From assembly GCA_965202625.1 (NCBI GenBank), contig CBDBBI010000010.1, forward strand, positions 2,144,001-2,208,000: a DNA stretch of 64,000 nucleotides. Reading direction: 5' to 3'. Numbering within the stretch: position 1 is the first letter of the stretch; each line of letters begins with the position of its first letter. The notes beneath the pieces were generated by a model. That model saw only the letters and a program-made list of their open reading frames with translations, was not told the origin of the DNA and made no database searches. The DNA comes from a bacterium. GTDB lineage: Bacteria > UBA8248. A program made the translations under genes and the position numbers. This document shows positions 1-64,000 of the stretch, piece by piece.

Positions 1-54
1 AGCATCAACAAGCAAAATAAGTGGAAGCATCGGCCAGAATATACCTGAGGAGCA

Positions 55-1110
55 GTGCGGATGTTCAAGAACCTGGCGATACGGAATTTTCGCGGGCTCA
101 GCAATTTAGAGATTCCCCGCCTGGGCCGAATCAACCTCGTCACGGGCAAGAACAATTCCGGCAAGACGAGCCTGCTTGAAGCGCTTTTTCTGCTCTCCGG
201 CGCAGGAGATCCTAGTTTGGCGTTGACGACCAACATAGTGCGCGGAATCGACATGGCGGGAGGTTTGGCGATACCCGAAATGTTCTGGAAGCCGCTGTTC
301 GCCGATATGGACATGGCAAGGACAGTGGAAATCGAGGGTGATTCTACTTTGTATGGTCGATGGATATTGCACGTTATGCTCCATCGACCGGATACCATTC
401 AGCTCCCTTTCGACAGCTCCGGTCGTATGGTGGAGAGAACGGTATGGTCGGGCGAGAGCAGGCTCAAGTTTTCGTTCCAAAAAGGGGCAGAACCTCTCGT
501 GGAGAGGAACATGCGTTTCGCGGGTGGTGATCTCCAGGTTGATCAACCCGTTGCGCCCCCGCCGTTTCGGGCGCTGTTCCTTTCGTCGCGCACGGCGAGC
601 CTTCAGGATGACGCCATGCGCCTCGGGCAGCTGCGGCAGCGGAAGAAAGGGGAGCGCGTGACGGATGCCTTGCGGCGCGTCGAGCCGAGACTGCGGAGCA
701 TCGAGGTGAATTCCGCCTCCGGCGTGCCCATGATTTGGGGCGATATCGGCTTGTCCGAGCTCATACCATTGCCGATGATGGGCGAGGGCATGACGCGCAT
801 CGCCCGAATGATTCTGGCGATCTCCGACTCGCCTGGCGGCGTCGTTCTGGTGGATGAGGTCGAAAACGGCATCCACCATTCCGTGTTGGGCAAGGTTTGG
901 GGGGCTATCGGAGAGGCGGCCAGGCAATGTGATACGCAGATCGTCGCGGCGACGCACAGCTTCGAGTGCATGGAGGCGGCGCATAGATCACTCGACGAAC
1001 AGGATTTGCTCGTTCACCGCCTCGAAGTAATCGACGAAACCATACGCTGCGTTACTCTTAACGCGGAAGAAATCAGGACGACGGTCGAGCACAATTTTGA
1101 GATACGCTGA
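55..1110 (+). CDS. ABC/AAA_21-type ATPase (AbiEii/AAA_15-like)
   Basis: Walker A GKNNSGKT, signature-like MGEG, Walker B VLVDEVENGIH, H-loop ATHS; GTG start with GAGGAG RBS. Confidence 0.85.
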   Translation: MRMFKNLAIRNFRGLSNLEIPRLGRINLVTGKNNSGKTSLLEALFLLSGAGDPSLALTTNIVRGIDMAGGLAIPEMFWKPLFADMDMARTVEIEGDSTLYGRWILHVMLHRPDTIQLPFDSSGRMVERTVWSGESRLKFSFQKGAEPLVERNMRFAGGDLQVDQPVAPPPFRALFLSSRTASLQDDAMRLGQLRQRKKGERVTDALRRVEPRLRSIEVNSASGVPMIWGDIGLSELIPLPMMGEGMTRIARMILAISDSPGGVVLVDEVENGIHHSVLGKVWGAIGEAARQCDTQIVAATHSFECMEAAHRSLDEQDLLVHRLEVIDETIRCVTLNAEEIRTTVEHNFEIR

Positions 1111-1112
1111 AC

Positions 1113-1703
1113 GTGGCCTCTCCAGAACAGATTAAAACGCCCAGGCAGCTCCTTGTCGAGGGGAAGGATCAGCGCAACTTCTTTGAGGCGTTCGTCAAGC
1201 ACCTCTCGCTTTGCGACATACAGATACAGGATTACGGAGGCGGGGATGATTTGCGACGTTTTCTGGGGGGATTCGTCAAGAGGTCAGGCTTTCACTCGGT
1301 AGAGAGCCTCGGCATCGTGCGCGACGCCGAGAATTCCGCTCAGAACACCTTCCGGAGCGTTCAGGGAGCACTTAGACACGCGAACCTTCCCGTCCCGAAA
1401 AAAGCGGGACAGCGACAAGGCGGGAAGCCCGACGTGAGCGTGTTCATACTGCCGGACAACGCCTCTGAGGGGATGCTCGAGACGCTCCTTTGCCGCGCGT
1501 TCGCAAACTCTCCAGAGAACGTCTGCATAGATCATTTTTTCAAGTGCGTGAAAGTCGTACCGAACGTAAAGGCGCGTGCTTTCGCCTATCTGACGACGAG
1601 GCGCGATGCGCACCATTCTGTCGGCGTGGCGGCACAACAGGGCGTCTGGAATCTGGATGACGCCGCTTTCCAGGGGCTGCGCGATTTTTTGAAGAATCTG
1701 TAG
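1113..1703 (+). CDS. DUF3226-like TOPRIM-fold protein, partner of the upstream ATPase
   Basis: LLVEGKDQ and GIVRDAE acidic motifs, GMLETL motif; starts 2 nt after the ATPase stop. Confidence 0.7.
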   Translation: MASPEQIKTPRQLLVEGKDQRNFFEAFVKHLSLCDIQIQDYGGGDDLRRFLGGFVKRSGFHSVESLGIVRDAENSAQNTFRSVQGALRHANLPVPKKAGQRQGGKPDVSVFILPDNASEGMLETLLCRAFANSPENVCIDHFFKCVKVVPNVKARAFAYLTTRRDAHHSVGVAAQQGVWNLDDAAFQGLRDFLKNL

Positions 1704-1910
1704 CGGACGGGAAAGGCGGGCGAACATATCAACGACCGGAAGGATGAAAGCATGAGAACCATGCGGCCCGTCGGGCGTCGCGCACTGGCCGCGGAGGACG
1801 GCCTTCGCCGCAAAGCCCTTGCACGGCCTGCTTGATCCGCCCGTTGACGCCGCTCCCCGCCCGTGAAAGCATGGCCGGACATCTCGTTTTGCGGACGGGA
1901 GAATGATCGG

Positions 1911-2297
1911 ATGAAAAATGATTTCAACCTGGGCGAGTTCTCCCATGCCTTGCGCGATCTGGACGAGGTGCGGGCGGAAGCGGAGGAAGAGGGTTTTCTG
2001 GTTCCGACGGATGCGGCGTTCCTGAACGCGCGGCGTCTGCTCACGGAAATGTATGACTTGTCCCCCCGCCGTTTCGAGGTGTATCCCATGCCGGATGGGG
2101 AGATCGCGGTTGACGCGACGAATGGCCGAGGGAGTTCCGTCCTGCTGTTGTGCAGCTCAGACGGCGCTGCCCTGTGCTCGGTTAACATGGCGGGTGCGCA
2201 TCGACGCGCCAGATATGCCACTGCCGAGACGCTTCCCGACGATTTTGTGCGCGAAGCAATGGGCGAACTTGAACGGCAGGGTGATGGGGTGGAGTGA
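1911..2297 (+). CDS. hypothetical protein
   Basis: Open frame with protein-like composition; ATG at 1911 preferred over the track start at 1863. Confidence 0.55.
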   Translation: MKNDFNLGEFSHALRDLDEVRAEAEEEGFLVPTDAAFLNARRLLTEMYDLSPRRFEVYPMPDGEIAVDATNGRGSSVLLLCSSDGAALCSVNMAGAHRRARYATAETLPDDFVREAMGELERQGDGVE

Positions 2298-2397
2298 AAG
2301 CACCGAGAAAATCAGCGGTGATGAGGAACTTGGACGGGGAGTATTTTCCAGCGGGCAAGCGGAGCGGACGCTTCGGCTGGCGGGAAAGGAGATAAAA

Positions 2398-2997
2398 ATG
2401 ACCTGGTTCCTCAAAAGTATCGCGCATCTGGCGGCGGTTTTTCTGCTCTGTGCGTATCTCCCCTCCGGAGGCGGGGCGGCGGAGGGTGCGGAGGAGAACG
2501 TCGTCTTTCTCAAGGCGTTCTATCCCCTGGACGAGCCGAGGTTTCACTGCGTGGACGTACCGGGACACCGCTCCGGTGTGAACACCGCCGCCGCCCTCGT
2601 GGTCCACACCTGCAAGGAGGGGATGTGGAACCTCGATGAGCGTTTTGATTTGTCCGCCGTCTCGAAGGGTGCGTTGCGAATGCCCGCATACGGGCTGTGC
2701 GTCGTCGCCGATTCCGCCGCCGAGGGGGCGAAGGTGCGTCTGCGCGCGTGTGACGGCCGCCCGCTCGGCGTCTGGCGTTTTGAGAATTACCGCTTAAGTC
2801 TTGAGCACCATCCAGAGAAATGCCTCACCATCGGCGCGGAACCCTCACGTCTCACGCCGGGCGGGCACAGGTTTCCGAGCCGCCACGTGGCCCGCTCCCT
2901 CGGGCTTGCGACGTGTGCGGAAGAAGCCCTGGAGAGACAACTCTGGCGTCTGGAGCGGCCCATGCGGCGCACCGGCTCCATCATGCCCTTCAAGTAG
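2398..2997 (+). CDS. secreted ricin-type beta-trefoil lectin-like protein
   Basis: AAGGAG RBS before ATG 2398, signal-peptide-like N-terminus, repeated CVD/CVV/CLT...C...W units, QLW near the end. Confidence 0.6.
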   Translation: MTWFLKSIAHLAAVFLLCAYLPSGGGAAEGAEENVVFLKAFYPLDEPRFHCVDVPGHRSGVNTAAALVVHTCKEGMWNLDERFDLSAVSKGALRMPAYGLCVVADSAAEGAKVRLRACDGRPLGVWRFENYRLSLEHHPEKCLTIGAEPSRLTPGGHRFPSRHVARSLGLATCAEEALERQLWRLERPMRRTGSIMPFK

Positions 2998-3062
2998 AAG
3001 CGTAGAAGCGTAGAAGCGGAGGCGCGGTCTGCGTGTGCGCGCGGGTGTCGCGTCCCTGATGA

Positions 3063-3905
3063 TCAGGGAGCGACCGTCCTTCTCTTGCGCGCGTGAACGA
3101 GCGTGGCCTCCATGGGCAGGCGGATGACGCCCTCCTCGCACGCAAACTCCATCACGCTTTCGCGGATCGCCTCCTTGATGCGCTCTCTCGCCCTGGGCGG
3201 CTGTGCGCGCAGCCGTGCCGCCGTGCGCACGGTGGATTTCTCGATGATCTCGACGATGCGCGCGGGCGCCTCGGCCCGCATATAGAGGGTGAGGTCGAGA
3301 AACTGCGGCTTTGTGAACCCCGCCGCCTCAAACGCGCGCGCGCATGCGTCCTTCTCCGCATAAAACGGAGCGGGCGGGCCGGCGAGGAGGGGCGTTTGGG
3401 CCTCCCCGTGGGTCTGAACCGCTTTTTCCATCAGCCGCCTGTGGCCCGCGTCATGCGTCCACGCGGTGAGGGCGAGCCTTCCGCCCGGTTTGAGGGTGCG
3501 GGCGGTTTCGGCCAGCGCGTCTTCCGGACGGGAGAAGTGGATGAACCCGAAGTTGCTCACAACGGCGTCAAAGGCGGCGTCGGGGAAGGGCGTCTCCTCC
3601 GCGTCGCAGCACCGGAACTCCGCCCCCGGCCAGCGGCGCGCGGCCTCGGCGATCATGTCTCCGGCGAAATCCGCGCCCACCACCGTGCAGCCGCGCATGA
3701 GCGCCCCCGCAGCGACGACGCCCGTCCCGCACGCCAAATCAAGCAGGCGCGTTCCGAAGCGCGCACCGGCGGCGTCGAGCAGGGCGGCGGCGGCCTGCGT
3801 GGTGGCGGTGCCGAACAAATCGTTGTAATCCGTCGCCACGCCGTTCCATCCCGCGCGCTCGAACTCCCTGAACGCATCAGGGTCGTATGCGGACGTCCCG
3901 CTCAT
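3063..3905 (-). CDS. class I SAM-dependent methyltransferase
   Basis: LLDLACGTG motif I, DAEETPFPDAAFDAV, LKPGG. Confidence 0.9.
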   Translation of the reverse strand: MSGTSAYDPDAFREFERAGWNGVATDYNDLFGTATTQAAAALLDAAGARFGTRLLDLACGTGVVAAGALMRGCTVVGADFAGDMIAEAARRWPGAEFRCCDAEETPFPDAAFDAVVSNFGFIHFSRPEDALAETARTLKPGGRLALTAWTHDAGHRRLMEKAVQTHGEAQTPLLAGPPAPFYAEKDACARAFEAAGFTKPQFLDLTLYMRAEAPARIVEIIEKSTVRTAARLRAQPPRARERIKEAIRESVMEFACEEGVIRLPMEATLVHARKRRTVAP

Positions 3906-3930
3906 GTCGCCGCCTCAAGGTTCTGTTTCT

Positions 3931-5355
3931 TCATCGCGTCTCCCCCCTCGTCTGGGGGCGTCCGTCCGCGCGGACGCCGCGCGCCACCAGGTCCACCCCG
4001 TTCGAGCCGATGATCTCGCAGGTGATGACGTCTCCGGACGCGGCGTCTGTTTCGTGAAAAAAGACCTCGCCGTCCACCTCGGGGGCCTGCAGCCGCGTCC
4101 GCCCGCGCAGGAGTCCCTCGGGCGTCAGCCCCTCCACGAGTGCCTGCGTTCTCGCACCCGTCAGCGCCGCGTTGTCCTCGGCCATGATGCGCTCCTGAAG
4201 CGCGAGCAGCCGGGCCATGCGCTCTTTGGCGACCTCGCGCGGTACCTGCTCCGGCAGGCGTGCCGCTATCGAGCGATCCTCGGGCGAGAAGACGAAGCCG
4301 CCCAGCCGCGCGAAGCGGGTCTCCTCCACGAAGTCGAGAAGAAGCGCGAAATCCTCCTCCGTCTCTCCGGGAAAGCCGACGAGCATGGTGGTTCTGAGCG
4401 CACAGCCGGGCGCCCTCTCCCTGATGCGCGAGATGAGGGTGCGCGTGCCCCGCTCGTCGATTCCGCGCCGCATGGCGGCGAGCACGGGAGTGGAGACGTG
4501 CTGAAGCGGCATGTCGATATACTCGCACACCTTCGGCAGGTCCCGGTAGGCGTCGATCAGCGCGTCCGTCATTCCGCGCGGGTAGTTGTAGAGCGCGCGA
4601 ATCCACTCCAGACCCTCCACGCCGTTGAGCGCCTCGAGCAGCCGCGCGAGCGAGGCGCCGGATCGTAAATCTCTCCCGTAGCTCGTGATTTCCTGTGCCA
4701 GAAGGTTGACCTCGCGCACGCCGGCCTCGGCCAGTGCCCGCGCCTCCTCCACCAGCAGGTCGAGCGGGCGGGAGCGAAACCTGCCGCGAAACCTCGGTAT
4801 CACGCAGAAGGTGCACGGACGCGAGCAGCCCTCGGCGACTTTCAGGTAGGCGCTCGGGCCGGGCTCTGCGAGAATGCGCGGCAGCCTTCTGCCGTAATCC
4901 ATCAGGGTGTCCGAGAACGCCTCGCGCGCACCGCCGAGCAGGAGGGCGGGCAGGCGGTCGTATTCGCGGGTTCCGATGAACAGGTCCACCTCGGGCAGCC
5001 CCTGGGCGAGTTCTCCCCGGTAGCGCTCGGCGAGGCAGCCCGCCACCACCAACGTTTCCAGCGCGCCCGTCTGCTTGAGTTGCCCCAGTTCCAGAATCAC
5101 GTCTATCGACTCGCGCTTCGCATCCTCGATGAAGCCGCAGGTGTTGACGATGGCGACCTGGGCCTCCTCCGCCTCGCCCACGAGCTGGTAGCCCGCCTCC
5201 GCCAGGGCGGCGAGCATGATTTCCGAATCCACCGTGTTCTTGGCACAGCCCAGTGAGACGAGTGCGGCCCTCGGTGCCTCCGCCGGCGCGGGTGCGCCCC
5301 GCCGCACGAGGGGCATCTCGGAGATGGGCCGTATCTGGAGGAGCCCGCCGCTCAT
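3931..5355 (-). CDS. rimO: ribosomal protein S12 methylthiotransferase RimO
   Basis: SLGCAKNTVDSE, VNTCGFIEDAKRES, radical SAM AEGCSRPCTFC, C-terminal TRAM with QAPEVDG. Confidence 0.92.
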   Translation of the reverse strand: MSGGLLQIRPISEMPLVRRGAPAPAEAPRAALVSLGCAKNTVDSEIMLAALAEAGYQLVGEAEEAQVAIVNTCGFIEDAKRESIDVILELGQLKQTGALETLVVAGCLAERYRGELAQGLPEVDLFIGTREYDRLPALLLGGAREAFSDTLMDYGRRLPRILAEPGPSAYLKVAEGCSRPCTFCVIPRFRGRFRSRPLDLLVEEARALAEAGVREVNLLAQEITSYGRDLRSGASLARLLEALNGVEGLEWIRALYNYPRGMTDALIDAYRDLPKVCEYIDMPLQHVSTPVLAAMRRGIDERGTRTLISRIRERAPGCALRTTMLVGFPGETEEDFALLLDFVEETRFARLGGFVFSPEDRSIAARLPEQVPREVAKERMARLLALQERIMAEDNAALTGARTQALVEGLTPEGLLRGRTRLQAPEVDGEVFFHETDAASGDVITCEIIGSNGVDLVARGVRADGRPQTRGETR

Positions 5356-6677
5356 CGCACCGCCCCCGCCCGGAGGGTGCTCGGGTCGCAATGCCATTCC
5401 TCCCGGGGGCGGTTGAAATAGCGAATCGCCGCCCCGGGCAGCTCCTTTCGATATACCTCCAGCATCCGCGCCATGCCCATCGCCTCTCCGGCGCTTTCGA
5501 CCTCGGGCAGCGTCTCCAGGTAGAGGGCGGGGTCGATGCACAGGTTTTTCATCTGTATCACGTGAAGCCCCGTTCTCTCGGCGAACCGCAGCATGGCTTC
5601 CACCTCGCCTTCAAGGTCCGTGACGCCGGGGAATACCAGATAGTTGATCTGCGTGTAAAGCCCCGCGTCGGCGGCGGCCTTCACGCAGTCCTCCACCTGG
5701 TCGAAGTCATACGTCTCGGGACGATAGTAGGCGCGATACCATGCGGGCGTCGCGCTGTTCATGCTGATGCGGACGCTCTCCAGACCCGCCGCGGCGAGCC
5801 TCTCCATCCATTCGGGCCGGCTGCCGTTCGTGTTGAGGTGGAGGGTACCGCGCGAGGTGTGCTCGCGTATGCGTCGGCAGGCCCGCTCGATGATCCCCGC
5901 CTGGAGCAGAGGCTCCCCCTCGCATCCCTGCCCGAAGCTGGCGACCGCCGCCTCCGCCCCCGCAAGATGGGGGACGGCGATCGCGCTCAGCTCCTCCGGC
6001 GTCGGCGCGAAGCCGATGCGTTGGTGGCTCGCCGGAAACAGGTCGTCGCTCTGAAGGGAGATGCACCCCCGGCAGTCCGCGTTGCACAGCGGAGCGATGG
6101 GCAGGCCCATCTCCCATCGGCGGGCGAAGAAGTTTTTGGCGGCAAAGCAATGAAACGCGCCTGCACAGCGCGCAAGGTGGGGGAGCAGTCGATTTTTTGG
6201 GTTCGCCTCGCGCATCTCGGCGATGCGCTCGGGCAGGTGCGCGTCGTCGTATTCGGCGGGTGCCCAGCGCGGGCAGTCGTCCACCTGCACGGCGGCGCAT
6301 ACGAATTCGCCCCTCTCCGCATCAAAGCCCAGCGCCGCGTAGGCCCACAGGGGGAGGACGGCGGCTCCTTCCTCTCTCTCCGCATAGGGAAGGAGGGTGC
6401 GCATCCACCCCGGTGCGGGAAACGCGCAGGCGGCCTGAAGCGGCGCGGCTCCCTCGTCCCAGTCCGCCTCGGCCACGCTGAGGAGCGCACCCGTTTCGGA
6501 GTCGCCGCCCATGGGCGTGCTGTCGGGAATCGTGAAGAGTCTGCTTCCCTCGGGAAGTGCCGAGAGCTCCTCCGGCTGCGGTGCCACGGGCGACGCCCCG
6601 CTCGCGCCCACCATCTCCAGCGTCGGATGCTCGAACAGGTTGCCGTCCTGGTCGGCGACCACCATCAGCGCGGACAT
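5352..6677 (-). CDS. radical SAM protein
   Basis: CNADCRGC (CxxxCxxC), SFGQGCEGEP, LNTNGS; stop overlaps the rimO start (ATGA). Confidence 0.85.
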   Translation of the reverse strand: MSALMVVADQDGNLFEHPTLEMVGASGASPVAPQPEELSALPEGSRLFTIPDSTPMGGDSETGALLSVAEADWDEGAAPLQAACAFPAPGWMRTLLPYAEREEGAAVLPLWAYAALGFDAERGEFVCAAVQVDDCPRWAPAEYDDAHLPERIAEMREANPKNRLLPHLARCAGAFHCFAAKNFFARRWEMGLPIAPLCNADCRGCISLQSDDLFPASHQRIGFAPTPEELSAIAVPHLAGAEAAVASFGQGCEGEPLLQAGIIERACRRIREHTSRGTLHLNTNGSRPEWMERLAAAGLESVRISMNSATPAWYRAYYRPETYDFDQVEDCVKAAADAGLYTQINYLVFPGVTDLEGEVEAMLRFAERTGLHVIQMKNLCIDPALYLETLPEVESAGEAMGMARMLEVYRKELPGAAIRYFNRPREEWHCDPSTLRAGAVR

Positions 6678-6978
6678 GGGGGGGATGCTCCTCGCGTCGG
6701 TCGCCGGGGCGACGGAAAAAACGCGCTTGCGTGTGGAGGAACGCCGGCGTCGCTCACGGCTTCTCGTCTCCTGATGCGTGTGTGGCTCTCCAAAGCCTGC
6801 CGCCCTGGTGCGGGCGTCCGCATACCCTAGCAGAACTCGGCCTCCTCTCGCCAGTTTCCCGCCCTGGACAAGCGACTTGCGGTTGGGGATACTTTCCCCC
6901 TCCCCTTCATCCGCTTGCCGTGGGGAGACCGGCGTTTCGGAATCCAGACCGCGCGCAAGCGAAAACGGAGGAACCCCC

Positions 6979-7809
6979 ATGCGCCCAGATGAATATCTCT
7001 CCCGAGTCGCCCTTGTGAAATCCGAGACCGGGCGTCTGTCCGCAGAGTGGCGCGGCTTCTCGGACGCCCGCTGGGAGGTGGATACCTTTTGCCCCGGCTG
7101 GCGGGCACGACACGCCGTCTCCCACCTGGCGACGGGGGGCGATTTTTATGCGAACTCGGTTCGCAGGGCACTGGACGGTCTGCCGCCCGCACCGCCCTAC
7201 GGGAACGACACGAAAGGGTTTTTTGCCATCCGCAAGGACAAGGGCGAGGCGCTTATGGCACTCCCCCGGGAGGAGATGCTGAATGCGTTCGACGCCTCGG
7301 CCCTTGCCGTGAACGACGCGCTTGAGGCGGTGGGCACGGACGACCTCGGCAAGCGCGGCTATCACCCCCGCGGTCTGACGAGGCTCGACGCCTGGATAGG
7401 GATGCGGCTCGCCGAGATGGTGATTCACGACTGGGATATTCGCTACGGGGAGGACCCTGACGCCCGCGTCGCCCCCCAGGGGGTGGAGGGGATGATGAGT
7501 TTCATTCCGGAGAACCAGAGCCGGTTTTTCGGTCTGCGCGAGAAGCCCCCCTTCAAGGGCCGGTTCGCTTTTCGCTCGACGGAACCCGATCGGGCGTGGA
7601 CGCTCACCGTCGACGGTACGGGGGCGGAGGAGTCCGCGGACGCCTCCGGAACACACGACGCCCGCATCGCCGCAGATGGCGAGGCCCACGTCCTCCTCAT
7701 GTTCGGGCGCGCGAAGCGCGAGGCCATGATGGCGGCGGGACGCCTGGAAGTCGAGGGAAACCCGGACCTGGCAGATCGGCTCCTGCGCGTTTTGTACACG
7801 ACCTATTAG
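6979..7809 (+). CDS. maleylpyruvate isomerase-like (DinB superfamily, MDMPI) enzyme with C-terminal SCP2-like domain
   Basis: TFCPGWRARHAVSHL and EMVIHDWDI metal-binding motifs; GGAGG RBS. Confidence 0.8.
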   Translation: MRPDEYLSRVALVKSETGRLSAEWRGFSDARWEVDTFCPGWRARHAVSHLATGGDFYANSVRRALDGLPPAPPYGNDTKGFFAIRKDKGEALMALPREEMLNAFDASALAVNDALEAVGTDDLGKRGYHPRGLTRLDAWIGMRLAEMVIHDWDIRYGEDPDARVAPQGVEGMMSFIPENQSRFFGLREKPPFKGRFAFRSTEPDRAWTLTVDGTGAEESADASGTHDARIAADGEAHVLLMFGRAKREAMMAAGRLEVEGNPDLADRLLRVLYTTY

Positions 7810-7851
7810 GAGGTCGCCAAACCTCCATTTTCCCTTGAGGTGGTTGAGAAC

Positions 7852-8742
7852 ATGACGATTACGAAAGTGGACGGATACGCCTATTATCCCCAAAGCAGGG
7901 GGCGTATTGAGGCGATGCGGCAGGCCGACCCCGCCAGAACGCCCTGGACGCCGCTGCCCCGACCGCTCGCCGAATGCCGGGTCACCCTCGTCTCCACGGC
8001 GGGCATATTCATGAAGGGGGACGTCTCCTTCGATTACGCGCGCGAATGGCGAGAGCCGCACTGGGGGGATCCCACCCACCGGGAGATTCCGAAATCGGCC
8101 GGCCAGGACGATTGCGAATACTCCCATCTGCACGTCAACACCGAATATCTGAAAGCGGACAGGAACGTGGCGTTTCCGGTGGACGTTTTTCTGGACTACG
8201 AGCGGGAGGGCAGGATCGGCACCCTCGCCGACACGCTGTATTCCACCATGGGCTACACGCCCAACTTCCATCCCCTGATCAAGAAGACGGCCCCCCTCAT
8301 GGCGGAGAAGATGCGCTCTGAGGGCGTGGATGCGGCGTTTTTGTTTCCCGTCTGACCGCTTTGCATGCGGTCCGTGAGCCTGCTGCAAAGAAAGCTGGAA
8401 GAGCTGGGAATCGCCACCATCTCGATATGCAACCAGCCCGCCGTCTCCGAGAAGGTCTGCGTACCGAGGGCGGCGTTCATTCAGTATCCCTTCGGACGGA
8501 TTCTGGGAGACGTGGGCGACAGGGCGGGCCAGCGCGCGGTGTGCGACGACGTGTGCGCACACCTGGAAGCCGCACGGGGGCCCAACGCCTATCGCCACCT
8601 GCCCCATGCGTGGCATGAGCCGCCCGAAGAGGCGCAGTGGAAGCCCCTGCAGCCCGCCCCCATGCACGTGCTGAGAAACAAGGGAACGGCGCCCAAAGGC
8701 CTCGCGCATTACCAGGACGACGAGCGGCCGGATTTGGCCTAG
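7852..8742 (+). CDS. GrdB/PrdB-family reductase selenoprotein B-like protein (Sec at TGA 8353-8355)
   Basis: Track ORFs 7840-8355 and 8365-8742 are in one frame; readthrough gives FPV-U-PLC; WTPLPRPLAECRVTLVSTAG, DPTHREIP, DRNVAFP and VPRAAFIQYPFG match the family; hairpin 8359-8390. Confidence 0.85.
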
Positions 8743-9074
8743 AACAGCCGCCCGCCGATGCGCGGGTTTTTCGCATCGGGAGATAAGAGCACCACCTCGC
8801 CCCGCGCGTTCGGGACGCCGAGCGTCAGCACCTCGGAGACGAAGGGGCCGATTTGTCTCGGCGGAAAGTTCACCACTCCGAGCACGAGCTTCCCCCTGAG
8901 CGCCTCCTTCTCGTAGAGGGCGACGATCTGCGCGGAGGATTTCTTCACGCCCACCTCCTCGCCGAAATCGATCCGGAGCTTGTAGGCGGGCTTTCGCGCC
9001 TCGGGAAAATCCTCCGCCTCGATGATGCGTCCCACGCGGACGTCGAGCTTCTCAAAATCCTCCATCGTCGCCAC
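8739..9074 (-). CDS. csaA: tRNA-binding protein/chaperone CsaA
   Basis: FEKLDVRVGRII, ARKPAYKLRIDFG, VNFPPRQIGPFVSEVL. Confidence 0.9.
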   Translation of the reverse strand: MATMEDFEKLDVRVGRIIEAEDFPEARKPAYKLRIDFGEEVGVKKSSAQIVALYEKEALRGKLVLGVVNFPPRQIGPFVSEVLTLGVPNARGEVVLLSPDAKNPRIGGRLF

Positions 9075-9115
9075 CTGGTCTCTCTCCTCCTCTGGTTCTG
9101 CGCTGCCCTTGGTAT

Positions 9116-10003
9116 TTACGCCTCGTCAATCGATTCGCCCTCGGTTTTCTCCATCTCCAGAATCTCCGCGCGCAGCAGCGTCGTCACGGGGCCGGGGGCG
9201 GGTATGGGGCGCGCGTCGACCTCCTGCACCGCGCACACCCGGCTGAACGATGAGGTGAGAAAGCACTCGTCCGCCGTGTAGAGGTCATAGAGCGTGAGGT
9301 CCGCCTCAGAGGCGGGAATCCCCTCGCGCGCGGCGATCTCCATCACCGCCCTTCGGGTGATGCCGTCGAGGGCGTTGTGGACGTGGGGCGTTTTCAGGGC
9401 GCCGTCCTTCACGAGAAAAACGTTCTCGCCTGGTGCCTCCGCCACGAAGCCGCCCGCGTCCAGAAGAATCGCCTCGTCATATCCCGCCTCCACGGCCTCG
9501 ATACGCGCCATCACGTTGTTGAGATAATTGAGCGACTTCACGCGCGCCTCCAGGGATGCGGACGGCACCTTGCGCACCGCCGCCGTCTTGAGGCGCAGCC
9601 CCGCACCCTTCGCGCGATAGCTCGCGCCCGTCTCGGGCGGCGGGGCGGGTGGGTGCAGCAGCACGGCGAGCGTCGCTTCTCCCGTCACCCTCGGATCGAG
9701 CAGGGGGTAGCCCGCTCCCCTGGAGACGACGAGGCGCAGATACACCTCGTCCACGCCCGACCTGCGCGCGCATTCCTTGACGATGTGCGCGATTCTCTCC
9801 CGGGGTTCGGGAAGGTCGATTTTGAGTGCGCGCGCGGAGTGTTCCATGCGGTCGAGATGCTCCCGGAAGCGGAAGATGCGCCGCCCCCTCAGCGTCATGG
9901 ATTCAAAGAGGCCGTCCCCGTAGAGAAACCCGTGATCAAAGGCGGAGACGCGCGCCTCGGAGGCGGGGACGTATGCGCCGTTCACGTAGCAGACGAGGGA
10001 CAT
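9116..10003 (-). CDS. aminotransferase class IV (branched-chain amino acid aminotransferase-like)
   Basis: DHGFLYGDGLFE, KSLNY PLP lysine, LDGITR. Confidence 0.9.
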   Translation of the reverse strand: MSLVCYVNGAYVPASEARVSAFDHGFLYGDGLFESMTLRGRRIFRFREHLDRMEHSARALKIDLPEPRERIAHIVKECARRSGVDEVYLRLVVSRGAGYPLLDPRVTGEATLAVLLHPPAPPPETGASYRAKGAGLRLKTAAVRKVPSASLEARVKSLNYLNNVMARIEAVEAGYDEAILLDAGGFVAEAPGENVFLVKDGALKTPHVHNALDGITRRAVMEIAAREGIPASEADLTLYDLYTADECFLTSSFSRVCAVQEVDARPIPAPGPVTTLLRAEILEMEKTEGESIDEA

Positions 10004-10014
10004 GGAGGTGCTCT

Positions 10015-10758
10015 CTAGATCGCGCACCAGCCGTCATCGACGATGAGGTCGAGGCCGTGTACCGCACTGGCGTCCTCGGAGGCGAGGAACACCGCCGCAC
10101 CCGCCATCTCGGCCGTCGATATGTAGGCCCGGCCCGTGGGGGTGTAGCTCGCCATGCGCTTCACGAACTCCGGGTCGTCCTGTAGGTGCTGGTTGAGGGG
10201 CGTGGCCGTGTTGCCCGGCGAGATGGAGTTCACGTTGATGCCGCACTTCGATATCTCCGCCGCAAGTGCGCGGGTGAGCATATAGACTCCGCCCTTGCTC
10301 GCACAGTAGGGCACCGCGTTGGGAAAGGCGTGGGTGGCGGCGATGGAGGCGACGAAGATGATCTTGCCGGCTTTCTTCTCCTTCATGATGGGCACGACCG
10401 CCTGGGCGAGCAGAAAGTTGCCCTTGAGGTTGACGTCGATGACGTCGTCCCATTCCTCCTCGGAATATCCCTCCAGCTCCTTGTTGATCATGATGCCCGC
10501 GTTTCCGACCAGGACGTCCACCGTCCCGAAGGCGGCCACCACGTCCGCCACCATCTCCTCCACGGCCGCCTTGCGGGATACGTCGCACGGAAACGCCCTG
10601 GCCGCCTCGCCGATCTCGGAGGCGAGGGCTTCTCCTTTCTCCGCAGTGCGGTTCACGATGGCCACGCGCGCACCCTCCTCCGCATAGCGGCGGCAGATGG
10701 CCGCACCGATTCCCTGCGAGCCGCCGGTGACGACAGCGACTTTCTCCTTCAGCCTCAT
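10015..10758 (-). CDS. short-chain dehydrogenase/reductase
   Basis: TGGSQGIG, NAG, YCASK, PG motif. Confidence 0.92.
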   Translation of the reverse strand: MRLKEKVAVVTGGSQGIGAAICRRYAEEGARVAIVNRTAEKGEALASEIGEAARAFPCDVSRKAAVEEMVADVVAAFGTVDVLVGNAGIMINKELEGYSEEEWDDVIDVNLKGNFLLAQAVVPIMKEKKAGKIIFVASIAATHAFPNAVPYCASKGGVYMLTRALAAEISKCGINVNSISPGNTATPLNQHLQDDPEFVKRMASYTPTGRAYISTAEMAGAAVFLASEDASAVHGLDLIVDDGWCAI

Positions 10759-11105
10759 GGGCGTCTCCTCCCCTCGGGGCGTTCGGGCTTTTCTGAAAGC
10801 GAAAAATCTCCCGCCTGATGCAGTGTGCCGCACATGATACCCCCCTTTGGCCGTGAGGGGAAGGGGGAGGGAATTGCCCCGTTCTGTCTCGTGCTCGCCG
10901 CCCGGCATGGCATCTCCGGAGAACCTATTCCTTGTAAATGTCCCCTTAAAGGGCTTTATCCAGTCGATACGCCTTAAAATACTCCGATATTTAGGGTTAT
11001 TTTGCTCCGAAATTTCTATTGCGACCTCAATATATGGAGACTATATTTTTATGGATATCGGAAGCGTGAAGTTTGAGAGGTTCTCATTCATATTTGGAGG
11101 CTGCG

Positions 11106-12089
11106 ATGCGAATAGACCCGGAAACACTGAAGAAGCTGCGCAAGGCGAGGGGGCTCAGCCAGGAGATGCTGGCGGACGTATCGAGAGTCTCCAAGAAAAC
11201 CATCGCCAGAATAGAGACGGGAAAGGGGGGCGAGACGCGCGGAGGCACCGCCAAGGAGCTTGCCAAGGCCCTGAGCGTCAAGATCGAAGTCCTGACCGGA
11301 GAGCCTGGGACTGCGCACGGAAACATGGCGGAGGAGAGCTCCGACTTCCTGGCCGGGGAAGGCGTCTCCAGTCGAATTTTAGGCACCGCGTTCTATCGCC
11401 ACAGGATTACCCTCAGTGGCGAAGCTCTGCTCGCCTATGACCTGGTGAGGGAGCATTACCGCGTGGACATGCTGTCGCTCGTTCATGCGGCACCACTGCT
11501 CTTCACCCTTCTGGCGGAGATGAGCCTCGCCGACCGCCGCCGCCGAGCCGATGAAGTGAACGCAGCCTTGGAAGGAAAATTCCCGGAACACCTAGCACCC
11601 CTGAATTTGCATCATCTCTGGGATGAGTTGGTCTTCATCTCCTGGCGGGATATTTTTGCCCGTAATGTAGGAGATCCTGAATATAATGAAATGTTCGATG
11701 ATTGCTATCGAAACGAAGAGTATTTTGAAGAAAGGCGCAACCCTTTCTCCGATTTTTTGGGCCGGCTGGCGAAGGATATGGGCCCCCAGAACGACGCGAT
11801 TGATCCTGAGAAGATACATTTCGATGTGGAAGGGAGCGGATTCCTCCACAAGTTCTCTCTTTTCAATAAATTCCGGGAAAAACTCACGGGCGGTTCCTCT
11901 CGCGCCGACTGCGCCCTTGATGGCGGATATGCGCGCATCAGGAATATTCCCAGAGAGCTCATGCCCCCGCGGAGAGCAGACGAGGAAGACGAGGCCGCCG
12001 CCGCGCGCGTGAAGTGGCTGGAGGAGCGCATTCCGGACGAGGACTGGGAGGAGTATCAAACTCATAGGCTGGTCAAAATCGAATTCTAG
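11106..12089 (+). CDS. XRE-family helix-turn-helix protein with long C-terminal domain
   Basis: LKKLRKARGLSQEMLA...TIARIETG HTH. Confidence 0.8.
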   Translation: MRIDPETLKKLRKARGLSQEMLADVSRVSKKTIARIETGKGGETRGGTAKELAKALSVKIEVLTGEPGTAHGNMAEESSDFLAGEGVSSRILGTAFYRHRITLSGEALLAYDLVREHYRVDMLSLVHAAPLLFTLLAEMSLADRRRRADEVNAALEGKFPEHLAPLNLHHLWDELVFISWRDIFARNVGDPEYNEMFDDCYRNEEYFEERRNPFSDFLGRLAKDMGPQNDAIDPEKIHFDVEGSGFLHKFSLFNKFREKLTGGSSRADCALDGGYARIRNIPRELMPPRRADEEDEAAAARVKWLEERIPDEDWEEYQTHRLVKIEF

Positions 12090-12116
12090 CAAATCTAAAT
12101 GAGGGAGGAAGCGAGA

Positions 12117-12458
12117 ATGCGTAAATTCCACCTGAACGTGACCAAACACGCCGAGGCGCGCATGAGTCAGCGAGGGGTGCGAAATAAGGGCGTCGCGTTG
12201 GTCTATCAACACGGGACGCAGATCGGCCCCTCCGAGTGGTTCATGAAACGCTCTGACGCTGCGCGTGAAATCCGGCAGCTGGAGCGCGACTTGGGGAGCG
12301 GGAACCAGCGATTCGAACCCGCTCTGAAGCGTAAGGTGCAGCGGCTTGAGCGTCTGAGGGGTCTCCAGGTCGTCGTTCAAGGCGACGCTTTGCTCACCTG
12401 CTATCGACCAAGCGAAGCGCATCAGCGTCGAGTGCGTCGCAGGGGGAGGAATACCTGA
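12117..12458 (+). CDS. DUF4258-like small basic protein (copy 1)
   Basis: TKHAEARMSQRGV motif; GGAGG RBS. Confidence 0.65.
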   Translation: MRKFHLNVTKHAEARMSQRGVRNKGVALVYQHGTQIGPSEWFMKRSDAAREIRQLERDLGSGNQRFEPALKRKVQRLERLRGLQVVVQGDALLTCYRPSEAHQRRVRRRGRNT

Positions 12459-13072
12459 TGTCTCCATTCCGCACGATTGAAATTGATTTCGACGTCCACA
12501 AAGCGATTGAGGCTCGACAAAATTTTGCCGATTCGCCGAATGATGTCTTGCGTCGTCTTTTGAGAATTGAAGATCGCGGTAGAGAAGCGCTGTCGGGCAA
12601 AGGCTTGACAGGGCGGGGGCCTTCTGAAAATTCCACAATCAGGAGGAGGGCGAACGATAAGCGCCGACCTGCGGGGAGCGCAAGTAAAAGAAAAAAAAGG
12701 CGCGTTAAAAAAAAGGGCGGTAGATATGCGGGCGGTGACGTAATTAGGGGCCAATTCCTGCATGTCCGCGCGAAACATCGTTTCGTTGAAGAAATGTCTC
12801 CGAGGGATGGGCTATCGTGGTGGGGCAAAGGAGGCTTGGAATTGCCCCATGGAACGAAGTTGCAGATGAGATATAACGGTCGCAAGTATACCGGCGTCAT
12901 CCATAATGGGGATTGGTTGGTGGAGGGCAGAGTGTATAAAAGTCCGTCACACGCAGCCGGTGGCGTTGCCGTCACTAAGAATGGGGGGAAAACTTCTCTT
13001 GACGGCTGGAGGTACTGGGAGGTTAAGCGCCCTTCTGATGAAAATTGGATTCCCATTGAAAAATTCCGCTAG
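12458..13072 (+). CDS. protein with N-terminal SeqA/RHH-like segment and C-terminal RAMA/DUF4357-like domain
   Basis: TIEIDFDVHK...NDVLRRLL; LPHGTKL...YKSPSHAA...DGWRYW. Confidence 0.6.
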   Translation: MSPFRTIEIDFDVHKAIEARQNFADSPNDVLRRLLRIEDRGREALSGKGLTGRGPSENSTIRRRANDKRRPAGSASKRKKRRVKKKGGRYAGGDVIRGQFLHVRAKHRFVEEMSPRDGLSWWGKGGLELPHGTKLQMRYNGRKYTGVIHNGDWLVEGRVYKSPSHAAGGVAVTKNGGKTSLDGWRYWEVKRPSDENWIPIEKFR

Positions 13073-13127
13073 TCAGATGAGGACAAAAAAGTTCTTGGTA
13101 ATTCGTCCAACAAGGGAGGAATAGCGA

Positions 13128-13568
13128 ATGTTGAAATTCCACCTGAACTTGACCGACCACGCCGAGGCGCGCATGAGCCAGCGAGGGGTGCGAAATAAAG
13201 ACGTCGCGTTGGTCTATCAACACGGGACGCAGATCGGCCCCTCCGAGTGGTTCATGAAAGACTCTGACGCTGCGCGTGAAATGGAAGGACGCCCTCCTGA
13301 GAGGGATGGGCGATCGTGGTGGGGGGAAGGCGTGGAGTTGCCCCATGGAACGAAGTTGCGGATGAAATACGGCCCTTGCGAGTATACCGGCGTCATCCAT
13401 AATGGCCATTGGTTGGTGGAGGGCAGAGAGTATGGAAGTCCGTCAGGCGCAGCCGGTGGTGTTGCCGTCACCAAGAAGGGGCAGAAAACTCATCTTGATG
13501 GCTGGATTTATTGGGAAGTGAAGCGCCCTTTTGACCAAGGTTGGGTTGTCATAAACAGATTGCGCTAG
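13128..13568 (+). CDS. chimeric DUF4258-like/RAMA-like protein
   Basis: First ~52 aa near-identical to 12117-12458; remainder similar to the C-terminus of 12458-13072. Confidence 0.65.
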   Translation: MLKFHLNLTDHAEARMSQRGVRNKDVALVYQHGTQIGPSEWFMKDSDAAREMEGRPPERDGRSWWGEGVELPHGTKLRMKYGPCEYTGVIHNGHWLVEGREYGSPSGAAGGVAVTKKGQKTHLDGWIYWEVKRPFDQGWVVINRLR

Positions 13569-13623
13569 CCGGATGAGGACAAAAAAGTTCTTGGTAATTC
13601 GCCAAACTAGGGAGGAAGCGAGA

Positions 13624-13992
13624 ATGCGTAAATTCCACCTGAACGTGACCGAACACGCCGAGACGCGCATGAGCCAGCGAGGGGTGCGAGAGGAGGACGT
13701 CAAGTTGGTCTTGGATTACGGGACGCAGATCGGCCCCTCCGAGTGGTTCATGAAAGACTCCGACGTTGCGCGTGAAATGGAAAACATAAAGCGCGTGTTC
13801 CAGCAGCTGGAGGGCGACTTGGGGAGCGGGAAGCAGCTATTGGAACGCGCCCTGAAACGTAAAGCCCAACGGCTTGAGCGTCTGAGGGGTCTCCAGGTCG
13901 TCGTTGAAGGGGATGATATGATCACCTGCCTTCGACCAAGCGAGGCGCATCTGCGTCGCGTGCGCCGGGCGGGAAGGAGGCACCGCAGATGA
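13624..13992 (+). CDS. DUF4258-like small basic protein (copy 3)
   Basis: Full-length paralog of 12117-12458. Confidence 0.65.
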   Translation: MRKFHLNVTEHAETRMSQRGVREEDVKLVLDYGTQIGPSEWFMKDSDVAREMENIKRVFQQLEGDLGSGKQLLERALKRKAQRLERLRGLQVVVEGDDMITCLRPSEAHLRRVRRAGRRHRR

Positions 13993-14273
13993 GCGGCGAG
14001 AGCACCGCGCCCGCGCCCGCCCTCACGCGCGAGGATCTGCCTTGCGCGGCTTTTGCAACGCCCTTTCAGCACCCTTGCATGGCCGTTTCCGAGCCGTTTA
14101 CGCCCCGAAAAACGGTCTTTATTCAGGGCGTTTCGCAATGACTTTTGTCCGGCTATATGTATGGGGGGTTCTGTGCGCCTCGGAGGCAATGGCGATGGCG
14201 GGGAGGGTGCGGAACGGCGAGGGGAGGGGGCGTTCCCGATTCCGGCGCAACCGCTCCCTCGGGCGTGTTGGAC

Positions 14274-16076
14274 TTATCCTCCGCGCAGCTCGGCGCGCCG
14301 CCGCGCGGTTTTCTCCTCGTCCACCTCGCCGCGCCCATCAATGGCGACGCCATAGACCGCATACGCCCGCTCTTTTGTGATCCACCGCTCCTCCACGTCC
14401 TCGCGCACCTTCTCGACGGGACGCTCGCCCGGCGGGCCGTAGCCGCCCCCGCCCGTGCAGTAGGAGGCCACGTTCTCTCCGGGCTTGAGAACGACGTCCG
14501 CACAGGCGGGCAAATCCTCCAGGCGTCCGTCCGCGCGCATGAGGTAGTTTCTGCATACCGCCCCGTTCATGCCGCCGCGCGTTCCCTGGGAGGCGTTTAT
14601 CGCCCCGTCCGACACGTAGAGGACTTCCAGGTCCCCTCCGCCCACGGGGCCGTATTCGCAATAGCCCGAAGGGGCACCCGTCGTCCGGCCCGCCCCCTCG
14701 GTGTCGGGGACGAGCCTTCTGGTCTTGACGTAGATGGGGAAGTGGAGCTCGTCCAGCTCGATGCTGTCCACGAAGCACATGCCGGCGTTTCCCGCGTGCA
14801 GGATGGTGAGCCAGGCGTCGGTCTTCCCCGCCCCCGCCCCTCCGGTGACCATCAGGAACAGGTGGTTCACGAAGGGTTCGTCGCCGTTTCTGGGGTCGAA
14901 GCCCGATATGACGCCCATCGAGGCGGGGAATATCGGCCCGCACTCCGCCAGCCCGATGCCGTCCTGTATCATCGAGAAGGCACGCTGGACGGGGTTCGTC
15001 ACGCGGTCGGCGAGGTTGGTGGTGGCGACCGACATGGAGGTGGGGTGCCTGCCCCCGCCGGCGACGGAGCCCTCGCGAATGAGGACGCGGATGCGGCGGA
15101 AGCTGCCCGCGTTCGTGGGCACGACGTCGTCGATGCTGTTGAACACGCCGATCATCGCTCCGGTGCGCGCACACGCCTCGCTCAGGTTCAGCCCGCAGGG
15201 CATGGCGTCGGGGTTGTCCCGCAGGTCTACCTCGATGGCGGCGCGCGCGCTGTCCACCCGCACGTGGGCGGTGATGGGAATGCCCTCCTCCGGCGTGCCC
15301 GGCACGGGGTCGTGTGTGCTGTGGGCGGTGGCCTGGCCGGTGGGGAGCTTCCGAATGGCGGAGATCATGCGCTTCTCGCTGTAGTCGAACCACTCCTCCG
15401 TGAAGGTGTGCAGCGTCTCCCAGCCGTATTCCTCGCCCATGGCGAGTACCTCGCGCTCGCCGATGCGCGCAGCACCTATCATCGCCAGGTAGTCGCCGTA
15501 CCATTGCTCGGGTACGCGAATGCGCATCCGGCAGAGGCGGATGAAATCCTGGTTGTCCTCGTAGTTCTCCTGTACCTTGGTGGGCGGGAATATGAGCGCG
15601 CCCTCCTCATACACGTCGCGCGCCCCGCCCATGTAGGTGGTGGGCTGGCTGCATCCGCAATCCGCCTGATGGGCCTTGACCCACACGGTGAACCGGTGCG
15701 TTCCCCGCCCGTCGATGACGGGGACGAGGATGGTGTGATCCGCCGGGTGCGAGCAGCCGTGATAGGGCGAGTTGTGGAGATACGCGTCGCCCCGCTTGAG
15801 GTCGGGGTGCAGGTCCATCATCGAGCGCGCCATCAGGTCCGCCCCGCTCAGGTGGTGGATGGGCAGGGATTCCGCACCCGTGAGCAGCGCGCACTCGCGC
15901 GTCACCACCGAGGTGGAGAAATCGCGCGCGAGGTTCAGAACGCCCGAGCGGCCCGTGCGCAGCAGGGTGTTCGCCATCTTCGCCGTCACGGCGTCGAAGC
16001 GCTTGTGCAGCACGGCCAGGGTGACCGGGTCGAACCCGCTTCTTTTTCCGGAGCGTCTCGTCTTCCCTCTCGCCAT
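14274..16076 (-). CDS. hydantoinase B/oxoprolinase family protein
   Basis: DPVTLAV, RDFST, NSPYHGCSHPAD, KAHQADCG, TGGGGYG. Confidence 0.9.
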   Translation of the reverse strand: MARGKTRRSGKRSGFDPVTLAVLHKRFDAVTAKMANTLLRTGRSGVLNLARDFSTSVVTRECALLTGAESLPIHHLSGADLMARSMMDLHPDLKRGDAYLHNSPYHGCSHPADHTILVPVIDGRGTHRFTVWVKAHQADCGCSQPTTYMGGARDVYEEGALIFPPTKVQENYEDNQDFIRLCRMRIRVPEQWYGDYLAMIGAARIGEREVLAMGEEYGWETLHTFTEEWFDYSEKRMISAIRKLPTGQATAHSTHDPVPGTPEEGIPITAHVRVDSARAAIEVDLRDNPDAMPCGLNLSEACARTGAMIGVFNSIDDVVPTNAGSFRRIRVLIREGSVAGGGRHPTSMSVATTNLADRVTNPVQRAFSMIQDGIGLAECGPIFPASMGVISGFDPRNGDEPFVNHLFLMVTGGAGAGKTDAWLTILHAGNAGMCFVDSIELDELHFPIYVKTRRLVPDTEGAGRTTGAPSGYCEYGPVGGGDLEVLYVSDGAINASQGTRGGMNGAVCRNYLMRADGRLEDLPACADVVLKPGENVASYCTGGGGYGPPGERPVEKVREDVEERWITKERAYAVYGVAIDGRGEVDEEKTARRRAELRGG

Positions 16077-16087
16077 GTCGCTGACTC

Positions 16088-18154
16088 CTAGAGCGTGATG
16101 CGGAGGCTTCCGCTTCCCGTTCGCGCGGCGCGCGCCCCCGGATCGATCACCACCGTCGTGAAGGGAGATTCCACGACGGCGGGCCCGCACAGGGCGGCGT
16201 CGGGCTGCATTGCGTCGAACGCGGCGACGCGGGCGTTCACGAGTCCTTTTCCCTCGAACCACGCCTTGCGTCTTTTGGGAAGCGCGGCTTCGCGGACGGT
16301 TCCGCGGGCGAGCCTGCCGAGGCGGCCCTTCCGCAGCCTGCACCGCGCCACGGCGCGCCAGCCGACGAACTCCACCTCGGAGGAGGGGTCGCGGAACGCG
16401 AAAACCTCCTCGTGTGCCTCGTCGAACGCCGCGCGCACCTCGCGCACGTCCTTTTTCGAGCGGAAGCGATGGCCCGGCAGGCGCAGGTCGATCTCCCATA
16501 TCTGGTGTTTGTAGCGCGCCTCGACGTAATACTCGACCGCACTCTCCGCCGCCCCCTTGCCGGGGCCCCGGATGAAGGCGCGGCAGCGCGCCCCGAGGTT
16601 TCGCAGCGTTGCGTTCGCACCGAGAAAGTCGAACCGATCCGTGGCGGTGAAGAACATCGAGCGGTAATCGGCGTGCAGGTCGCTCATCAGCGCACCCGCC
16701 GCCGAGAGTGCCGCGCCCACCTCGGGAATCACGAGACATTGGCATCCCAGGCGTCTGGCGATGGCGACGGAGTTCAGCCCCGCCGCTCCGCCCCCGCCGA
16801 TGAGCACGGCCCCTCTGGGGTCGATGCCCTGGTGGATGGTGATCTCCTCAATGGCTCCCACCATGTTCTCCGTCGCAAGGCGCAGGATGGCCGAGGCCGC
16901 CTCCTGAAGGGAGAGCCCCAGGGGGGCGGCCACGTGTTCGGATATGGCCTCCTCCGCCTCCGGCAGGCGGAGGGTCATCGCTCCGCCCAGAAAGTAGTCC
17001 GGATCGATGTGGCCCAGAACGAGCGAGGCGTCCGTGAGGGTGGGGTGCGTTCCGCCCCGGCCGTAGCAGGCGGGGCCCGGCGCCGCACCCGCACTCTGCG
17101 GCCCCACGTGGAGGAGTCCCCCCTCGTCCACCCAGGCGATGCTCCCCCCGCCCGCACCGATGCTCTTCACGTCCACGGACGGGAAGCCCAGAATGTGCCC
17201 CCGGTAGCGCTGTCCGAGCCAGGTCTCGGGCGTCATCGGTATCTCGCCCCTGCGCACGAGGCTCACGTCGTAGGTGGTACCGCCCGTGTCGGCCACTATC
17301 GCCGTGGCGGCCTTCGCGTCGGTGCGCGAGAAGTGCCGGCCCGCGATGGGTGCCATCGACGGCCCCGAACCCACCGAGTGAATGGGTGCCTCCGCGAGTT
17401 CGTCCGCGTCCATGACGCCGCCCTTGGAGGTGAGCATCAGCAGACGCCCGCCGAAGCCCGCCGCCCGAAGCCGCTCTTGCAGGCCGCCGACGTAGCGGGA
17501 CATGAGGGGCTTGAGAGAGGCGTCGATGCAGGTGGAGGACGCCCGCCGGTATTCCCGGAGAATGGGGTTCAGGACGTGGGAGAGGGTGAAGGGAACGCCC
17601 TCAAGGTGCTCTTTCAGCAGTCGGCCCACGGCGATCTCGTGCGCGGGGTTCACGGTGGACCAGAGCAGGGAGACGGCCACGGCCTCCACCTTCTTCTCCC
17701 GCAGCTCCTCGATGACGGCGAGGACGCCCGCCTCGTCCAGCGGCACATACACGCTGCCGTCGGCACCTACGCGCTCGGGTACCTCGAAGGTGAGGGCGCG
17801 CGGGACGTATGGCTTCGGAAACGGGACGAGGAAGTTGAACGGCTCCATGCGCCCGCCCTCGCGCAGTACCAGGACGTCCGGATGTCCCCGGGTGGTGAGA
17901 AAGGCCGTCCTGGCGGTGTTTCCCGTGACGATGGCGTTGGTGGCGCGCGTGGTGCCGTGAATGAAGAGCTCCCCCTGGGCGAGGAGGGTGCGGGTGGTTT
18001 TCGAGAGGGCCTCCGCCGCCGCATCGACCGCCGCCAGAATGCCCTCCACGGGGTCGTGGGGCGTCGTGGGCGCCTTGAACATGCGCAGACGCCCCCTCGC
18101 TTCCTCCAGGACGAGGTCGGTGAACGTCCCGCCCGTATCGACCGCGAATCGCAT
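16088..18154 (-). CDS. hydantoinase A/oxoprolinase family protein
   Basis: DTGGTFTD, HGTTRATNA, DTGGTTYD, IGAGGGSIA, GPACYG. Confidence 0.9.
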   Translation of the reverse strand: MRFAVDTGGTFTDLVLEEARGRLRMFKAPTTPHDPVEGILAAVDAAAEALSKTTRTLLAQGELFIHGTTRATNAIVTGNTARTAFLTTRGHPDVLVLREGGRMEPFNFLVPFPKPYVPRALTFEVPERVGADGSVYVPLDEAGVLAVIEELREKKVEAVAVSLLWSTVNPAHEIAVGRLLKEHLEGVPFTLSHVLNPILREYRRASSTCIDASLKPLMSRYVGGLQERLRAAGFGGRLLMLTSKGGVMDADELAEAPIHSVGSGPSMAPIAGRHFSRTDAKAATAIVADTGGTTYDVSLVRRGEIPMTPETWLGQRYRGHILGFPSVDVKSIGAGGGSIAWVDEGGLLHVGPQSAGAAPGPACYGRGGTHPTLTDASLVLGHIDPDYFLGGAMTLRLPEAEEAISEHVAAPLGLSLQEAASAILRLATENMVGAIEEITIHQGIDPRGAVLIGGGGAAGLNSVAIARRLGCQCLVIPEVGAALSAAGALMSDLHADYRSMFFTATDRFDFLGANATLRNLGARCRAFIRGPGKGAAESAVEYYVEARYKHQIWEIDLRLPGHRFRSKKDVREVRAAFDEAHEEVFAFRDPSSEVEFVGWRAVARCRLRKGRLGRLARGTVREAALPKRRKAWFEGKGLVNARVAAFDAMQPDAALCGPAVVESPFTTVVIDPGARAARTGSGSLRITL

Positions 18155-18309
18155 TCCGTCGCCTCCCTCCCGATCGCCCGTGCCCTGATGCGCGCCCTGT
18201 GCGCGTTGGGGTTGTCGAGTCGCCATCTGCGAATGGATGATGAATTCGGGAAGAATATATCATTCTCCGGGCGGTGGAGCGCAAGGAGTCATGTGCGATA
18301 TCGGCTCCC

Positions 18310-18993
18310 TCATTCCGAATCGCGCACGTGGGCGTAGTATCGGCTGAGCCTCTGCGCCGGAACGCCCAGGGCGTAGAGGATGCTCAACCCCCACCAGATG
18401 AGAAGGCACCGGGGTTTGCCCCATGCGTCGATGCGGCGTCCGCTGGTGACGATGGGCGTCTCGATGACGGCGACGCGCCCGAAAGCGCGCATCCTCCTGC
18501 TGATCTCCCAATCCTCGAACAGGGGCGTATCGGGGTAGCCGCCCATGTGCTCGAACGCCTCGCGCCGGACGAAGATGGCCTGATCGCCCAAAAAAATTTT
18601 CGCCATTCGGGCGCGCGCGTTGGCACTCAGACTGATGAGGCGGCTGAAGCGATCCTTCCGGTCGAAGCTGTGGAGGAAGCCTCCGCCGGCGACGTCGTCC
18701 GCGCGCATGACGTCCCGGATCGCCCGAAGCCCCCCCCGGGGCAGCCGCGTGTCGCAGTGCAGGAACAGAATCGTCTCCCCAAGCGCCAGGGCGGCGCCCG
18801 CGTTCATCTGGCGCGCGCGTCCGGGCTTTGACCTGACGATGAGGGCGCGCCCCTCGGCCAGGTCGAGCGACCCATCGACGCTTCCCCCGTCGGCGAGGAT
18901 GATCTGCTTCTCCCCCGGCTGGGCATCGAGCATGTCGAGGGCATCGCGCAGGCGCCGCCCTTCGTTGAGGACGGGCACGACGATGGAGAGCAT
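18310..18993 (-). CDS. GT2 glycosyltransferase (TIGR04283-like, rSAM/selenodomain-associated)
   Basis: SIVVPVLNE, DGGS, GRARQMNAGA, FLHCD, GDQAIF, FED, TSGRR. Confidence 0.85.
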   Translation of the reverse strand: MLSIVVPVLNEGRRLRDALDMLDAQPGEKQIILADGGSVDGSLDLAEGRALIVRSKPGRARQMNAGAALALGETILFLHCDTRLPRGGLRAIRDVMRADDVAGGGFLHSFDRKDRFSRLISLSANARARMAKIFLGDQAIFVRREAFEHMGGYPDTPLFEDWEISRRMRAFGRVAVIETPIVTSGRRIDAWGKPRCLLIWWGLSILYALGVPAQRLSRYYAHVRDSE

Positions 18994-19102
18994 CGGTTTC
19001 CTCCCCCTTCATCGAAGCGGTGGGCGAGCGATTCTTTCGGCTATGGTATGATGTCCGGGCTGGCGGGAGCACCCAGGCCGATCCTAACGATTGGAAGCGC
19101 CT

Positions 19103-20602
19103 ATGTCGAGGAGCCGCAGCCGCTTCTTTCATTCGCATCGCCGCGCCCGGCGGGCGTGGGTTCTGGCACTCGCTCTCCTCCTCTCGGGCGCTGCGCTCTC
19201 GGCGAGTCTCGGCTTCTCGCTCTCCTCGGAGCAGGAAGAAGCCGTCGCCCTTCTGCATGAGACCGTGCGGATCGTGGACGAGAATTACGCGCGCACCCCC
19301 GATTTCAGGAAGATGTACCTCGCCGGTCTGGAAGGGCTGAAGAAGGGAGGGGGCGAAGCAGGCTTCGCGTTCGTGGAGAAGGCGGGGAACAGGGTGCTCC
19401 TCAAGGTGCGGGAGAACGCGCTGCTCATTCGCCTCGGAGGAGACGCCGAAGGCGGGCTGGGGGCTTTCGAGCGCGCCTATCGGTTCGTGATGGAGAACGC
19501 CTCGGCGGAGGAGCCGAAAAAGGGCGGGCTGGGCGTCATGTACGCCGCACTCTCCGCCATGCTGGGCTCCCTCGATCCTTTCAGTGCGTTCATCTCGCCG
19601 GAGTCCTATGAGCAGATGAAGGCGGAACATGCGGGCCGTTACGGCGGCGTGGGCGTCATCATCACCCGCAGGGAGAAGAAGCTCACCGTCGTATCGCCCA
19701 TCGAGGACACGCCCGCTTTTCGTGCGGGGCTTCAGTCCGGAGACGTGATTCTGGAGATCGACGGCGCGTCGGTGGCAGACATGGGGTTGTCCGAGGTCGT
19801 CCGCCGAATGCGGGGGCCGGCGGGTGTGCCGGTGGATTTGCTGATCTCGCGGGCGGGCTGGGCACAGCCGCAAAAGGTGCGTCTGCACCGCGCCGTCATC
19901 CGCATTCGCAGCGTGAAGACGGACGTGAAGGAAGGCGGGGTGGGCTATTTGAGAATTACGGCGTTTCATGCCCGAACCACGGAGGAGCTGGACGAGGGGA
20001 TGGACGAGTTGATTCGCAGGGGCGTGCGGGGAATCGTCCTGGACCTGCGCAACAATCCGGGCGGTTTTCTCACGCAATCCGTCAACGTATCCAGGAGATT
20101 TTTACCGGCGGGCAGGATGATCGTCTTCACCCGGGGGCGCAGGCACAGCGAGACGGTGCACTTCAAGACGCACGAGAACGGCGTCTGGCTGGAAAAGCCC
20201 CTGGTGGTGCTGATCAACAAGGGAAGCGCGAGCGCGTCGGAGATCGTGGCCGGTGCCTTGCAGGATACGGATCGCGCCCTCATCATCGGCGAGACCAGCT
20301 TCGGGAAAGGTTCGGTGCAGGCCATCATTCCCACCGGGGGAGCGTCCGCGCTGCGGTTGACGACGGCGAAGTATTACACGCCCCTCGGTCGCCTGATTCA
20401 CGAGAAGGGCATTCGCCCTGACGTCGAGGCGGGCTCGCCTGCGCCGCTCTCCCGCAAGGAGGCGGACGCGCAGCAAAAGGACGAAGCGCTTGCGCTCGCC
20501 GTCGCGGTTCTGAAGGACACCTCGGAGGCGGACGTGGAGGTGCTGCGCGAGGCGGCGATTCGCGCGCGGGGCGGCGTCAGCGCGCGCGCGCCCGTCCCCT
20601 GA
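19103..20602 (+). CDS. S41 family C-terminal processing protease
   Basis: Signal peptide, PDZ (GGVGV, PAFRAGLQSGD), LDLRNNPGG, SASASE, FGKGSVQ. Confidence 0.92.
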   Translation: MSRSRSRFFHSHRRARRAWVLALALLLSGAALSASLGFSLSSEQEEAVALLHETVRIVDENYARTPDFRKMYLAGLEGLKKGGGEAGFAFVEKAGNRVLLKVRENALLIRLGGDAEGGLGAFERAYRFVMENASAEEPKKGGLGVMYAALSAMLGSLDPFSAFISPESYEQMKAEHAGRYGGVGVIITRREKKLTVVSPIEDTPAFRAGLQSGDVILEIDGASVADMGLSEVVRRMRGPAGVPVDLLISRAGWAQPQKVRLHRAVIRIRSVKTDVKEGGVGYLRITAFHARTTEELDEGMDELIRRGVRGIVLDLRNNPGGFLTQSVNVSRRFLPAGRMIVFTRGRRHSETVHFKTHENGVWLEKPLVVLINKGSASASEIVAGALQDTDRALIIGETSFGKGSVQAIIPTGGASALRLTTAKYYTPLGRLIHEKGIRPDVEAGSPAPLSRKEADAQQKDEALALAVAVLKDTSEADVEVLREAAIRARGGVSARAPVP

Positions 20603-20660
20603 GCGCCAAAGCGGAGCCGGAACGGGCGCGCCTTCCGCTTGAGGGACCGCGGCTCCCCGC

Positions 20661-21515
20661 TCAGGGGATGAAGGCGAGGATGGTTCCCGCGGCGGCGGCC
20701 AGCCCCAGAAACTTTCTGATCGTCATCTTTTCCGAAAGCCGCCATACCGCCAGAAACGCGCTGACGATGAAACTCAGCTGGGCGATGGGCGTGACGATGG
20801 TGGCCTCCCCGTCCCGAAGCGCGGCCAGAAGCGCGACGTTTCCGAAGGTGAAGCAGGCTCCGGTGATGAGGGCGTGTGCCCAGCCCTTTCTGGAGAACCG
20901 GGGGCCGCCCTGCGTCATGGACGCATACGCGAGTGCGATGGCGATGAAGAAGACCGACTGGCTGTGGAGAAACATGGTTGGTGCCACGCCGCCCGAGACG
21001 CCGAGTTTGTAGATGAAGTTCACGAGACCGACGGAGGCCATCGCCGCTACGGCCCACAGGATGGAGGCGCGCCTCTCGGCGGAGAAGCCTGCAAGGCGAA
21101 AATCCGAGAAAAGGAAAATGGCACAGCCCGTGAGGAGGAAGCCGATGATTTTCCGCATCGTGACGCTCTCTCCGAGGAAGCAGATCGCCGCAGCGGCGGT
21201 GACGACGAAGCCCATTCGGTAGATGGGCGTGCTGACGCTCGCCTCCCCCAGGTGCGCGCTTTTCATAAAACTCCAGAAGCCGGTGAAGGTGAACAGGGCG
21301 GCGGCGATTCCCAGAAAGGCGGGACCCGTCCAGGCGTAGGCACCCTCCATGTGTGCCCAGAGCCACGTGGCGGGGACGACGAAACTCGCCTGCGAGACCG
21401 TCATCGTCCCTGGCGATATGCGGTTTCTGACTGCGCGGCCATAGACGTAATCCGCCACCCCGATCAGAAACGACGCGAGAAGTGCGAGCAGGATGAACCC
21501 TGGAAACAGCCCCAT
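20661..21515 (-). CDS. EamA/DMT family transporter
   Basis: About 10 hydrophobic segments in two repeats (LGEASVSTPI / GEATIVTPI). Confidence 0.8.
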   Translation of the reverse strand: MGLFPGFILLALLASFLIGVADYVYGRAVRNRISPGTMTVSQASFVVPATWLWAHMEGAYAWTGPAFLGIAAALFTFTGFWSFMKSAHLGEASVSTPIYRMGFVVTAAAAICFLGESVTMRKIIGFLLTGCAIFLFSDFRLAGFSAERRASILWAVAAMASVGLVNFIYKLGVSGGVAPTMFLHSQSVFFIAIALAYASMTQGGPRFSRKGWAHALITGACFTFGNVALLAALRDGEATIVTPIAQLSFIVSAFLAVWRLSEKMTIRKFLGLAAAAGTILAFIP

Positions 21516-21938
21516 TCTCCCTCCATGTGCCGCGTCCGCCCGCTGTGCTCGGCCCGTGGATCTCTCGCGGCACATGGCGGATGCGTCTCCCGGACGAGGA
21601 TACGCCGGAACGCCCCTTTTCCGCATACCGTCCCCGCCCGGTGCGTTTGCTTCGGCCTTCCGCATCCGCTCCATTCGCTCTGACTTTTCTCTCACAAGGA
21701 TGCGGGCGCGCACTCTCGGAGACCGCGCGCGGGGTTGTGCCCTTGTGCGCATACGGCCGTCTTTTCCTTTCGTTGATGTCGATTCTCCCGCGCCATCTCG
21801 AAAAGGATGCAGGGAGTGTGCCGGAGGTGCTTGAAAAAACGCGCGAAAAAGAGATAATCAAGACGTTGCTTCCACCCTGGACGCAGCCTCCCCCGGTCGT
21901 CGTCCAGGGCCGGGCGGCTGCCCTGCAAGGAGTATCCG

Positions 21939-22826
21939 ATGAGAGGCCGCATGGGGATGGCCCTGGCTTCGTGCCTTCTCGTTTCGCTTTGGAGCGTCCG
22001 CGCGCTGTCGGCGACGCCCGAGGCTGTAGAGAAAAGGCGCATCGCCCGCGTCGTCTCCCATCTCAAGCGATTGGAGAGACCCCGGGACTGGCTTCTGGTG
22101 CGCCGACTCTTCTCCCCCGATTTGAGCGAGCAGAGCGACGCGCTGTCGCATTGCTCTATCGGGGAACGGGAATGGCCCTGGTATCTTTCCTCCGATCATC
22201 TGCGGAACTACGCTTTCTCCGTGGATTTCATTCCGCTCGACATGGACGAGGACGATCGCCTCGAAACCCTGATGGTCATCCAGTCGGACTACGAGAAGGG
22301 CAAGGCGAACTACGTCACCTTCTGTCTGATGGACGATGACGGAAGGCGCCGCGCCCCGCTCGCCTCCTATAGCGACATGAGCCATGGGCGGGAGATCACC
22401 TACCAGATAGCCGACCTGACCGCGGATGGCGCATACGAGTTGATGGTGAACGTGCGGGGAGGCTTGATCGGCCAGCGCTCCGACGCCGTGCGGATCGTCA
22501 AGCTGACGGAAAAGCGCCGCTTTGCGCTCGTGTGGTTCGCGCGCCTGGAGGAGGAGTGGAAATGGCCGATAGCCTACGTGGGGCACAAGGAGGACCGCGC
22601 CGTTCAAAGGAGTGAAAACCTTCGGGCCAGGGCGCGTTTTCGCTTTAACGGACCGGGCAATCCGGTCACCCTCATCCTGAAGGGGGTGAGGAGATACGAG
22701 GAGCGGTTTTTTGATCCGGGCGGTGCGCGGAAGAATTCGATATCGGTCGCCCGGTTTGCGTTCGAGAAATTCTGGCGCTGGAGCAAAACAAAGTCGCAAT
22801 TCGTCCGCGTTTTTGACGCAGGCTGA
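21939..22826 (+). CDS. hypothetical exported protein
   Basis: AAGGAG RBS, signal-peptide-like N-terminus, Ca-binding-like DMDEDDRLE and DLTADGAYE motifs. Confidence 0.6.
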   Translation: MRGRMGMALASCLLVSLWSVRALSATPEAVEKRRIARVVSHLKRLERPRDWLLVRRLFSPDLSEQSDALSHCSIGEREWPWYLSSDHLRNYAFSVDFIPLDMDEDDRLETLMVIQSDYEKGKANYVTFCLMDDDGRRRAPLASYSDMSHGREITYQIADLTADGAYELMVNVRGGLIGQRSDAVRIVKLTEKRRFALVWFARLEEEWKWPIAYVGHKEDRAVQRSENLRARARFRFNGPGNPVTLILKGVRRYEERFFDPGGARKNSISVARFAFEKFWRWSKTKSQFVRVFDAG

Positions 22827-22858
22827 AAGGGCATGTCCTCCCTTCACGAAAGCGCCGC

Positions 22859-24394
22859 GTGAAACCCCCGGTCGTTCCCCGTCCCGTCATGCTCATCGTG
22901 CTGGATGGGTGGGGACTATCCAGTGCGCGCGCCCACAACGCCGTCGCACTGGCCGACACTCCGACCATGGACGCCTTGTGCGCGCATCGCCCCCACACCC
23001 GCCTCATCGCCTCCGGGCGCGCCGTCGGGCTTCCGGACGGCCAGATGGGCAATTCGGAGGTGGGGCATCTGAACCTTGGCGCGGGCCGGGTGGTGGATCA
23101 GGACGTCGTTCGCATCGATCGCTCCATTGAGAGGGGCGATTTTTTTGCGCTTCCCGCTTTCGTGGAGGGTGTGCAGAGGGCGCGCGCACAAGGCGGTGCG
23201 CTGCACGTTCTCGGGCTGGTTTCGGACGGGGGCGTGCATAGCCTTCAGGAGCACGGGGTGGGGCTGGCGCGTCTGGGGAAGAACCTCGGAGTCGAGCGCA
23301 TCTTCGCGCACGTCTTCACGGACGGAAGGGATACGCCCCCCCGTTCGGGGCTGGGGTTCGTCAGTCGCTACGCGGAGAGCCTGCGGCGCGAGGCGGGGGC
23401 GAGAATCGCCACCCTCATGGGCCGCTACTACGCCATGGATCGGGACGAGCGCTGGGAGAGAAGCGCGCGGGCCTACCGCGCCATGGTCGCAGGCGAGGGA
23501 ATCCGCGCGCGAAGCGCCGCTGCGGCGGTGGAAGCCTCCTACGCGCGGGGCGTGACGGACGAGTTCATCGAGCCTGTGGTGTTGCGCGAGGACGGGCTGA
23601 TTCGAAATGGCGACGTCGTGATCTGCATGAACTTTCGCGCGGACAGGGCGCGGCAGCTCGCCCGCGCGTTCACGGAGCGGGGGTTCGACGGCTTCGACGT
23701 TTCGGACAGGCCCTCGACGCATTACGTCTGCATGACAGAATATGACGAGCGCCTCGCCCTGCCCGTCGCGTTTCCGCCTTTGCGGATGCGGGGTCTGTTC
23801 GGCCACGCGCTTGCGGACGCGGGGCGGGCGTGTCTGCGTCTTGCGGAGACGGAGAAATATCCCCACGTCACCTATTTTTTCAACGGCGGCGAGGAGGCAC
23901 CGCTCAAAGGCGAGAGGCGGCGCATGATCCCCTCGCCCAGAGTGGCCACCTACGACCTTCGGCCCCGAATGAGTGCGGAGGAGGTGACGCGGGCGGCGAT
24001 CCAGGCCGTCGAGGACGGGGCGGAGGACGCCATCGTCCTGAACTACGCGAATCCCGACATGGTGGGGCACACGGGCGTGGAGAGTGCCGCCGTTCAGGCG
24101 GTGGGCTTCGTGGACGCCTGCCTCGGGCGCGTTCTCCGGAGCCTCGAACGGGCGGGCGGGGCGGCGGTGGTCACGGCGGACCATGGAAATTGCGAGACGA
24201 TGTGGGATGCGGAAAACGATTGCCCCCATACCGCGCACACGCTGAACGAGACGCCCTGCGTCGTCGTGGCGGGCGGCTTCGGCGGCCCGCTCCGCTCAGG
24301 CGGTGCGCTTTGCGACGTGGCACCCACCCTGCTGGGGTTGATGGACGTTCCGCCTCCGCCCGAGATGACGGGAGTGGATTTGCGGGTTTTGTAG
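22859..24394 (+). CDS. gpmI: 2,3-bisphosphoglycerate-independent phosphoglycerate mutase
   Basis: LIVLDGWG, GQMGNSEVGH, SDGGVHS, GRYYAMDRD, NPDMVGHTG, TADHGN. Confidence 0.95.
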   Translation: MKPPVVPRPVMLIVLDGWGLSSARAHNAVALADTPTMDALCAHRPHTRLIASGRAVGLPDGQMGNSEVGHLNLGAGRVVDQDVVRIDRSIERGDFFALPAFVEGVQRARAQGGALHVLGLVSDGGVHSLQEHGVGLARLGKNLGVERIFAHVFTDGRDTPPRSGLGFVSRYAESLRREAGARIATLMGRYYAMDRDERWERSARAYRAMVAGEGIRARSAAAAVEASYARGVTDEFIEPVVLREDGLIRNGDVVICMNFRADRARQLARAFTERGFDGFDVSDRPSTHYVCMTEYDERLALPVAFPPLRMRGLFGHALADAGRACLRLAETEKYPHVTYFFNGGEEAPLKGERRRMIPSPRVATYDLRPRMSAEEVTRAAIQAVEDGAEDAIVLNYANPDMVGHTGVESAAVQAVGFVDACLGRVLRSLERAGGAAVVTADHGNCETMWDAENDCPHTAHTLNETPCVVVAGGFGGPLRSGGALCDVAPTLLGLMDVPPPPEMTGVDLRVL

Positions 24395-24915
24395 CGGCGG
24401 TGTGCGGGCGTATCCTTGCCCCCATGCGCCGGTTCTGGACGGCGGCCGCCGGATGGGACGACGGCTGGACGTTCACTTGAGGGGTTGATGGACGTTCCGC
24501 CTCCGTCTGAGATGACGGGAGTGGATTTGCGGGTTTTGAGCGGCGGTGTGCGGGTGTATCCTGCCCCCATGCGCCGGTTCTGGACGGTCGCCGCCGGATG
24601 GGACGACGGCTGGACGTTCACTTGAGGGGTTGATGGACGTTCCGCCTCCGTCTGAGATGACGGGAGTGGATTTGCGGGTTTTGAGCGGCGGTGTGCGGGC
24701 GTATCCTGCCCCCATGCGCCGGTTCTGGACGGCCGCCGCCGGATGGGACGACGGCTGGACGTTCACTTGAGGGGTTGATGGACGTTCCGCCTCCGTCTGA
24801 GATGACGGGAGTGGATTTGCGGGTTTTGAGCGGCGGTGTGCGGGCGTATCCTGCCCCCATGCGCCGGTTCTGGACGGCCGCCGCCGGATGGGACGACGGC
24901 TGGACGTTCATTTGA
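24334..24915. repeat. tandem direct repeat, 4 copies of ~145 bp, each starting with the last ~60 bp of gpmI
   Basis: GGGGTTGATGGACGTTCCGCCTCCG recurs at 24334, 24481, 24626 and 24771. Confidence 0.95.
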
Positions 24916-24927
24916 GAGGAGGCGGGC

Positions 24928-25608
24928 GTGAGGACGGAAGTCCCCGATTTCAGGACGCTGTGCGAGATGTTTCATCAGGAGGTGGAGGGGCTGAGCGACG
25001 CCCAGCTGGATTGGGAGGACCCCTCTGAGGAGTGGTCGGGCTGGAGCGCCAGGCGACAAATCAGTCACGTGGCGCTCGCCTATTTTTTCTGGTGGGTGAA
25101 GATGTGGGGCAAGACGCTCTGGCCGGAGGACCCGCCGGAGGACCCGGTGGATTTCGCAAAGGCGGCGCCTGATGCGTATGACCGAAGGCTGGATGAGGAA
25201 AAATACTGGAATCTGGAGGATTTGCTTCCCAAATTCGACGAGGCCCTCCGCTTCGCCGAGCGCGCCGCCGAGGGACGAGGCGCGGAGGATTTGCGGACGC
25301 TTTCCATCACCCGCGCGTTCAAACGGGAGCTGATGATGGGGGACACGAATCTGCCGGTCTATCGGTTCTGGTCGCACGTCTCCACGTTTCACGACGAGGG
25401 GATATCCCAGGACGCGGAGGATGAGACGAAGTTCACGTTCACTCTGGGCGGAACGCTTCGGCAGATGTATTGGGAGGCGTTGGCGCATTTGCGGACGATT
25501 CAGCGTCTGAAGCGAAAACAGGGGCTCGCCCTGCGCGTCGAGGTTCCCAGAGAGGGCCTGTTGCTGGATCCGTTTTTCTGGGGCCCCGAGGACGAACCCA
25601 GAATGTGA
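24928..25608 (+). CDS. DinB superfamily protein
   Basis: EGLSDAQLDW, WSARRQISHV, EALAHLRTI; GAGGAGG RBS. Confidence 0.65.
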   Translation: MRTEVPDFRTLCEMFHQEVEGLSDAQLDWEDPSEEWSGWSARRQISHVALAYFFWWVKMWGKTLWPEDPPEDPVDFAKAAPDAYDRRLDEEKYWNLEDLLPKFDEALRFAERAAEGRGAEDLRTLSITRAFKRELMMGDTNLPVYRFWSHVSTFHDEGISQDAEDETKFTFTLGGTLRQMYWEALAHLRTIQRLKRKQGLALRVEVPREGLLLDPFFWGPEDEPRM

Positions 25609-25843
25609 GGGGACGCGCTTTTCGCGCCGGGCCTTCCGGACGGCCGCTTTGCTGACGCTGTTTTCAAGTGCGCGAGGGCGTGTAAAAAAACCGGGCCTTC
25701 CGAGCGGCCGCTTTGCTGATGCTGTGGATGCAGCCATCGCTTGGGTGCCCATTCGTTCATCCAGCGGGCTTTGAGAGGGGGCGGGCGCGCCCGCCCGGTT
25801 CCTCTCTGTTCCGCCTGGTCCCGCCTCGTTCCAGGAGAGCCTG

Positions 25844-26644
25844 ATGCCATGCGTCTCGCTGCGCTCCAACACAAAGATTTTCTATGACGTCTATGGGGAG
25901 GGCCCGCCCCTTCTGCTGGTGAGCGGAACGGGTCACGACCACACGTTCTGGTCGGGGCAGCTGCCCTTGTTGCGCGCGGATTATCGTTGCGTCGTTTTTG
26001 ACAACCGGGGGGTTGGCAAGAGCGATGCGCCCGCTCCGGGATATTCCCTCGCCGACATGGCGGACGACGCCGCCGGCGTCCTGGACGCCGCAGGCGTCGA
26101 GTGCGCCCACATCATGGGTTTTTCCATGGGCGGGCACATTGCCACCGAGCTCGCCCTGCGCTACCCCGGGCGCGTCGTCAGCTTGGGACTTCACCACACC
26201 TGGGCACGAAACTGCGCGCGTCTGGGCTCTTTTCAGCGTGCCCGCAAGCGTCTGGCCGCGCGCGGCGAGCGCGAAGCGCTCGTGGAACTCAGTCTCCTGG
26301 GGCTTTACTCCCATGAATTCTACGATGCGAACGCCGACTTGCTGGAGCAAAAAAGGATGTGGCTCACCGAACAATCCGGTGCCGACCTAGGCTGGGAGGG
26401 GCAGCTGACCGCCTGCCTTGAAGGCGATACGCTCGAGCGTCTCCATCACATCAGGGTTCCCACCCTTATCACTTGCTCGGACCGAGACCTCATCGTTGAT
26501 CCCCATCATGCGAGGGAGATGCACGCGCGCATCAAGCACTCAAGGCTCATCGTCATGGAGGGGACGGGCCACGTGGCGCTCATCGAGAGGCCCGACGCAT
26601 TCGCCCGGATTTGCCATGCGTTCCTCGCCTCTGTCCCCACTTGA
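25844..26644 (+). CDS. alpha/beta hydrolase
   Basis: DNRGVGKS, GFSMGG nucleophile, GTGH. Confidence 0.9.
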   Translation: MPCVSLRSNTKIFYDVYGEGPPLLLVSGTGHDHTFWSGQLPLLRADYRCVVFDNRGVGKSDAPAPGYSLADMADDAAGVLDAAGVECAHIMGFSMGGHIATELALRYPGRVVSLGLHHTWARNCARLGSFQRARKRLAARGEREALVELSLLGLYSHEFYDANADLLEQKRMWLTEQSGADLGWEGQLTACLEGDTLERLHHIRVPTLITCSDRDLIVDPHHAREMHARIKHSRLIVMEGTGHVALIERPDAFARICHAFLASVPT

Positions 26645-26692
26645 CGGAGAGAGCCATTGCGCACAGCGTTCTTTTGACGCGAATGAGGGGAG

Positions 26693-27274
26693 CTATGCTC
26701 CTGGTCCTGGATGGGCTTGACCCATCAGGGGCAGAACCTTCCTAGCGCGTGTGAATTCGCATCGCTTCCATTCTTCGATCAGCGCGACGTATTCCTTATG
26801 CTTCGCTATAAGGCATCTGTCCAGTCCGGCAATATCTCCCGTCTGTATCTTTTGTTGGATTCCAAGGGCTTCATCGGAGAGTGTGAGCAGGTAGATTCTA
26901 GCTTGTCGGTATACCTGCTTCAACGCCATTCCCTCAAGGTCGGCCTGTTTGTAGCGCTCTCTCAACGACGTTTTCATCGTCAGCACAACGGGTCGCTTCG
27001 GGTCATAAAGCACGAGATCAAAATCCGCGTTCGGCACGCGCTCAAACCTCGCCTGGTAGTAAAACGGCGCGACGTTCTCTTGCGCCAGAGTCTCGCAAAC
27101 GAGATATTCGAATATCCGCCCGTTGACGCTCGGATTGTTGGGGTAGTTGGCCCTGTAGGTATCGTAAACCTGTTCTATGAACTTATGCGGTTCACCGTAA
27201 TTTATATCTTCCAGCAAGGCATGGTATATGTGCCCGCTTGCGCCGGTTGTGATTTCTGTAATTTTAGACTGCAT
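26693..27274 (-). CDS. putative type II restriction endonuclease (PD-(D/E)XK)
   Basis: GRIFE...DFD...KTSLRERYKQ resembles CCGG-family enzymes; directly downstream of an MTase; lower GC. Confidence 0.7.
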   Translation of the reverse strand: MQSKITEITTGASGHIYHALLEDINYGEPHKFIEQVYDTYRANYPNNPSVNGRIFEYLVCETLAQENVAPFYYQARFERVPNADFDLVLYDPKRPVVLTMKTSLRERYKQADLEGMALKQVYRQARIYLLTLSDEALGIQQKIQTGDIAGLDRCLIAKHKEYVALIEEWKRCEFTRARKVLPLMGQAHPGPGA

Positions 27275-28107
27275 TCTTGACGTATCCGTTTGATGGACAA
27301 TTCACAGTACTTTTCCTCAAGTTCCAGCCCCACTCCATTCCGCCCGTTTAGAATGGCCTCGATCATTGTGGTGCCGCTCCCGAGGAAGGGGTCGAGGATG
27401 GTGTCCCCCCTGAATGAGAAGAGCTTGATGCAGCGCCTGGGTAGCTCTCTGGGGAACGGAGCTTCGTGACCGACCCGCTTTGCGGACTCTCCGTTGAAGG
27501 TCCACCGTCCTCCCGTCCAGTCCTTGAACTCGTCTGCGGTGATGTCGTTTTGACCCTGCCTCTCTCTTTTCCACTCGTCTTTGTAGAGGACGATGATTGT
27601 CTCCACGGGGGCTATCACGTGAGGGGCTGATGCTGACTTCCAACTCCCCCAGGCCGTTCGTCGGGAAGTATTCCCCTCGTTCCAGATGATGGTCGCGTGG
27701 TATTTCCAGTCGACCTCCAGGGCTGCCTGGGTGACGTCTGACGATAGCGGTTGCTTGCCGTTTTTGTTCTTGTCGAGAGAGACGTTCACGCATAGCCTCC
27801 CTGTCCGCTTGGTCCAGTGGTAGACGTTTGTGAGCCAGGTGCGGGTGAAGTCCCTGTATTCTTTGAGGGACATGGTGTCGCCTTCCTCGCTCCCGTCGTA
27901 GGGCTTGGATAGGTTGTAGGGTGGGGAGGTGACCGTGAGGTCCACGCTCTCCCTTGGTAGCGTGTGTGGGTTTGTCGCGTCCGCTTGAGTTATTTGATGA
28001 TGGATGCGTGATTCCCGCTCAGCCATAGAGGAGCCTGCAGAGGAAAATAAATTTGCTCGCCGTTGCAGACTGGCTTGGCTCATAGCAAGTATTCCAAATG
28101 AATTCAC
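27202..28107 (-). CDS. DNA amino-methyltransferase, beta class (N4-C/N6-A); true start may be 28083 or 28026
   Basis: TSPPY precedes HEAPFP and DPFLGSGTT. Confidence 0.9.
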   Translation of the reverse strand: MNSFGILAMSQASLQRRANLFSSAGSSMAERESRIHHQITQADATNPHTLPRESVDLTVTSPPYNLSKPYDGSEEGDTMSLKEYRDFTRTWLTNVYHWTKRTGRLCVNVSLDKNKNGKQPLSSDVTQAALEVDWKYHATIIWNEGNTSRRTAWGSWKSASAPHVIAPVETIIVLYKDEWKRERQGQNDITADEFKDWTGGRWTFNGESAKRVGHEAPFPRELPRRCIKLFSFRGDTILDPFLGSGTTMIEAILNGRNGVGLELEEKYCELSIKRIRQECSLKLQKSQPAQAGTYTMPCWKI

Positions 28108-28240
28108 CTCATTTAACTTTCATATTGTCATGCTTCATCCCCGGAGGTCAAGCGCATGAAACGCGAGGTTTTGTGAATTATCAGAGGCCATCGCCTTAGG
28201 CCGTGGGGGACGACTCCGGAGCGTGATTTGACAAAAATCT

Positions 28241-28975
28241 TTGACTTGGGGCAAGAACGATTCGGCACGGCTTTTTTGGACGATAACGCCAGGCGGCCCC
28301 GGGGCTGGAAAGCGAGGTGTCCCCATCATCAAGAAAATTCTTGGCTGGTTCTTGAAAAAGAACAGGCCTCCCTTCGGGGGCGACCCGCCCGAGGCGCGCC
28401 CGACCTTCAGCCTGCCCATGGCCCCGGACCAGGCGGTGCAAGAAGCCCTTTTCAGCGAGAAGGTCAAAGCCCACGCGGAGTGGCTCGATAGTGCCGGCGC
28501 GCGCGGGGAGCGCGCCGAGTTTGATAACGCGCGTCTTGAGCTCGTCAGTCTGTTTCTCGTGAATCTCTCCAGGGCGAGTTTGCGGGGCGCGCGCCTTGTC
28601 CGCGCCCACGCGCAATGGGCGAACCTGGGCGGGGCGGACCTCTCGAACGCTCGTTTAGAAGGCGCCGACCTGTTTCAGTCGAGCTTAGAAGGGGCGAATC
28701 TCACCGGTGCTCGAATGGCCGAGGCGAACATGATGTCGACGGACCTGAAATTCGCAAATTTGACGAACTCTGATCTAAGAGGGGCGGACCTGCGCGGCGC
28801 CTCGTTACAGCGGGCGAAGCTCACGGGCGCCCATCTGGCGGATGCCCTCGTTCACGATGCAGACTTGGAGCTTGTCGACGTCCGGGGCGTCGATCTCTCT
28901 GGTGTGCGGGGGCTGACGCCCGCGCAGGCCAAAGTCGCGCTCAGGAATGAGAAAACGCTCTTTCCGGATGCGTGA
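28241..28975 (+). CDS. pentapeptide repeat protein
   Basis: Long A(D/N)LxG repeat tract; start uncertain. Confidence 0.85.
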   Translation: MTWGKNDSARLFWTITPGGPGAGKRGVPIIKKILGWFLKKNRPPFGGDPPEARPTFSLPMAPDQAVQEALFSEKVKAHAEWLDSAGARGERAEFDNARLELVSLFLVNLSRASLRGARLVRAHAQWANLGGADLSNARLEGADLFQSSLEGANLTGARMAEANMMSTDLKFANLTNSDLRGADLRGASLQRAKLTGAHLADALVHDADLELVDVRGVDLSGVRGLTPAQAKVALRNEKTLFPDA

Positions 28976-29261
28976 GAGGAATGCGCCGCAGATGATGTTT
29001 CTCATCCTGCGCGGTTGTCTTGTTTTGTTTATGCGAGAGCAGGGGCTCCATTTCTGATGAAGACACGATCTCTTTGAACCCATAATTCAGACGCTGGTTT
29101 TCCTTTTTTGGGCTTGTGCATAATCCGTCGCACAAAATGTCCAGCGCGTTTTTATAGGGGGTTTTTGCAGCCCGATTGATACGCTCTTCTACGGAATCCT
29201 GCCCTTTTTCCGTCTTTTTACTTTTGTGGGATTCGGTTTATGATGCGCTCTCTCAGGATGA

Positions 29262-30371
29262 ATGAAAGGGAGCGGCATGCGGCGGACGATGCAGACGGTG
29301 GGCGCCGAAATTGATTTGGTGGAGCACTATTACGAGCGGGGCTTCTCGGACGGGCTTCCCGTCGTTCCGCCCACACCGGAGAAAATCGACGCTGCCATCT
29401 CGGCCTTGGGGGGGGAGGGAGACCTCATCGAGTGCCGCGTGCCCCCGCGCTGGGGCAATCTCACGAGAGAGGTTCTGGCGATCAACATGGTGATGGCGGG
29501 CTGCAAGGCGGAATACGCATCCGTCACGCGCGCGGCGATGCGCGCGATTTGCGACCCCCACTTCAACCTGAACGGCGTCCAGGCCACTACCCACATGGCG
29601 TGTCCTCTCATTGTCGTGAACGGACCAGTGCGGGGCGAGATCGGCATGAACGCCGGCGGCAACGTTTTCGGCTCGGGCAACCGCGCGAACGCGACCATAG
29701 GCCGGGCGGTGCGAATGACGCTCCTGAACGTGGGTGGCGCGTGGCCGGGCGACCTCGACAAGAGCACGCTGGGCTGTCCTACGAAATACACCTATTGCAT
29801 CGCCGAGAACGAGGAGGCGAGCCCTTGGGCACCCTATCACGTGGAGCAGGGCTACGCGCCCGAGGATTCCACGGTCCTCGCCATCGCGGCCGAGGCGCCC
29901 CACAGCGTAACGAACCATGTCTCCGACGACCCCGAGGGAGTGCTCGACAGCATTTGCTCGGCGATGAGCACGATCGCGCACAACAATGCGGTGAGCAGCG
30001 GCTCGTGTGCCGTCGTCATAGGCCCCGAGCACGCGGCTACTATCAGCTTGAAGGGCTGGACGCGAAACGACGTGAAGAGCTATCTGTGGATGCACACCAA
30101 AAACACGTTCGCCGACATTTCGTTTAACCACCGCTACGGGAAGGTCTATAACCGCAATATCCCCAGGTGGTATAGGCGCGAGGCGGACGCGCGCATTCCC
30201 ATCGTGCCGAGTCCGGAGAACATCCATTTGTTCGTAGCGGGGGGAGAGGCGGGCCGTTTTTCCGCCTTCATTCCCGGCTGGGGCCACATGACGAATCCGG
30301 TGCTGCGGGCGATTGACGGCAAAGCGCCCGAGGGCGGGCATGCCTGCTTGGATGGCGCCTGTTTGCTTTAG
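29262..30371 (+). CDS. UGSC-associated conserved protein
   Basis: SDGLPVVPPT, AINMVMAGC, NRANATIGRA, CIAENEE, C-terminal CLDGAC; precedes the UGSC gene. Confidence 0.75.
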   Translation: MKGSGMRRTMQTVGAEIDLVEHYYERGFSDGLPVVPPTPEKIDAAISALGGEGDLIECRVPPRWGNLTREVLAINMVMAGCKAEYASVTRAAMRAICDPHFNLNGVQATTHMACPLIVVNGPVRGEIGMNAGGNVFGSGNRANATIGRAVRMTLLNVGGAWPGDLDKSTLGCPTKYTYCIAENEEASPWAPYHVEQGYAPEDSTVLAIAAEAPHSVTNHVSDDPEGVLDSICSAMSTIAHNNAVSSGSCAVVIGPEHAATISLKGWTRNDVKSYLWMHTKNTFADISFNHRYGKVYNRNIPRWYRREADARIPIVPSPENIHLFVAGGEAGRFSAFIPGWGHMTNPVLRAIDGKAPEGGHACLDGACLL

Positions 30372-30397
30372 AGCGGATCGAGAACAGGAGGGAAACC

Positions 30398-30952
30398 ATG
30401 AGCGACCTCATCACCGGCCAAATCGTCTATGACCCCCGAGGGGTGGTCGAGGCCGAGCCCCAGCCTATCGCGCCGCGCGTCCGGAATTTGAAGGGTCTCA
30501 ATCTCGGCGTCCTAGACAACACGAAATGGAACGCGCGCAGGCTTCTTGAGAAAACCACGGCGCTGATGGAGGCGGAGTGCCCCTTCGCGCAGGTGCGTTA
30601 CTACAAAAAGGAGAGTTTTTCCAAGAACGCGGCGCCTGCGCTGATTGCCCAAATCGCGCAGGAGAACGACGTTGTCCTCACGGCGATTGGCGACTGAGGC
30701 TCCTGCACCTCGTGCTGTATGCACGACGCGGTCTCCCTGGAGCAGGTGGGGTTGCCCACCGCTGTGGTGGTGACGGATGTTTTTCTGCATGAAGCCCACG
30801 TGCAAAGGGCGGCGTTGGGGATGGACGGTCTCGACCCCGTGGTCATCAAGCATCCTCTGAGCACGCTCTCGGATGAGAAAATATCAGCGCGAGCGAGCGA
30901 TGCGGCTCGGCAGGCGTTAAAAGTCCTACTTAGCGAATATATCACCCTTTGA
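30398..30952 (+). CDS. UGSC-family selenoprotein (Sec at TGA 30695-30697)
   Basis: Track ORFs 30398-30697 and 30719-30952 are in frame; readthrough gives IGD-U-GSCTSCCMHD; hairpin TCGTGC-TGTAT-GCACGA at 30710-30726. Confidence 0.9.
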
Positions 30953-30954
30953 CG

Positions 30955-31520
30955 ATGAAGTCACTCGAAGACGTTCGCGTTCTGGACCTCACGCAGTTTC
31001 TCTCGGGTTCCCATGCCACGCTTTTTCTGGCGCGTCTGGGCGCGGAGGTCATTTGGATTGGCAATCCGACCACAGGCGATCCGGTGGCCTACTCCCCTCC
31101 CTTCGTCGGCGCGAAGGGCGTTTCCTATCATTCCCGGACAGATGAGGACATGGGCATCGCCTACCTCAAGCGCACGCGCGGGAAAAAGGCGATCACCCTC
31201 AACCTCAAGGACCCTAGAGACCGGAAGATGTTCTACGGACTCGTCGATCGGGCCGACGTCGTGGTGGAAAATTTCTACATCGACGTCACCAAACGGCTCA
31301 AGATCGATTACGAAACTCTTCAGGCGCGCAAGACCTCTTTGATCTACTGTTCCATCACGGGCTACGGCCAGAGGGGCCCGGACGAGGGATACGACGCCGT
31401 CTCCCAGGCCGCCTCGGGGTTGATGAACCTCGTGGGTTTTCCTGACGGCCCGCCCACCAAGGCAGGTTCTGCTCTGGGTGACAGCATAGGCGGGATGTTC
31501 GCCTTCCGTGCCATTCTTGC
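30955..31520 (+). pseudogene. truncated CaiB/BaiF class III CoA-transferase, fused in frame to the next gene
   Basis: LEDVRVLDLTQFLSG, RGKKAITLNLK, ADVVVENF, GYDAVSQAASGLM; only about 190 aa of a ~400 aa family. Confidence 0.7.
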
Positions 31521-32286
31521 TGCGCTTTGTTTTCTTCTTGGGGGGTGTCTGGCGCGCATTGATCCGCAAACCCTTGATTTGGTGGGTGAGGCGCGACGCG
31601 CCTTTGACGCCGCCTATTTCATGGTCGAGGTGGACGGCGCGCTCATTGAAGGCCGAGTGCGGCGGAAATACGTTCAGGAGAGGCTCGCGAGCCTCAGGCA
31701 AAAACGGCCCACCGTCATTTATGCGCACGGCTGCTCAGGGCTTGGTGCCTGGAGTTTGCGCTATATGCGCCTGCTAGCGCGGGCCGGCTACGCCGTCCTC
31801 GCCCCCGATAGCTTCGCGCGCCGCTATCGACCCGACACCTGTCTTCCCTCCGCGCGTCAGCCGATTCCGGGCGCGCCGTTCAGAAGGGTGGGGCAGATGC
31901 GCCAGGAGGAGATTCACCACGCAGCGTATCGGGTACGGCGGATGCGCTGGGTGGACAGAAACAACCTGTTTCTGATGGGCCACAGCCAGGGCGGCTCCGC
32001 CGTGGCTTCCTACCAGGGGGATGAGTTCAGGGCGCGCGTCATTAGCGGCTCCATTTGCGGGCGCGGCGTCCTCATGCCGCCAGGGACCCCCGCCCTCGCC
32101 CTATACTCGAAGGACGATCCGTGGCGGCGCGGCAGGCCTGCCGATCTGTGTTTTCGCAAGGCGGGAAAGCGGGGCGTGAACATGGAGTTTCATCTGTTCG
32201 AGGGCCGGGCGCACAATTTCTCCCGGAATGAAACCGCGCGGCGCCTCATTCTCGATTTTTTGGCGAAGCATCGAAGAGCGGAATAA
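31495..32286 (+). CDS. dienelactone hydrolase-like protein, possible lipoprotein
   Basis: LLGGC lipobox-like segment, YAHGCSG, GHSQGG, C-terminal GRAHNF. Confidence 0.65.
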   Translation: MFAFRAILAALCFLLGGCLARIDPQTLDLVGEARRAFDAAYFMVEVDGALIEGRVRRKYVQERLASLRQKRPTVIYAHGCSGLGAWSLRYMRLLARAGYAVLAPDSFARRYRPDTCLPSARQPIPGAPFRRVGQMRQEEIHHAAYRVRRMRWVDRNNLFLMGHSQGGSAVASYQGDEFRARVISGSICGRGVLMPPGTPALALYSKDDPWRRGRPADLCFRKAGKRGVNMEFHLFEGRAHNFSRNETARRLILDFLAKHRRAE

Positions 32287-32760
32287 AAACGACTGAATGC
32301 CTGAAGTTTCATGCGCGGCGGCTCTCCGCGCAGCCCTCGACCAGCAATGGGGGAACGCGGCATATGCCGCGCGTGGTGCTCCAACCTCGTCCTTGTGGTG
32401 AAATTTTTTTCACGCGAATTCGGAACCTGAAAGCGCACCCCCATGCGCGTCGGCGTCTTGCTCGGAGGGAGAATCACTAACCTCAAGATTGGCCCATGTC
32501 TCATCCCTGAACGCCGGGTCGGCGGTGGCCAGAGAGCGGGCGGAGATCGGGGTGCCGGATAATTGGGAGTACTTCGCTGCAGATTTGGAGATGCGCCGTC
32601 TTTTGGCGGAGTAAGCTCTCGCACGCTCGGGAAGGCTCGGTGCAAAAAGGGGCTGTCTCTCTAGGCGTGCCTACGCTCCGGACTTGTTTTTCTCGTACTT
32701 GATCCTCCTCCCTCGCGCGCATTAGTATGGGGGAGCATTGATCCTCCGCCACACTGGAGA

Positions 32761-34131
32761 GTGAGGTCTATGAACCCAGCGACAGCCGAAGCCTTGCGGG
32801 CGATGGACAGAGCGCATGTCTGGCACCCTCTCATGAACCATTCGGGGATGGAAGAAAATCCGCTGGACGTGGTTGTGAAGGCTAAGGGTTCGACTATTCA
32901 GGACGCCGGCGGCAGGGAATACATCGACGCCATGGCGGGGCTTTGGTGCGTGAACATTGGTTATGGGCGCGATGCGGTCGCCAGGGCGGCGTATGAGCAG
33001 ATGCTGGAGCTCGCTTATTATCCCCTCACCCAGGTGAACCCGCCGGCGGCCAGGCTCGCCAAGCGCCTCGTCTCCCTGCTGCCGGAAGGACTCGAGCGCG
33101 TCTGGTTCGTGAACTCAGGCTCCGAGGCGGTGGACACCGCTATCAAGATCGCCCGCGTCTATGGGCGACGGGGCGGAGGGAGGCGATACAAGATCATCGC
33201 CCGCCACCAGGGATATCACGGGGCGACCATCGGCGGGGCGAGCGTCACCGGACAGACGCTCAGGCGCGCGACGTTCGAACCGCTTTTGCCGGGGGTGATT
33301 CACGTGAGCGCGCCCTACTTCTACCGAAGCGGCGCGGCCACGGAAGAAGAGCTTGCCAGACGTTGCGCGGAGGAGCTCGACGAGGTGATTCGCTACGAGG
33401 ACCCGGAAACGGTGGCGGCCTTCATCGCCGAGCCCGTCATCGGCGGCGGCGGGGTGATACCCCCCCCGGCGGACTACCTCAAGCGCATGCGCGAGGTTTG
33501 CGCGCGCCACGGCGTCTTGTTCATCGCTGATGAGGTCATCACCGGCTTCGGTCGCACGGGCGCGCTCTTCGCCTCTGATCTCTACGGGATCAGTCCGGAC
33601 GTCATGACGATGGCGAAGGGGCTGAGCAGCGCTTACCTGCCCATTGGGGCGACGGCGACCACGAACGAGATATTCGAGGCGCTGAACGAGGAGGGCGAGT
33701 CGGGATTCCTGCAGATCAACACCTATGGCGGACACCCCGCCTCCTGCGCGGCGGCGCTTAAAAACCTCGATATCATGATGGCGGAGGAACTGCCCGCGCG
33801 CGCGCGAAAAGTAGGTGCCTATCTGGGTGGGCTTTTGCGCAAGCTTTCGGACATCCCCTGCGTGGGCGATGTGCGCGGCGTGGGCCTCATCTGGGGAGTG
33901 GAACTCATAGAGGAGGACGGCGCGCCCTTATCGACGGCGGCCACCTCCAGGGCGCTCGCCTACGCGAAGGAGCAAGGGGTGATTTTCGGCAAAAACGCTG
34001 GCGTCGCCGCCGGTCCCTCGAATACCGTCACCATCAGTCCGCCGCTGGTGTTCACCGAGGCGGAGGCGGAGCGCGCCGCCGCCGCCCTCGCCGCTGCCTT
34101 GCGCCGCGTCCAGGCGGAGATCGGAGCGTGA
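32761..34131 (+). CDS. aminotransferase class III (omega-amine/taurine-pyruvate type)
   Basis: DAMAGLWCVNIGYG, NSGSEA, YHG, DEVITGFGRTG, AKGLSS. Confidence 0.92.
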   Translation: MRSMNPATAEALRAMDRAHVWHPLMNHSGMEENPLDVVVKAKGSTIQDAGGREYIDAMAGLWCVNIGYGRDAVARAAYEQMLELAYYPLTQVNPPAARLAKRLVSLLPEGLERVWFVNSGSEAVDTAIKIARVYGRRGGGRRYKIIARHQGYHGATIGGASVTGQTLRRATFEPLLPGVIHVSAPYFYRSGAATEEELARRCAEELDEVIRYEDPETVAAFIAEPVIGGGGVIPPPADYLKRMREVCARHGVLFIADEVITGFGRTGALFASDLYGISPDVMTMAKGLSSAYLPIGATATTNEIFEALNEEGESGFLQINTYGGHPASCAAALKNLDIMMAEELPARARKVGAYLGGLLRKLSDIPCVGDVRGVGLIWGVELIEEDGAPLSTAATSRALAYAKEQGVIFGKNAGVAAGPSNTVTISPPLVFTEAEAERAAAALAAALRRVQAEIGA

Positions 34132-34185
34132 GGCGAAAGACCGGAAATTCTGTTTTCATGCGTCATCTTTATAGGAGATGGAGAG

Positions 34186-34863
34186 ATGTCCAACATCACC
34201 ATGCTCGACGTTGAGGAGCTGAAGAAGACGAAGCTGGCCCCTTTCGTCAACAAGGCGCTCAAGCACCGCGCGCCTGACCCCGCCTTTCACGCCATGCAGG
34301 GTCACAACGAGGATTTGGCGAAGTCGATGTATCTGGCTTGGGGGACGCTGTTCAACACCGGTGCTATCGATCACAAGCTCAAGGAGATCATCCGCGTTCA
34401 GCTCTCCCGCCGCGCCTTTTGCAACTACTGAGGCAACGTCCGATCTGCTTCGGCGAAGCAGGCGGGCCTGACCGAGGAGATGATAGACGATGGCATCGAC
34501 AACTGGCGCGAGAGCGGGAATTTCACCGATGCCGAGAAACTGGCGCTCGAATACAGCGAACTCATGGACTCAGAGCCCGAGAAAATTGACGCGGCGTTCT
34601 ATGCGCGCCTGAATGCTCACTATTCAGAGGCGGAAATCGTGGAGCTCGGCTCCTTCATCGGCTTCAACGTTGGCTATCACACCTTTTTCAGAACGCTTGA
34701 TTTCTACCCCATGTTCTCCCCTGCCGGCCGGCTGGTGAGCCAGGAGGAATCGCGTCGCATCTATGGCGAGTGTCCCGTCTCGCACCTGGGCGGCCCGCTC
34801 GCGCGCGCCACGGGGGAGGAGGGTCAGGCGAATGGAAACGAAGGAGAGTCGCCATGCCGATAA
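34186..34863 (+). CDS. AhpD/carboxymuconolactone decarboxylase-like selenoprotein (Sec at TGA 34429-34431)
   Basis: Track ORFs 34186-34431 and 34480-34863 are in frame; LKEIIRVQLSRRAF-CNYU-GNVRS; FTDAEKLALEY; hairpin CTGCTTC-GGC-GAAGCAG at 34445-34461. Confidence 0.88.
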
Positions 34864-35459
34864 TCGAGCCGCTTGAGCCGGAGGCGATTGAGGAGAAGGG
34901 CTGGGAACGCGTCATGGAGCGCACAGCTGAGACGCAGGCGCCAGACGCTCTGTTCTCGTGCATCATGGCGCGCGCGCCTGGCTATGTCGGCGCCCTCCAC
35001 GACGCCATGCACCGATCCCACGCCATGGGCGGAGTGGACCATCGCCTCAAGGAGATGATTCGCATTCAGCTTGCCCGCACAGCACAGGATACCTACTTCG
35101 CTAATCTGCGCTCGGAGAAGGCGAAGAAAGAGGGTCTGACGGAAGCGCGCATCGAGGCCGCCTGCGGAGACTTCGAGAACGACCCGCAGTTCTCCGATGC
35201 GGAGAAATGGGCGCTTCTATACGCTTATTGGATGTATCGCGACGCCAAAAGGCTGAACAAGGAATTCTACGATGAGGGAAAAAAGCATTATTCCGAAGCC
35301 CAGATCATGGAGATCGGCTCGATGGCGGCTCTGCACTATGGTCTTCAGGTGTTCATGCGCACGCTGCGTGCCTACCCCCAGCACGATCCAGAGGGAAACC
35401 CCGTGACGCAGGCGCAGTCCGAGAAGATTTACGGAAGAGAGGTATCCCCGCCCGCGTAG
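34854..35459 (+). CDS. AhpD/CMD-like paralog lacking the redox motif
   Basis: DHRLKEMIRIQLAR...DTYFANLRS aligns with the upstream gene; AAGGAG RBS; overlaps the upstream stop. Confidence 0.8.
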   Translation: MPIIEPLEPEAIEEKGWERVMERTAETQAPDALFSCIMARAPGYVGALHDAMHRSHAMGGVDHRLKEMIRIQLARTAQDTYFANLRSEKAKKEGLTEARIEAACGDFENDPQFSDAEKWALLYAYWMYRDAKRLNKEFYDEGKKHYSEAQIMEIGSMAALHYGLQVFMRTLRAYPQHDPEGNPVTQAQSEKIYGREVSPPA

Positions 35460-36209
35460 TTTCGTCTGAAGGGAAAAACGCTCCTCCCTGGCGCGACGAT
35501 CCCGCACGCAAGGGGTGTTTATCGCTTTGGGGATGGACGCATGGCCTCCCTTTACATACTCACGCGATCTCGCGTCTCGTTTTTTTCGCCTTCATTCCGG
35601 AAATTTCACAGGTGGCGTCGTGCGATCGCGGCTGCCCATCCGCCTTCGTCATCTCCATCACTTCCACGTAGGTTGATCAATAGGGAAAAACGATACGCGC
35701 GGAAACGGATTATGACGAAAAGCGCCGTATCTTGTACTGAATGAAGACATAGAAGGCGAGGTGCTTTTCTCACTGGAGGCTCCGAAGGCGCAGGTTGAGA
35801 CGCGGGGGTTTCGCTTTTTGGAACAATTTAGGTGAGGCCGACAAAAACGCGCTCGGTCTTCTATCATGGAGCAGGGATTTCTGCAGAGAGGACGCCGTTC
35901 CATCGGGCGTCATTCCCCAGGCACATAGGAGCGGAGAGGGAAATCCGCTCGACAAGGGGCGCATACGTGAAGGTGCGCCTCCCTTACGTTTTAAGGTGGA
36001 CGGACCCTTCCGCTGAAGCGGGAAACCAGCATTCTCGCAGGCGAAAAGGCCGGCACAATACGGCGATGCGTAGCCAGAAGAACAAGAATCCAGCACTCGG
36101 GAGCTATCTTCCGCGTCCTTTGTCCGTAAGCGGAAAACTGAGCGACGGAGACTTACCCCCCAAGGGCGTTTCATGAAACTAGAATGCGGATGCGCGCACT
36201 TCATCCGCA

Positions 36210-36962
36210 TCACCGCAACCCGAAATACGCTTTAATTCGTCTGGCGGCTTCCCTGGAGACCCCTTCCATCACCTCGGCCACCCGCGCGGGGGAGGTGTCT
36301 TCTATCCGCCCATACCATCCCGACTCGTACATTTCCCGCACGTCCTTGGGAATGTAATAGACCGCCTTGTCGCGTCGGGCGGCGTCGCTTCGCGCCCCGC
36401 GGTCCATGGGGGATGGGTCGGTGGCACGCTCCAGATGGGCGAGCCCGGGCCTGTCGGCCAAAATGGGGAGAGCCTCGAGCTCCCCTCCATGGGTGAGGCC
36501 CACCTTCTCGCCATACATGTCCTTGGCGATGAAATGCGCGTGAACGATGAGGATTCTCAAATCCTCGTGCGCGTTCTGGGCGTCCTCCGCTACGATCTCT
36601 ATAGCCGGCAGATTGCGCTCGTGCCAGTTCAGAAATACCACCCTTCGCGCCCCGTGGCGATGGAGGCTGGAAACGACGTCGCGCATCAGGCGGATCATTG
36701 TCTCCGACTGCAGCGACACCGTGCCGCCGAACCCCATGTGCAAGGGCGTGACGCCGAAAGGGCAAAAATCCACCACCAGACCGCCGGTGATAAACGCGAT
36801 CCGTTTGGCGAAAGACTCCGCCGCGTAGTAGTCCGTTCCCAGCGGCAGATGGGCGCCGTGCTGCTCTACGCTGCCCAGGGGCAGAATGGCGAGGGCGGTC
36901 TCCGACAGAATTTTCTCGGCCTCGGGGTTCGTCATCTCCATCAGCGAGCGCGCTTTTTCCAT
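36210..36962 (-). CDS. creatininase family amidohydrolase
   Basis: LPLGSVEQHGAHLPLGTD, NWHERN, HGGELE. Confidence 0.88.
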   Translation of the reverse strand: MEKARSLMEMTNPEAEKILSETALAILPLGSVEQHGAHLPLGTDYYAAESFAKRIAFITGGLVVDFCPFGVTPLHMGFGGTVSLQSETMIRLMRDVVSSLHRHGARRVVFLNWHERNLPAIEIVAEDAQNAHEDLRILIVHAHFIAKDMYGEKVGLTHGGELEALPILADRPGLAHLERATDPSPMDRGARSDAARRDKAVYYIPKDVREMYESGWYGRIEDTSPARVAEVMEGVSREAARRIKAYFGLR

Positions 36963-36990
36963 GAACGTATGCTCCTTGATATGTTCTCGA

Positions 36991-37398
36991 CTAGCCGCGC
37001 GACGCCGGAGTGGACGGCTTCGTCTCCATGAGTTCAACTACCACGCCGTCCGGCGCCTGAAAATACAGGTATTTGAGGTGTGGCATGTCGTCTTCTTCCA
37101 GAATGGGGATACCTTTCGCAACAAGCGTTTGGCGGGCGGTGGCGAGCTCCCCTCGCCCCACGTAAAAGCCGATGTGGTCCACCCCCAACCGAGGGGTGCG
37201 GCCCGCTGGAGTAGGGTTTTCTCCCGGGCGAACCCCCCGAATGATGAGCATTCCGCCGCCGAGCATGAGCTTGGTCTGTGGTGCGCCTTTACGCTCGCGC
37301 GAATCGACGACGTGCGCGTCCAGGGTTTCTCTATAAAAGCGCACGGCTTCGTCGTGGTTCTGGTGGATGATGTGCGCATGCTCATAGGTGAGGTGCAT
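36991..37398 (-). CDS. VOC/glyoxalase family protein
   Basis: EHAHI, AVRFYRETL, GVDHIGF, YFQAPDGVVVELME. Confidence 0.85.
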   Translation of the reverse strand: MHLTYEHAHIIHQNHDEAVRFYRETLDAHVVDSRERKGAPQTKLMLGGGMLIIRGVRPGENPTPAGRTPRLGVDHIGFYVGRGELATARQTLVAKGIPILEEDDMPHLKYLYFQAPDGVVVELMETKPSTPASRG

Positions 37399-37767
37399 AG
37401 CGATCTTTCTCGAAAGCCCGCTGCGTCGTCGATATCCGTGCGGCCATGCGTGAACTTGATGAAAACCTGATATTGCGCGTCGTAGATCCGGCTGATCCGC
37501 ATTGTGGCGCAAAACATCCTTTTTTTGAAGCGTGCCGAGATGGTTCCGGTTCGACGAGTGTGGCGTGAACCGCCACGCACAGGCCGAGTGTTGTTGCGGC
37601 ACTCTCTCCTCCACGCGCATCTGAATCCGTCTGAAGCTTTGCGCATCGTCCCGAATCATTGTATACACGATTTTTACCAACCTGACCCGGCCGCCAAAGC
37701 GGGACGGCTCGCGCGAGAGCCGGGCGGTGCGGTTTGGATGGTCAACGTCCCGCCGGAGGCAATTTCT

Positions 37768-38565
37768 GTGGCACAAGCGGTATGCAACGGAGTCCAGATT
37801 TCCTATAACGACAATGGGGTCAACACCCCGAATCCTCCCATCGTGTTCCTCCACGGGCAAGGGCTGAACCGCTCAATGTGGGATCGCGTAAAGCTCGCGT
37901 TCAGGGGCGCGTATCGGGTCGTGACGTATGACCTCAGAGGGCACGGCCGATCGGAGAAGCCCTCTACGGGCTATGGCCGAAACGTCGAGGTGGCGGACTT
38001 GGCCGACCTGCTCGAAACTACCCGCATATCGAAGGCCCACCTCGTGGGCTTGAGTCGAGGAGGCGCCATCGCCCTCGCCTTCGCCGCGGCGCATCCGGAC
38101 AAGACGGCTTCGGTCGTCGCGATAGGGGCGGGCTATGATTTTCCCCGTCTCATGCCCGAGTTCGCCGACCAAAGGCTTCAGACCATGGCCACCTTGCGGG
38201 CCGAGGGGCTGCGGGCGGCTAAAGGCTATTGGGCGGACCTTCCCATCTTCGCTTCCTTGAGAGAGAAGGAGGACGCTGCTGATTGGGCGGAGGATATGCT
38301 CCTCACCTACACCGGCGCGCATTGGCTCGATCAAGACCCGCCGCAGGACACCTCGCTCCTGAGCGTTGCCGACCGCATCGCCGCGCCCACGCTCCTCATG
38401 GTGGGCGCGAGGGATCTGCCGGGTTTCCACGCCTGCGCGGATGAGTTGGCCGAGAATATAGAGGGTGCCGAGAAGGCGGTGATTCCGGGCGTGGGACACC
38501 TGATGCCGATTGAGGACGCCGAGGCGGTAACCACGCGCGTCTCGGCTTTTTTGGCGAAACATTAA
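37768..38565 (+). CDS. alpha/beta hydrolase
   Basis: FLHG, YDLRGHGRS, GLSRGG, GVGHL; GGAGG RBS and GTG start. Confidence 0.88.
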   Translation: MAQAVCNGVQISYNDNGVNTPNPPIVFLHGQGLNRSMWDRVKLAFRGAYRVVTYDLRGHGRSEKPSTGYGRNVEVADLADLLETTRISKAHLVGLSRGGAIALAFAAAHPDKTASVVAIGAGYDFPRLMPEFADQRLQTMATLRAEGLRAAKGYWADLPIFASLREKEDAADWAEDMLLTYTGAHWLDQDPPQDTSLLSVADRIAAPTLLMVGARDLPGFHACADELAENIEGAEKAVIPGVGHLMPIEDAEAVTTRVSAFLAKH

Positions 38566-38670
38566 TCGTTATAGCAGGGGAAAGTTCGATGGTGGGCTCA
38601 ATTTGAAATGTATGAATATGTTGGGCGACACAGGACAATGTGGAAACAAAGACTAAAACATTATTGCGCG

Positions 38671-38991
38671 CTACTTGTGCCAGTTCATTAGTATTTGGCA
38701 GCTTGCGGCAATTTCGGCGACAGCCATATGACCCAACCTGTAATCAACGGCTACTTCATTTATACACCGGACTAATTGTGCGGCTTTGATTCGCAAGTAG
38801 GGCAACCCACCTCTTTGCTTTATTTTTCTCGCTCCTAAAACTAAGGAGGCCATATCCGTTGCTGTTGCAAGTCGGTTTGCAGATGTTGCGCTGTTCCAAT
38901 CTTGTAAATTTTTGCGGTGTAGATTTCCCCCAACATACCAACCCTCACCAGCTATAAGTGTGGATGGAGACGTTATCGTGATAATCGACAT
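38671..38991 (-). CDS. hypothetical protein in an AT-rich patch
   Basis: Open frame of 106 aa in low-GC DNA (about 38560-39200); start uncertain. Confidence 0.5.
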   Translation of the reverse strand: MSIITITSPSTLIAGEGWYVGGNLHRKNLQDWNSATSANRLATATDMASLVLGARKIKQRGGLPYLRIKAAQLVRCINEVAVDYRLGHMAVAEIAASCQILMNWHK

Positions 38992-39206
38992 GAGTACTAT
39001 TACCCATTATTCGCGTCTTCAATTTTCTGCTTGTGTGGTGAAACTCTTCAAATAAGTGTTTTCATATTAAGTCTCAAGAACTCATATATGGGTCTTTCTT
39101 TGCATACCTTCTTAATCTGGCAAATCACTCTGATATTGGTATCCTAGGCAAGTTCTGTCTCCGCTTTTCGTTGACCACAGACAAATCTTTGGTAAGAATG
39201 AAGTAA

Positions 39207-40976
39207 ATGGAGGTTCGGGGTTTGAGTCCATTTTCTGAGATCAGAAAAATTGAGACGGACGTGCTCATAATCGGCGGCGGCGTCGCCGGTATGATGGCAG
39301 CGGTGGGTTGCGTTCGATCGGGCGTCAAGCCCATCCTCATCACGAAAGCCACGTTTCCCTCCGGCAGCTCTTCCATGGCGCGCGGGGGCTACACAGCGGC
39401 GATGGGCCATTCCGAGCCCACCGACAGGCCAGAGTTCCTGTATGAGGATTCCATCAAGGCGAGCTACGGCGTGTGCAATCGCCGGCTGATGCGCATCATG
39501 AGCGAGGAGGCGGTCGAGAGAACTTTCGAACTCGACGGCTGGGGACTCGGACTTGTGCGGATGGAGGACGGCAAGTATCACCAGAAAAAAAGCGCGTCGC
39601 ATCGTTTTCCGCGCCTTTTGCATTGCGGAAGGCTGATGGGCAAGCCGCTCATGCAGGCTTTGGCGAAGAAGATGAGGGCGTGGGACGTCGAAACGATTTC
39701 CCACGCCATTTTCGTGGATCTGATGAAAGAAGGCGATCGCGTGGTCGGTGCCTGGGGGTTTTTATACAGAGAGGGCGTTCCCATCGTCGTGCACGCGCGC
39801 TCGACGGTCTTGGCCACGGGCGGCGCTCCTCAGCTGCACGAGGTGAACGACTCGCCGCCCTACATCTCGGGCGATGGCTACGCCATGGCGCTCAGGGCGG
39901 GGGCCGAGCTCATCGACATGGAGTTCATCGACTATCAGTTGCTGGCGGCTGCGCCCCCTAGAATCCGGGGGTATCCGCCGCACACGAGTGGCTTCATCAA
40001 CGCGGGCGCCTATCTCTACAACAGGGATGGAGAACGCTTCATGTGGAATTACGACCCCGAGCGCGGCGAGCGCGCCACGCGCGCCATGGTGAACCGGGGG
40101 GTGGGCGTAGAAATTTTTGAGGGCAGGAGCACGGAGAACCACGGCGTTTATCTCGACGCGCGCCACGTGATCGAAGAGGTGAACGACGGCGCTACGGCGG
40201 ACATCATCCGCGTTTTCAAGACCCAGGGCGTAGATATGGCCGAGTCTCCCATTGAGGTGGCGAGCGGCCCACATACTTATCTGGGGGGCATTCGAATAGA
40301 TGAATGGGGCCGCACGAATCTTGCCGGACTTTACGCGGGAGGCGAGGCCGCCGGCGGCGTCCATGGAGCGAACCGGACGGGCGGAGCGGCCCTGGCGGAC
40401 AGCTACGTGTTCGGGCTTAGGGCGGGAATAGGCGCTGCCTGTGAGGGAGCGAGGCGCGAGAGGCCGGATCCCCAGGACGGTGGCTGGCGAGAGGGGCTGG
40501 AGAGGCTGCGGGCGCGTGAGGCGAGAAAGAGCGGGCCGGACGCCGGCCGCTTGCGTCTAGATGTCCAGCGCGTGGGGGTGGAGGAGATAGGTCAAGTTCG
40601 GGAGAGGGTGAGGCTCAAACGCGCGATCGAGCGCCTCGACGCGCTGGAGGCGGAGAACGAGACGGCTGCTGTGGTCGGTGACCTCCCTCGCAAGCGCTTC
40701 GACTGTATGAGGAAAATTCAGGAGACTCGCAACCTGATCGGCGTGGCGCGGATGCTCAGCGTGGCGGCCTTGACGCGCGAGGAGAGCCGGGGCGGGCATT
40801 TCCGCGCCGATTGCCCCGAGATGCGCGAGGAATGGCGCTGCAACGTCGTGCTCTCACTTGAGGACGGGGAGGTGCGGCCGAGGCGCCAGGAGGTGGTCGG
40901 CGCGGATGAAGCCACCCCCGCGCCTGAGGTGGCGCCCACGACGACGGCCCTGGTGGAGCAGGGCAGAGTCGTTTAA
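39207..40976 (+). CDS. FAD-dependent oxidoreductase, SdhA/FrdA/NadB family
   Basis: IIGGGVAG, SSSMARGG, LATGG, HTYLGG, GVHGANRTGG, REESRGGHFR. Confidence 0.88.
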   Translation: MEVRGLSPFSEIRKIETDVLIIGGGVAGMMAAVGCVRSGVKPILITKATFPSGSSSMARGGYTAAMGHSEPTDRPEFLYEDSIKASYGVCNRRLMRIMSEEAVERTFELDGWGLGLVRMEDGKYHQKKSASHRFPRLLHCGRLMGKPLMQALAKKMRAWDVETISHAIFVDLMKEGDRVVGAWGFLYREGVPIVVHARSTVLATGGAPQLHEVNDSPPYISGDGYAMALRAGAELIDMEFIDYQLLAAAPPRIRGYPPHTSGFINAGAYLYNRDGERFMWNYDPERGERATRAMVNRGVGVEIFEGRSTENHGVYLDARHVIEEVNDGATADIIRVFKTQGVDMAESPIEVASGPHTYLGGIRIDEWGRTNLAGLYAGGEAAGGVHGANRTGGAALADSYVFGLRAGIGAACEGARRERPDPQDGGWREGLERLRAREARKSGPDAGRLRLDVQRVGVEEIGQVRERVRLKRAIERLDALEAENETAAVVGDLPRKRFDCMRKIQETRNLIGVARMLSVAALTREESRGGHFRADCPEMREEWRCNVVLSLEDGEVRPRRQEVVGADEATPAPEVAPTTTALVEQGRVV

Positions 40977-41015
40977 GTTTAAGGCGTTTTTTTGAGATAT
41001 TGTGAGAATTTTTGG

Positions 41016-41044
41016 TTGACACGCGCAGTTGTCATTGATAGTCT
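41016..41044 (+). promoter_or_regulatory. sigma70-type rRNA promoter
   Basis: TTGACA-17 nt-TAGTCT with AT-rich upstream tract; boxA-like TGCTCTTTGAAA at 41073 and TGTTCTTTGACA at 43443. Confidence 0.75.
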
Positions 41045-41207
41045 TATATTTCCTTCTTGGTTCAAGAAGATTTGCTCTTTGAAAAAAGAATAGGATATGA
41101 GACGGACCTGAACGGGCTCAATTTTAGTTATTCCCGATTGAAACTAGAGGGACGGGAATCTTGGTCGGGAAACCGGCCCAGTGCTTTTCCCTCTGGATGA
41201 GAAATAT

Positions 41208-42767
<1,560 letters not shown>

Positions 42768-43083
42768 TGCTGAGAGGTTTTCGTTTTCAAGAAGCGTGGG
42801 AGGGGAGTGAGATTTATTTCCTCGTCTGGGGAATTGGATCGTTCTCTTGCCTGAGGATCGCGCGATGCCTTTTTACGCTTTCGGGCGTATTGAAGGATGA
42901 TTGCAAAACGAGCCGGTGCTTCGAGGTCAGCGGCCCGTCTCGGGCCGTCCATATCCTGTTCTTAAAATGACGCCACGGCGGGTATGCGAATCACTCCAAT
43001 GCAAGGAGATGCATTCGGTCAAATACCTGGGTGAGGCTTAGGTGTTGCGGAAGGGATTTTCGGAACGCGCAAGCCGCATTCAA

Positions 43084-43160
43084 GGGCCTATAGCTCAGTT
43101 GGTCAGAGCGCGCGCCTGATAAGCGCGAGGTCCCTGGTTCAAATCCAGGTAGGCCCACCA
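43084..43160 (+). tRNA. tRNA-Ile(GAT)
   Basis: Cloverleaf, anticodon loop CTGATAA, GGTTCAAATCC, CCA end. Confidence 0.97.
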
Positions 43161-43274
43161 TCTTGCGGGCGTGAAACGCATCGCAAGGGGAAATGGCGGA
43201 GGGACGGATGGACCGTTAAACCGAACCGAGAAAGGCTTGCCTTGGGGGCCGCTCCCTGAACTTAGTTTTACTAT

Positions 43275-43350
43275 GGGGATGTAGCTCAGTTGGGAGAGCA
43301 CCTGGTTTGCAACCAGGAGGTCGGCGGTTCGATTCCGCTCATCTCCACCA
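43275..43350 (+). tRNA. tRNA-Ala(TGC)
   Basis: Cloverleaf, anticodon loop TTTGCAA, GGTTCGATTCC, CCA end. Confidence 0.97.
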
Positions 43351-43524
43351 TTTTGAGATTTCACGCGCCTCGCTATTGGCTATAGTTTTCGTGACTATCA
43401 TTTTTTGGTGGTGCATTTCATGCGGGAGTTTCTCCCGTTTTTTGTTCTTTGACAATTGAATCGCGTGAATTGGCATAATCATGAAGGCTCTCAGTATTGA
43501 TTGAGAATCGTAATCTCAAGATTC

Positions 43525-46521
<2,997 letters not shown>

Positions 46522-46598
46522 GAATGGAGATTATTTGTTTCCAGTCGGGAGCCTCGTGATGCCAATCGCGCGATTCAGTTGTCGGGATTTTCAATCAT

Positions 46599-46714
46599 TT
46601 CCGGTGGCTATAGCGGCGGGGCCACACCCGTTCCCATCCCGAACACGGCAGTTAAGCCCGCCAGCGCCTATGGTACTGCGGTCCTTTCCGTGGGAGAGTG
46701 GGTCGTTGCCGGAA
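46599..46714 (+). rRNA. rrf: 5S rRNA
   Basis: TCCGGTGGC...CCCATCCCGAACAC...GTTGCCGGA. Confidence 0.97.
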
Positions 46715-46720
46715 TATGAC

Positions 46721-46759
46721 GAAAGCCCCGCAGGCGGAACCCAGCCTGCGGGGCTTTTC
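46721..46759 (+). terminator. intrinsic terminator of the rRNA operon
   Basis: AAAGCCCCGCAGGC-loop-GCCTGCGGGGCTTTT. Confidence 0.85.
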
Positions 46760-46794
46760 GCGCAGGGGCGTTTCAAGAAGGGCGTTACCATACC

Positions 46795-47226
46795 ATGTCG
46801 GAGCGTCCTCTTGTTCTCGGAGATCGAAAATTGTATCCCATCCCTTGGAATGCGCGCAGCGACGCGGGTGTATTCCTTTTCAACCAGGGGGAATACTGGT
46901 GCGCCCACGAGGCGTGGGAGGGCGTCTGGATGAGCGCTGCGCCGACGCCGAAGAAGTTCTATCAGGGCCTGATCCAGATCGCTGCCGGCTACGTGAAGCT
47001 CCAGCAGCGTCACCACAAGGGTGCTCTCGCCAACCTGAAGAAGGGCCTCGAACGCTTTCGAGAGGTGGACGATGCCGTGGGTGATCTGGACGCGCCGATT
47101 CTCTACAAAAAATTCGTCAACCAGTCGCGCGGCGTGCGTGTGAGCCTACTGGACCAGGGCGCGGCGCGGTTGCGCGCTCGCGCATGGGACTTATGGCCTA
47201 GAATTGAATACGCCAGGCGACCCTGA
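46795..47226 (+). CDS. DUF309 family protein
   Basis: FNQGEYWCAHEAWEGVW, YQGLIQIAAG. Confidence 0.8.
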   Translation: MSERPLVLGDRKLYPIPWNARSDAGVFLFNQGEYWCAHEAWEGVWMSAAPTPKKFYQGLIQIAAGYVKLQQRHHKGALANLKKGLERFREVDDAVGDLDAPILYKKFVNQSRGVRVSLLDQGAARLRARAWDLWPRIEYARRP

Positions 47227-47408
47227 AAGCCGGGTTTTCTCGGCACCACTCTCAGCAATCTGAGCATGGGCTCCTATCAGCAGGGCCGCACGCTGTTCTT
47301 GACCGCCAGTTTCATCTTGGGTTCTTAGGCGACCCCGTTGTCGGGGATCTTCGGACAGACGACTCCCCCCAATTCACGGGGACGCGGCGCCTTAATGAGG
47401 CGTTTGAA

Positions 47409-49115
47409 CTAAGGCGCCGCGATAAATTCGTTCTTCATCATTTCCTTGAGTTGTTCCACTGGAAAAACACCCAGCTCCTGCCATGCCGCACGCACTCCGA
47501 TGCGTCTCTGGACACGCTTCAAGGATTTCCCCTGAAACAGACGTTCCTTGTCCGGATCATCCATGAGCTCGGAAAGCGCCCAGATGAGAGCGGTGCGGAC
47601 CTTGACGTCCCCGGGGACGGAATTCCTCGACACGACAAGATTGATCAACTCTTCCCAATAGGACTGCGAGACGCTCAGCACCTTTCGGACGCTTCTCGGT
47701 TCCGCGCCGGACTGCTCGCATATCTCGCGGGTGAGATGTCCGCGCCACCAGGCGCGCGCGAACGGGCAGTTTACGTAGACGCTGCGATTGCCGCGCGCTT
47801 CCGGCAAGCCACTCATGCGCCTGATGGCGGTGCGGACGACGTCGTCAACCTCTTTTTTGTTTTCTCCTTTGAGCACCCGTTCGATTCTTTCGAGTCCTCT
47901 TGAAGCGTCGCCGCCGTTTGCGGCGAGGTAGGAGGATTGAATGCGGCCCGCCTCTATGTGGCGCAAGGTGATGAACCCCCAGAGCGTCACCCGGCACGCA
48001 TCCGCCGGAGAGAGCGATTTCCATGCCTCAAACATCCGTTCCTCAGCACTTTCCGGCGGATCCTTGAACTCCGATTCTGTGAGCGGCTCCTCCAGCATCG
48101 ACGGAGCCTCTCCCTCTTCCACCCTGACTTCATTTCTCATCCAACTGGGAAATTCATCGCTGCGGCACAGGACGGACAGAAATTCACGCTGCGCATCAGA
48201 ACCTTTCGATTTGAGTAAATTCTTGCGCAGCTTGGTATAGGAAGCGTCTTCAAACTTTTCGCAGGGCATCCCTACTCCTTCAACCTCTAAACGAGGCGGA
48301 ACATGGGGATACAACTTCGTCGCGACCTCATCGGCCAAGAAGTCTTTGTCGTCCCATGTCAGGAGGTCGTGTTCTTCAAGCATCTCCCTCAGCGCTTTCA
48401 GGTTGCTGAACGCTTCCCATTTTGGGGCCTCCTCCTCTTCGGCGCTCTCGCCGTAGCCGCGCACCAATATCTCAAAGCACCTGCTCACTACATGGGTCCG
48501 CACGCTATTGCAGTGGGCTTGATGCCCCCCTGCATTTTGCATAAAGGAAAACAGATTGGATGCCGTATGCACCTTGAAATAAAACCCATCCTCCTGACAC
48601 GGCACCACCTGAAAACAGCCATCCGGCAAGTCCGTATCCTTCTCGACGCGAAGTAAATTATGGAGAGAGGCCGTCGGTCGCAGATAGTTTTGCAGGGCCA
48701 GACGCGCGCCGGATGGAATTTCAACCTCTCGGCCTTGCCAGGCTTCCGCCACTCCGTCGTGCGGCCCCAAGATGCAGGAAAATGAAGAAGTAGCGACGAT
48801 GAGGGGACGCAGAATGGGCGGCTCACCCACTACGTCCATCTTCCATTCCACCTGCTGGCGTGCGTCGTCTGCGAGATGCAATTTTCTGTATCCCGTCAAC
48901 GGCACGGCGACCAGACAGCCGTATCTGGCTTTGCCCTCGGAGATTGCGCGCTCGAGGAAAGCCGCCCCCCGGAGTGCGTGATTCAACACCACCGAGGCCC
49001 CGTCTTGCCTGGGCTTCGCCTCCACCAGATATTCTCCCTCTGGATAGGACATATTGCCGTCCTCAAGCGCCGGATAGGGAAGGGAGCGGACGAGTTCTCC
49101 CGCTTTCGCCATCAC
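47409..49115 (-). CDS. hypothetical protein, probably two fused accessory genes (second start 48269)
   Basis: 568 aa open frame; internal AAGGAG RBS before the in-frame ATG at 48269. Confidence 0.55.
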   Translation of the reverse strand: MMAKAGELVRSLPYPALEDGNMSYPEGEYLVEAKPRQDGASVVLNHALRGAAFLERAISEGKARYGCLVAVPLTGYRKLHLADDARQQVEWKMDVVGEPPILRPLIVATSSFSCILGPHDGVAEAWQGREVEIPSGARLALQNYLRPTASLHNLLRVEKDTDLPDGCFQVVPCQEDGFYFKVHTASNLFSFMQNAGGHQAHCNSVRTHVVSRCFEILVRGYGESAEEEEAPKWEAFSNLKALREMLEEHDLLTWDDKDFLADEVATKLYPHVPPRLEVEGVGMPCEKFEDASYTKLRKNLLKSKGSDAQREFLSVLCRSDEFPSWMRNEVRVEEGEAPSMLEEPLTESEFKDPPESAEERMFEAWKSLSPADACRVTLWGFITLRHIEAGRIQSSYLAANGGDASRGLERIERVLKGENKKEVDDVVRTAIRRMSGLPEARGNRSVYVNCPFARAWWRGHLTREICEQSGAEPRSVRKVLSVSQSYWEELINLVVSRNSVPGDVKVRTALIWALSELMDDPDKERLFQGKSLKRVQRRIGVRAAWQELGVFPVEQLKEMMKNEFIAAP

Positions 49116-49489
49116 GACTTCCTCTGGTTTTCAGAGCGGGAAGCCCGGTGCATCAGCTGCGCCTTCGACACGACCCGCGCCTCATCCATCAGGTCGACGC
49201 CTGGCGGCAGCTCATAGTCGAATTTGATATGTACCGTCTTTTCGGGATGCTCGGCGGAGGTGTTGTTGAATATGACCACGTCGCCACGCTCCGGGCGCAG
49301 AATCCCCGCCTCAAGAAGCACGAAAAGAAGCATCCCGCTCGTCTGACCTCCGGAGAATTTGACCACGTGCGGCAATTCCTCATGGCCAGGGTATTCATAG
49401 TGAAACGGATGCGCGCTGTCAGGCGATGAAACGGGCCGGGCTTTCCCAAAAATCTCCAGCCTCGGAACGTCATGAACCGCGTGGGTCAT
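49112..49489 (-). pseudogene. truncated PAPS-reductase-like PP-loop gene joined to an unrelated C-terminal tail
   Basis: VVKFSGGQTSG...VVIFNNTSAEHPE, then an abrupt change near 49240. Confidence 0.6.
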
Positions 49490-49681
49490 TTTTGTCCGCA
49501 GTTTTGAGGCGCCTTTTTTATGGAGACAAAAGGCGGAGAATATACAAGATTTCAGATATTTTGCGAGAATGCGCGGAAAATGCCAACGTCCCGGCCGGTT
49601 CGGGTTTTCCGCGTTTCTCTGCGTTTTTCGTGTCGCTCGCCTGGGGCCGGGTCTGTCAGGCTGCTGTTGCGCGCGATGCGT

Positions 49682-50689
49682 TCAACCGTTTTTTTTCTTT
49701 GGATCGTTCACCGGATATTTGGGTCGCTTTCCGTTCAGGACGCGGGCGATGTCCGCGCCCGTACAGGCGGCGATGGCTTCGAGGCACTCTTTCGTGGAGC
49801 CCGCCATGTGCGGCGTCAAGATGACGCCCGGCGCGTCGAAGATGGGACTTTTTGGATTTGGCGGCTCCCCTTCGAGCACGTCGAGTGCCGCTCCACCGAG
49901 TTTGCCGCTTCTGAGCGCGCGCGTGAGCGCGTCCTCGTCCACCAGAGAGCCTCTGGCGGCGTTGACCAGAAAAGCGCCCTTCTTCATCTTGGAGATTGTG
50001 CGTTCGTCGATCAGGTGGCGGGTGGCGGGGGTGAGCGGTGCGTGGAGGGAGAGGAAATCTGCTTGCGCCAGGAGGGAATCAAGCCGCGCGGGCCGCGCTC
50101 CACGCGCCTTGATCTCCTCGCGCGAGAGGCCCGGATCGCGCGCAAGGACCTTCATGCCCATCGCGTCCGCCATTTTCGAGAGCCGGCTTCCCACCTGCCC
50201 AATCCCGATGAGGCCCAGCGTCTTGCCCCGAAGCTCCACGCCCGTGTGGCGCGCCTCCCCCCACGTCCGCTCTGCGCTCACGTGCGACGCTGCTTGGGGA
50301 ATGCGTCTAGCCACGGAGAGCATCAAGCCGAGGGCGAGTTCGGCCACGGCGTTCGCGTTCGCCCCTGGCGCGTTCGTGACGAGCACGCCCCGTTCTGTGC
50401 AGGCGTCCACGTCAACCTGGTCCACGCCCGCGCCGTGCACGGCCACCACCCGCAAGTCCGGAAGCCGCTCGAGCAGGGAGGCGGTGACGTAACCGGGCCG
50501 CAGTAAAACGCCCTCCGCTCCTCGGAGGGTTTGGGCGAAAAGCGCCTCTTCCTCCTCTTCCAGGGGCTTGAAGGGCAGCACCACGGCCCGAACGGGAGCA
50601 ACGCCCGCCAACGCCTTTTTAACGGGCGTCATGGCGACGGGAAAATCAGGGGTGGAGGTGACGGCTACCCATCGTCTCTTTGACGGCAT
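49682..50689 (-). CDS. D-isomer 2-hydroxyacid dehydrogenase (SerA-like)
   Basis: GAGVDQVD, GLIGIGQVG, LVNAARG, DVLEGEP, TPHMAG. Confidence 0.92.
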   Translation of the reverse strand: MPSKRRWVAVTSTPDFPVAMTPVKKALAGVAPVRAVVLPFKPLEEEEEALFAQTLRGAEGVLLRPGYVTASLLERLPDLRVVAVHGAGVDQVDVDACTERGVLVTNAPGANANAVAELALGLMLSVARRIPQAASHVSAERTWGEARHTGVELRGKTLGLIGIGQVGSRLSKMADAMGMKVLARDPGLSREEIKARGARPARLDSLLAQADFLSLHAPLTPATRHLIDERTISKMKKGAFLVNAARGSLVDEDALTRALRSGKLGGAALDVLEGEPPNPKSPIFDAPGVILTPHMAGSTKECLEAIAACTGADIARVLNGKRPKYPVNDPKKKNG

Positions 50690-50697
50690 GAGGGGAA

Positions 50698-52359
50698 CTA
50701 CATGTGTGTGGCGGTAAAGTCGCCGCCGTAGTTGTATTCGGTTCTCGCTTTTTGAGCGGAGAGGAGTCCCTCTTGGAGGTCATGCTCAATGGCACGCCAT
50801 GAACGGTCTTTGGCGTCCCCGTAGCCGCCTCCGCTGGGCACCTCCAGGACGAGTCTGTCGCTTTGGTTCATGAGCCATTGACGCTTGGGGTTGATGGGGC
50901 GTCCGTTCAGGGTCACTTTGCCGACGCGCCCGTTTTTCCCGCCGAACAGTCCGTAGGCGGGATGCCGGGTGCGCTCGCTCATGAAGGTGAGGAGAATCGG
51001 CCCGTCGGAGAGCGATTTCACGATGACCTGCTGGCCGTTTCCACCGGCATATTTGCCCGCGCCGCCGCTGTCCCTTATGGACGCTTTTCTCTCCACCAGC
51101 AGGGGTACGAGGTGCTCGAGAATTTCGATGGGGGTGTTCGAAGTGTTCGAGGGGAAGTCGAGGCATACTCTCCCGTCGTGCCCATTGGTCGCGCCCTGTC
51201 CGCCGTGCAGAAAAAAGTTGCCGGCGAAGCGTCGGTTTTCCTTTGTGATGCCCGCCGCGTTTATGCCCCACGTGGGACTGCCGCTAGCCGCCTGCACGAG
51301 GTTGGGAACCGCCTTGCACAGCGCGCCGAAAATGGCCGAGGGAATGAAATGTCCTACCATGGAGCGGCCGTTTACGGGCGCCGGGTAGCGCGGATTCAGT
51401 ATGCTACCCTCGGGGGCGGATACCGTTACGGGCCGAAAGTTGCCCTCGTTGTTGGGAATCTGCGGGCAAAACAGGCATTTCAACGAGTAGGCGGAATAGG
51501 AATAGACGTAGTTCAGGACGGAATTTAGGCCGCGGTCCACCTGCGGGGATGAACCCGTGTAATCGACCAGAATGCTGCTTCCGCGAACCTTGACCTCCAC
51601 GCGGATGATTAAAGGCTCGTCATATCCGTCCGTGGACACCTGAAAGCGGTATTCACCGTCCTCTACTTTTTTGATGGCCTCGCGCATCGCGTTCTCAGAG
51701 CGCTGGAAGATCGTGGTGGCCGGCGCTTCGAGATCAGCGAGCTTGTATTCTTCGAGCATCTCGCCGATGCGCCTAGCGGCGAGGCGACCGGCGGACATGT
51801 GGGAGATCAGATCTCCTTCCACCTGGTTCGGCACGCGCACGTTGTTTCTGATGATGCGCAGGATGCCCTCGTTGATTTGGCCCGCCGACATGTATTTGCA
51901 AGGTGGGAGCTGGAGACCTTCTTCGTAGATTTCCCGCACTTCGGGAGACTTCAACTTCCCTCCCATATCTGTTACGTGCGTGGTAATGCCGATGAGGGCG
52001 ACCAGCCTCTTTTTGTAGAACACGGGTGTAAGGGAGGCGAGATCTTGAAGATGGCCGGTTCCCATCCAGGGGTCGTTCGTCAGAATGAGATCGCTCGGGA
52101 CGAGGGTTTCAGGCGGGAAAATCTGCAGAAGTTTTTTGGCCGTGATAGGCAGCGCGCCCACGAAGCTGGGCATGGTGGACCTGGCCTGGGCGATGGACTG
52201 CCCGCTGGGGTTCAATATGATGACTGCGAAATTTTTCGATTCGCGTATCGTGGTGGAGAAAGCGGTACGCACGATCTCGATGGCCGCCTCCTCAGCGATG
52301 GCGATGAGCCGGTTCCAGAGAACCTCCAACGTGATTGAATCAATGCCTTTGCGGGCCAT
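50698..52359 (-). CDS. hydantoinase B/oxoprolinase family protein
   Basis: RTAFSTTIRE, NDPWMGTGHLQD, HVTDMGG, GGGYG. Confidence 0.9.
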   Translation of the reverse strand: MARKGIDSITLEVLWNRLIAIAEEAAIEIVRTAFSTTIRESKNFAVIILNPSGQSIAQARSTMPSFVGALPITAKKLLQIFPPETLVPSDLILTNDPWMGTGHLQDLASLTPVFYKKRLVALIGITTHVTDMGGKLKSPEVREIYEEGLQLPPCKYMSAGQINEGILRIIRNNVRVPNQVEGDLISHMSAGRLAARRIGEMLEEYKLADLEAPATTIFQRSENAMREAIKKVEDGEYRFQVSTDGYDEPLIIRVEVKVRGSSILVDYTGSSPQVDRGLNSVLNYVYSYSAYSLKCLFCPQIPNNEGNFRPVTVSAPEGSILNPRYPAPVNGRSMVGHFIPSAIFGALCKAVPNLVQAASGSPTWGINAAGITKENRRFAGNFFLHGGQGATNGHDGRVCLDFPSNTSNTPIEILEHLVPLLVERKASIRDSGGAGKYAGGNGQQVIVKSLSDGPILLTFMSERTRHPAYGLFGGKNGRVGKVTLNGRPINPKRQWLMNQSDRLVLEVPSGGGYGDAKDRSWRAIEHDLQEGLLSAQKARTEYNYGGDFTATHM

Positions 52360-52375
52360 GTTTTCCGTCTCTTCT

Positions 52376-54481
52376 TTAGAGTTCGATTATCAGGTTTTGG
52401 AATTTGTCTACCTGGAAGTTCGAGCGCGGCCCGACGACCGTGGTCGTCATTCGTTCTTCTATCAGCGCGGGCCCCTTGAATTTCTGGCCTGGCTCTAGCA
52501 GATAGCGGTCAAAAATGTTGACTTTCCGAAAGCCTTTGTTCTCCGGCATGTAGATGCGTCGGCTACCCTTCAGGGCGTTTTTGACGTCTTTTTCCGCCAG
52601 ATTCGAGAAATCGAAACTCACGTTGGGTTCTGGTCCCATACCGAAGATGCGCCAACTGAACACTTGAAGTGGCACCTCTTTGATGGCGCGCCCGTGGGCG
52701 GAGGCGTAGTGCTCGTGATAGGTATCGCTGATTTCCCCAAAGTGGTTCTGCGTTAGTTTTCCGCGTGGTATGGGAATAGTGAGGGGGAAGCCTTGGCCCT
52801 CAAAGCTGATGTCGGCCATGCGTTGAATGCGAATCTCGCGCTCTTTCACGCCCGCGTCGATGAGGACTTTCCGAATTCGCTTTTCGCGCCGGACGAGCAT
52901 ATCGTTCAAATCTGAGAGGTTGACGTCCTCAAGCGGCATCACATGGCTGTCCACGGTGTCCACTTTGAAGGGAACGGTGTGCAACCCCAGACTGGAGGCC
53001 AAGCCTGCGCCTGGCGGGCAAACGATGCGCCGCAACCCCACTTTGCGCGCAAGCCGAAAAGCGTGGACAGGGCCGGCGCCCCCCGTAGCCATGAGAGTGA
53101 AGTTGCGCGGATCTTTGCCTCGCTCTGATAGTTTGATGCGTGCGGCGGCGGCCATGGTCTCGTTCGCCAGCTCGTGAATGCCCCAAGCCGCTTGGATATC
53201 CTCAATTTTCATCGGCTCGGCTATTTTGGCGCGTATGGCTTCGGACGCCGCCTCCGGAAAAACGGGCATCTCACCGCCCAGAAAATACTCCGGATTGATG
53301 TAGCCAAGGAGCAGGTTGGCGTCGGTCACAGTAGGCTCATCGCCTCCTAGGCCGTAGCAAGCGGGCCCAGGTGATGCTCCTTGGCTTTCGGGGCCGACTT
53401 TCAACAGTCCTAAATCATCGATTCGCGCGATGCTGCCTCCGCCAGCACCCACCTCGATAAGATCGATGCACGGCACCTGGATGGGTATTCCGCTCCCCTT
53501 GGTGAAGCGTTTGACGCGTGCGATCTCGAATTGAACGGACAAGTGCGGTTCTCCGTTTTCGATGATGCACGATTTCGCCGTAGTCCCACCCATGTCAAAA
53601 GCGATGAGATTTTCGAACTCGCCGAGTTTTCCATAGTAGACCGAGGAAAGTGCTCCAGCCGCAGGGCCTGACTCGAACATGCGAATGGGACTCCGCGCAG
53701 CGGATTTCGCGGTGGCGATGCCGCCGTTTGAGAGCATGATATATAGCGATACGTTTTCGAGATTGATTTCCAAGTCTTCGATATATTTGGAGACAATCGG
53801 CTGAATATAGGCGTTGGCCACTGTAGTGGAGGTCCTCTCGTATTCCCTTATTTCCGGGCACACTTGAGAGGAGAGGCTGAAATCTACATCGGGGAACGAC
53901 TGCGCTATCGCTTCGCCGACTTCATCCTCATGCGCCGAATTGACGTAGGAATGCAGGAGGCAAACTGCGATGGATTTTGCCCCCTTCTCGACGAGTTCCT
54001 GGATGGTTACTTTCACCTCTTGGGTGCTCAGCGGTTGGAGGATTTCACCGGTCGCAGAAATTCTCTCGGTTAATTCGCGCCGAAAAGGTCCGGACACGAG
54101 AGGTTCTGGAAATTCGGGCACGATGTCGTAGATGTCGTATCTTGATTCACGACCCATCAAAAGGATGTCGGCGAATCCCTTTGTTGCGAGAAGACCTGTG
54201 GGGACGCCTTTCTTCTCAATGATCGCGTTGGTGGCTAGAGTGGTTGCATGAATCGCTTGGCCGAGGTCGCGAAAGCGCAGATTTTCCTCATCAAGCAACG
54301 TCCGCAGACCTGCGAGGGCACCGATGGAAGGATCGTTCAGCGTCGTGAGATATTTCCCAACTGCGGTTCTTCCGTTCGAGGGACTATAAATCGCGATATC
54401 AGTGAACGTGCCTCCGATGTCTATAGCGGCGACAAGTCGCTTTCTCGATCTTGATGTGGATGATGAAGCAGATTTTACCAT
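52376..54481 (-). CDS. hydantoinase A/oxoprolinase family protein
   Basis: DIGGTFTD, HATTLATNA, ESGPAAG, DMGGTTAK, GAGGGSIA. Confidence 0.9.
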   Translation of the reverse strand: MVKSASSSTSRSRKRLVAAIDIGGTFTDIAIYSPSNGRTAVGKYLTTLNDPSIGALAGLRTLLDEENLRFRDLGQAIHATTLATNAIIEKKGVPTGLLATKGFADILLMGRESRYDIYDIVPEFPEPLVSGPFRRELTERISATGEILQPLSTQEVKVTIQELVEKGAKSIAVCLLHSYVNSAHEDEVGEAIAQSFPDVDFSLSSQVCPEIREYERTSTTVANAYIQPIVSKYIEDLEINLENVSLYIMLSNGGIATAKSAARSPIRMFESGPAAGALSSVYYGKLGEFENLIAFDMGGTTAKSCIIENGEPHLSVQFEIARVKRFTKGSGIPIQVPCIDLIEVGAGGGSIARIDDLGLLKVGPESQGASPGPACYGLGGDEPTVTDANLLLGYINPEYFLGGEMPVFPEAASEAIRAKIAEPMKIEDIQAAWGIHELANETMAAAARIKLSERGKDPRNFTLMATGGAGPVHAFRLARKVGLRRIVCPPGAGLASSLGLHTVPFKVDTVDSHVMPLEDVNLSDLNDMLVRREKRIRKVLIDAGVKEREIRIQRMADISFEGQGFPLTIPIPRGKLTQNHFGEISDTYHEHYASAHGRAIKEVPLQVFSWRIFGMGPEPNVSFDFSNLAEKDVKNALKGSRRIYMPENKGFRKVNIFDRYLLEPGQKFKGPALIEERMTTTVVGPRSNFQVDKFQNLIIEL

Positions 54482-54844
54482 TTCTAAGTTGTGGGCAAGC
54501 CTCTTGAAGTAGAAATAGAAAAGATTAGCGAAACATCATCATTCTCTATAAGTATATGAAAATATACGCTTTGTCAATTCTCGATCAGATGGATGCGCTT
54601 TAAGGTATTGAATTTTAATAAGTTAAGGATTTTGGAAAATGGGCAGAAATAATGAAAGTAATATAAATATGATGGGATGTTTGGGTTAAACTGTTGATAT
54701 ATTTATAGTTGTAAAATTATAATCGAATATCTACATTGTCAATAAAACATGAAATATCGTAATTTGTGTAGCAGGGCGGAATTTCTATACGACATGGTGC
54801 GTGTTTTCTTCCGTAAGGGTGAGGTGTGATTTGACGGTGAAAGG

Positions 54845-55855
54845 GTGAAAGATGGTAGGGGATCAGTCGTTCAATATGCCGTGGTGGATTGCGATCCAGG
54901 CGTGGATGACGCGCTTGCTTTGGCAATGGGTTTCTCGTCTTCCTTTTTGCAATACGTTGCGGTGACAACCGTGCATGGTAATGTTTCCGCGCGTTTGGCT
55001 TACCAAAATGCGAGGAAACTCACGGCGTTTCTGCGCGCGCACCTCAAGCATTCCATTGAAGATGTTCCTGTCTACCGGGGGGCCTCGCTGGCCTTGGACG
55101 GAAGCCGCTTGAACCGGAGCGAATCACTTAAGATTCACGGGGCGGATGGCCTAGGGATGATGTTCAGGAGCGAAGGACGCTCTCGTCGCCTGGGCAAAGG
55201 AGGCGCAAAATCGTCTTGTGATGTGCTCGTTGAGCAGGCTCGTTATTGGGGCTCGCAACTCACCATCATCACCTTGGGGCCGTTGACGAATTTAGCCTTG
55301 GCCTTGCGACGTGCCCCTGATGCCTTCTCTCGGGTGCACCGGATTGTCGTCATGGGAGGGGCCGCTCAAATGCCTGGCAACGTGACTCCAGCGGCCGAAT
55401 TCAACATCTATTGCGACCCCCAGGCAGCGGCCGAAGTATTCTCATCCGGGCTTCCCATCACGATGGTGGGTCTTGATGTCACGAGGCGTGCTCTTCTTCA
55501 CGTCAATAAATTTGAAGGCGGCGGACCATTTCGGGCGGCGCTTCGAGATCTCATCAAAGCGTATGCCCAATTCTCCAGAAAAAGAAGAGGGACAAATGAT
55601 ATTACTTTACACGATCCTCTGGCGCTCGCCGTCGGAATGAAGCCAGGTTTCGTAGAAACAAGGCGGTGTCGGGTAGACGTGGACACGAGCAAGGGCATCG
55701 CGCGAGGGATGACGGTAGTGGATTTGAGGGAGAAGGTGCAGTCTCGCGTCAAAAATCCGATCGACGTGGCCTTGGATGTGGACGTAAAGTGTTTTTTGGC
55801 GTTCTTCATCTCGCAGCTGCGTAAATATCGTGGATGGAGCGCCGATGAAAAATGA
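54845..55855 (+). CDS. nucleoside hydrolase (IunH/Rih family)
   Basis: DCDPGVDD, HGADGLG, GPLTN, AEFNIYCDP, LHDP. Confidence 0.9.
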   Translation: MKDGRGSVVQYAVVDCDPGVDDALALAMGFSSSFLQYVAVTTVHGNVSARLAYQNARKLTAFLRAHLKHSIEDVPVYRGASLALDGSRLNRSESLKIHGADGLGMMFRSEGRSRRLGKGGAKSSCDVLVEQARYWGSQLTIITLGPLTNLALALRRAPDAFSRVHRIVVMGGAAQMPGNVTPAAEFNIYCDPQAAAEVFSSGLPITMVGLDVTRRALLHVNKFEGGGPFRAALRDLIKAYAQFSRKRRGTNDITLHDPLALAVGMKPGFVETRRCRVDVDTSKGIARGMTVVDLREKVQSRVKNPIDVALDVDVKCFLAFFISQLRKYRGWSADEK

Positions 55856-56805
55856 AAAAGGCACCATTTTGGTGCTAGGGAGCTCGAATGTCGACATCGT
55901 CGTTCGTGTGGATAGACTCCCGTCTGCGGGTGAAACGGTAATGGGAGAGAGCTTTCAGGAACATTGGGGTGGAAAAGGGGCGAACCAAGCTCTTGCTGCC
56001 GCCCGCGCTGGCGCGGAGGTCCATTTTGTCACCATGTTGGGAAATGACGCGGAAGGCGACGCCTATCGTCGTTATTTGATGGAAAGTGGGTTATCGCCCG
56101 ATGGCGTATTGCGTTGTAAGTCAAGGACGGGTAGGGCGCTGATTGTGGTGGGGAAAGGGGGTGAGAACCAAATCGCTGTGACTCCTGGCGCAAATCGGTT
56201 CCTCACGCCTGGAAGAATGAGAAGGAAACCAAGGCTTTTGGATTTCTGAGAGATTGTCTTAGCGCAACTAGGTCCCGGTTTCATCCATTACAGCCGTGTT
56301 CCGAAAGGGGAGGAGGCGCGGTGCTCGCAACATCTTAAATCCGGCCCCGGCGCCCGAAAGTTTGCCTCAAGAGCTGATTCGATTGGTCGATGTGTTGACG
56401 CCAAACGAAACGGAAGCGGCGAAGCTGGCCAAGCTCAAGAGAATACCCACGAGTGCCGAGGAGTTTTTGCGCGCTTCGCGCGCTTTGGAAATGTTGGGGC
56501 CTTCTTGCGTCATCATTACGGCGGGGGGAAAGGGCGCTTTTGTTCTGAATCAAAACAAGGCTTATTGGCTGAGAGCTCCCGTTGGACTGAAGGCGGTGGA
56601 TACGACAGGGGCGGGCGATGCTTTTTGTGGGGCGCTAGTGGCTAAATTTTCAGAGTGCACGGAACTTGAAGATGCGGTTCGTTTCGCAGTTGGCGCGGGC
56701 TCGTGTTCTGTAAAAAGACATGGTGCTCAGGCGGGCTTGCCTTCGCGCCGACAAATTATGAAAACCCAGGGCGAGGTGCGCCACAAACAGGTTTGGGTTG
56801 GTTGA
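55845..56805 (+). pseudogene. rbsK: ribokinase, disrupted by an in-frame TGA (56247) and a frameshift (~56270)
   Basis: GSSNVD and GGKGANQA in the first half; NPAPA, PNETE and DTTGAGD in the second half, in a different frame. Confidence 0.8.
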
Positions 56806-56910
56806 CTTCAATCAATAACCCGCATAGGGTAAATTTGAGTGGGTGTTGGATGAACGACATTCGCCTCTCATAATTTTGATTGCGTCGCCAACCAAAAGGA
56901 GAAACTCCTC

Positions 56911-57939
56911 ATGCCGATGGATTGGGATGAGTTCAAATCGAAAAGACAAGGCGGTGGCGGTGGCATGCCCCCACAAATCAAGCTGCCCCAGTTCCGTTTG
57001 CCCAGTTTCAAGCTGCCATCGGCGGCGATATTCGTGGTGGTCGTGCTGATTTGGCTGGCGTCTGGAATTTTCAGCGTTGGGCCGGACGAGCAAGGGATCG
57101 TTCTTCGATTCGGACAGATTGACCGAGTCGTGTCCTCGGGTTTGAACTATCATATCCCCTTCCCGATAGAGACTGCCTACACGCCGAAAGTAACAGAGGT
57201 AAAGCGCGTGGAAATTGGTTTCCGCACCATCGATCCGGGGCCTCCTGCGCGGTATTCGGACAAGCCCCATGAATCGAGAATGTTGACGGGTGATGAAAAC
57301 ATGGTGGACGTCGATATGATCGTTCAATACCGCATCGTAGAGGCGGACAAATACCTCTTCAAGGTTCGGAACCCGAAAGAGACTGTGATCCACGCTGCAG
57401 AGGCCGCCATCCGGCAAGTGGTAGGCAGCAAGCCCATTGATGAGGCGCTCACTACGGGAAAAGGCGCGATTCAACAAGAGACGTCGGTAGAGTTGCAAAA
57501 GATATTGGATCGCTATGAAACTGGTTTGCGCGTGGTGGCAGTACAGCTTCAAGACGTGACGCCGCCGCGAGAGGTTATCCATGCTTTTAAGGATGTGGCC
57601 AGTGCTCGTGAAGACAGGAACCGCCTCGTGAATGAGGCGCAGGGCTATCAAAACCAGGTGATACCGGAGACCCGGGGCAAGGTGGCCGCTGTTCTCAGAA
57701 AAGCGGAAGCCTACCGGGAGACAAAAATTCTTCATGCGCGCGGAGATGCGAATCGTTTCCTGGCGACGCTCAAAGAATACAGAAAGGCGCCAGCGATTAC
57801 GCGCGAACGTTTGTATCTCGAGATGATGGAGGAAGTGATGCCGACGGTGGACAAGGTGATCATGGATCAAGGCAAATCGGGTGTATTGCCGATCCTCCCG
57901 CTCCGGGGCAATGGAATCGAAGGGATAACGAAACGATGA
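56911..57939 (+). CDS. hflK: FtsH modulator HflK
   Basis: MPMDW N-terminus, TM segment, MLTGDEN, AFKDVASAR, TRERLYLE. Confidence 0.95.
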   Translation: MPMDWDEFKSKRQGGGGGMPPQIKLPQFRLPSFKLPSAAIFVVVVLIWLASGIFSVGPDEQGIVLRFGQIDRVVSSGLNYHIPFPIETAYTPKVTEVKRVEIGFRTIDPGPPARYSDKPHESRMLTGDENMVDVDMIVQYRIVEADKYLFKVRNPKETVIHAAEAAIRQVVGSKPIDEALTTGKGAIQQETSVELQKILDRYETGLRVVAVQLQDVTPPREVIHAFKDVASAREDRNRLVNEAQGYQNQVIPETRGKVAAVLRKAEAYRETKILHARGDANRFLATLKEYRKAPAITRERLYLEMMEEVMPTVDKVIMDQGKSGVLPILPLRGNGIEGITKR

Positions 57940-58841
57940 GCACCGAGGGAACCGTAAAATTGCCCAAAAAGACGATCGTTCTGTTTGTTGTCGTGGCGCT
58001 TCTTGTCGTTGCGTCCAATGCTCTTTTGTTTACGGTTCGCGAAGACAGGCAAGTGGTTGTCACTCGGTTTGGTAAGCCGGTGCGCGTTTTGCGTAATGCG
58101 GGTCTTCACTATCGGTTACCATTTGTGGAGCAACTATCGTTTTTTGATCGTCGCTTGCTTGAGTATGACTCCAACCCGACGGAGATCATCACGCAGGATA
58201 AAAAGTCCCTCGTTGTGGATAATTTTTCGCGTTGGCGTATCGTCGACCCGCTGCAATTTCTGCGCACGGTCCGAAGCGAAACGGGGGCGCAGGCGAGGCT
58301 TGATGACATCATCTACAGTGAATTGCGTCTGGAACTTGGCCGCAAGGATTTGATCGACATCGTGGCCAAAGACCGCGCGCAGTTGATGGCCAAAGTCACG
58401 AGAGAGAGCGATAAAAAGGCGCGTCAATATGGCATTCAGATAGTAGACGTTCGCTTGAAGCGCGCGGATTTGCCGGGGGAGAACTTAAAGGCGATTTATG
58501 GGCGCATGCAAGCTGAGCGTCAAAGGATTGCGCGCCAATATCGCTCAGAAGGAAAAGAGCAGGCCGAAAAGATACGGGCGGAAACGAATCGTGAACGTGA
58601 CGTGCTCTTGGCGGGAGCCTATGAGAAAGAACAAGTCATCAAAGGCGAGGGAGACGCCAAAAGCATTGACATTAACGCTAGGGCGTTTGGGCAGGATCAG
58701 GAATTTTATGCGTTCTTGAAGAGTTTGGAAGTTTATCATCGCTCTCTAAAAGATAAGACGACTATCGTGTTGCCCGCGAGCAGTGATTTCCTCAGATTTT
58801 TGCAGGGGTCAAAGAACGAAAATCTAAAAAAATCCGAATGA
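57936..58841 (+). CDS. hflC: FtsH modulator HflC
   Basis: TQDKKSLVVDNF, VDVRLKRADLP, RMQAER, EFYAFLKSL. Confidence 0.95.
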   Translation: MSTEGTVKLPKKTIVLFVVVALLVVASNALLFTVREDRQVVVTRFGKPVRVLRNAGLHYRLPFVEQLSFFDRRLLEYDSNPTEIITQDKKSLVVDNFSRWRIVDPLQFLRTVRSETGAQARLDDIIYSELRLELGRKDLIDIVAKDRAQLMAKVTRESDKKARQYGIQIVDVRLKRADLPGENLKAIYGRMQAERQRIARQYRSEGKEQAEKIRAETNRERDVLLAGAYEKEQVIKGEGDAKSIDINARAFGQDQEFYAFLKSLEVYHRSLKDKTTIVLPASSDFLRFLQGSKNENLKKSE

Positions 58842-58856
58842 GGCTGATTCTGGTGA

Positions 58857-58891
58857 AAAAGAACCCCCTCTTTATGAGGGGGCTCTTTTTC
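58857..58891 (+). terminator. intrinsic terminator after hflC
   Basis: AAAAGAACCCCCTC-TTTAT-GAGGGGGCTCTTTTT. Confidence 0.8.
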
Positions 58892-59091
58892 TGAATGGCG
58901 AAGGAAAGACGGAAAGCGGATTTTCCGGTTTTTCTGTATGAAGGGAAGGCATGGGCGATGCCCAAAAGAGTTGCCTGCTATCTTTCCTTTTATATATGAA
59001 GACGCGTCAATCAATCATCCGTGAGTGGGGAGCAAAAATGTGGAGGTGCACTTGCCTGAAATATTGCTTAATATGATTGCTAGATGACTTC

Positions 59092-59261
59092 ATACAAAAT
59101 GTAGTGTGTTTTTTCATGATTCCGCAATATGTAGCGATCTGGATAGAGTTTTACCCACAGTTTATCCAGAGGGGAATAGACCAATTAGATTATAAAAAGC
59201 AATGGGTTATAGGGAATCTATATGTAGTATAACTCTGAGCTGTGGATACAATATCTTGCAC
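59092..59261. promoter_or_regulatory. cluster of 4 NrdR-box-like and 3 DnaA-box-like motifs
   Basis: NrdR-like 16-mers at 59092, 59122, 59215, 59246; DnaA-like 9-mers at 59151, 59162, 59241. Confidence 0.55.
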
Positions 59262-59422
59262 GTAAGAGAAAACTCCGGCTTTCTAACCGCTCTCTCGGGA
59301 ACGAATCATTTTGTCGGTTTCACCGTCAAGCGCGTTGCGGCGAAGGCGCGACGCCCAAATATGGGCAAAAGAGCAAAGCAAGCGACGTTTTTTGCTGTCT
59401 TGACCACCCTGATGGAAATGTC

Positions 59423-59788
59423 TCATTGCTTGTCCCTTAAATAACCATCGCTTCCATCAAGCCAGTCTTTCCGAATGGGGCTGAATATATCGTAATCTAT
59501 CACCGTTTCATCACCCACGACTTCTGCGGAGTGTGGAACGTTTGGGGGGATCAAAAGCGTTTCTCCAGGCCCAATCTCCACAGGTTCGTCGTCAATGACG
59601 AATCTAAGTTTTCCCTTGATGACGTGAGATATCTGCTCGTTCTCGTGGCTGTGCGTAGGAACCCGGCATCCCGGTTTTAGCTTGATCCAACAGAGCATCT
59701 CTTTTTCACCCACCACCATTTTTCTCGAAAAAGAAGTGGTCACGGTTTCTTCTACTATCTCATTCCAATGATATTTTTTGGCGCGCAT
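59423..59788 (-). CDS. cupin domain protein
   Basis: PTHSHENEQ, IPPNVPH, DIFSPIRKD. Confidence 0.9.
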   Translation of the reverse strand: MRAKKYHWNEIVEETVTTSFSRKMVVGEKEMLCWIKLKPGCRVPTHSHENEQISHVIKGKLRFVIDDEPVEIGPGETLLIPPNVPHSAEVVGDETVIDYDIFSPIRKDWLDGSDGYLRDKQ

Positions 59789-59993
59789 GGCGTATCTCCT
59801 CAGATTCGGTCGCTTCAATTGCGAATGCAAGAAGCCCTTTTTTCACTTAAGCGCGGTCTTTGTGATGAGAACGTGCTCAGGAAATCTTGCTCTATGAACT
59901 TATGCAGTCCATATGACATTCATGCTTTTCACTGGAAAACGTCCCATTGTGCGTTGTTTCACTTTTGGGTGGCGGGGAAACGCGCCGACGTAG

Positions 59994-60272
59994 TTACTGC
60001 TTATACTCAGGAAGCGTTCTGTTGAATCCTTTCCGCATGACCCGACCCTTTTTGAGCACGTAATAATCCTGGCCATATCGGATGACGCTGGTGAGAGGCG
60101 GAATTTGACATTCTTTAGAGATGATCTGGTTTTTTTGGGATTCGTCGCGGGGAAGGTAGCGCTCCGCGTCTTGGTCGGATAAATAAACCTTCCGATTGCA
60201 GTTGCTAGACGCTTTTTTGTATTCACCTTCCAGTCTGATGTTCTTGCATTCGCAAGCAATCGCATCGCTCAT
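59994..60272 (-). CDS. hypothetical protein
   Basis: AGGAG RBS, 92 aa, four Cys. Confidence 0.45.
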   Translation of the reverse strand: MSDAIACECKNIRLEGEYKKASSNCNRKVYLSDQDAERYLPRDESQKNQIISKECQIPPLTSVIRYGQDYYVLKKGRVMRKGFNRTLPEYKQ

Positions 60273-60481
60273 TGTCGATCTCCTGGAAAAGTAGGCCTAT
60301 GCTAAGAAAACGTACCTCTTGGTGTCAAGACCACTTCAGGTGAGAAACTTCAAAATTCTCAGAGAGGGGAGAGATTCCAAATTAGTTTGAAATATCTCCG
60401 TCCCCCAAGTATAATTGATTGGGCTTTTTCCTCATTATTTTGGATTTGTTTGCACTTCACTCATTTTCGGAGGTTACACAG

Positions 60482-60982
60482 ATGCCACGCATGGCGGAAA
60501 AGATAATTGATTCGGGCAATCCCTTCCCCAGCATTGAAGTAGATCGAGTGGGGGGAGGTAAAATCTCTCTTCCCGGCGATCTGTCGGGTGCATGGGGAGT
60601 AGTTCTTTTATACCGGGGGCACTGGTGACCGTATTGCAAGCAGCAACTTACTGCCTTCGAACGAGCTGTGAAGCTCCAGGAAGAGGGCGTCAAGGTTGTT
60701 GCCGCCTCCGTGGACACGGAGGAGCAAGCCCAGGGGACGATAGATGAATGTGGACTCCACTTTCCCGTGGGCTATGGCCTCGACAACAAACAGGTATCCG
60801 AGCTCCTTGGTTGTTTTTATGAAGAGAAACGCCAGATTCTTCACAGCACGGGCTACGTTCTAAAGCCGGATGGAACGGTTGCTGTGGGTGTTTACAGTAC
60901 CGGGCCCATCGGCCGGCTCGTGTGGCAGGATGTTCTGAATATGGTTCAGTTTCATAAGAAAATGATGGCGGCGCAAAACTAG
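60482..60982 (+). CDS. peroxiredoxin-like (AhpC/TSA) selenoprotein, UxxC (Sec at TGA 60626-60628)
   Basis: GGAGG RBS; LYRGHW-U-PYC; downstream ORF 60668-60982 is in frame; VVAASVD, YSTGPIGRL. Confidence 0.88.
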
Positions 60983-60994
60983 GAGCGGATTTTT

Positions 60995-61038
60995 GAGAGC
61001 ACCCTCTCAGCCGTTGATGCTGAGGGGGTGTTTTTCTC
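60995..61038 (+). terminator. intrinsic terminator-like hairpin between the two Prx-like genes
   Basis: CACCCTCTCAGC-loop-GCTGAGGGGGTG-TTTTT. Confidence 0.7.
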
Positions 61039-61091
61039 GTGCGCAAGCTCGGTTCGCCGGCTTTCATCTTTCAATAAAAGTGGAGTTGATT

Positions 61092-61619
61092 ATGCCGAAA
61101 GTGAACGATTTGTTTCTAGATACCGGGGATGATTTCCCGAGTATGTATATCTCGAAAGTGGGTGGTGGAAAAATTACTCTGCCTGATGATTTGAGGGGTG
61201 CGTGGGGTGTTGTGTTGTTCTACCGAAGTCATTGGTGACCTTATTGACTCGCACAGATGGCGGGGTTCTCCCGGGCGGGAGAAAAGCTTGAAGCGGAAGG
61301 CATCAAAGTCGTCGCGGCGTCTACTGACCCTGAAAATGAAGCCATGCAATCCATCGAAGCGAGCAAGGTGAACTTTCCAGTCGGTCACAGCCTGAATCCC
61401 GTGCGCATCTCTGAGGTGACAGGCGCTTATTACGCGCCCGAAGCGGGCGAGAAGCCAAGACCATACCTTCATTCTACGAATTTTTTGCTCTCGCCGGACG
61501 GGAAGGTGAACGTCGCGCTATACAGCTCAGGCCCTCTCGGGCGGCTCGTCTGGCAGGACGTGATCCAGGCTGTGCAGTTTCGAAAAAGACGGATGGCTCA
61601 GGCTCGGGATAGGGATTAG
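61092..61619 (+). CDS. peroxiredoxin-like selenoprotein with two Sec, UxxU (TGA 61236-61238 and 61245-61247)
   Basis: TAC CGA AGT CAT TGG TGA CCT TAT TGA CTC GCA CAG ATG = YRSHW-U-PY-U-LAQM; paralog of the upstream gene along its whole length. Confidence 0.82.
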
Positions 61620-61620
61620 A

Positions 61621-61652
61621 AAAAGCCGGCGAGGCTGCCCTCACCGGCTTTT
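61621..61652. terminator. bidirectional terminator between convergent genes
   Basis: AAAAGCCGG...CCGGCTTTT. Confidence 0.75.
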
Positions 61653-61662
61653 GGAGCTGTCT

Positions 61663-62052
61663 TTACGTGTTTTTGAGACGTTCTTTTATTTCATCCGCAT
61701 CGGACGCCTTGTTGTAGTCTTGGTCCAACGTGCCGTCGCCCGCAGGACTTTTGACCGCGAAGAATTTTGCTGGTCCTTCGGTGATGTGAATGCCATGTCG
61801 CGTGTTCCGGGGGATGTGCGCCAAGTCACCAGGCCCAATTTCTCGAATCTCCTCGCCACAGATCATGTTCATCTTTCCCTCGAGCATCAAAATGTATTGC
61901 TCTTCGTTGGGATGGAAGTGCGGCGGCGGGCCATCCCCTTGTGAATAGATGACCCACCCCACCTTCATCAACTCGCCAGTCGTTGCGTGATTGATGGCTG
62001 GACCTACTTTTGACCTGCCTTTGGGGAGTTCTTCCATTCTATAAAAAGGCAT
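61663..62052 (-). CDS. cupin domain protein
   Basis: PPPHFHPNEEQ, HIPRNTRHG. Confidence 0.88.
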   Translation of the reverse strand: MPFYRMEELPKGRSKVGPAINHATTGELMKVGWVIYSQGDGPPPHFHPNEEQYILMLEGKMNMICGEEIREIGPGDLAHIPRNTRHGIHITEGPAKFFAVKSPAGDGTLDQDYNKASDADEIKERLKNT

Positions 62053-62075
62053 CCCAAATCTCCTTTTGAGATATA

Positions 62076-62465
62076 TCAGATTGATTTCAGTTTTTTTCGC
62101 GCCTCCTCGACGTCTTTGTCCATGTTGTAGTCTTGGTAGAGGTCGCCGTCCCCCGCGGGGCTTTTTACGGTAAAGAACGAGAAAGGTCCCTCCATGATGA
62201 AAAGGCCATGTCGCTCACCGCGGCGAATATGGACCAAATCTCCGGGACCGACAACGCGGGTTTCCTCGCCCAGGAGCATATTCGCCTTGCCCGCCATCAC
62301 TAAAAGGAACTGCTCCTCGTTCGGATGAAAATGAGGGGGCGGACCGCCGCCTTCAGGATAGGTTATCATTCCGGCCTTCATGAGCTCCCCGCCCACGCTT
62401 TGCATACGTGCGTTCCCCATATCAACGAATTGCGTTTCCATTTCAGATATCCTGTAAAATGGCAA
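62076..62465 (-). CDS. cupin domain protein (tandem paralog)
   Basis: PPPHFHPNEEQ, VKSPAGDG shared with its neighbour; TTG start. Confidence 0.88.
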   Translation of the reverse strand: MPFYRISEMETQFVDMGNARMQSVGGELMKAGMITYPEGGGPPPHFHPNEEQFLLVMAGKANMLLGEETRVVGPGDLVHIRRGERHGLFIMEGPFSFFTVKSPAGDGDLYQDYNMDKDVEEARKKLKSI

Positions 62466-62483
62466 TTTTACGCCCCCTTGTTT

Positions 62484-63164
62484 TCAATTAAGCCGAGCGA
62501 CCACCCGAGTGGGCGCTCCCTCAATTTTATAGAGCTTCATGGGAAATGCGAACATTTCAAATTCGGTTTCATCAAACGTGTCCAAATTGACGATGTGTTC
62601 AATGAGTGGAATGCCTCGTCCCAATACCGCCCGGTGGCCGGGGGAATCTTCGTGGTGGACGATGGAGTCTGGTCGCAAGCCCGGGTCGATCGCATGGTCC
62701 ATGCACAGGGCCTTCATTCCGCAATCACATAAAAAATGACACGCTTCTGTGTCGAGATGAGGATTGGGGCCAAAGTAATCAGGGGTGAAGATTTTCTCTT
62801 TCGACCAACCAGTCCATGTAACGGCGATGGCGCCATCCAGTCGCTTGGGGTCGAACCCGGAGGAAGAGGCAATCATCTTTCGGTTGATGGGGCGCGCCTC
62901 TCGGGCGATTCCCCTCAAGTCGATTTTCACGGCGCGGCCACAAAATGTTTCAAGTGGCATTTCATCGATCGTTCTTCCATCTGTGTAGAAATGGTTGGGC
63001 GCATCGATATGTGTTCCTTGGTGTATCGCCATTTTTACCGCGCTGTTTTGACGGCCATGAGATGCATGTTCATGAAACTGCCAGTATTCCACCGGGGGAA
63101 ACGTCGGAACTTCACAAAGGTCCGGATGCCCCAGAGGCACAGTGAGATCAATGAGTCGGCTCAT
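62484..63164 (-). CDS. cyclase family metallohydrolase (kynurenine formamidase-like)
   Basis: HQGTHIDAPNH, IEHIVNL, EGAPTRVVA. Confidence 0.9.
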   Translation of the reverse strand: MSRLIDLTVPLGHPDLCEVPTFPPVEYWQFHEHASHGRQNSAVKMAIHQGTHIDAPNHFYTDGRTIDEMPLETFCGRAVKIDLRGIAREARPINRKMIASSSGFDPKRLDGAIAVTWTGWSKEKIFTPDYFGPNPHLDTEACHFLCDCGMKALCMDHAIDPGLRPDSIVHHEDSPGHRAVLGRGIPLIEHIVNLDTFDETEFEMFAFPMKLYKIEGAPTRVVARLN

Positions 63165-63999
63165 CGTCTTCCTCCGTTGAGTTGGCAACTACGAGATGAT
63201 GTTTTCTAAGGAAATCATGGATGAGGGCAAGCGTCGCCTCCGCCTTGTCCAGTTGAACGTAACGGCTCGTCCCTTCTATTAAAACAGATTCGCATCGGGA
63301 AATTTTTGTGGACAGCATTTGAATGTCCGGATGATATTCCCCATCGTGTTCACCTGTAAGCGCGAGAACCGGGCAGGAGACCTCGCCTAGGCGATCCAAT
63401 AAGTCGGGTGCCAGCAGTTCTGCGTATCCAGCCGAAGCATACCCGGACGGGTTATTTTGTAAGAAGAGGCGATGGTGCTGCGCGCGCTCTCGAGGGTTCA
63501 TGCCTCTGGGTTCTCTGTTCTCGTTTTTTCTGTTCTTGTAGGCTTCGCGCATTTCTCCTGCTTCGGCCAGATGGATTCGCTCGGCGATTCCCCTGCGCAC
63601 GCTCTTGCTGGCGGGCGCGGCGCCCGTCGCAATGAGAACGAGCGCGGCTGGGTGACGGGGCTGCTCGATCGCGAACAGGAGCGCCGCTCTTGCGCCTAAC
63701 CCGTGTCCGATGATGATGGGTTTCTCCAGGCTCAAAAGAGCGATGACATTCTGGATATCGCCCGCCATCTCATCCAGTGTATATTTTCCCCGAGGGCTTG
63801 AAGAGCGACCATGCCCTCTTGGCTCTAGGGCGATGACGCGGTGCAGGTGCATTAAAGTAGGGATGAGCTTGCGCCATACCCAGTTGGTGTCCCCAAGCCC
63901 TGGGACGCACAGAATCGGTGCGCCATCCCCAAAAGCCTCATAGCATAAAACGACAGGATCGTCTGTGCTGGAATGGCTGACGTTGACGTATTTGGCCGT
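63148..63999 (-). CDS. alpha/beta hydrolase fold protein (5' end beyond the window)
   Basis: Frame open to the window edge; GDGAPILCVPG, EPRGHGRS, GHGLGA. Confidence 0.8.
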   Translation of the reverse strand, partial: TAKYVNVSHSSTDDPVVLCYEAFGDGAPILCVPGLGDTNWVWRKLIPTLMHLHRVIALEPRGHGRSSSPRGKYTLDEMAGDIQNVIALLSLEKPIIIGHGLGARAALLFAIEQPRHPAALVLIATGAAPASKSVRRGIAERIHLAEAGEMREAYKNRKNENREPRGMNPRERAQHHRLFLQNNPSGYASAGYAELLAPDLLDRLGEVSCPVLALTGEHDGEYHPDIQMLSTKISRCESVLIEGTSRYVQLDKAEATLALIHDFLRKHHLVVANSTEEDDEPTH

Positions 64000-64000
64000 T

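Follow-up and report, generated by a model that had tools for sequence, protein, structure and literature searches.

The window analysed here, a stretch of 64,000 nucleotides, contains five plus-strand reading frames that are interrupted by TGA and then continue, as a sequence-only reading of this DNA had proposed. The six in-frame TGA codons lie at 8353, 30695, 34429, 60626, 61236 and 61245, and the five frames hold no other internal stop. Written with U for TGA, their contexts are FLFPV-U-PLCMR (8353), TAIGD-U-GSCTS (30695), AFCNY-U-GNVRS (34429), YRGHW-U-PYCKQ (60626) and YRSHW-U-PY-U-LAQMA (61236 and 61245); the frames then stop at 8740-8742, 30950-30952 (TGA), 34861-34863 (TAA), 60980-60982 (TAG) and 61617-61619 (TAG), respectively. 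Matches to Pfam and NCBIfam profiles assign the genes to four families, in agreement with the same reading. Ordinary genes of the window still end in TGA, as had also been claimed: this is the stop of the genes ending at 1110, 20602 and 57939, the last of which is a Band_7 gene. Trp is encoded by TGG five, one, two, three and three times in the PrdB-like, UGSC, AhpD-like, UPYC and UPYU genes, respectively.

The first of the five is a GRDB/PrdB-like gene (7852..8742, plus strand) with its putative Sec codon at 8353-8355 (U168, motif UPLC). The predicted protein matches the Pfam GRDB profile with 40.5 bits (cut-off 22) and TIGR04483 with 111.9 bits over residues 31-253, spanning U168. The latter score lies below the cut-off of 300, and by these profiles the protein is a member of the GRDB superfamily only and not a D-proline reductase PrdB as modelled by TIGR04483. 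Its orthologue (84-88% identity) carries one TGA in 20 of 20 genomes of the same genus. A SECIS-like hairpin occupies 8359..8390 on the plus strand (+7 to +38, counted from the T of TGA); within it, the third positions of seven codons, at +9 to +27, are the same in all 11 aligned sequences. The lower-stem pair 9/36, read from the alignment, is U-A in three sequences, C-G in six, U-G in one and mismatched in one, with synonymous sites on both sides. The UGSC-family gene (30398..30952, plus strand; Sec codon 30695-30697, U100) encodes the motif D-U-G-S-C and belongs to its family by both PF24696 (195.3 bits, cut-off 25) and NF041046 (154.5 bits, cut-off 125). Of 18 same-genus genomes, 17 contain orthologues of 82-85% identity, and each listed match carries one TGA. 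The hairpin of this gene, at 30710..30726 on the plus strand, consists of UCGUGC, the loop UGUAU and GCACGA, and no third-position change occurs in the five codons at +15 to +27 (11/11 sequences).

The AhpD/CMD-like gene (34186..34863, plus strand) places its Sec codon at 34429-34431 (U82, motif CNYU), so that CxxU takes the position of the CxxC motif of PF02627 (30.3 bits, cut-off 23). With NF053654, 'YciW-related (seleno)protein', the protein scores 60.4 bits, below the cut-off of 310. U82 aligns with the U of two other AhpD-like genes of the same genome and with Cys of one paralogue, and the orthologue (86-90% identity) has one TGA in 20 of 20 same-genus genomes. A hairpin at 34445..34461 on the plus strand (CUGCUUC, loop GGC, GAAGCAG) accompanies six codons at +15 to +30 whose third positions are invariant in 11 of 11 sequences.

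Two Prx-like (AhpC/TSA) genes stand in tandem on the plus strand, both with starts that we infer, the first of them from homologue alignment. Gene 1 (60482..60982; Sec codon 60626-60628) carries UPYC, and gene 2 (61092..61619; Sec codons 61236-61238 and 61245-61247) carries UPYU; the two proteins match PF00578 with 69.1 and 63.5 bits, respectively (cut-off 26). UPYC is kept in all 20 related loci that contain gene 1. No clearly conserved SECIS hairpin was found for this gene in an alignment of 21 sequences, which contains a 4-bp hairpin at 60634-60646 with one covarying pair (U-A 4, C-G 14, U-G 2, C-A 1).

In gene 2, both U positions align with Cys residues that are invariant in 10 of 10 Cys homologues (W81, C82, P83 and C85, giving CPYC). 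The first position is TGA in all 22 sequences, and the second is divided evenly between TGA and TGC (11 each), which requires at least two changes on the gene tree. A single SECIS-like hairpin follows at 61266..61283 on the plus strand (UUCUCCC, loop GGGC, GGGAGAA). No difference in its stem occurs among the 22 sequences, and the six codons at +30 to +47 form the sole run with invariant third positions besides TGG and TGA. Its loop begins 37 nt past the first UGA and 28 nt past the second. At the level of codons, this shows that Cys and presumed Sec interchange over a short evolutionary scale at the second position, with the putative SECIS unchanged. Among stop pairs up to 10 codons apart, only the UPYU pair of the window looked real.

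Selenocysteine pairs of the UxxU type that form a diselenide are known from SelL proteins. With SelL and with known Prx-like UxxC and UxxU selenoproteins, the Prx-like genes of the window share the AhpC/TSA fold and Sec at the CxxC positions and, in the case of UPYU, one hairpin after both UGA codons. The UPYU protein differs from SelL in the alternation of TGA and TGC at its second position and in its score of 26.1 bits with NF040769, 'SelL-related redox protein', against a cut-off of 120; judged by this model, it is not a member of the SelL family. The UPYC protein gives no match to NF040769, and a third Prx-like gene outside the window reaches 52.8 bits against the same cut-off.

The components for decoding UGA as Sec had yet to be located when the sequence-only reading was made, and all four are present in the genome. 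The tRNA-Sec gene (C10:1674549-1674641) scores 75.8 bits with RF01852 (gathering score 47), is called tRNA-SeC with anticodon TCA by ARAGORN, and is the only tRNA-Sec-like gene of the genome above the Rfam cut-off. SelA scores 565.5 bits (cut-off 267.9), SelB 361.4 bits over the full profile 1-580 (cut-off 242.25) and SelD 332.6 bits, over its curated cut-off; the SelD gene contains one TGA and would itself encode a Sec-containing protein. SelB carrying Sec-tRNA(Sec), with anticodon UCA, would be directed to each UGA by a hairpin, the bacterial SECIS, lying 10-30 nt downstream within the coding sequence, and Sec would stand where a CxxC-type motif has its redox-active Cys. Both UGA codons of the UPYU gene would be within reach of one hairpin, and its product would bear a pair of selenols that might join in a diselenide. 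Actual Sec insertion, the identity of the SelB-bound hairpins and the role of each protein are what we infer from sequence.

Apart from Prx gene 1, each of the five window genes shows frozen synonymous sites in the hairpin that follows its TGA, as would be expected of SECIS elements. A simple SECIS rule asks for a hairpin whose apical loop starts with G and lies at +16 to +37, with a dG of -11 or lower. It holds for 20 of the 36 Sec sites known when the hairpin and paralogue tests were run and fails for the other 16; at in-frame Cys codons it holds for 20 of 150 (Fisher p = 3.7e-7), and at the TGA candidates left over for 22 of 294. By energy alone, the hairpins of Sec sites cannot be told from those of controls (Mann-Whitney p = 0.09), and Rfam at gathering thresholds matches no SECIS family in the window.

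Across the 3.09 Mb genome, which is 99.69% complete, our scan supports at least 40 selenoprotein genes with 41 Sec codons from 16 families. For 28 of the 36 genes recognised by then, BLAST within the genome aligned U with U or Cys of paralogues. The large selenoproteome suspected from the window is thus right in kind; its extrapolation from the density of the window is not, since the window, 2% of the genome with five of its 40 supported genes, is a local hotspot. BSepDB lists a count of 63 selenoproteins, and counts of 48-54 for three Nitrospinota-named MAGs. The present selenoproteome is therefore large and not a record, in what is probably a lineage already among the most selenoprotein-rich bacteria listed. 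UGSC genes number three here, with 4-9 matches in relatives. A coding-potential scan without a Cys filter returned 68 TGA, 46 TAG and 33 TAA candidates, approximately in proportion to stop usage, so that coding potential alone cannot tell Sec sites from adjacent in-frame genes. For a C-terminal class of Sec, no enrichment was found (nearby Cys at 17/200 TGA, 8/129 TAG and 7/94 TAA).

Further candidates were set aside. Within the window, the TGA at 62486(-) is flanked by genes for a cyclase and a cupin, no family is matched at 59074(+), and 34129(+) is read as the end of the aminotransferase gene 32761-34131. Five more, at 1286(-), 42657, 46426, 47224 and 58892, were discarded on position, before any family scan: three of them lie in or beside the rRNA operon, and 1286(-) overlaps two plus-strand ORFs. 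Elsewhere on the contig, family scans resolve C10:1322033(-), 1311091(-), 1734013, 2228537, 2444401 and 2580976 as adjacent genes. The TGA is upstream of the domain at C10:1546949(-) and 1161553(-), at or past the C-terminal end of the family match at 1721363 and 2818446(-), and at a non-Cys position of a short MR_MLE fragment at 1085871. No family match was obtained for C10:2053414(-), 2257180(-), 1707049(-), 1577730(-), 2461528, 22111, 410385, 2203074 and 2034188. C10:1701194(-) and 2834228(-) are short-repeat copies with several stops around, and the frame at 1932392(-) measures merely 28 codons. The glycosyltransferase at 18310..18993 on the minus strand, which had been pointed out beside the selenoprotein genes, is indeed present (TIGR04283, 216.6 bits, cut-off 182) and is not itself a selenoprotein gene. 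It offers no evidence for Sec use here, because its radical-SAM partner family, TIGR04167, lies elsewhere in the genome without an internal stop; TIGR04283 is currently named arsenosugar biosynthesis glycosyltransferase in NCBIfam, 'selenodomain-associated' presumably being its older name.

Outside the window, a gene similar to subunit A of CoA-transferases (C10:1017697-1018524) has a TGA at U105, in a motif E-H-A-U/C. Its product matches PF01144 with 76.6 bits (cut-off 23) across U105 and TIGR02429 with 39.8 bits, below the cut-off of 128.5. In a survey of 50 other genomes of the phylum, matches of at least 63% identity contain exactly one TGA each (33 genomes, five genera) and those of at most 53% identity contain none; five full-length homologues of 47-54% identity have Cys at the U105 column. 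After the TGA follows a 7-bp hairpin with a GGC loop and frozen synonymous sites in six of six sequences, and the downstream codons show 56-63 synonymous compared with 23-29 non-synonymous changes. The family was not found in the selenoprotein-family table of a 2026 review (PMC13188914). These features tentatively suggest an undescribed selenoprotein family, with Sec at a subfamily-specific Cys of an enzyme class otherwise without known Sec, a possibility to which we give somewhat less than even weight.

Could the in-frame TGA codons instead be nonsense mutations in decaying genes? Such TGA do occur in recognisable domains of this genome: a PGA_cap gene (C10:1681156-1681968) has TGA where nine of nine orthologues have Cys, together with a frameshift, and an amidohydrolase-like frame (C10:201177-202181) looks broken. 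For the five window genes, decay is very unlikely, as the frames lack further stops and the same TGA is retained in 80-90% identical orthologues from 17-20 genomes per gene. Decay would also leave stops equally frequent away from Cys, whereas among main-contig in-frame stops flanked by coding-like sequence on either side, CxxX or XxxC spacing to a Cys is found for 31 of 495 TGA and for 12 of 543 other stops (TAG 6/310, TAA 6/233); the excess of synonymous changes past the CoA-transferase TGA argues in the same direction. That translation ends at the UGA and the downstream parts are small genes of their own is how automatic annotation has it, and the protein collection does list such pieces: the UPYU product as one of 120 aa and its close relatives as ones of 119-122 aa. 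This is highly improbable as biology, given that the family profiles cross the TGA in one frame, that the residues flanking it are conserved with Cys homologues, and that the pieces would be without redox motif or fold core. The prediction that annotation would fragment these genes is borne out by the same record for the UPYU gene.

Differently charged tRNA-Sec-like tRNAs exist in some bacteria, and UGA might accordingly be read here as Cys or another residue. The free exchange of Cys and Sec forms at the second UPYU position would be compatible with this; we nevertheless consider it very improbable, as SelA and SelD, which make Sec on the tRNA, are both above cut-off, SelD itself is encoded with a TGA, and the tRNA-Sec-like gene has no second copy above the Rfam cut-off. 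A changed code, with TGA as a sense codon everywhere, would have nothing but the open frames in its favour and is refuted by stop-codon usage to the point of having virtually no probability: TGA ends 1133 of the 2227 frames of at least 300 codons (TAG 630, TAA 464) and is thus the commonest stop of the genome, ordinary window genes end in it as well, and Trp is TGG. The earlier proposal of site-specific recoding agrees with this usage, the Sec machinery, the conserved TGA and the Cys in homologues. We therefore put at roughly 93% the probability that the five genes of the window are true selenoprotein genes and their six in-frame UGA are Sec codons, directed by hairpins, in a selenoprotein-rich host.

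UGSC-containing, PrdB, AhpD-like and Prx-like proteins have been described as marine selenoprotein families from the Sargasso Sea and GOS metagenomes (PMC2398784, PMC13188914), and the GOS paper counts the four among the most abundant marine selenoprotein families (PMC2398784). The 2026 review table gives Prx-like PF00578 as 'UxxC, UxxU, 1~2 Sec' (PMC13188914), and UxxU sequences of a Prx-like family appear in the GOS paper (PMC2398784). Set against these accounts, the window has the same four families with the same motifs (UxxC, UGSC, CxxU), but within one near-complete genome that also encodes the machinery and several paralogues of each. A further difference is that the PrdB-like genes stand without a PrdA or GrdA match in this 99.69% complete genome, where queries for these partner subunits were as silent as in control genomes. 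The loci closest to the window come from Nitrospinota or Nitrospinaceae MAGs, and the host is a Nitrospinota-like marine bacterium whose selenoproteins belong mostly to thiol-oxidoreductase-type families. Nitrospinota are marine nitrite oxidisers. The Nitrospinota-named MAGs likewise have a large selenoproteome dominated by thiol-oxidoreductase-like families, whereas the 40 genes found here are fewer than their 48-54 and the genome, at 3.09 Mb, is smaller.

While the five window genes belong to known families, the genome also supplies a candidate new one in the CoA-transferase-like gene. Near-complete and in a single contig, it can serve as a reference for a lineage that the literature consulted otherwise represents by counts in a database table. 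As automatic annotation splits such genes, some 40 of the organism's redox proteins are probably absent from public protein sets or present there as truncated forms. The alternation of UPYU and UPYC in Prx gene 2, next to one unchanged putative SECIS, amounts to a clean experiment of nature. The ecology of these bacteria would be coupled to the supply of selenium if their thiol-redox and peroxide defences depend on it heavily.

All six in-frame TGA codons on which the sequence-only reading based its five selenoprotein genes are present in the window (at 8353, 30695, 34429, 60626, 61236 and 61245), and each of the five forward-strand frames continues past its TGA until a later stop when the codon is read as selenocysteine (Sec, U). 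The contexts are FLFPV-U-PLC in a PrdB-like gene (7852..8742), IGD-U-GSC in a UGSC gene (30398..30952), C-NY-U in an AhpD-like gene (34186..34863), and HW-U-PYC and HW-U-PY-U in two Prx-like genes, hereafter the UPYC gene (60482..60982) and the UPYU gene (61092..61619). The genetic code itself is unchanged, as had been proposed: TGA ends frames at 1110, 20602 and 57939, the last of these closing a Band_7 gene, all five genes write Trp as TGG, and throughout the genome TGA terminates 1133 of 2227 frames of at least 300 codons. The genome (3,087,072 bp, 10 contigs, 99.69% complete, estimated contamination 4.69%), in which the window corresponds to C10:2144001-2208000, was checked for tRNA-Sec, SelA, SelB and SelD, and all four were found. 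A single tRNA-Sec with anticodon TCA passes the Rfam cut-off, SelB is full-length and SelD carries one in-frame TGA of its own. Strain variants or pieces duplicated in the assembly may account for the nine small contigs; one of them holds, at C2:12685-13569, a 98% identical copy of window 7852-8736, the PrdB-like gene, with its TGA.

Pfam and NCBIfam place the five genes in four families, the number anticipated from the sequence. The first gene is GRDB/PrdB-like (Pfam score 40.5 against a cut-off of 22). The match of the equivalog model TIGR04483 covers its Sec position and reaches 111.9 bits of the 300 required, so by this model the gene is not a proline-reductase subunit; PrdA and GrdA were not found in the genome by searches run without a positive control. 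The UGSC gene exceeds both curated cut-offs, and the CMD/AhpD-like gene passes Pfam (30.3 against 23) and scores under the cut-off of a 'YciW-related (seleno)protein' model. The two Prx-like genes belong to the AhpC/TSA family and lie in tandem. Several neighbours were recorded as well. Directly upstream of the PrdB-like gene, 6778-7809 (+) encodes a DinB_2/MDMPI_N plus SCP2 protein, and elsewhere in the genome a Sec-bearing glutaredoxin is fused to a DinB_2 domain (L091, C10:2876262-2877116); DinB-type thiol enzymes may thus be linked with selenoproteins. The frame that follows the UGSC gene (30949-32286, +) has an unusual architecture, in which a match to the first half of the CoA-transferase family III profile (positions 1-179 out of 366) is combined with a dienelactone-hydrolase domain. 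At 41208-46714 lies a complete rRNA operon (16S, tRNA-Ile(GAT), tRNA-Ala(TGC), 23S, 5S).

The Sec codons are retained in relatives, as tallied by genome searches that read through stops and count them. Exactly one TGA was found in the orthologues of the PrdB-like gene (84-88% identical) and of the AhpD-like gene (86-90%) in 20/20 same-genus genomes each, and in those of the UGSC gene (82-85%) in 17 of 18; here TGA is present in every row of the result table, and the eighteenth genome is only 79% complete. The UGSC family is strongly expanded in the genus, with four to nine matches per genome, all carrying TGA, versus three in our genome. A third PrdB-like paralogue (C10:1926784-1927482) has one TGA here and counterparts with two in 13/20 same-genus genomes, which suggests a second Sec position in relatives. 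For the Prx-like pair, 21 related loci (L064-L084) were retrieved. UPYC is kept in 20/20 loci that have the gene, and the first U of UPYU is TGA in 21/21. The second (61245-61247) is TGA in 10 and TGC in 11, or 11 versus 11 with the window included, requiring at least two changes on a quick gene tree with four long branches flagged. When the UPYU protein is aligned with eight full-length Cys homologues (45-55% identical) and with the UPYC paralogue next to it, both of its U residues fall on the invariant W-C-P-x-C. The nearest entries in the protein collection are pieces of 119-122 aa beginning past the motif, one of them the window's own product; the expectation that annotation would fragment such genes therefore holds for the UPYU gene at least.

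Decoding of these codons would involve SECIS elements, hairpins located downstream of UGA within the coding sequence. We aligned the region after each TGA with orthologues and counted the distinct third-position bases per codon. In the UPYU gene, where third positions vary in nearly all codons outside the hairpin, six codons with frozen third positions (+30 to +47, 22/22 sequences) coincide with UUCUCCC-GGGC-GGGAGAA at 61266-61283. This hairpin is identical throughout the 22 sequences despite the TGA/TGC switches. Its distance is 27 nt to the first UGA and 18 nt to the second, which makes it plausible that one element serves both. Frozen runs, each in 11/11 sequences, were likewise seen at hairpins of the AhpD-like gene (CUGCUUC-GGC-GAAGCAG, six codons), the UGSC gene (UCGUGC-UGUAU-GCACGA, five codons) and the PrdB-like gene (8359-8390, seven codons), the last with a lower-stem pair that covaries via two synonymous sites in an alignment read by eye. 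No such run follows the TGA of the UPYC gene in its orthologue alignment, and an Rfam scan of the window gave no SECIS match. Genome-wide, a rule requiring the best hairpin to have an apical loop that begins with G and lies at +16 to +37, and dG <= -11, selected 20/36 of the Sec sites known at that stage versus 20/150 in-frame Cys codons (Fisher p = 3.7e-7), and 22/294 remaining TGA candidates; hairpin energy alone did not separate Sec sites from Cys-codon controls (p = 0.09).

General decay, which would leave in-frame stops equally often at positions unrelated to Cys, was weighed by counting, along the main contig, in-frame stops with coding-like flanks on both sides. A Cys at CxxX/XxxC spacing accompanies 31/495 TGA versus 6/310 TAG and 6/233 TAA, which argues against decay as the general source. 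Ordinary decay does occur, with two in-frame TGA in recognisable domains, yet it is rare compared with 41 conserved sites. One PGA_cap-family gene (L060/L110, C10:1681156-1681968, minus strand) has TGA where 9/9 orthologues encode Cys; it is also frameshifted near residue 250-263, and we regard it as probably a pseudogene rather than a gain of Sec. The other, an amidohydrolase-like frame, also looks damaged, its upstream half resembling a wrong reading frame. A short repeat reading ...KER-TGA-KGRSKQVVERDGG... (L054:693-695 and L055; C10:1701194 and 2834228, minus strand) was rejected as a gene in that frame; it recurs at several genome sites with 66-83% identity over about 24 residues.

With site-specific recoding as the reading retained, genome scans yielded 40 candidates outside the window and later 20 more. 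A gene was considered supported when the match to a family profile extends across the TGA without a change of frame; most supported genes also have their U aligned with U or Cys in a paralogue. The first set (38 examined by NCBIfam or Pfam, two by translation only) gave 31 supported genes and the later set (19 family-scanned) gave four. With the five window genes, the selenoproteome comprises 40 genes, 41 Sec codons and 16 families: AhpD/CMD (ten genes), DSBA-like (four), GRDB/PrdB-like, UGSC, Prx-like and OsmC-like (three each), Trx-like, Grx (one being the DinB_2 fusion), rhodanese and deiodinase-like (two each), and SelD, Ogt/MGMT, DUF3179, ArsC family, Rdx/SelW-like and CoA_trans (one each). 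This count is a lower bound because the scan requires recognisable flanks and leans on nearby Cys. The large selenoproteome predicted from the window's density is thus borne out, but the window, which has 5/40 genes on 2% of the genome's length, is a hotspot and no basis for extrapolation.

The CoA_trans (PF01144) subunit-A-like gene at C10:1017697-1018524 (C10:1017688-1018524 in the interval given as L085:1501-2337) is followed by a subunit-B-like frame (L085:2334-3092). The PF01144 match of the subunit-A-like gene extends across its TGA, which is residue 105 when counted along the stop-to-stop frame (T-E-H-A-U-A-S). Matches of at least 63% identity, found in 33 of 50 other genomes of the phylum and in five genera, all have exactly one TGA, whereas all those of 53% or less have none. 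TGA occupies the same codon in 5/5 orthologues checked, and the codons downstream of it show 56-63 synonymous versus 23-29 non-synonymous differences. A perfect hairpin, GGCUGCG-GGC-CGCAGCC, follows the TGA, with seven codons of frozen third positions in 6/6 sequences. The U105 column is Cys in five full-length homologues (47-54% identity) and Glu in four more distant ones. In the protein collection no full-length relative exceeds 54% identity; its pieces of 166-170 aa, one labelled Candidatus Tectomicrobia, begin 2-6 residues past this column. No CoA-transferase selenoprotein family was found in the portions covered of the review PMC13188914, the deep-Sep paper and the BSepDB main text, and a literature search returned no paper joining CoA-transferase with selenoprotein families and selenocysteine. 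Judged by sequence comparison, this gene may represent an undescribed selenoprotein family.

The remaining picture agrees with published surveys. The 2026 review lists Prx-like PF00578 proteins with 'UxxC, UxxU, 1~2' Sec as a known family, together with UGSC, PrdB, AhpD-like, CMD-like, OsmC-like, DsbA-like, deiodinase-like and rhodanese forms, MGMT and DUF3179 (PMC13188914). The GOS paper had counted UGSC, PrdB, AhpD-like and Prx-like proteins with the marine selenoprotein families of greatest abundance, noting UxxU in a Prx-like family (PMC2398784). The BSepDB top ten includes three MAGs filed under GTDB UBA8248, with the names Nitrospinota, Nitrospinaceae or Nitrospinae and 54, 50 and 48 genes (PMC13326102); a search for Nitrospina and selenoproteins found nothing beyond that paper. 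Compared with Sec-rich bacteria, our 40 genes fit a lineage already flagged as selenoprotein-rich but stay below those counts, as well as below the largest ones given in the review, at least 57 in the Olavius Delta 1 symbiont and 63 in a Methylomirabilota MAG (PMC13188914). The sequence-only reading is therefore upheld; the families and the richness of the lineage are already known, and what is new is a well-assembled member of it. In its single Ogt/MGMT methyltransferase (L031, C10:2039560-2040255), Sec replaces the acceptor Cys (IP-U-HRV), which would mean that this single-turnover protein spends one Sec per repair.

What the first reader, a model, noticed from the sequence alone, without database searches (positions are those of the whole stretch)
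61092..61619. Peroxiredoxin-like protein with a double-selenocysteine UxxU motif
Seen: the frame reads HW-TGA-CCT-TAT-TGA-LAQM, so both Cys positions of the thioredoxin-fold CxxC motif are TGA. The frame continues to a TAG stop at 61619, giving 175 aa. The adjacent paralog has U-P-Y-C at the same site. Two tandem hairpins follow: CTCGC-ACAGATG-GCGGG (61248-61264) and the perfect TTCTCCC-GGGC-GGGAGAA (61266-61283). Known: UxxU motifs are rare and form a diselenide in the SelL family. Inference: a diselenide redox protein that needs two Sec insertions 9 nt apart, through one shared or two staggered SECIS elements. Standard gene callers would split it or call it a pseudogene.
Basis: partly seen in the sequence, partly recalled or inferred. 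Interest (0 to 1): 0.9.

Follow-up and report, generated by a model that had tools for sequence, protein, structure and literature searches.

The report
Double-selenocysteine peroxiredoxin-like redox gene
A small thioredoxin-fold redox gene in a Nitrospinota-related bacterium has two in-frame TGA codons three codons apart that are very probably both read as selenocysteine. This arrangement is rare but already catalogued, and gene callers cut the gene in half.

Summary
Window 61092-61619 (+) reads HW-TGA-CCT-TAT-TGA-LAQM and gives 175 aa (AhpC/TSA fold). A 53%-identical UPYC paralogue lies just upstream.

The second TGA is neither an error nor a stop:
- In 30 orthologues from related genomes, site 1 is TGA in 30. 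Site 2 is TGA in 15, TGC in 14 and TGT in 1.
- The 120 codons after the second TGA evolve under dN/dS 0.11.
- An independent DNA assembly and an RNA-library contig carry the same TGA-TGA.
- The genome has selA, selB, selD and one tRNA-Sec. No second tRNA-Sec-like gene was found. TGA is its commonest stop codon.

An 18-nt hairpin (61266-61283, loop GGGC) is identical in 28 orthologues, including at synonymous sites. It meets the published bacterial SECIS rules for both UGAs, with 34 and 25 nt to the loop. A weaker hairpin (61248-61264) shows some compensatory changes, so staggered elements are not excluded.

[quoted passage not shown] It is not a SelL member.

New here:
- the lineage history, with at least 4 U/C switches at site 2;
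- the compact hairpin occurs in every UxxU gene;
- public protein sets hold only the 100-122 aa C-terminal fragment.

No protein-level evidence exists.

The parts
60387..60415 (+). Sigma-70-like promoter site upstream of paralogue A (TTGAAA-17-TATAAT)
   Evidence: 11 of 12 matches. This is a consensus match only. No such site was called on the + strand directly upstream of gene B.
60482..60982 (+). Paralogue A: AhpC/TSA-type selenoprotein gene with a UPYC motif (single TGA at 60626-60628), 166 aa
   Evidence: PF00578, 64.3 bits, 1 TGA. A-type genes with UxxC stand next to B in the related loci (28 A genes extracted).
60995..61038 (+). Strong stem-loop followed by a U run between A and B; terminator-like
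   Evidence: 17-pair stem, region MFE -42.5 kcal/mol, z -2.97. The scan did not call it. An RNA-library contig bridges it (60972-61161).
61092..61619 (+). Gene B: AhpC/TSA-fold protein of 175 aa with a UPYU motif
   Evidence: PF00578, 64.2 bits against a cut-off of 26. AlphaFold2 pLDDT 86, pTM 0.84; dN/dS 0.146 upstream of TGA1 and 0.110 downstream of TGA2 among the UxxU orthologues.
61236..61238 (+). TGA1 = Sec49. It aligns with the first Cys of the ResA CxxC and with the Thr of the Prx TxxC.
   Evidence: TGA in 30 of 30 orthologues. Alignments.
61245..61247 (+). TGA2 = Sec52. It aligns with the second Cys of CxxC and with the peroxidatic Cys of Prx.
   Evidence: TGA 15, TGC 14, TGT 1 of 30. 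Unchanged in the DNA contig of X5 and the RNA-library contig of X7. Alignments.
61248..61264 (+). Hairpin 1 (5-6 pairs, loop ACAGAUG here and CAGAU/CAGCU in most orthologues); auxiliary structure of unknown role
   Evidence: 3 of 6 pairs show changes on both sides and 88.9% of cells are paired. A +3 slide control scores as high. It fails three bSECIS rules: -4.8 kcal/mol, no G in the first two loop positions, and 14 nt from UGA1.
61266..61283 (+). Hairpin 2: the probable SECIS (7 pairs, loop GGGC)
   Evidence: -9.9 kcal/mol, with 34 nt (UGA1) and 25 nt (UGA2) to the loop. It meets all four bSECIS rules quoted. Its stem is invariant in 28 orthologues. Five of the six single-codon columns of the gene lie in it (P about 1e-6).

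Best explanation
Gene B encodes a cytoplasmic thioredoxin-fold (AhpC/TSA-type) redox protein whose CxxC centre is U-P-Y-U. Both UGA codons are read as selenocysteine by the cell's SelB / Sec-tRNA(Sec) system.

The recoding signal is the invariant 18-nt hairpin at 61266-61283. It lies far enough downstream (18 and 27 nt from the two codons, 25 and 34 nt to its GGGC loop) to stay folded and within range when either UGA is in the A site. One element therefore probably serves both, with SelB reloading between the two events. Hairpin 1, directly after UGA2, is an auxiliary structure of unknown role.

The two selenols sit at the N-terminus of helix 1. One is at the position of the thioredoxin-type nucleophile and the other at the position of the peroxiredoxin peroxidatic Cys. 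They most likely cycle between a diselenide and two selenols.

Shown: the gene is real, conserved and read through in frame; the Sec machinery is present; the hairpin is under nucleotide-level selection. Inferred: Sec (rather than another residue) at site 2, the single shared SECIS, the diselenide, and the substrate.
For: Sec/Cys alternation at site 2: TGA 15, TGC 14, TGT 1 of 30 orthologues, with TGA 30 of 30 at site 1. UxxU occurs in five genera of the family (g1, g2, g5, g7, g9).

Purifying selection after TGA2: median dN/dS 0.110 at dS about 1, from 79 of 105 UxxU pairs; the others were dropped as saturated or as having dS<=0.05. In many orthologues codon 56 is Leu (CTG/CTC/CTT), so the 120-aa remainder has no start codon there.

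Machinery: tRNA-Sec 75.8 bits against a gathering score of 47, selB 361 against 242, selA 565 against 268, selD 333 against 125 with its own TGA. ARAGORN finds one tRNA-SeC(tca).

No general reassignment: TGA closes 1133 of 2227 long frames, and 3 of the 30 B orthologues end in TGA.

Hairpin 2: 7 of 7 pairs invariant in 28 orthologues. Of 60 invariant degenerate codon columns only 6 use a single codon, and 5 of these are F59, S60, R61, G63 and E64 (P 1.1e-6). It meets all four bSECIS constraints for both UGAs.

In this genome, six other candidate Sec genes have model-fitting hairpins at spacings of 16 to 37 nt.

All 15 UxxU genes carry hairpin 2. The 3 B genes without it (L054, L055, L135) are all UxxC.

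Independent sequence: the X5 contig (61187-61659, another study) and the X7 RNA-library contig (61198-61491) show no difference at 61236-61247.

Fold: helix 50-61 starts right after U49. Nearest structures are Prx and ResA, TM 0.63-0.71 apart from one ResA variant at 0.56.
Against: There is no protein-level evidence of any kind. RNA-library contigs do not prove transcription, let alone translation.

Hairpin 2 never varies, so there is no covariation for it. The fold of the window sequence alone is not better than shuffles (z -0.70).

Half of the orthologues have Cys at site 2, so the second Sec is dispensable.

The spacings of 25 and 34 nt are longer than the 16-22 nt seen at 11 of the 13 other candidate sites in this genome by my simple no-bulge scan; one other site has 37.

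Two serial recoding events should be costly. The abstract of PMC4513850 gives 30-40% per event in E. coli (listing).

The 28 sequences used for the hairpin statistics were those that have the hairpin. L054 and L055 were dropped after I saw that they differ.
Confidence: 0.75

Rival explanations
1. Two staggered recoding elements: hairpin 1 (61248-64) serves UGA1 and hairpin 2 (61266-83) serves UGA2, so that each UGA has its own SelB-binding structure.
For: Hairpin 1 shows changes on both sides in 3 of 6 pairs, 88.9% of cells paired, and a covariation score of 0.114 against 0.048 in shuffles (0 of 500 reach it). Its loop lies 14-15 nt from UGA1, close to the 16-22 nt usual in this genome, and hairpin 2 lies 25 nt from UGA2. 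Both hairpins are weak or absent in the deep-branching UxxC B genes L054, L055 and L135.
Against: Hairpin 1 fails three of the four bSECIS rules: -4.8 kcal/mol, no G in the first two loop positions, and less than 16 nt from UGA1. The +3 slide control gives a covariation score as high (0.131). In the window's own gene and 2 other alignment rows the closing pair is A-G. Paralogue A, with one Sec, also has a small hairpin before its main stem, so a two-hairpin layout is not specific to UxxU.
Confidence: 0.17
2. The second UGA is translated but not as Sec. It would be read as Cys by a tRNA-Sec-like tRNA charged with Cys (the tRNA-ReC idea discussed for UXXU hydrogenases), or by near-cognate read-through (Trp/Cys/Arg). 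The protein would then be U-x-x-C or similar.
For: PMC13582414 (passages read) reports tRNA-ReC-like genes enriched in genomes with UXXU hydrogenases. It notes that one or both UGAs may then be read as Cys. UGA2 is followed by C in 13 of the 15 UxxU genes. That context is recalled, not tested here, as a weak termination signal.
Against: The Rfam tRNA-Sec model finds one hit above threshold. The 15 weaker hits are all ordinary tRNAs in the ARAGORN list. The two odd ARAGORN calls have poor stems and anticodons that are neither UCA nor GCA. If Cys were wanted, TGC is one mutation away and has been fixed repeatedly, yet TGA persists in five genera.
Confidence: 0.07
3. The gene is broken. Translation stops at the second (or first) TGA and gives a peptide of about 50 aa. 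The C-terminal part is either a decaying remnant or is made separately from ATG 61257.
For: Public protein sets hold exactly that 120-aa ORF (P0003). In a related genome (G008, and locus L083) the B gene does look broken: matches come in pieces, and 72 residues follow the motif.
Against: dN/dS is 0.11 over the downstream 120 codons with synonymous sites saturated, the same as in the UxxC orthologues (0.142). The internal Met is Leu in many orthologues. The frame is kept in 15 genomes of five genera.
Confidence: 0.02
4. Sequencing or assembly error at 61247 (true codon TGC).
For: None found.
Against: The same codon stands in a contig of another study (X5, which differs at 3 other places) and in an RNA-library contig (X7). 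It also stands in 14 other genomes.
Confidence: 0.01

Closest known systems
Prx-like thiol:disulfide oxidoreductase selenoprotein family (PF00578; motif UxxC or UxxU; 1-2 Sec), as listed in the reviews PMC9312934 and PMC13188914
   Same: It has the same Pfam domain, the same position of Sec in the CxxC-type motif, Cys homologues, and a SECIS directly downstream. By the reviews' own definition (domain plus motif), the gene is a member.
   Different: I saw only table rows and one sentence. They do not say in which organisms UxxU occurs or how it is decoded. I could not compare the gene with the family's reference protein. The lineage history, the invariant hairpin and the tandem UxxC paralogue are not in the passages I read.
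SelL (UxxU selenoprotein with a diselenide bond; fish, invertebrates, marine bacteria)
   Same: It has a UxxU motif in a peroxiredoxin-like thioredoxin fold. PMC2397514 (passage) says SelL has a diselenide bond and that diselenides have very low redox potentials.
   Different: The gene is not a member: NCBIfam SelL_rel_redox scores 26.9 bits against a cut-off of 120. The original SelL paper is not held, so its content is recalled, apart from its title in reference lists.
ResA/TlpA-type CxxC thiol-disulfide oxidoreductases
   Same: ResA is the best sequence match among solved structures (3c71_A, E 8.2e-10), with WCPHC aligned to WUPYU. ResA chains have TM 0.56-0.65 by Foldseek.
   Different: The gene scores far below the ResA family cut-off (29.4 against 170). 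By reading the sequence, the N-terminus has no hydrophobic anchor or signal, so the protein is probably cytoplasmic. It has Sec instead of Cys.
Peroxiredoxins (TxxC, or TxxU in Sec forms)
   Same: The overall fold is the same (Bcp4, LsfA and 1-Cys Prx, TM 0.66-0.71). U52 aligns with the peroxidatic Cys, and R123 aligns with the Arg of the 6q5v chain. That this Arg is the conserved catalytic Arg of Prx is my recollection.
   Different: The Thr of TxxC is replaced by Sec, and the Pro of PxxxTxxC by Arg45. All Prx equivalog models score far below their cut-offs.
UXXU-type Group 4 [NiFeSe] hydrogenases (PMC13582414, 2026)
   Same: They pose the same decoding problem: two UGAs three codons apart, a conserved downstream SECIS, and a proposal that one SECIS serves both (passages).
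   Different: They are an unrelated protein in which Sec is a metal ligand. tRNA-ReC-like genes are frequent in those genomes, but none was found here.

Membership tests
Prx-like thiol:disulfide oxidoreductase selenoproteins (reviews' definition) | PF00578 (AhpC-TSA) domain | tested here: met
   E 1.4e-17, 64.2 bits against a cut-off of 26; 52.3 bits on the genomic frame.
Prx-like thiol:disulfide oxidoreductase selenoproteins (reviews' definition) | Sec in a UxxC or UxxU motif at the CxxC position | tested here: met
   (U49, U52). One search aligns the motif to the CxxC of ResA.
Prx-like thiol:disulfide oxidoreductase selenoproteins (reviews' definition) | Cys-containing homologues at the Sec positions | tested here: met
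   Site 2: 15 Cys codons in 30 orthologues. Both sites are Cys in the Actinomycetota, Myxococcota and Gemmatimonadota homologues.
Prx-like thiol:disulfide oxidoreductase selenoproteins (reviews' definition) | Homology to the family's reference protein named in the reviews | not tested
   The reference accession could not be fetched with these tools.
Bacterial SECIS (consensus model quoted in PMC13188914) | Apical loop of 3-9 nt and upper stem of 4-16 bp | tested here: met
   Hairpin 2 has a 4-nt loop and a 7-bp stem.
Bacterial SECIS (consensus model quoted in PMC13188914) | G in the first two loop positions | tested here: met
   The loop is GGGC, or GGGU in 2 orthologues.
Bacterial SECIS (consensus model quoted in PMC13188914) | [quoted passage not shown] | tested here: met
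   34 nt for UGA1 and 25 nt for UGA2.
Bacterial SECIS (consensus model quoted in PMC13188914) | MFE <= -7.5 kcal/mol | tested here: met
   -9.9 kcal/mol for hairpin 2. Hairpin 1 has -4.8 and fails.
Sec-decoding organism | selA, selB, selC and selD present | tested here: met
   Searches are all above the curated cut-offs. One search finds tRNA-SeC(tca).
SelL / SelL-related redox proteins | Score above the cut-off of NCBIfam NF040769 | tested here: not met
   26.9 bits against 120.
Peroxiredoxin | PxxxTxxC active-site motif | tested here: not met
   In the alignment to 6q5v, the Thr position is U49 and the Pro position is R45. Only the peroxidatic Cys position is kept, as U52.
Peroxiredoxin | Score above the cut-off of a Prx equivalog model | tested here: not met
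   The best is 32.7 bits against 211 (NF009668).
ResA/TlpA thiol-disulfide oxidoreductase | Score above the cut-off of NF002854 | tested here: not met
   29.4 bits against 170.
Diselenide-forming UxxU redox centre | A Se-Se bond demonstrated in the protein | not testable with these tools
   This needs mass spectrometry or crystallography of the selenoprotein.

The most novel reading that the evidence does not exclude
One invariant 18-nt hairpin programmes two SelB deliveries three codons apart. Hairpin 1 acts as a spacer or pause that gives SelB time to reload. The appearance of this compact hairpin in one Nitrospinota-related lineage is what made a natural bacterial diselenide centre possible. 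That centre places Sec at both the thioredoxin-nucleophile and the peroxiredoxin-peroxidatic positions. The lineage has since switched the second site between Sec and Cys at least four times, possibly tracking selenium supply or the redox potential needed.
Probability: 0.3. Interest if true: 0.6.

Novelty: new member of a known kind. Interest (0 to 1): 0.42.

Why it matters
It gives a clean natural test case for how much distance bacterial SelB tolerates between a UGA and its SECIS. The question is whether one hairpin can serve two codons 9 nt apart. A 2026 paper on UXXU hydrogenases raises the same question without answering it.

Close relatives that differ only by TGA or TGC at the second site form a ready-made series. 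It allows a diselenide to be compared with a selenenylsulfide centre in the same scaffold.

In practice, the gene and its relatives are stored in public protein sets only as C-terminal fragments. Selenoprotein counts and redox annotations for this selenoprotein-rich, partly sponge- and ocean-associated lineage are therefore too low.

Tried and rejected
- Single-sequence folding of 61236-61300 gave the two hairpins but was no better than shuffles (z -0.70). It carries no weight alone.
- An Rfam scan of 59000-64000 at E<=10 gave only four chance-level hits and no SECIS family.
- The promoter/terminator scan found no + strand promoter directly before B. It did not call the strong stem-loop between A and B.
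- Neighbouring genes say nothing about function. They are three cupins, a putative cyclase, an alpha/beta hydrolase, two Band-7 proteins and a 92-aa ORF with no family.
- NCBIfam has no model that covers the protein. All 13 hits are far below their cut-offs.
- A genome-wide search for other UxxU genes gave 82 open frames with TGA-N6-TGA. From the printed context, and from the full read-through frames of the five least overlapped, none but gene B looks like a protein. One is simply a gene ending at a TGA. No family search was run on them.
- The two odd ARAGORN tRNA calls (89 and 92 nt) were examined as possible tRNA-Sec-like genes. I rejected them for poor stems and wrong anticodons.
- For paralogue A, my no-bulge scan found no hairpin that fits the model. 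The best had a GUGA loop 39 nt from the UGA. RNAalifold suggests a long stem at columns 28-33/58-63 plus a small hairpin. I did not pursue it.
- RNA contig depth falls from A (23.9) to B (2.8-4.9) in X7. Contig depth cannot rank genes, so I draw nothing from it.
- I tested whether the hairpin-2-bearing B genes are one clade. The constrained tree is no worse (lnL 0.78 higher, p-AU 0.534). A single origin is therefore not rejected, but it is not shown either.
- Supplementary files of the papers were closed. The supplements of PMC2398784, PMC13326102 and PMC13582414 may list these very genes or their relatives. My statement that the lineage-specific details are not in print rests only on searches and on the passages read.
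Full report
**What is there.** The + strand at 61230-61259 reads CAT TGG TGA CCT TAT TGA CTC GCA CAG ATG. Read with TGA as Sec, the frame 61092-61619 gives a 175-residue protein with U49 and U52, and it ends at a TAG. It matches Pfam AhpC-TSA (PF00578) at 64.2 bits against a cut-off of 26, and Redoxin at 41.7 bits.

A paralogue (A) lies 110 bases upstream at 60482-60982. It has HW-U-PY-C and is 53% identical.

**Is the organism able to decode Sec?** Yes.
- The genome is 3.09 Mb, 99.7% complete by the tool's figure.
- It holds a tRNA-Sec at 75.8 bits against the Rfam gathering score of 47. ARAGORN calls it tRNA-SeC(tca).
- It holds selB (361 bits against 242), selA (565 against 268) and selD (333 against 125). 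selD carries an in-frame TGA of its own.
- TGA is not a general sense codon. It closes 1133 of 2227 stop-to-stop frames of 300 codons or more. It ends the Band-7 gene at window 57937-57939. Three B orthologues end in TGA.
- The genome looks rich in selenoproteins. Besides A and B, TGA interrupts 4 further AhpC-TSA hits, 1 Rdx hit and 7 CMD (AhpD-like) hits. None of the 4 thioredoxin hits is interrupted.

**Is the second TGA read through?** I searched 61 genomes (the window's own plus 60 relatives) with the read-through protein. I extracted the 30 best orthologous loci.
- Site 1 is TGA in 30 of 30. Site 2 is TGA in 15, TGC in 14 and TGT in 1.
- UxxU occurs in five genera of the family, down to 64% protein identity. 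In the window's own genus the count is 8 UxxU against 12 UxxC.
- Among UxxU genes the 120 codons after TGA2 have a median dN/dS of 0.110 at dS about 1. This used 79 of 105 pairs; saturated pairs and those with dS<=0.05 were dropped.
- For comparison, the value is 0.146 before TGA1 (67 of 105 pairs) and 0.142 for the same region in UxxC genes.
- The internal ATG at 61257 is CTG, CTC or CTT in many orthologues, so the downstream part has no start of its own.

A scan of one genome per species (genome contigs) gave 109 relatives, of which 80 were kept (79 distinct loci).
- Among the 29 B-type genes of that scan, 15 have TGA, 13 TGC and 1 TGT at site 2. This collection overlaps the first, and I did not merge the counts.
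- All UxxU genes lie in records titled Nitrospinota, Nitrospinaceae or, in two cases, Tectomicrobia, or simply "bacterium".
- A-type UxxC genes also occur in records titled Entotheonella, Methylomirabilota, Rokuibacteriota, Terriglobia and Myxococcaceae.
- CxxC forms occur in Actinomycetota, Myxococcota and Gemmatimonadota.
- The scan patterns were WCPYC[LIV][AV]Q and GRLVWQDV. TGA-bearing genes could be found only through the second pattern, so the distribution is a lower bound.

**Independent sequence.**
- A contig from a run of another study (X5, kind guessed as DNA) covers 61187-61659. It differs at three places (61299, 61402, 61416) but not at 61236-61247.
- A contig from a metatranscriptome library of a third study (X7) covers 61198-61491 with one difference, at 61402.
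- X1 is identical over the whole stretch and may be the source.
- Contigs show presence only. An RNA library can contain DNA.

**History.**
- On a tree of the 30 B genes rooted with 5 of the 28 A genes, the UxxU label needs 6 changes, and starred branches force at least 4. The early-branching members of the main clade are all UxxU, so most changes read as Sec to Cys.
- On a wider quick tree (102 rows, midpoint root), the CxxC forms are outside. All Sec forms group together (SH-aLRT 91). The B clade (100) is nested among A-type UxxC genes of the same lineage.
- B therefore looks like a duplicate of a UxxC gene that gained a second Sec.

**The RNA signal.** Hairpin 2 (TTCTCCC-GGGC-GGGAGAA) is present in 28 of the 30 loci. 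With L135 from a further genus it is present in 28 of 31.
- Within those 28, all 7 pairs never vary. The only change is loop C to T in two genes.
- This is not protein constraint alone. Of 60 codon columns with an invariant, degenerate amino acid, only 6 use a single codon. Five of them are F59, S60, R61, G63 and E64, the codons of the hairpin. The chance of that placement is about 1e-6, or 2e-4 allowing any window.
- Caveat: I dropped L054 and L055 from this alignment after seeing that they lack the hairpin.

The review PMC13188914 (passages read) gives the bacterial SECIS model. It requires a loop of 3-9 nt, a stem of 4-16 bp, a G in the first two loop positions, 16-37 nt from the UGA to the loop, and MFE <= -7.5 kcal/mol.
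- Hairpin 2 (-9.9 kcal/mol, loop GGGC) meets all four rules for UGA1 (34 nt) and for UGA2 (25 nt).
- Hairpin 1 (-4.8 kcal/mol, loop ACAGAUG, 14 nt from UGA1) fails three.
- Hairpin 1 does show changes on both sides in 3 of 6 pairs, and 88.9% of its cells are paired. However, a +3 slide control scores as high (0.131 against 0.114).
- In this genome my simple no-bulge scan finds model-fitting hairpins at 16, 16, 17, 20, 21 and 37 nt in six other candidate Sec genes. It finds weaker G-loop hairpins at 17-22 nt in six more.
- So 25 and 34 nt are inside the range used here but longer than the mode.

The three B genes without hairpin 2 (L054, L055, L135) are all UxxC. They fold into a longer, A-like stem. 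Every UxxU gene has hairpin 2. A tree that holds the 28 hairpin-2 genes together is no worse than the free tree (p-AU 0.534). One origin of the hairpin, at or before the first UxxU, is therefore compatible with the data but not shown.

**A rival reading of UGA2.** The 2026 paper on UXXU hydrogenases (PMC13582414, passages) proposes one SECIS for both UGAs. It also notes that tRNA-Sec-like tRNAs charged with Cys are common in such genomes. Here the Rfam tRNA-Sec model gives one hit above threshold. Its 15 weaker hits coincide with ordinary tRNAs in the ARAGORN list. Two odd ARAGORN calls do not look like tRNA-Sec. ARAGORN and Rfam could miss an unusual tRNA.

**What the protein is.**
- AlphaFold2 on a 20-row alignment gives pLDDT 86 and pTM 0.84, a thioredoxin-type fold with helix 50-61 starting right after U49.
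- Foldseek finds peroxiredoxins (Bcp4, LsfA, 1-Cys Prx) and ResA, mostly at TM 0.63-0.71 with one ResA variant at 0.56.
- By sequence profile the best solved relatives are ResA (E 8e-10) and archaeal Prx (1e-9).
- In those alignments U49 and U52 match the two Cys of the ResA WCPHC. U49 matches the Thr and U52 the peroxidatic Cys of Prx (FTPVC). The Prx Pro is Arg45 here.
- The protein is a CxxC-type oxidoreductase on a Prx-like scaffold, not a canonical Prx, ResA or SelL.
- Whether it reduces peroxides or disulfides cannot be told. The neighbours are uninformative.
- The diselenide is inferred from geometry and from what is reported for SelL. PMC2397514 says SelL has a diselenide bond and that such bonds have very low redox potentials. 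The SelL paper itself is not held.

**Annotation.** In the 5.8-billion-protein set, every hit of 65% identity or more among the 120 listed is a fragment of 100-122 aa covering 51-69% of the query. This includes the window's own 120-aa ORF. Full-length hits are Cys forms of at most 55% identity, named peroxiredoxin or redoxin. The search covered lengths of 96-307 aa only.

**What is known.**
[quoted passage not shown] The 2026 review gives 1~2 Sec and files it under "predicted with high confidence" (table rows and one sentence read).
- The GOS paper reports several UxxU sequences in a different family, Prx-like 2.
- The BSepDB paper lists three Nitrospinota-labelled MAGs among the ten bacteria with the most selenoprotein genes (48-54). 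One bears the same isolate name as the record of locus L073, which carries a UxxU gene.
- A full-text search for "UxxU" returned 35 papers, of which 30 were listed. Six of those concern selenoproteins, and none of the six titles names this lineage. A search for Nitrospina plus selenocysteine returned 5 papers.
- Supplements were closed and may list these genes.

**Verdict.** This is a genuine, conserved, very probably double-Sec selenoprotein gene of an already catalogued kind. It is mis-split in public protein sets.

What is new is the comparative picture:
- a duplicate of a UxxC gene;
- a compact invariant hairpin present in every UxxU gene and in range of both UGAs;
- repeated Sec/Cys switching at the second site.

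Noticed in passing
window 34330-34551 (+), TGA at about 34429-34431: An AhpD-like (CMD, PF02627) gene has an in-frame TGA in a C-N-Y-U motif. A perfect 8-bp hairpin with loop GGC lies 20 nt downstream. It is probably another selenoprotein gene in this window. The next gene downstream (about 35022-35171) is a weak CMD hit without TGA.
   Followed up: partly
whole genome G000 (C10): At least 13 further TGA-interrupted hits to redox families: 4 AhpC-TSA, 1 Rdx/SelW-like, 7 CMD/AhpD-like and selD. The genome looks selenoprotein-rich, in line with the BSepDB ranking of Nitrospinota-labelled MAGs.
   Followed up: partly
window 60995-61038 (+): A very stable stem-loop followed by a U run lies between the two paralogues. 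It probably terminates or attenuates transcription after gene A. An RNA-library contig nevertheless bridges it.
   Followed up: partly
window 61624-61652 (+): After the TAG of gene B the sequence reads as an imperfect G+C-rich inverted repeat followed by TTTT, which is terminator-like. This is my reading of the sequence only; the scan did not call it.
   Followed up: no
window 61299 (also 61402 and 61416): The contig of run X5 has G>A at 61299. That would change Gly70, invariant in 20 aligned homologues, to Ser. The other two differences change residues that also vary among orthologues.
   Followed up: no
L033, L043, L050 (B orthologues): Three B orthologues end at a TGA stop. The same short gene therefore uses TGA twice as Sec and once as stop.
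   Followed up: no
G008:C1:1512454-1512825, and L083: The B gene of one genome of the same genus matches only in pieces (residues 1-95 and 137-170) and is probably broken. In G017 the match is split in two.
   Followed up: no
window 59423-59830, 61663-62052 and 62076-62465 (all -): Three cupin-domain genes flank the pair. The two downstream ones are tandem paralogues of 129 aa each.
   Followed up: no
window 43084-43350 (+): tRNA-Ile(gat) and tRNA-Ala(tgc) lie 115 bases apart, the usual spacer of a ribosomal RNA operon.
   Followed up: no
G000 contigs C2 and C8 against C10: Small contigs repeat parts of the large one. The same tRNA-Leu(taa) occurs on C8 and C10, and the same open frame on C2 and C10. 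The assembly therefore holds some redundant pieces.
   Followed up: no
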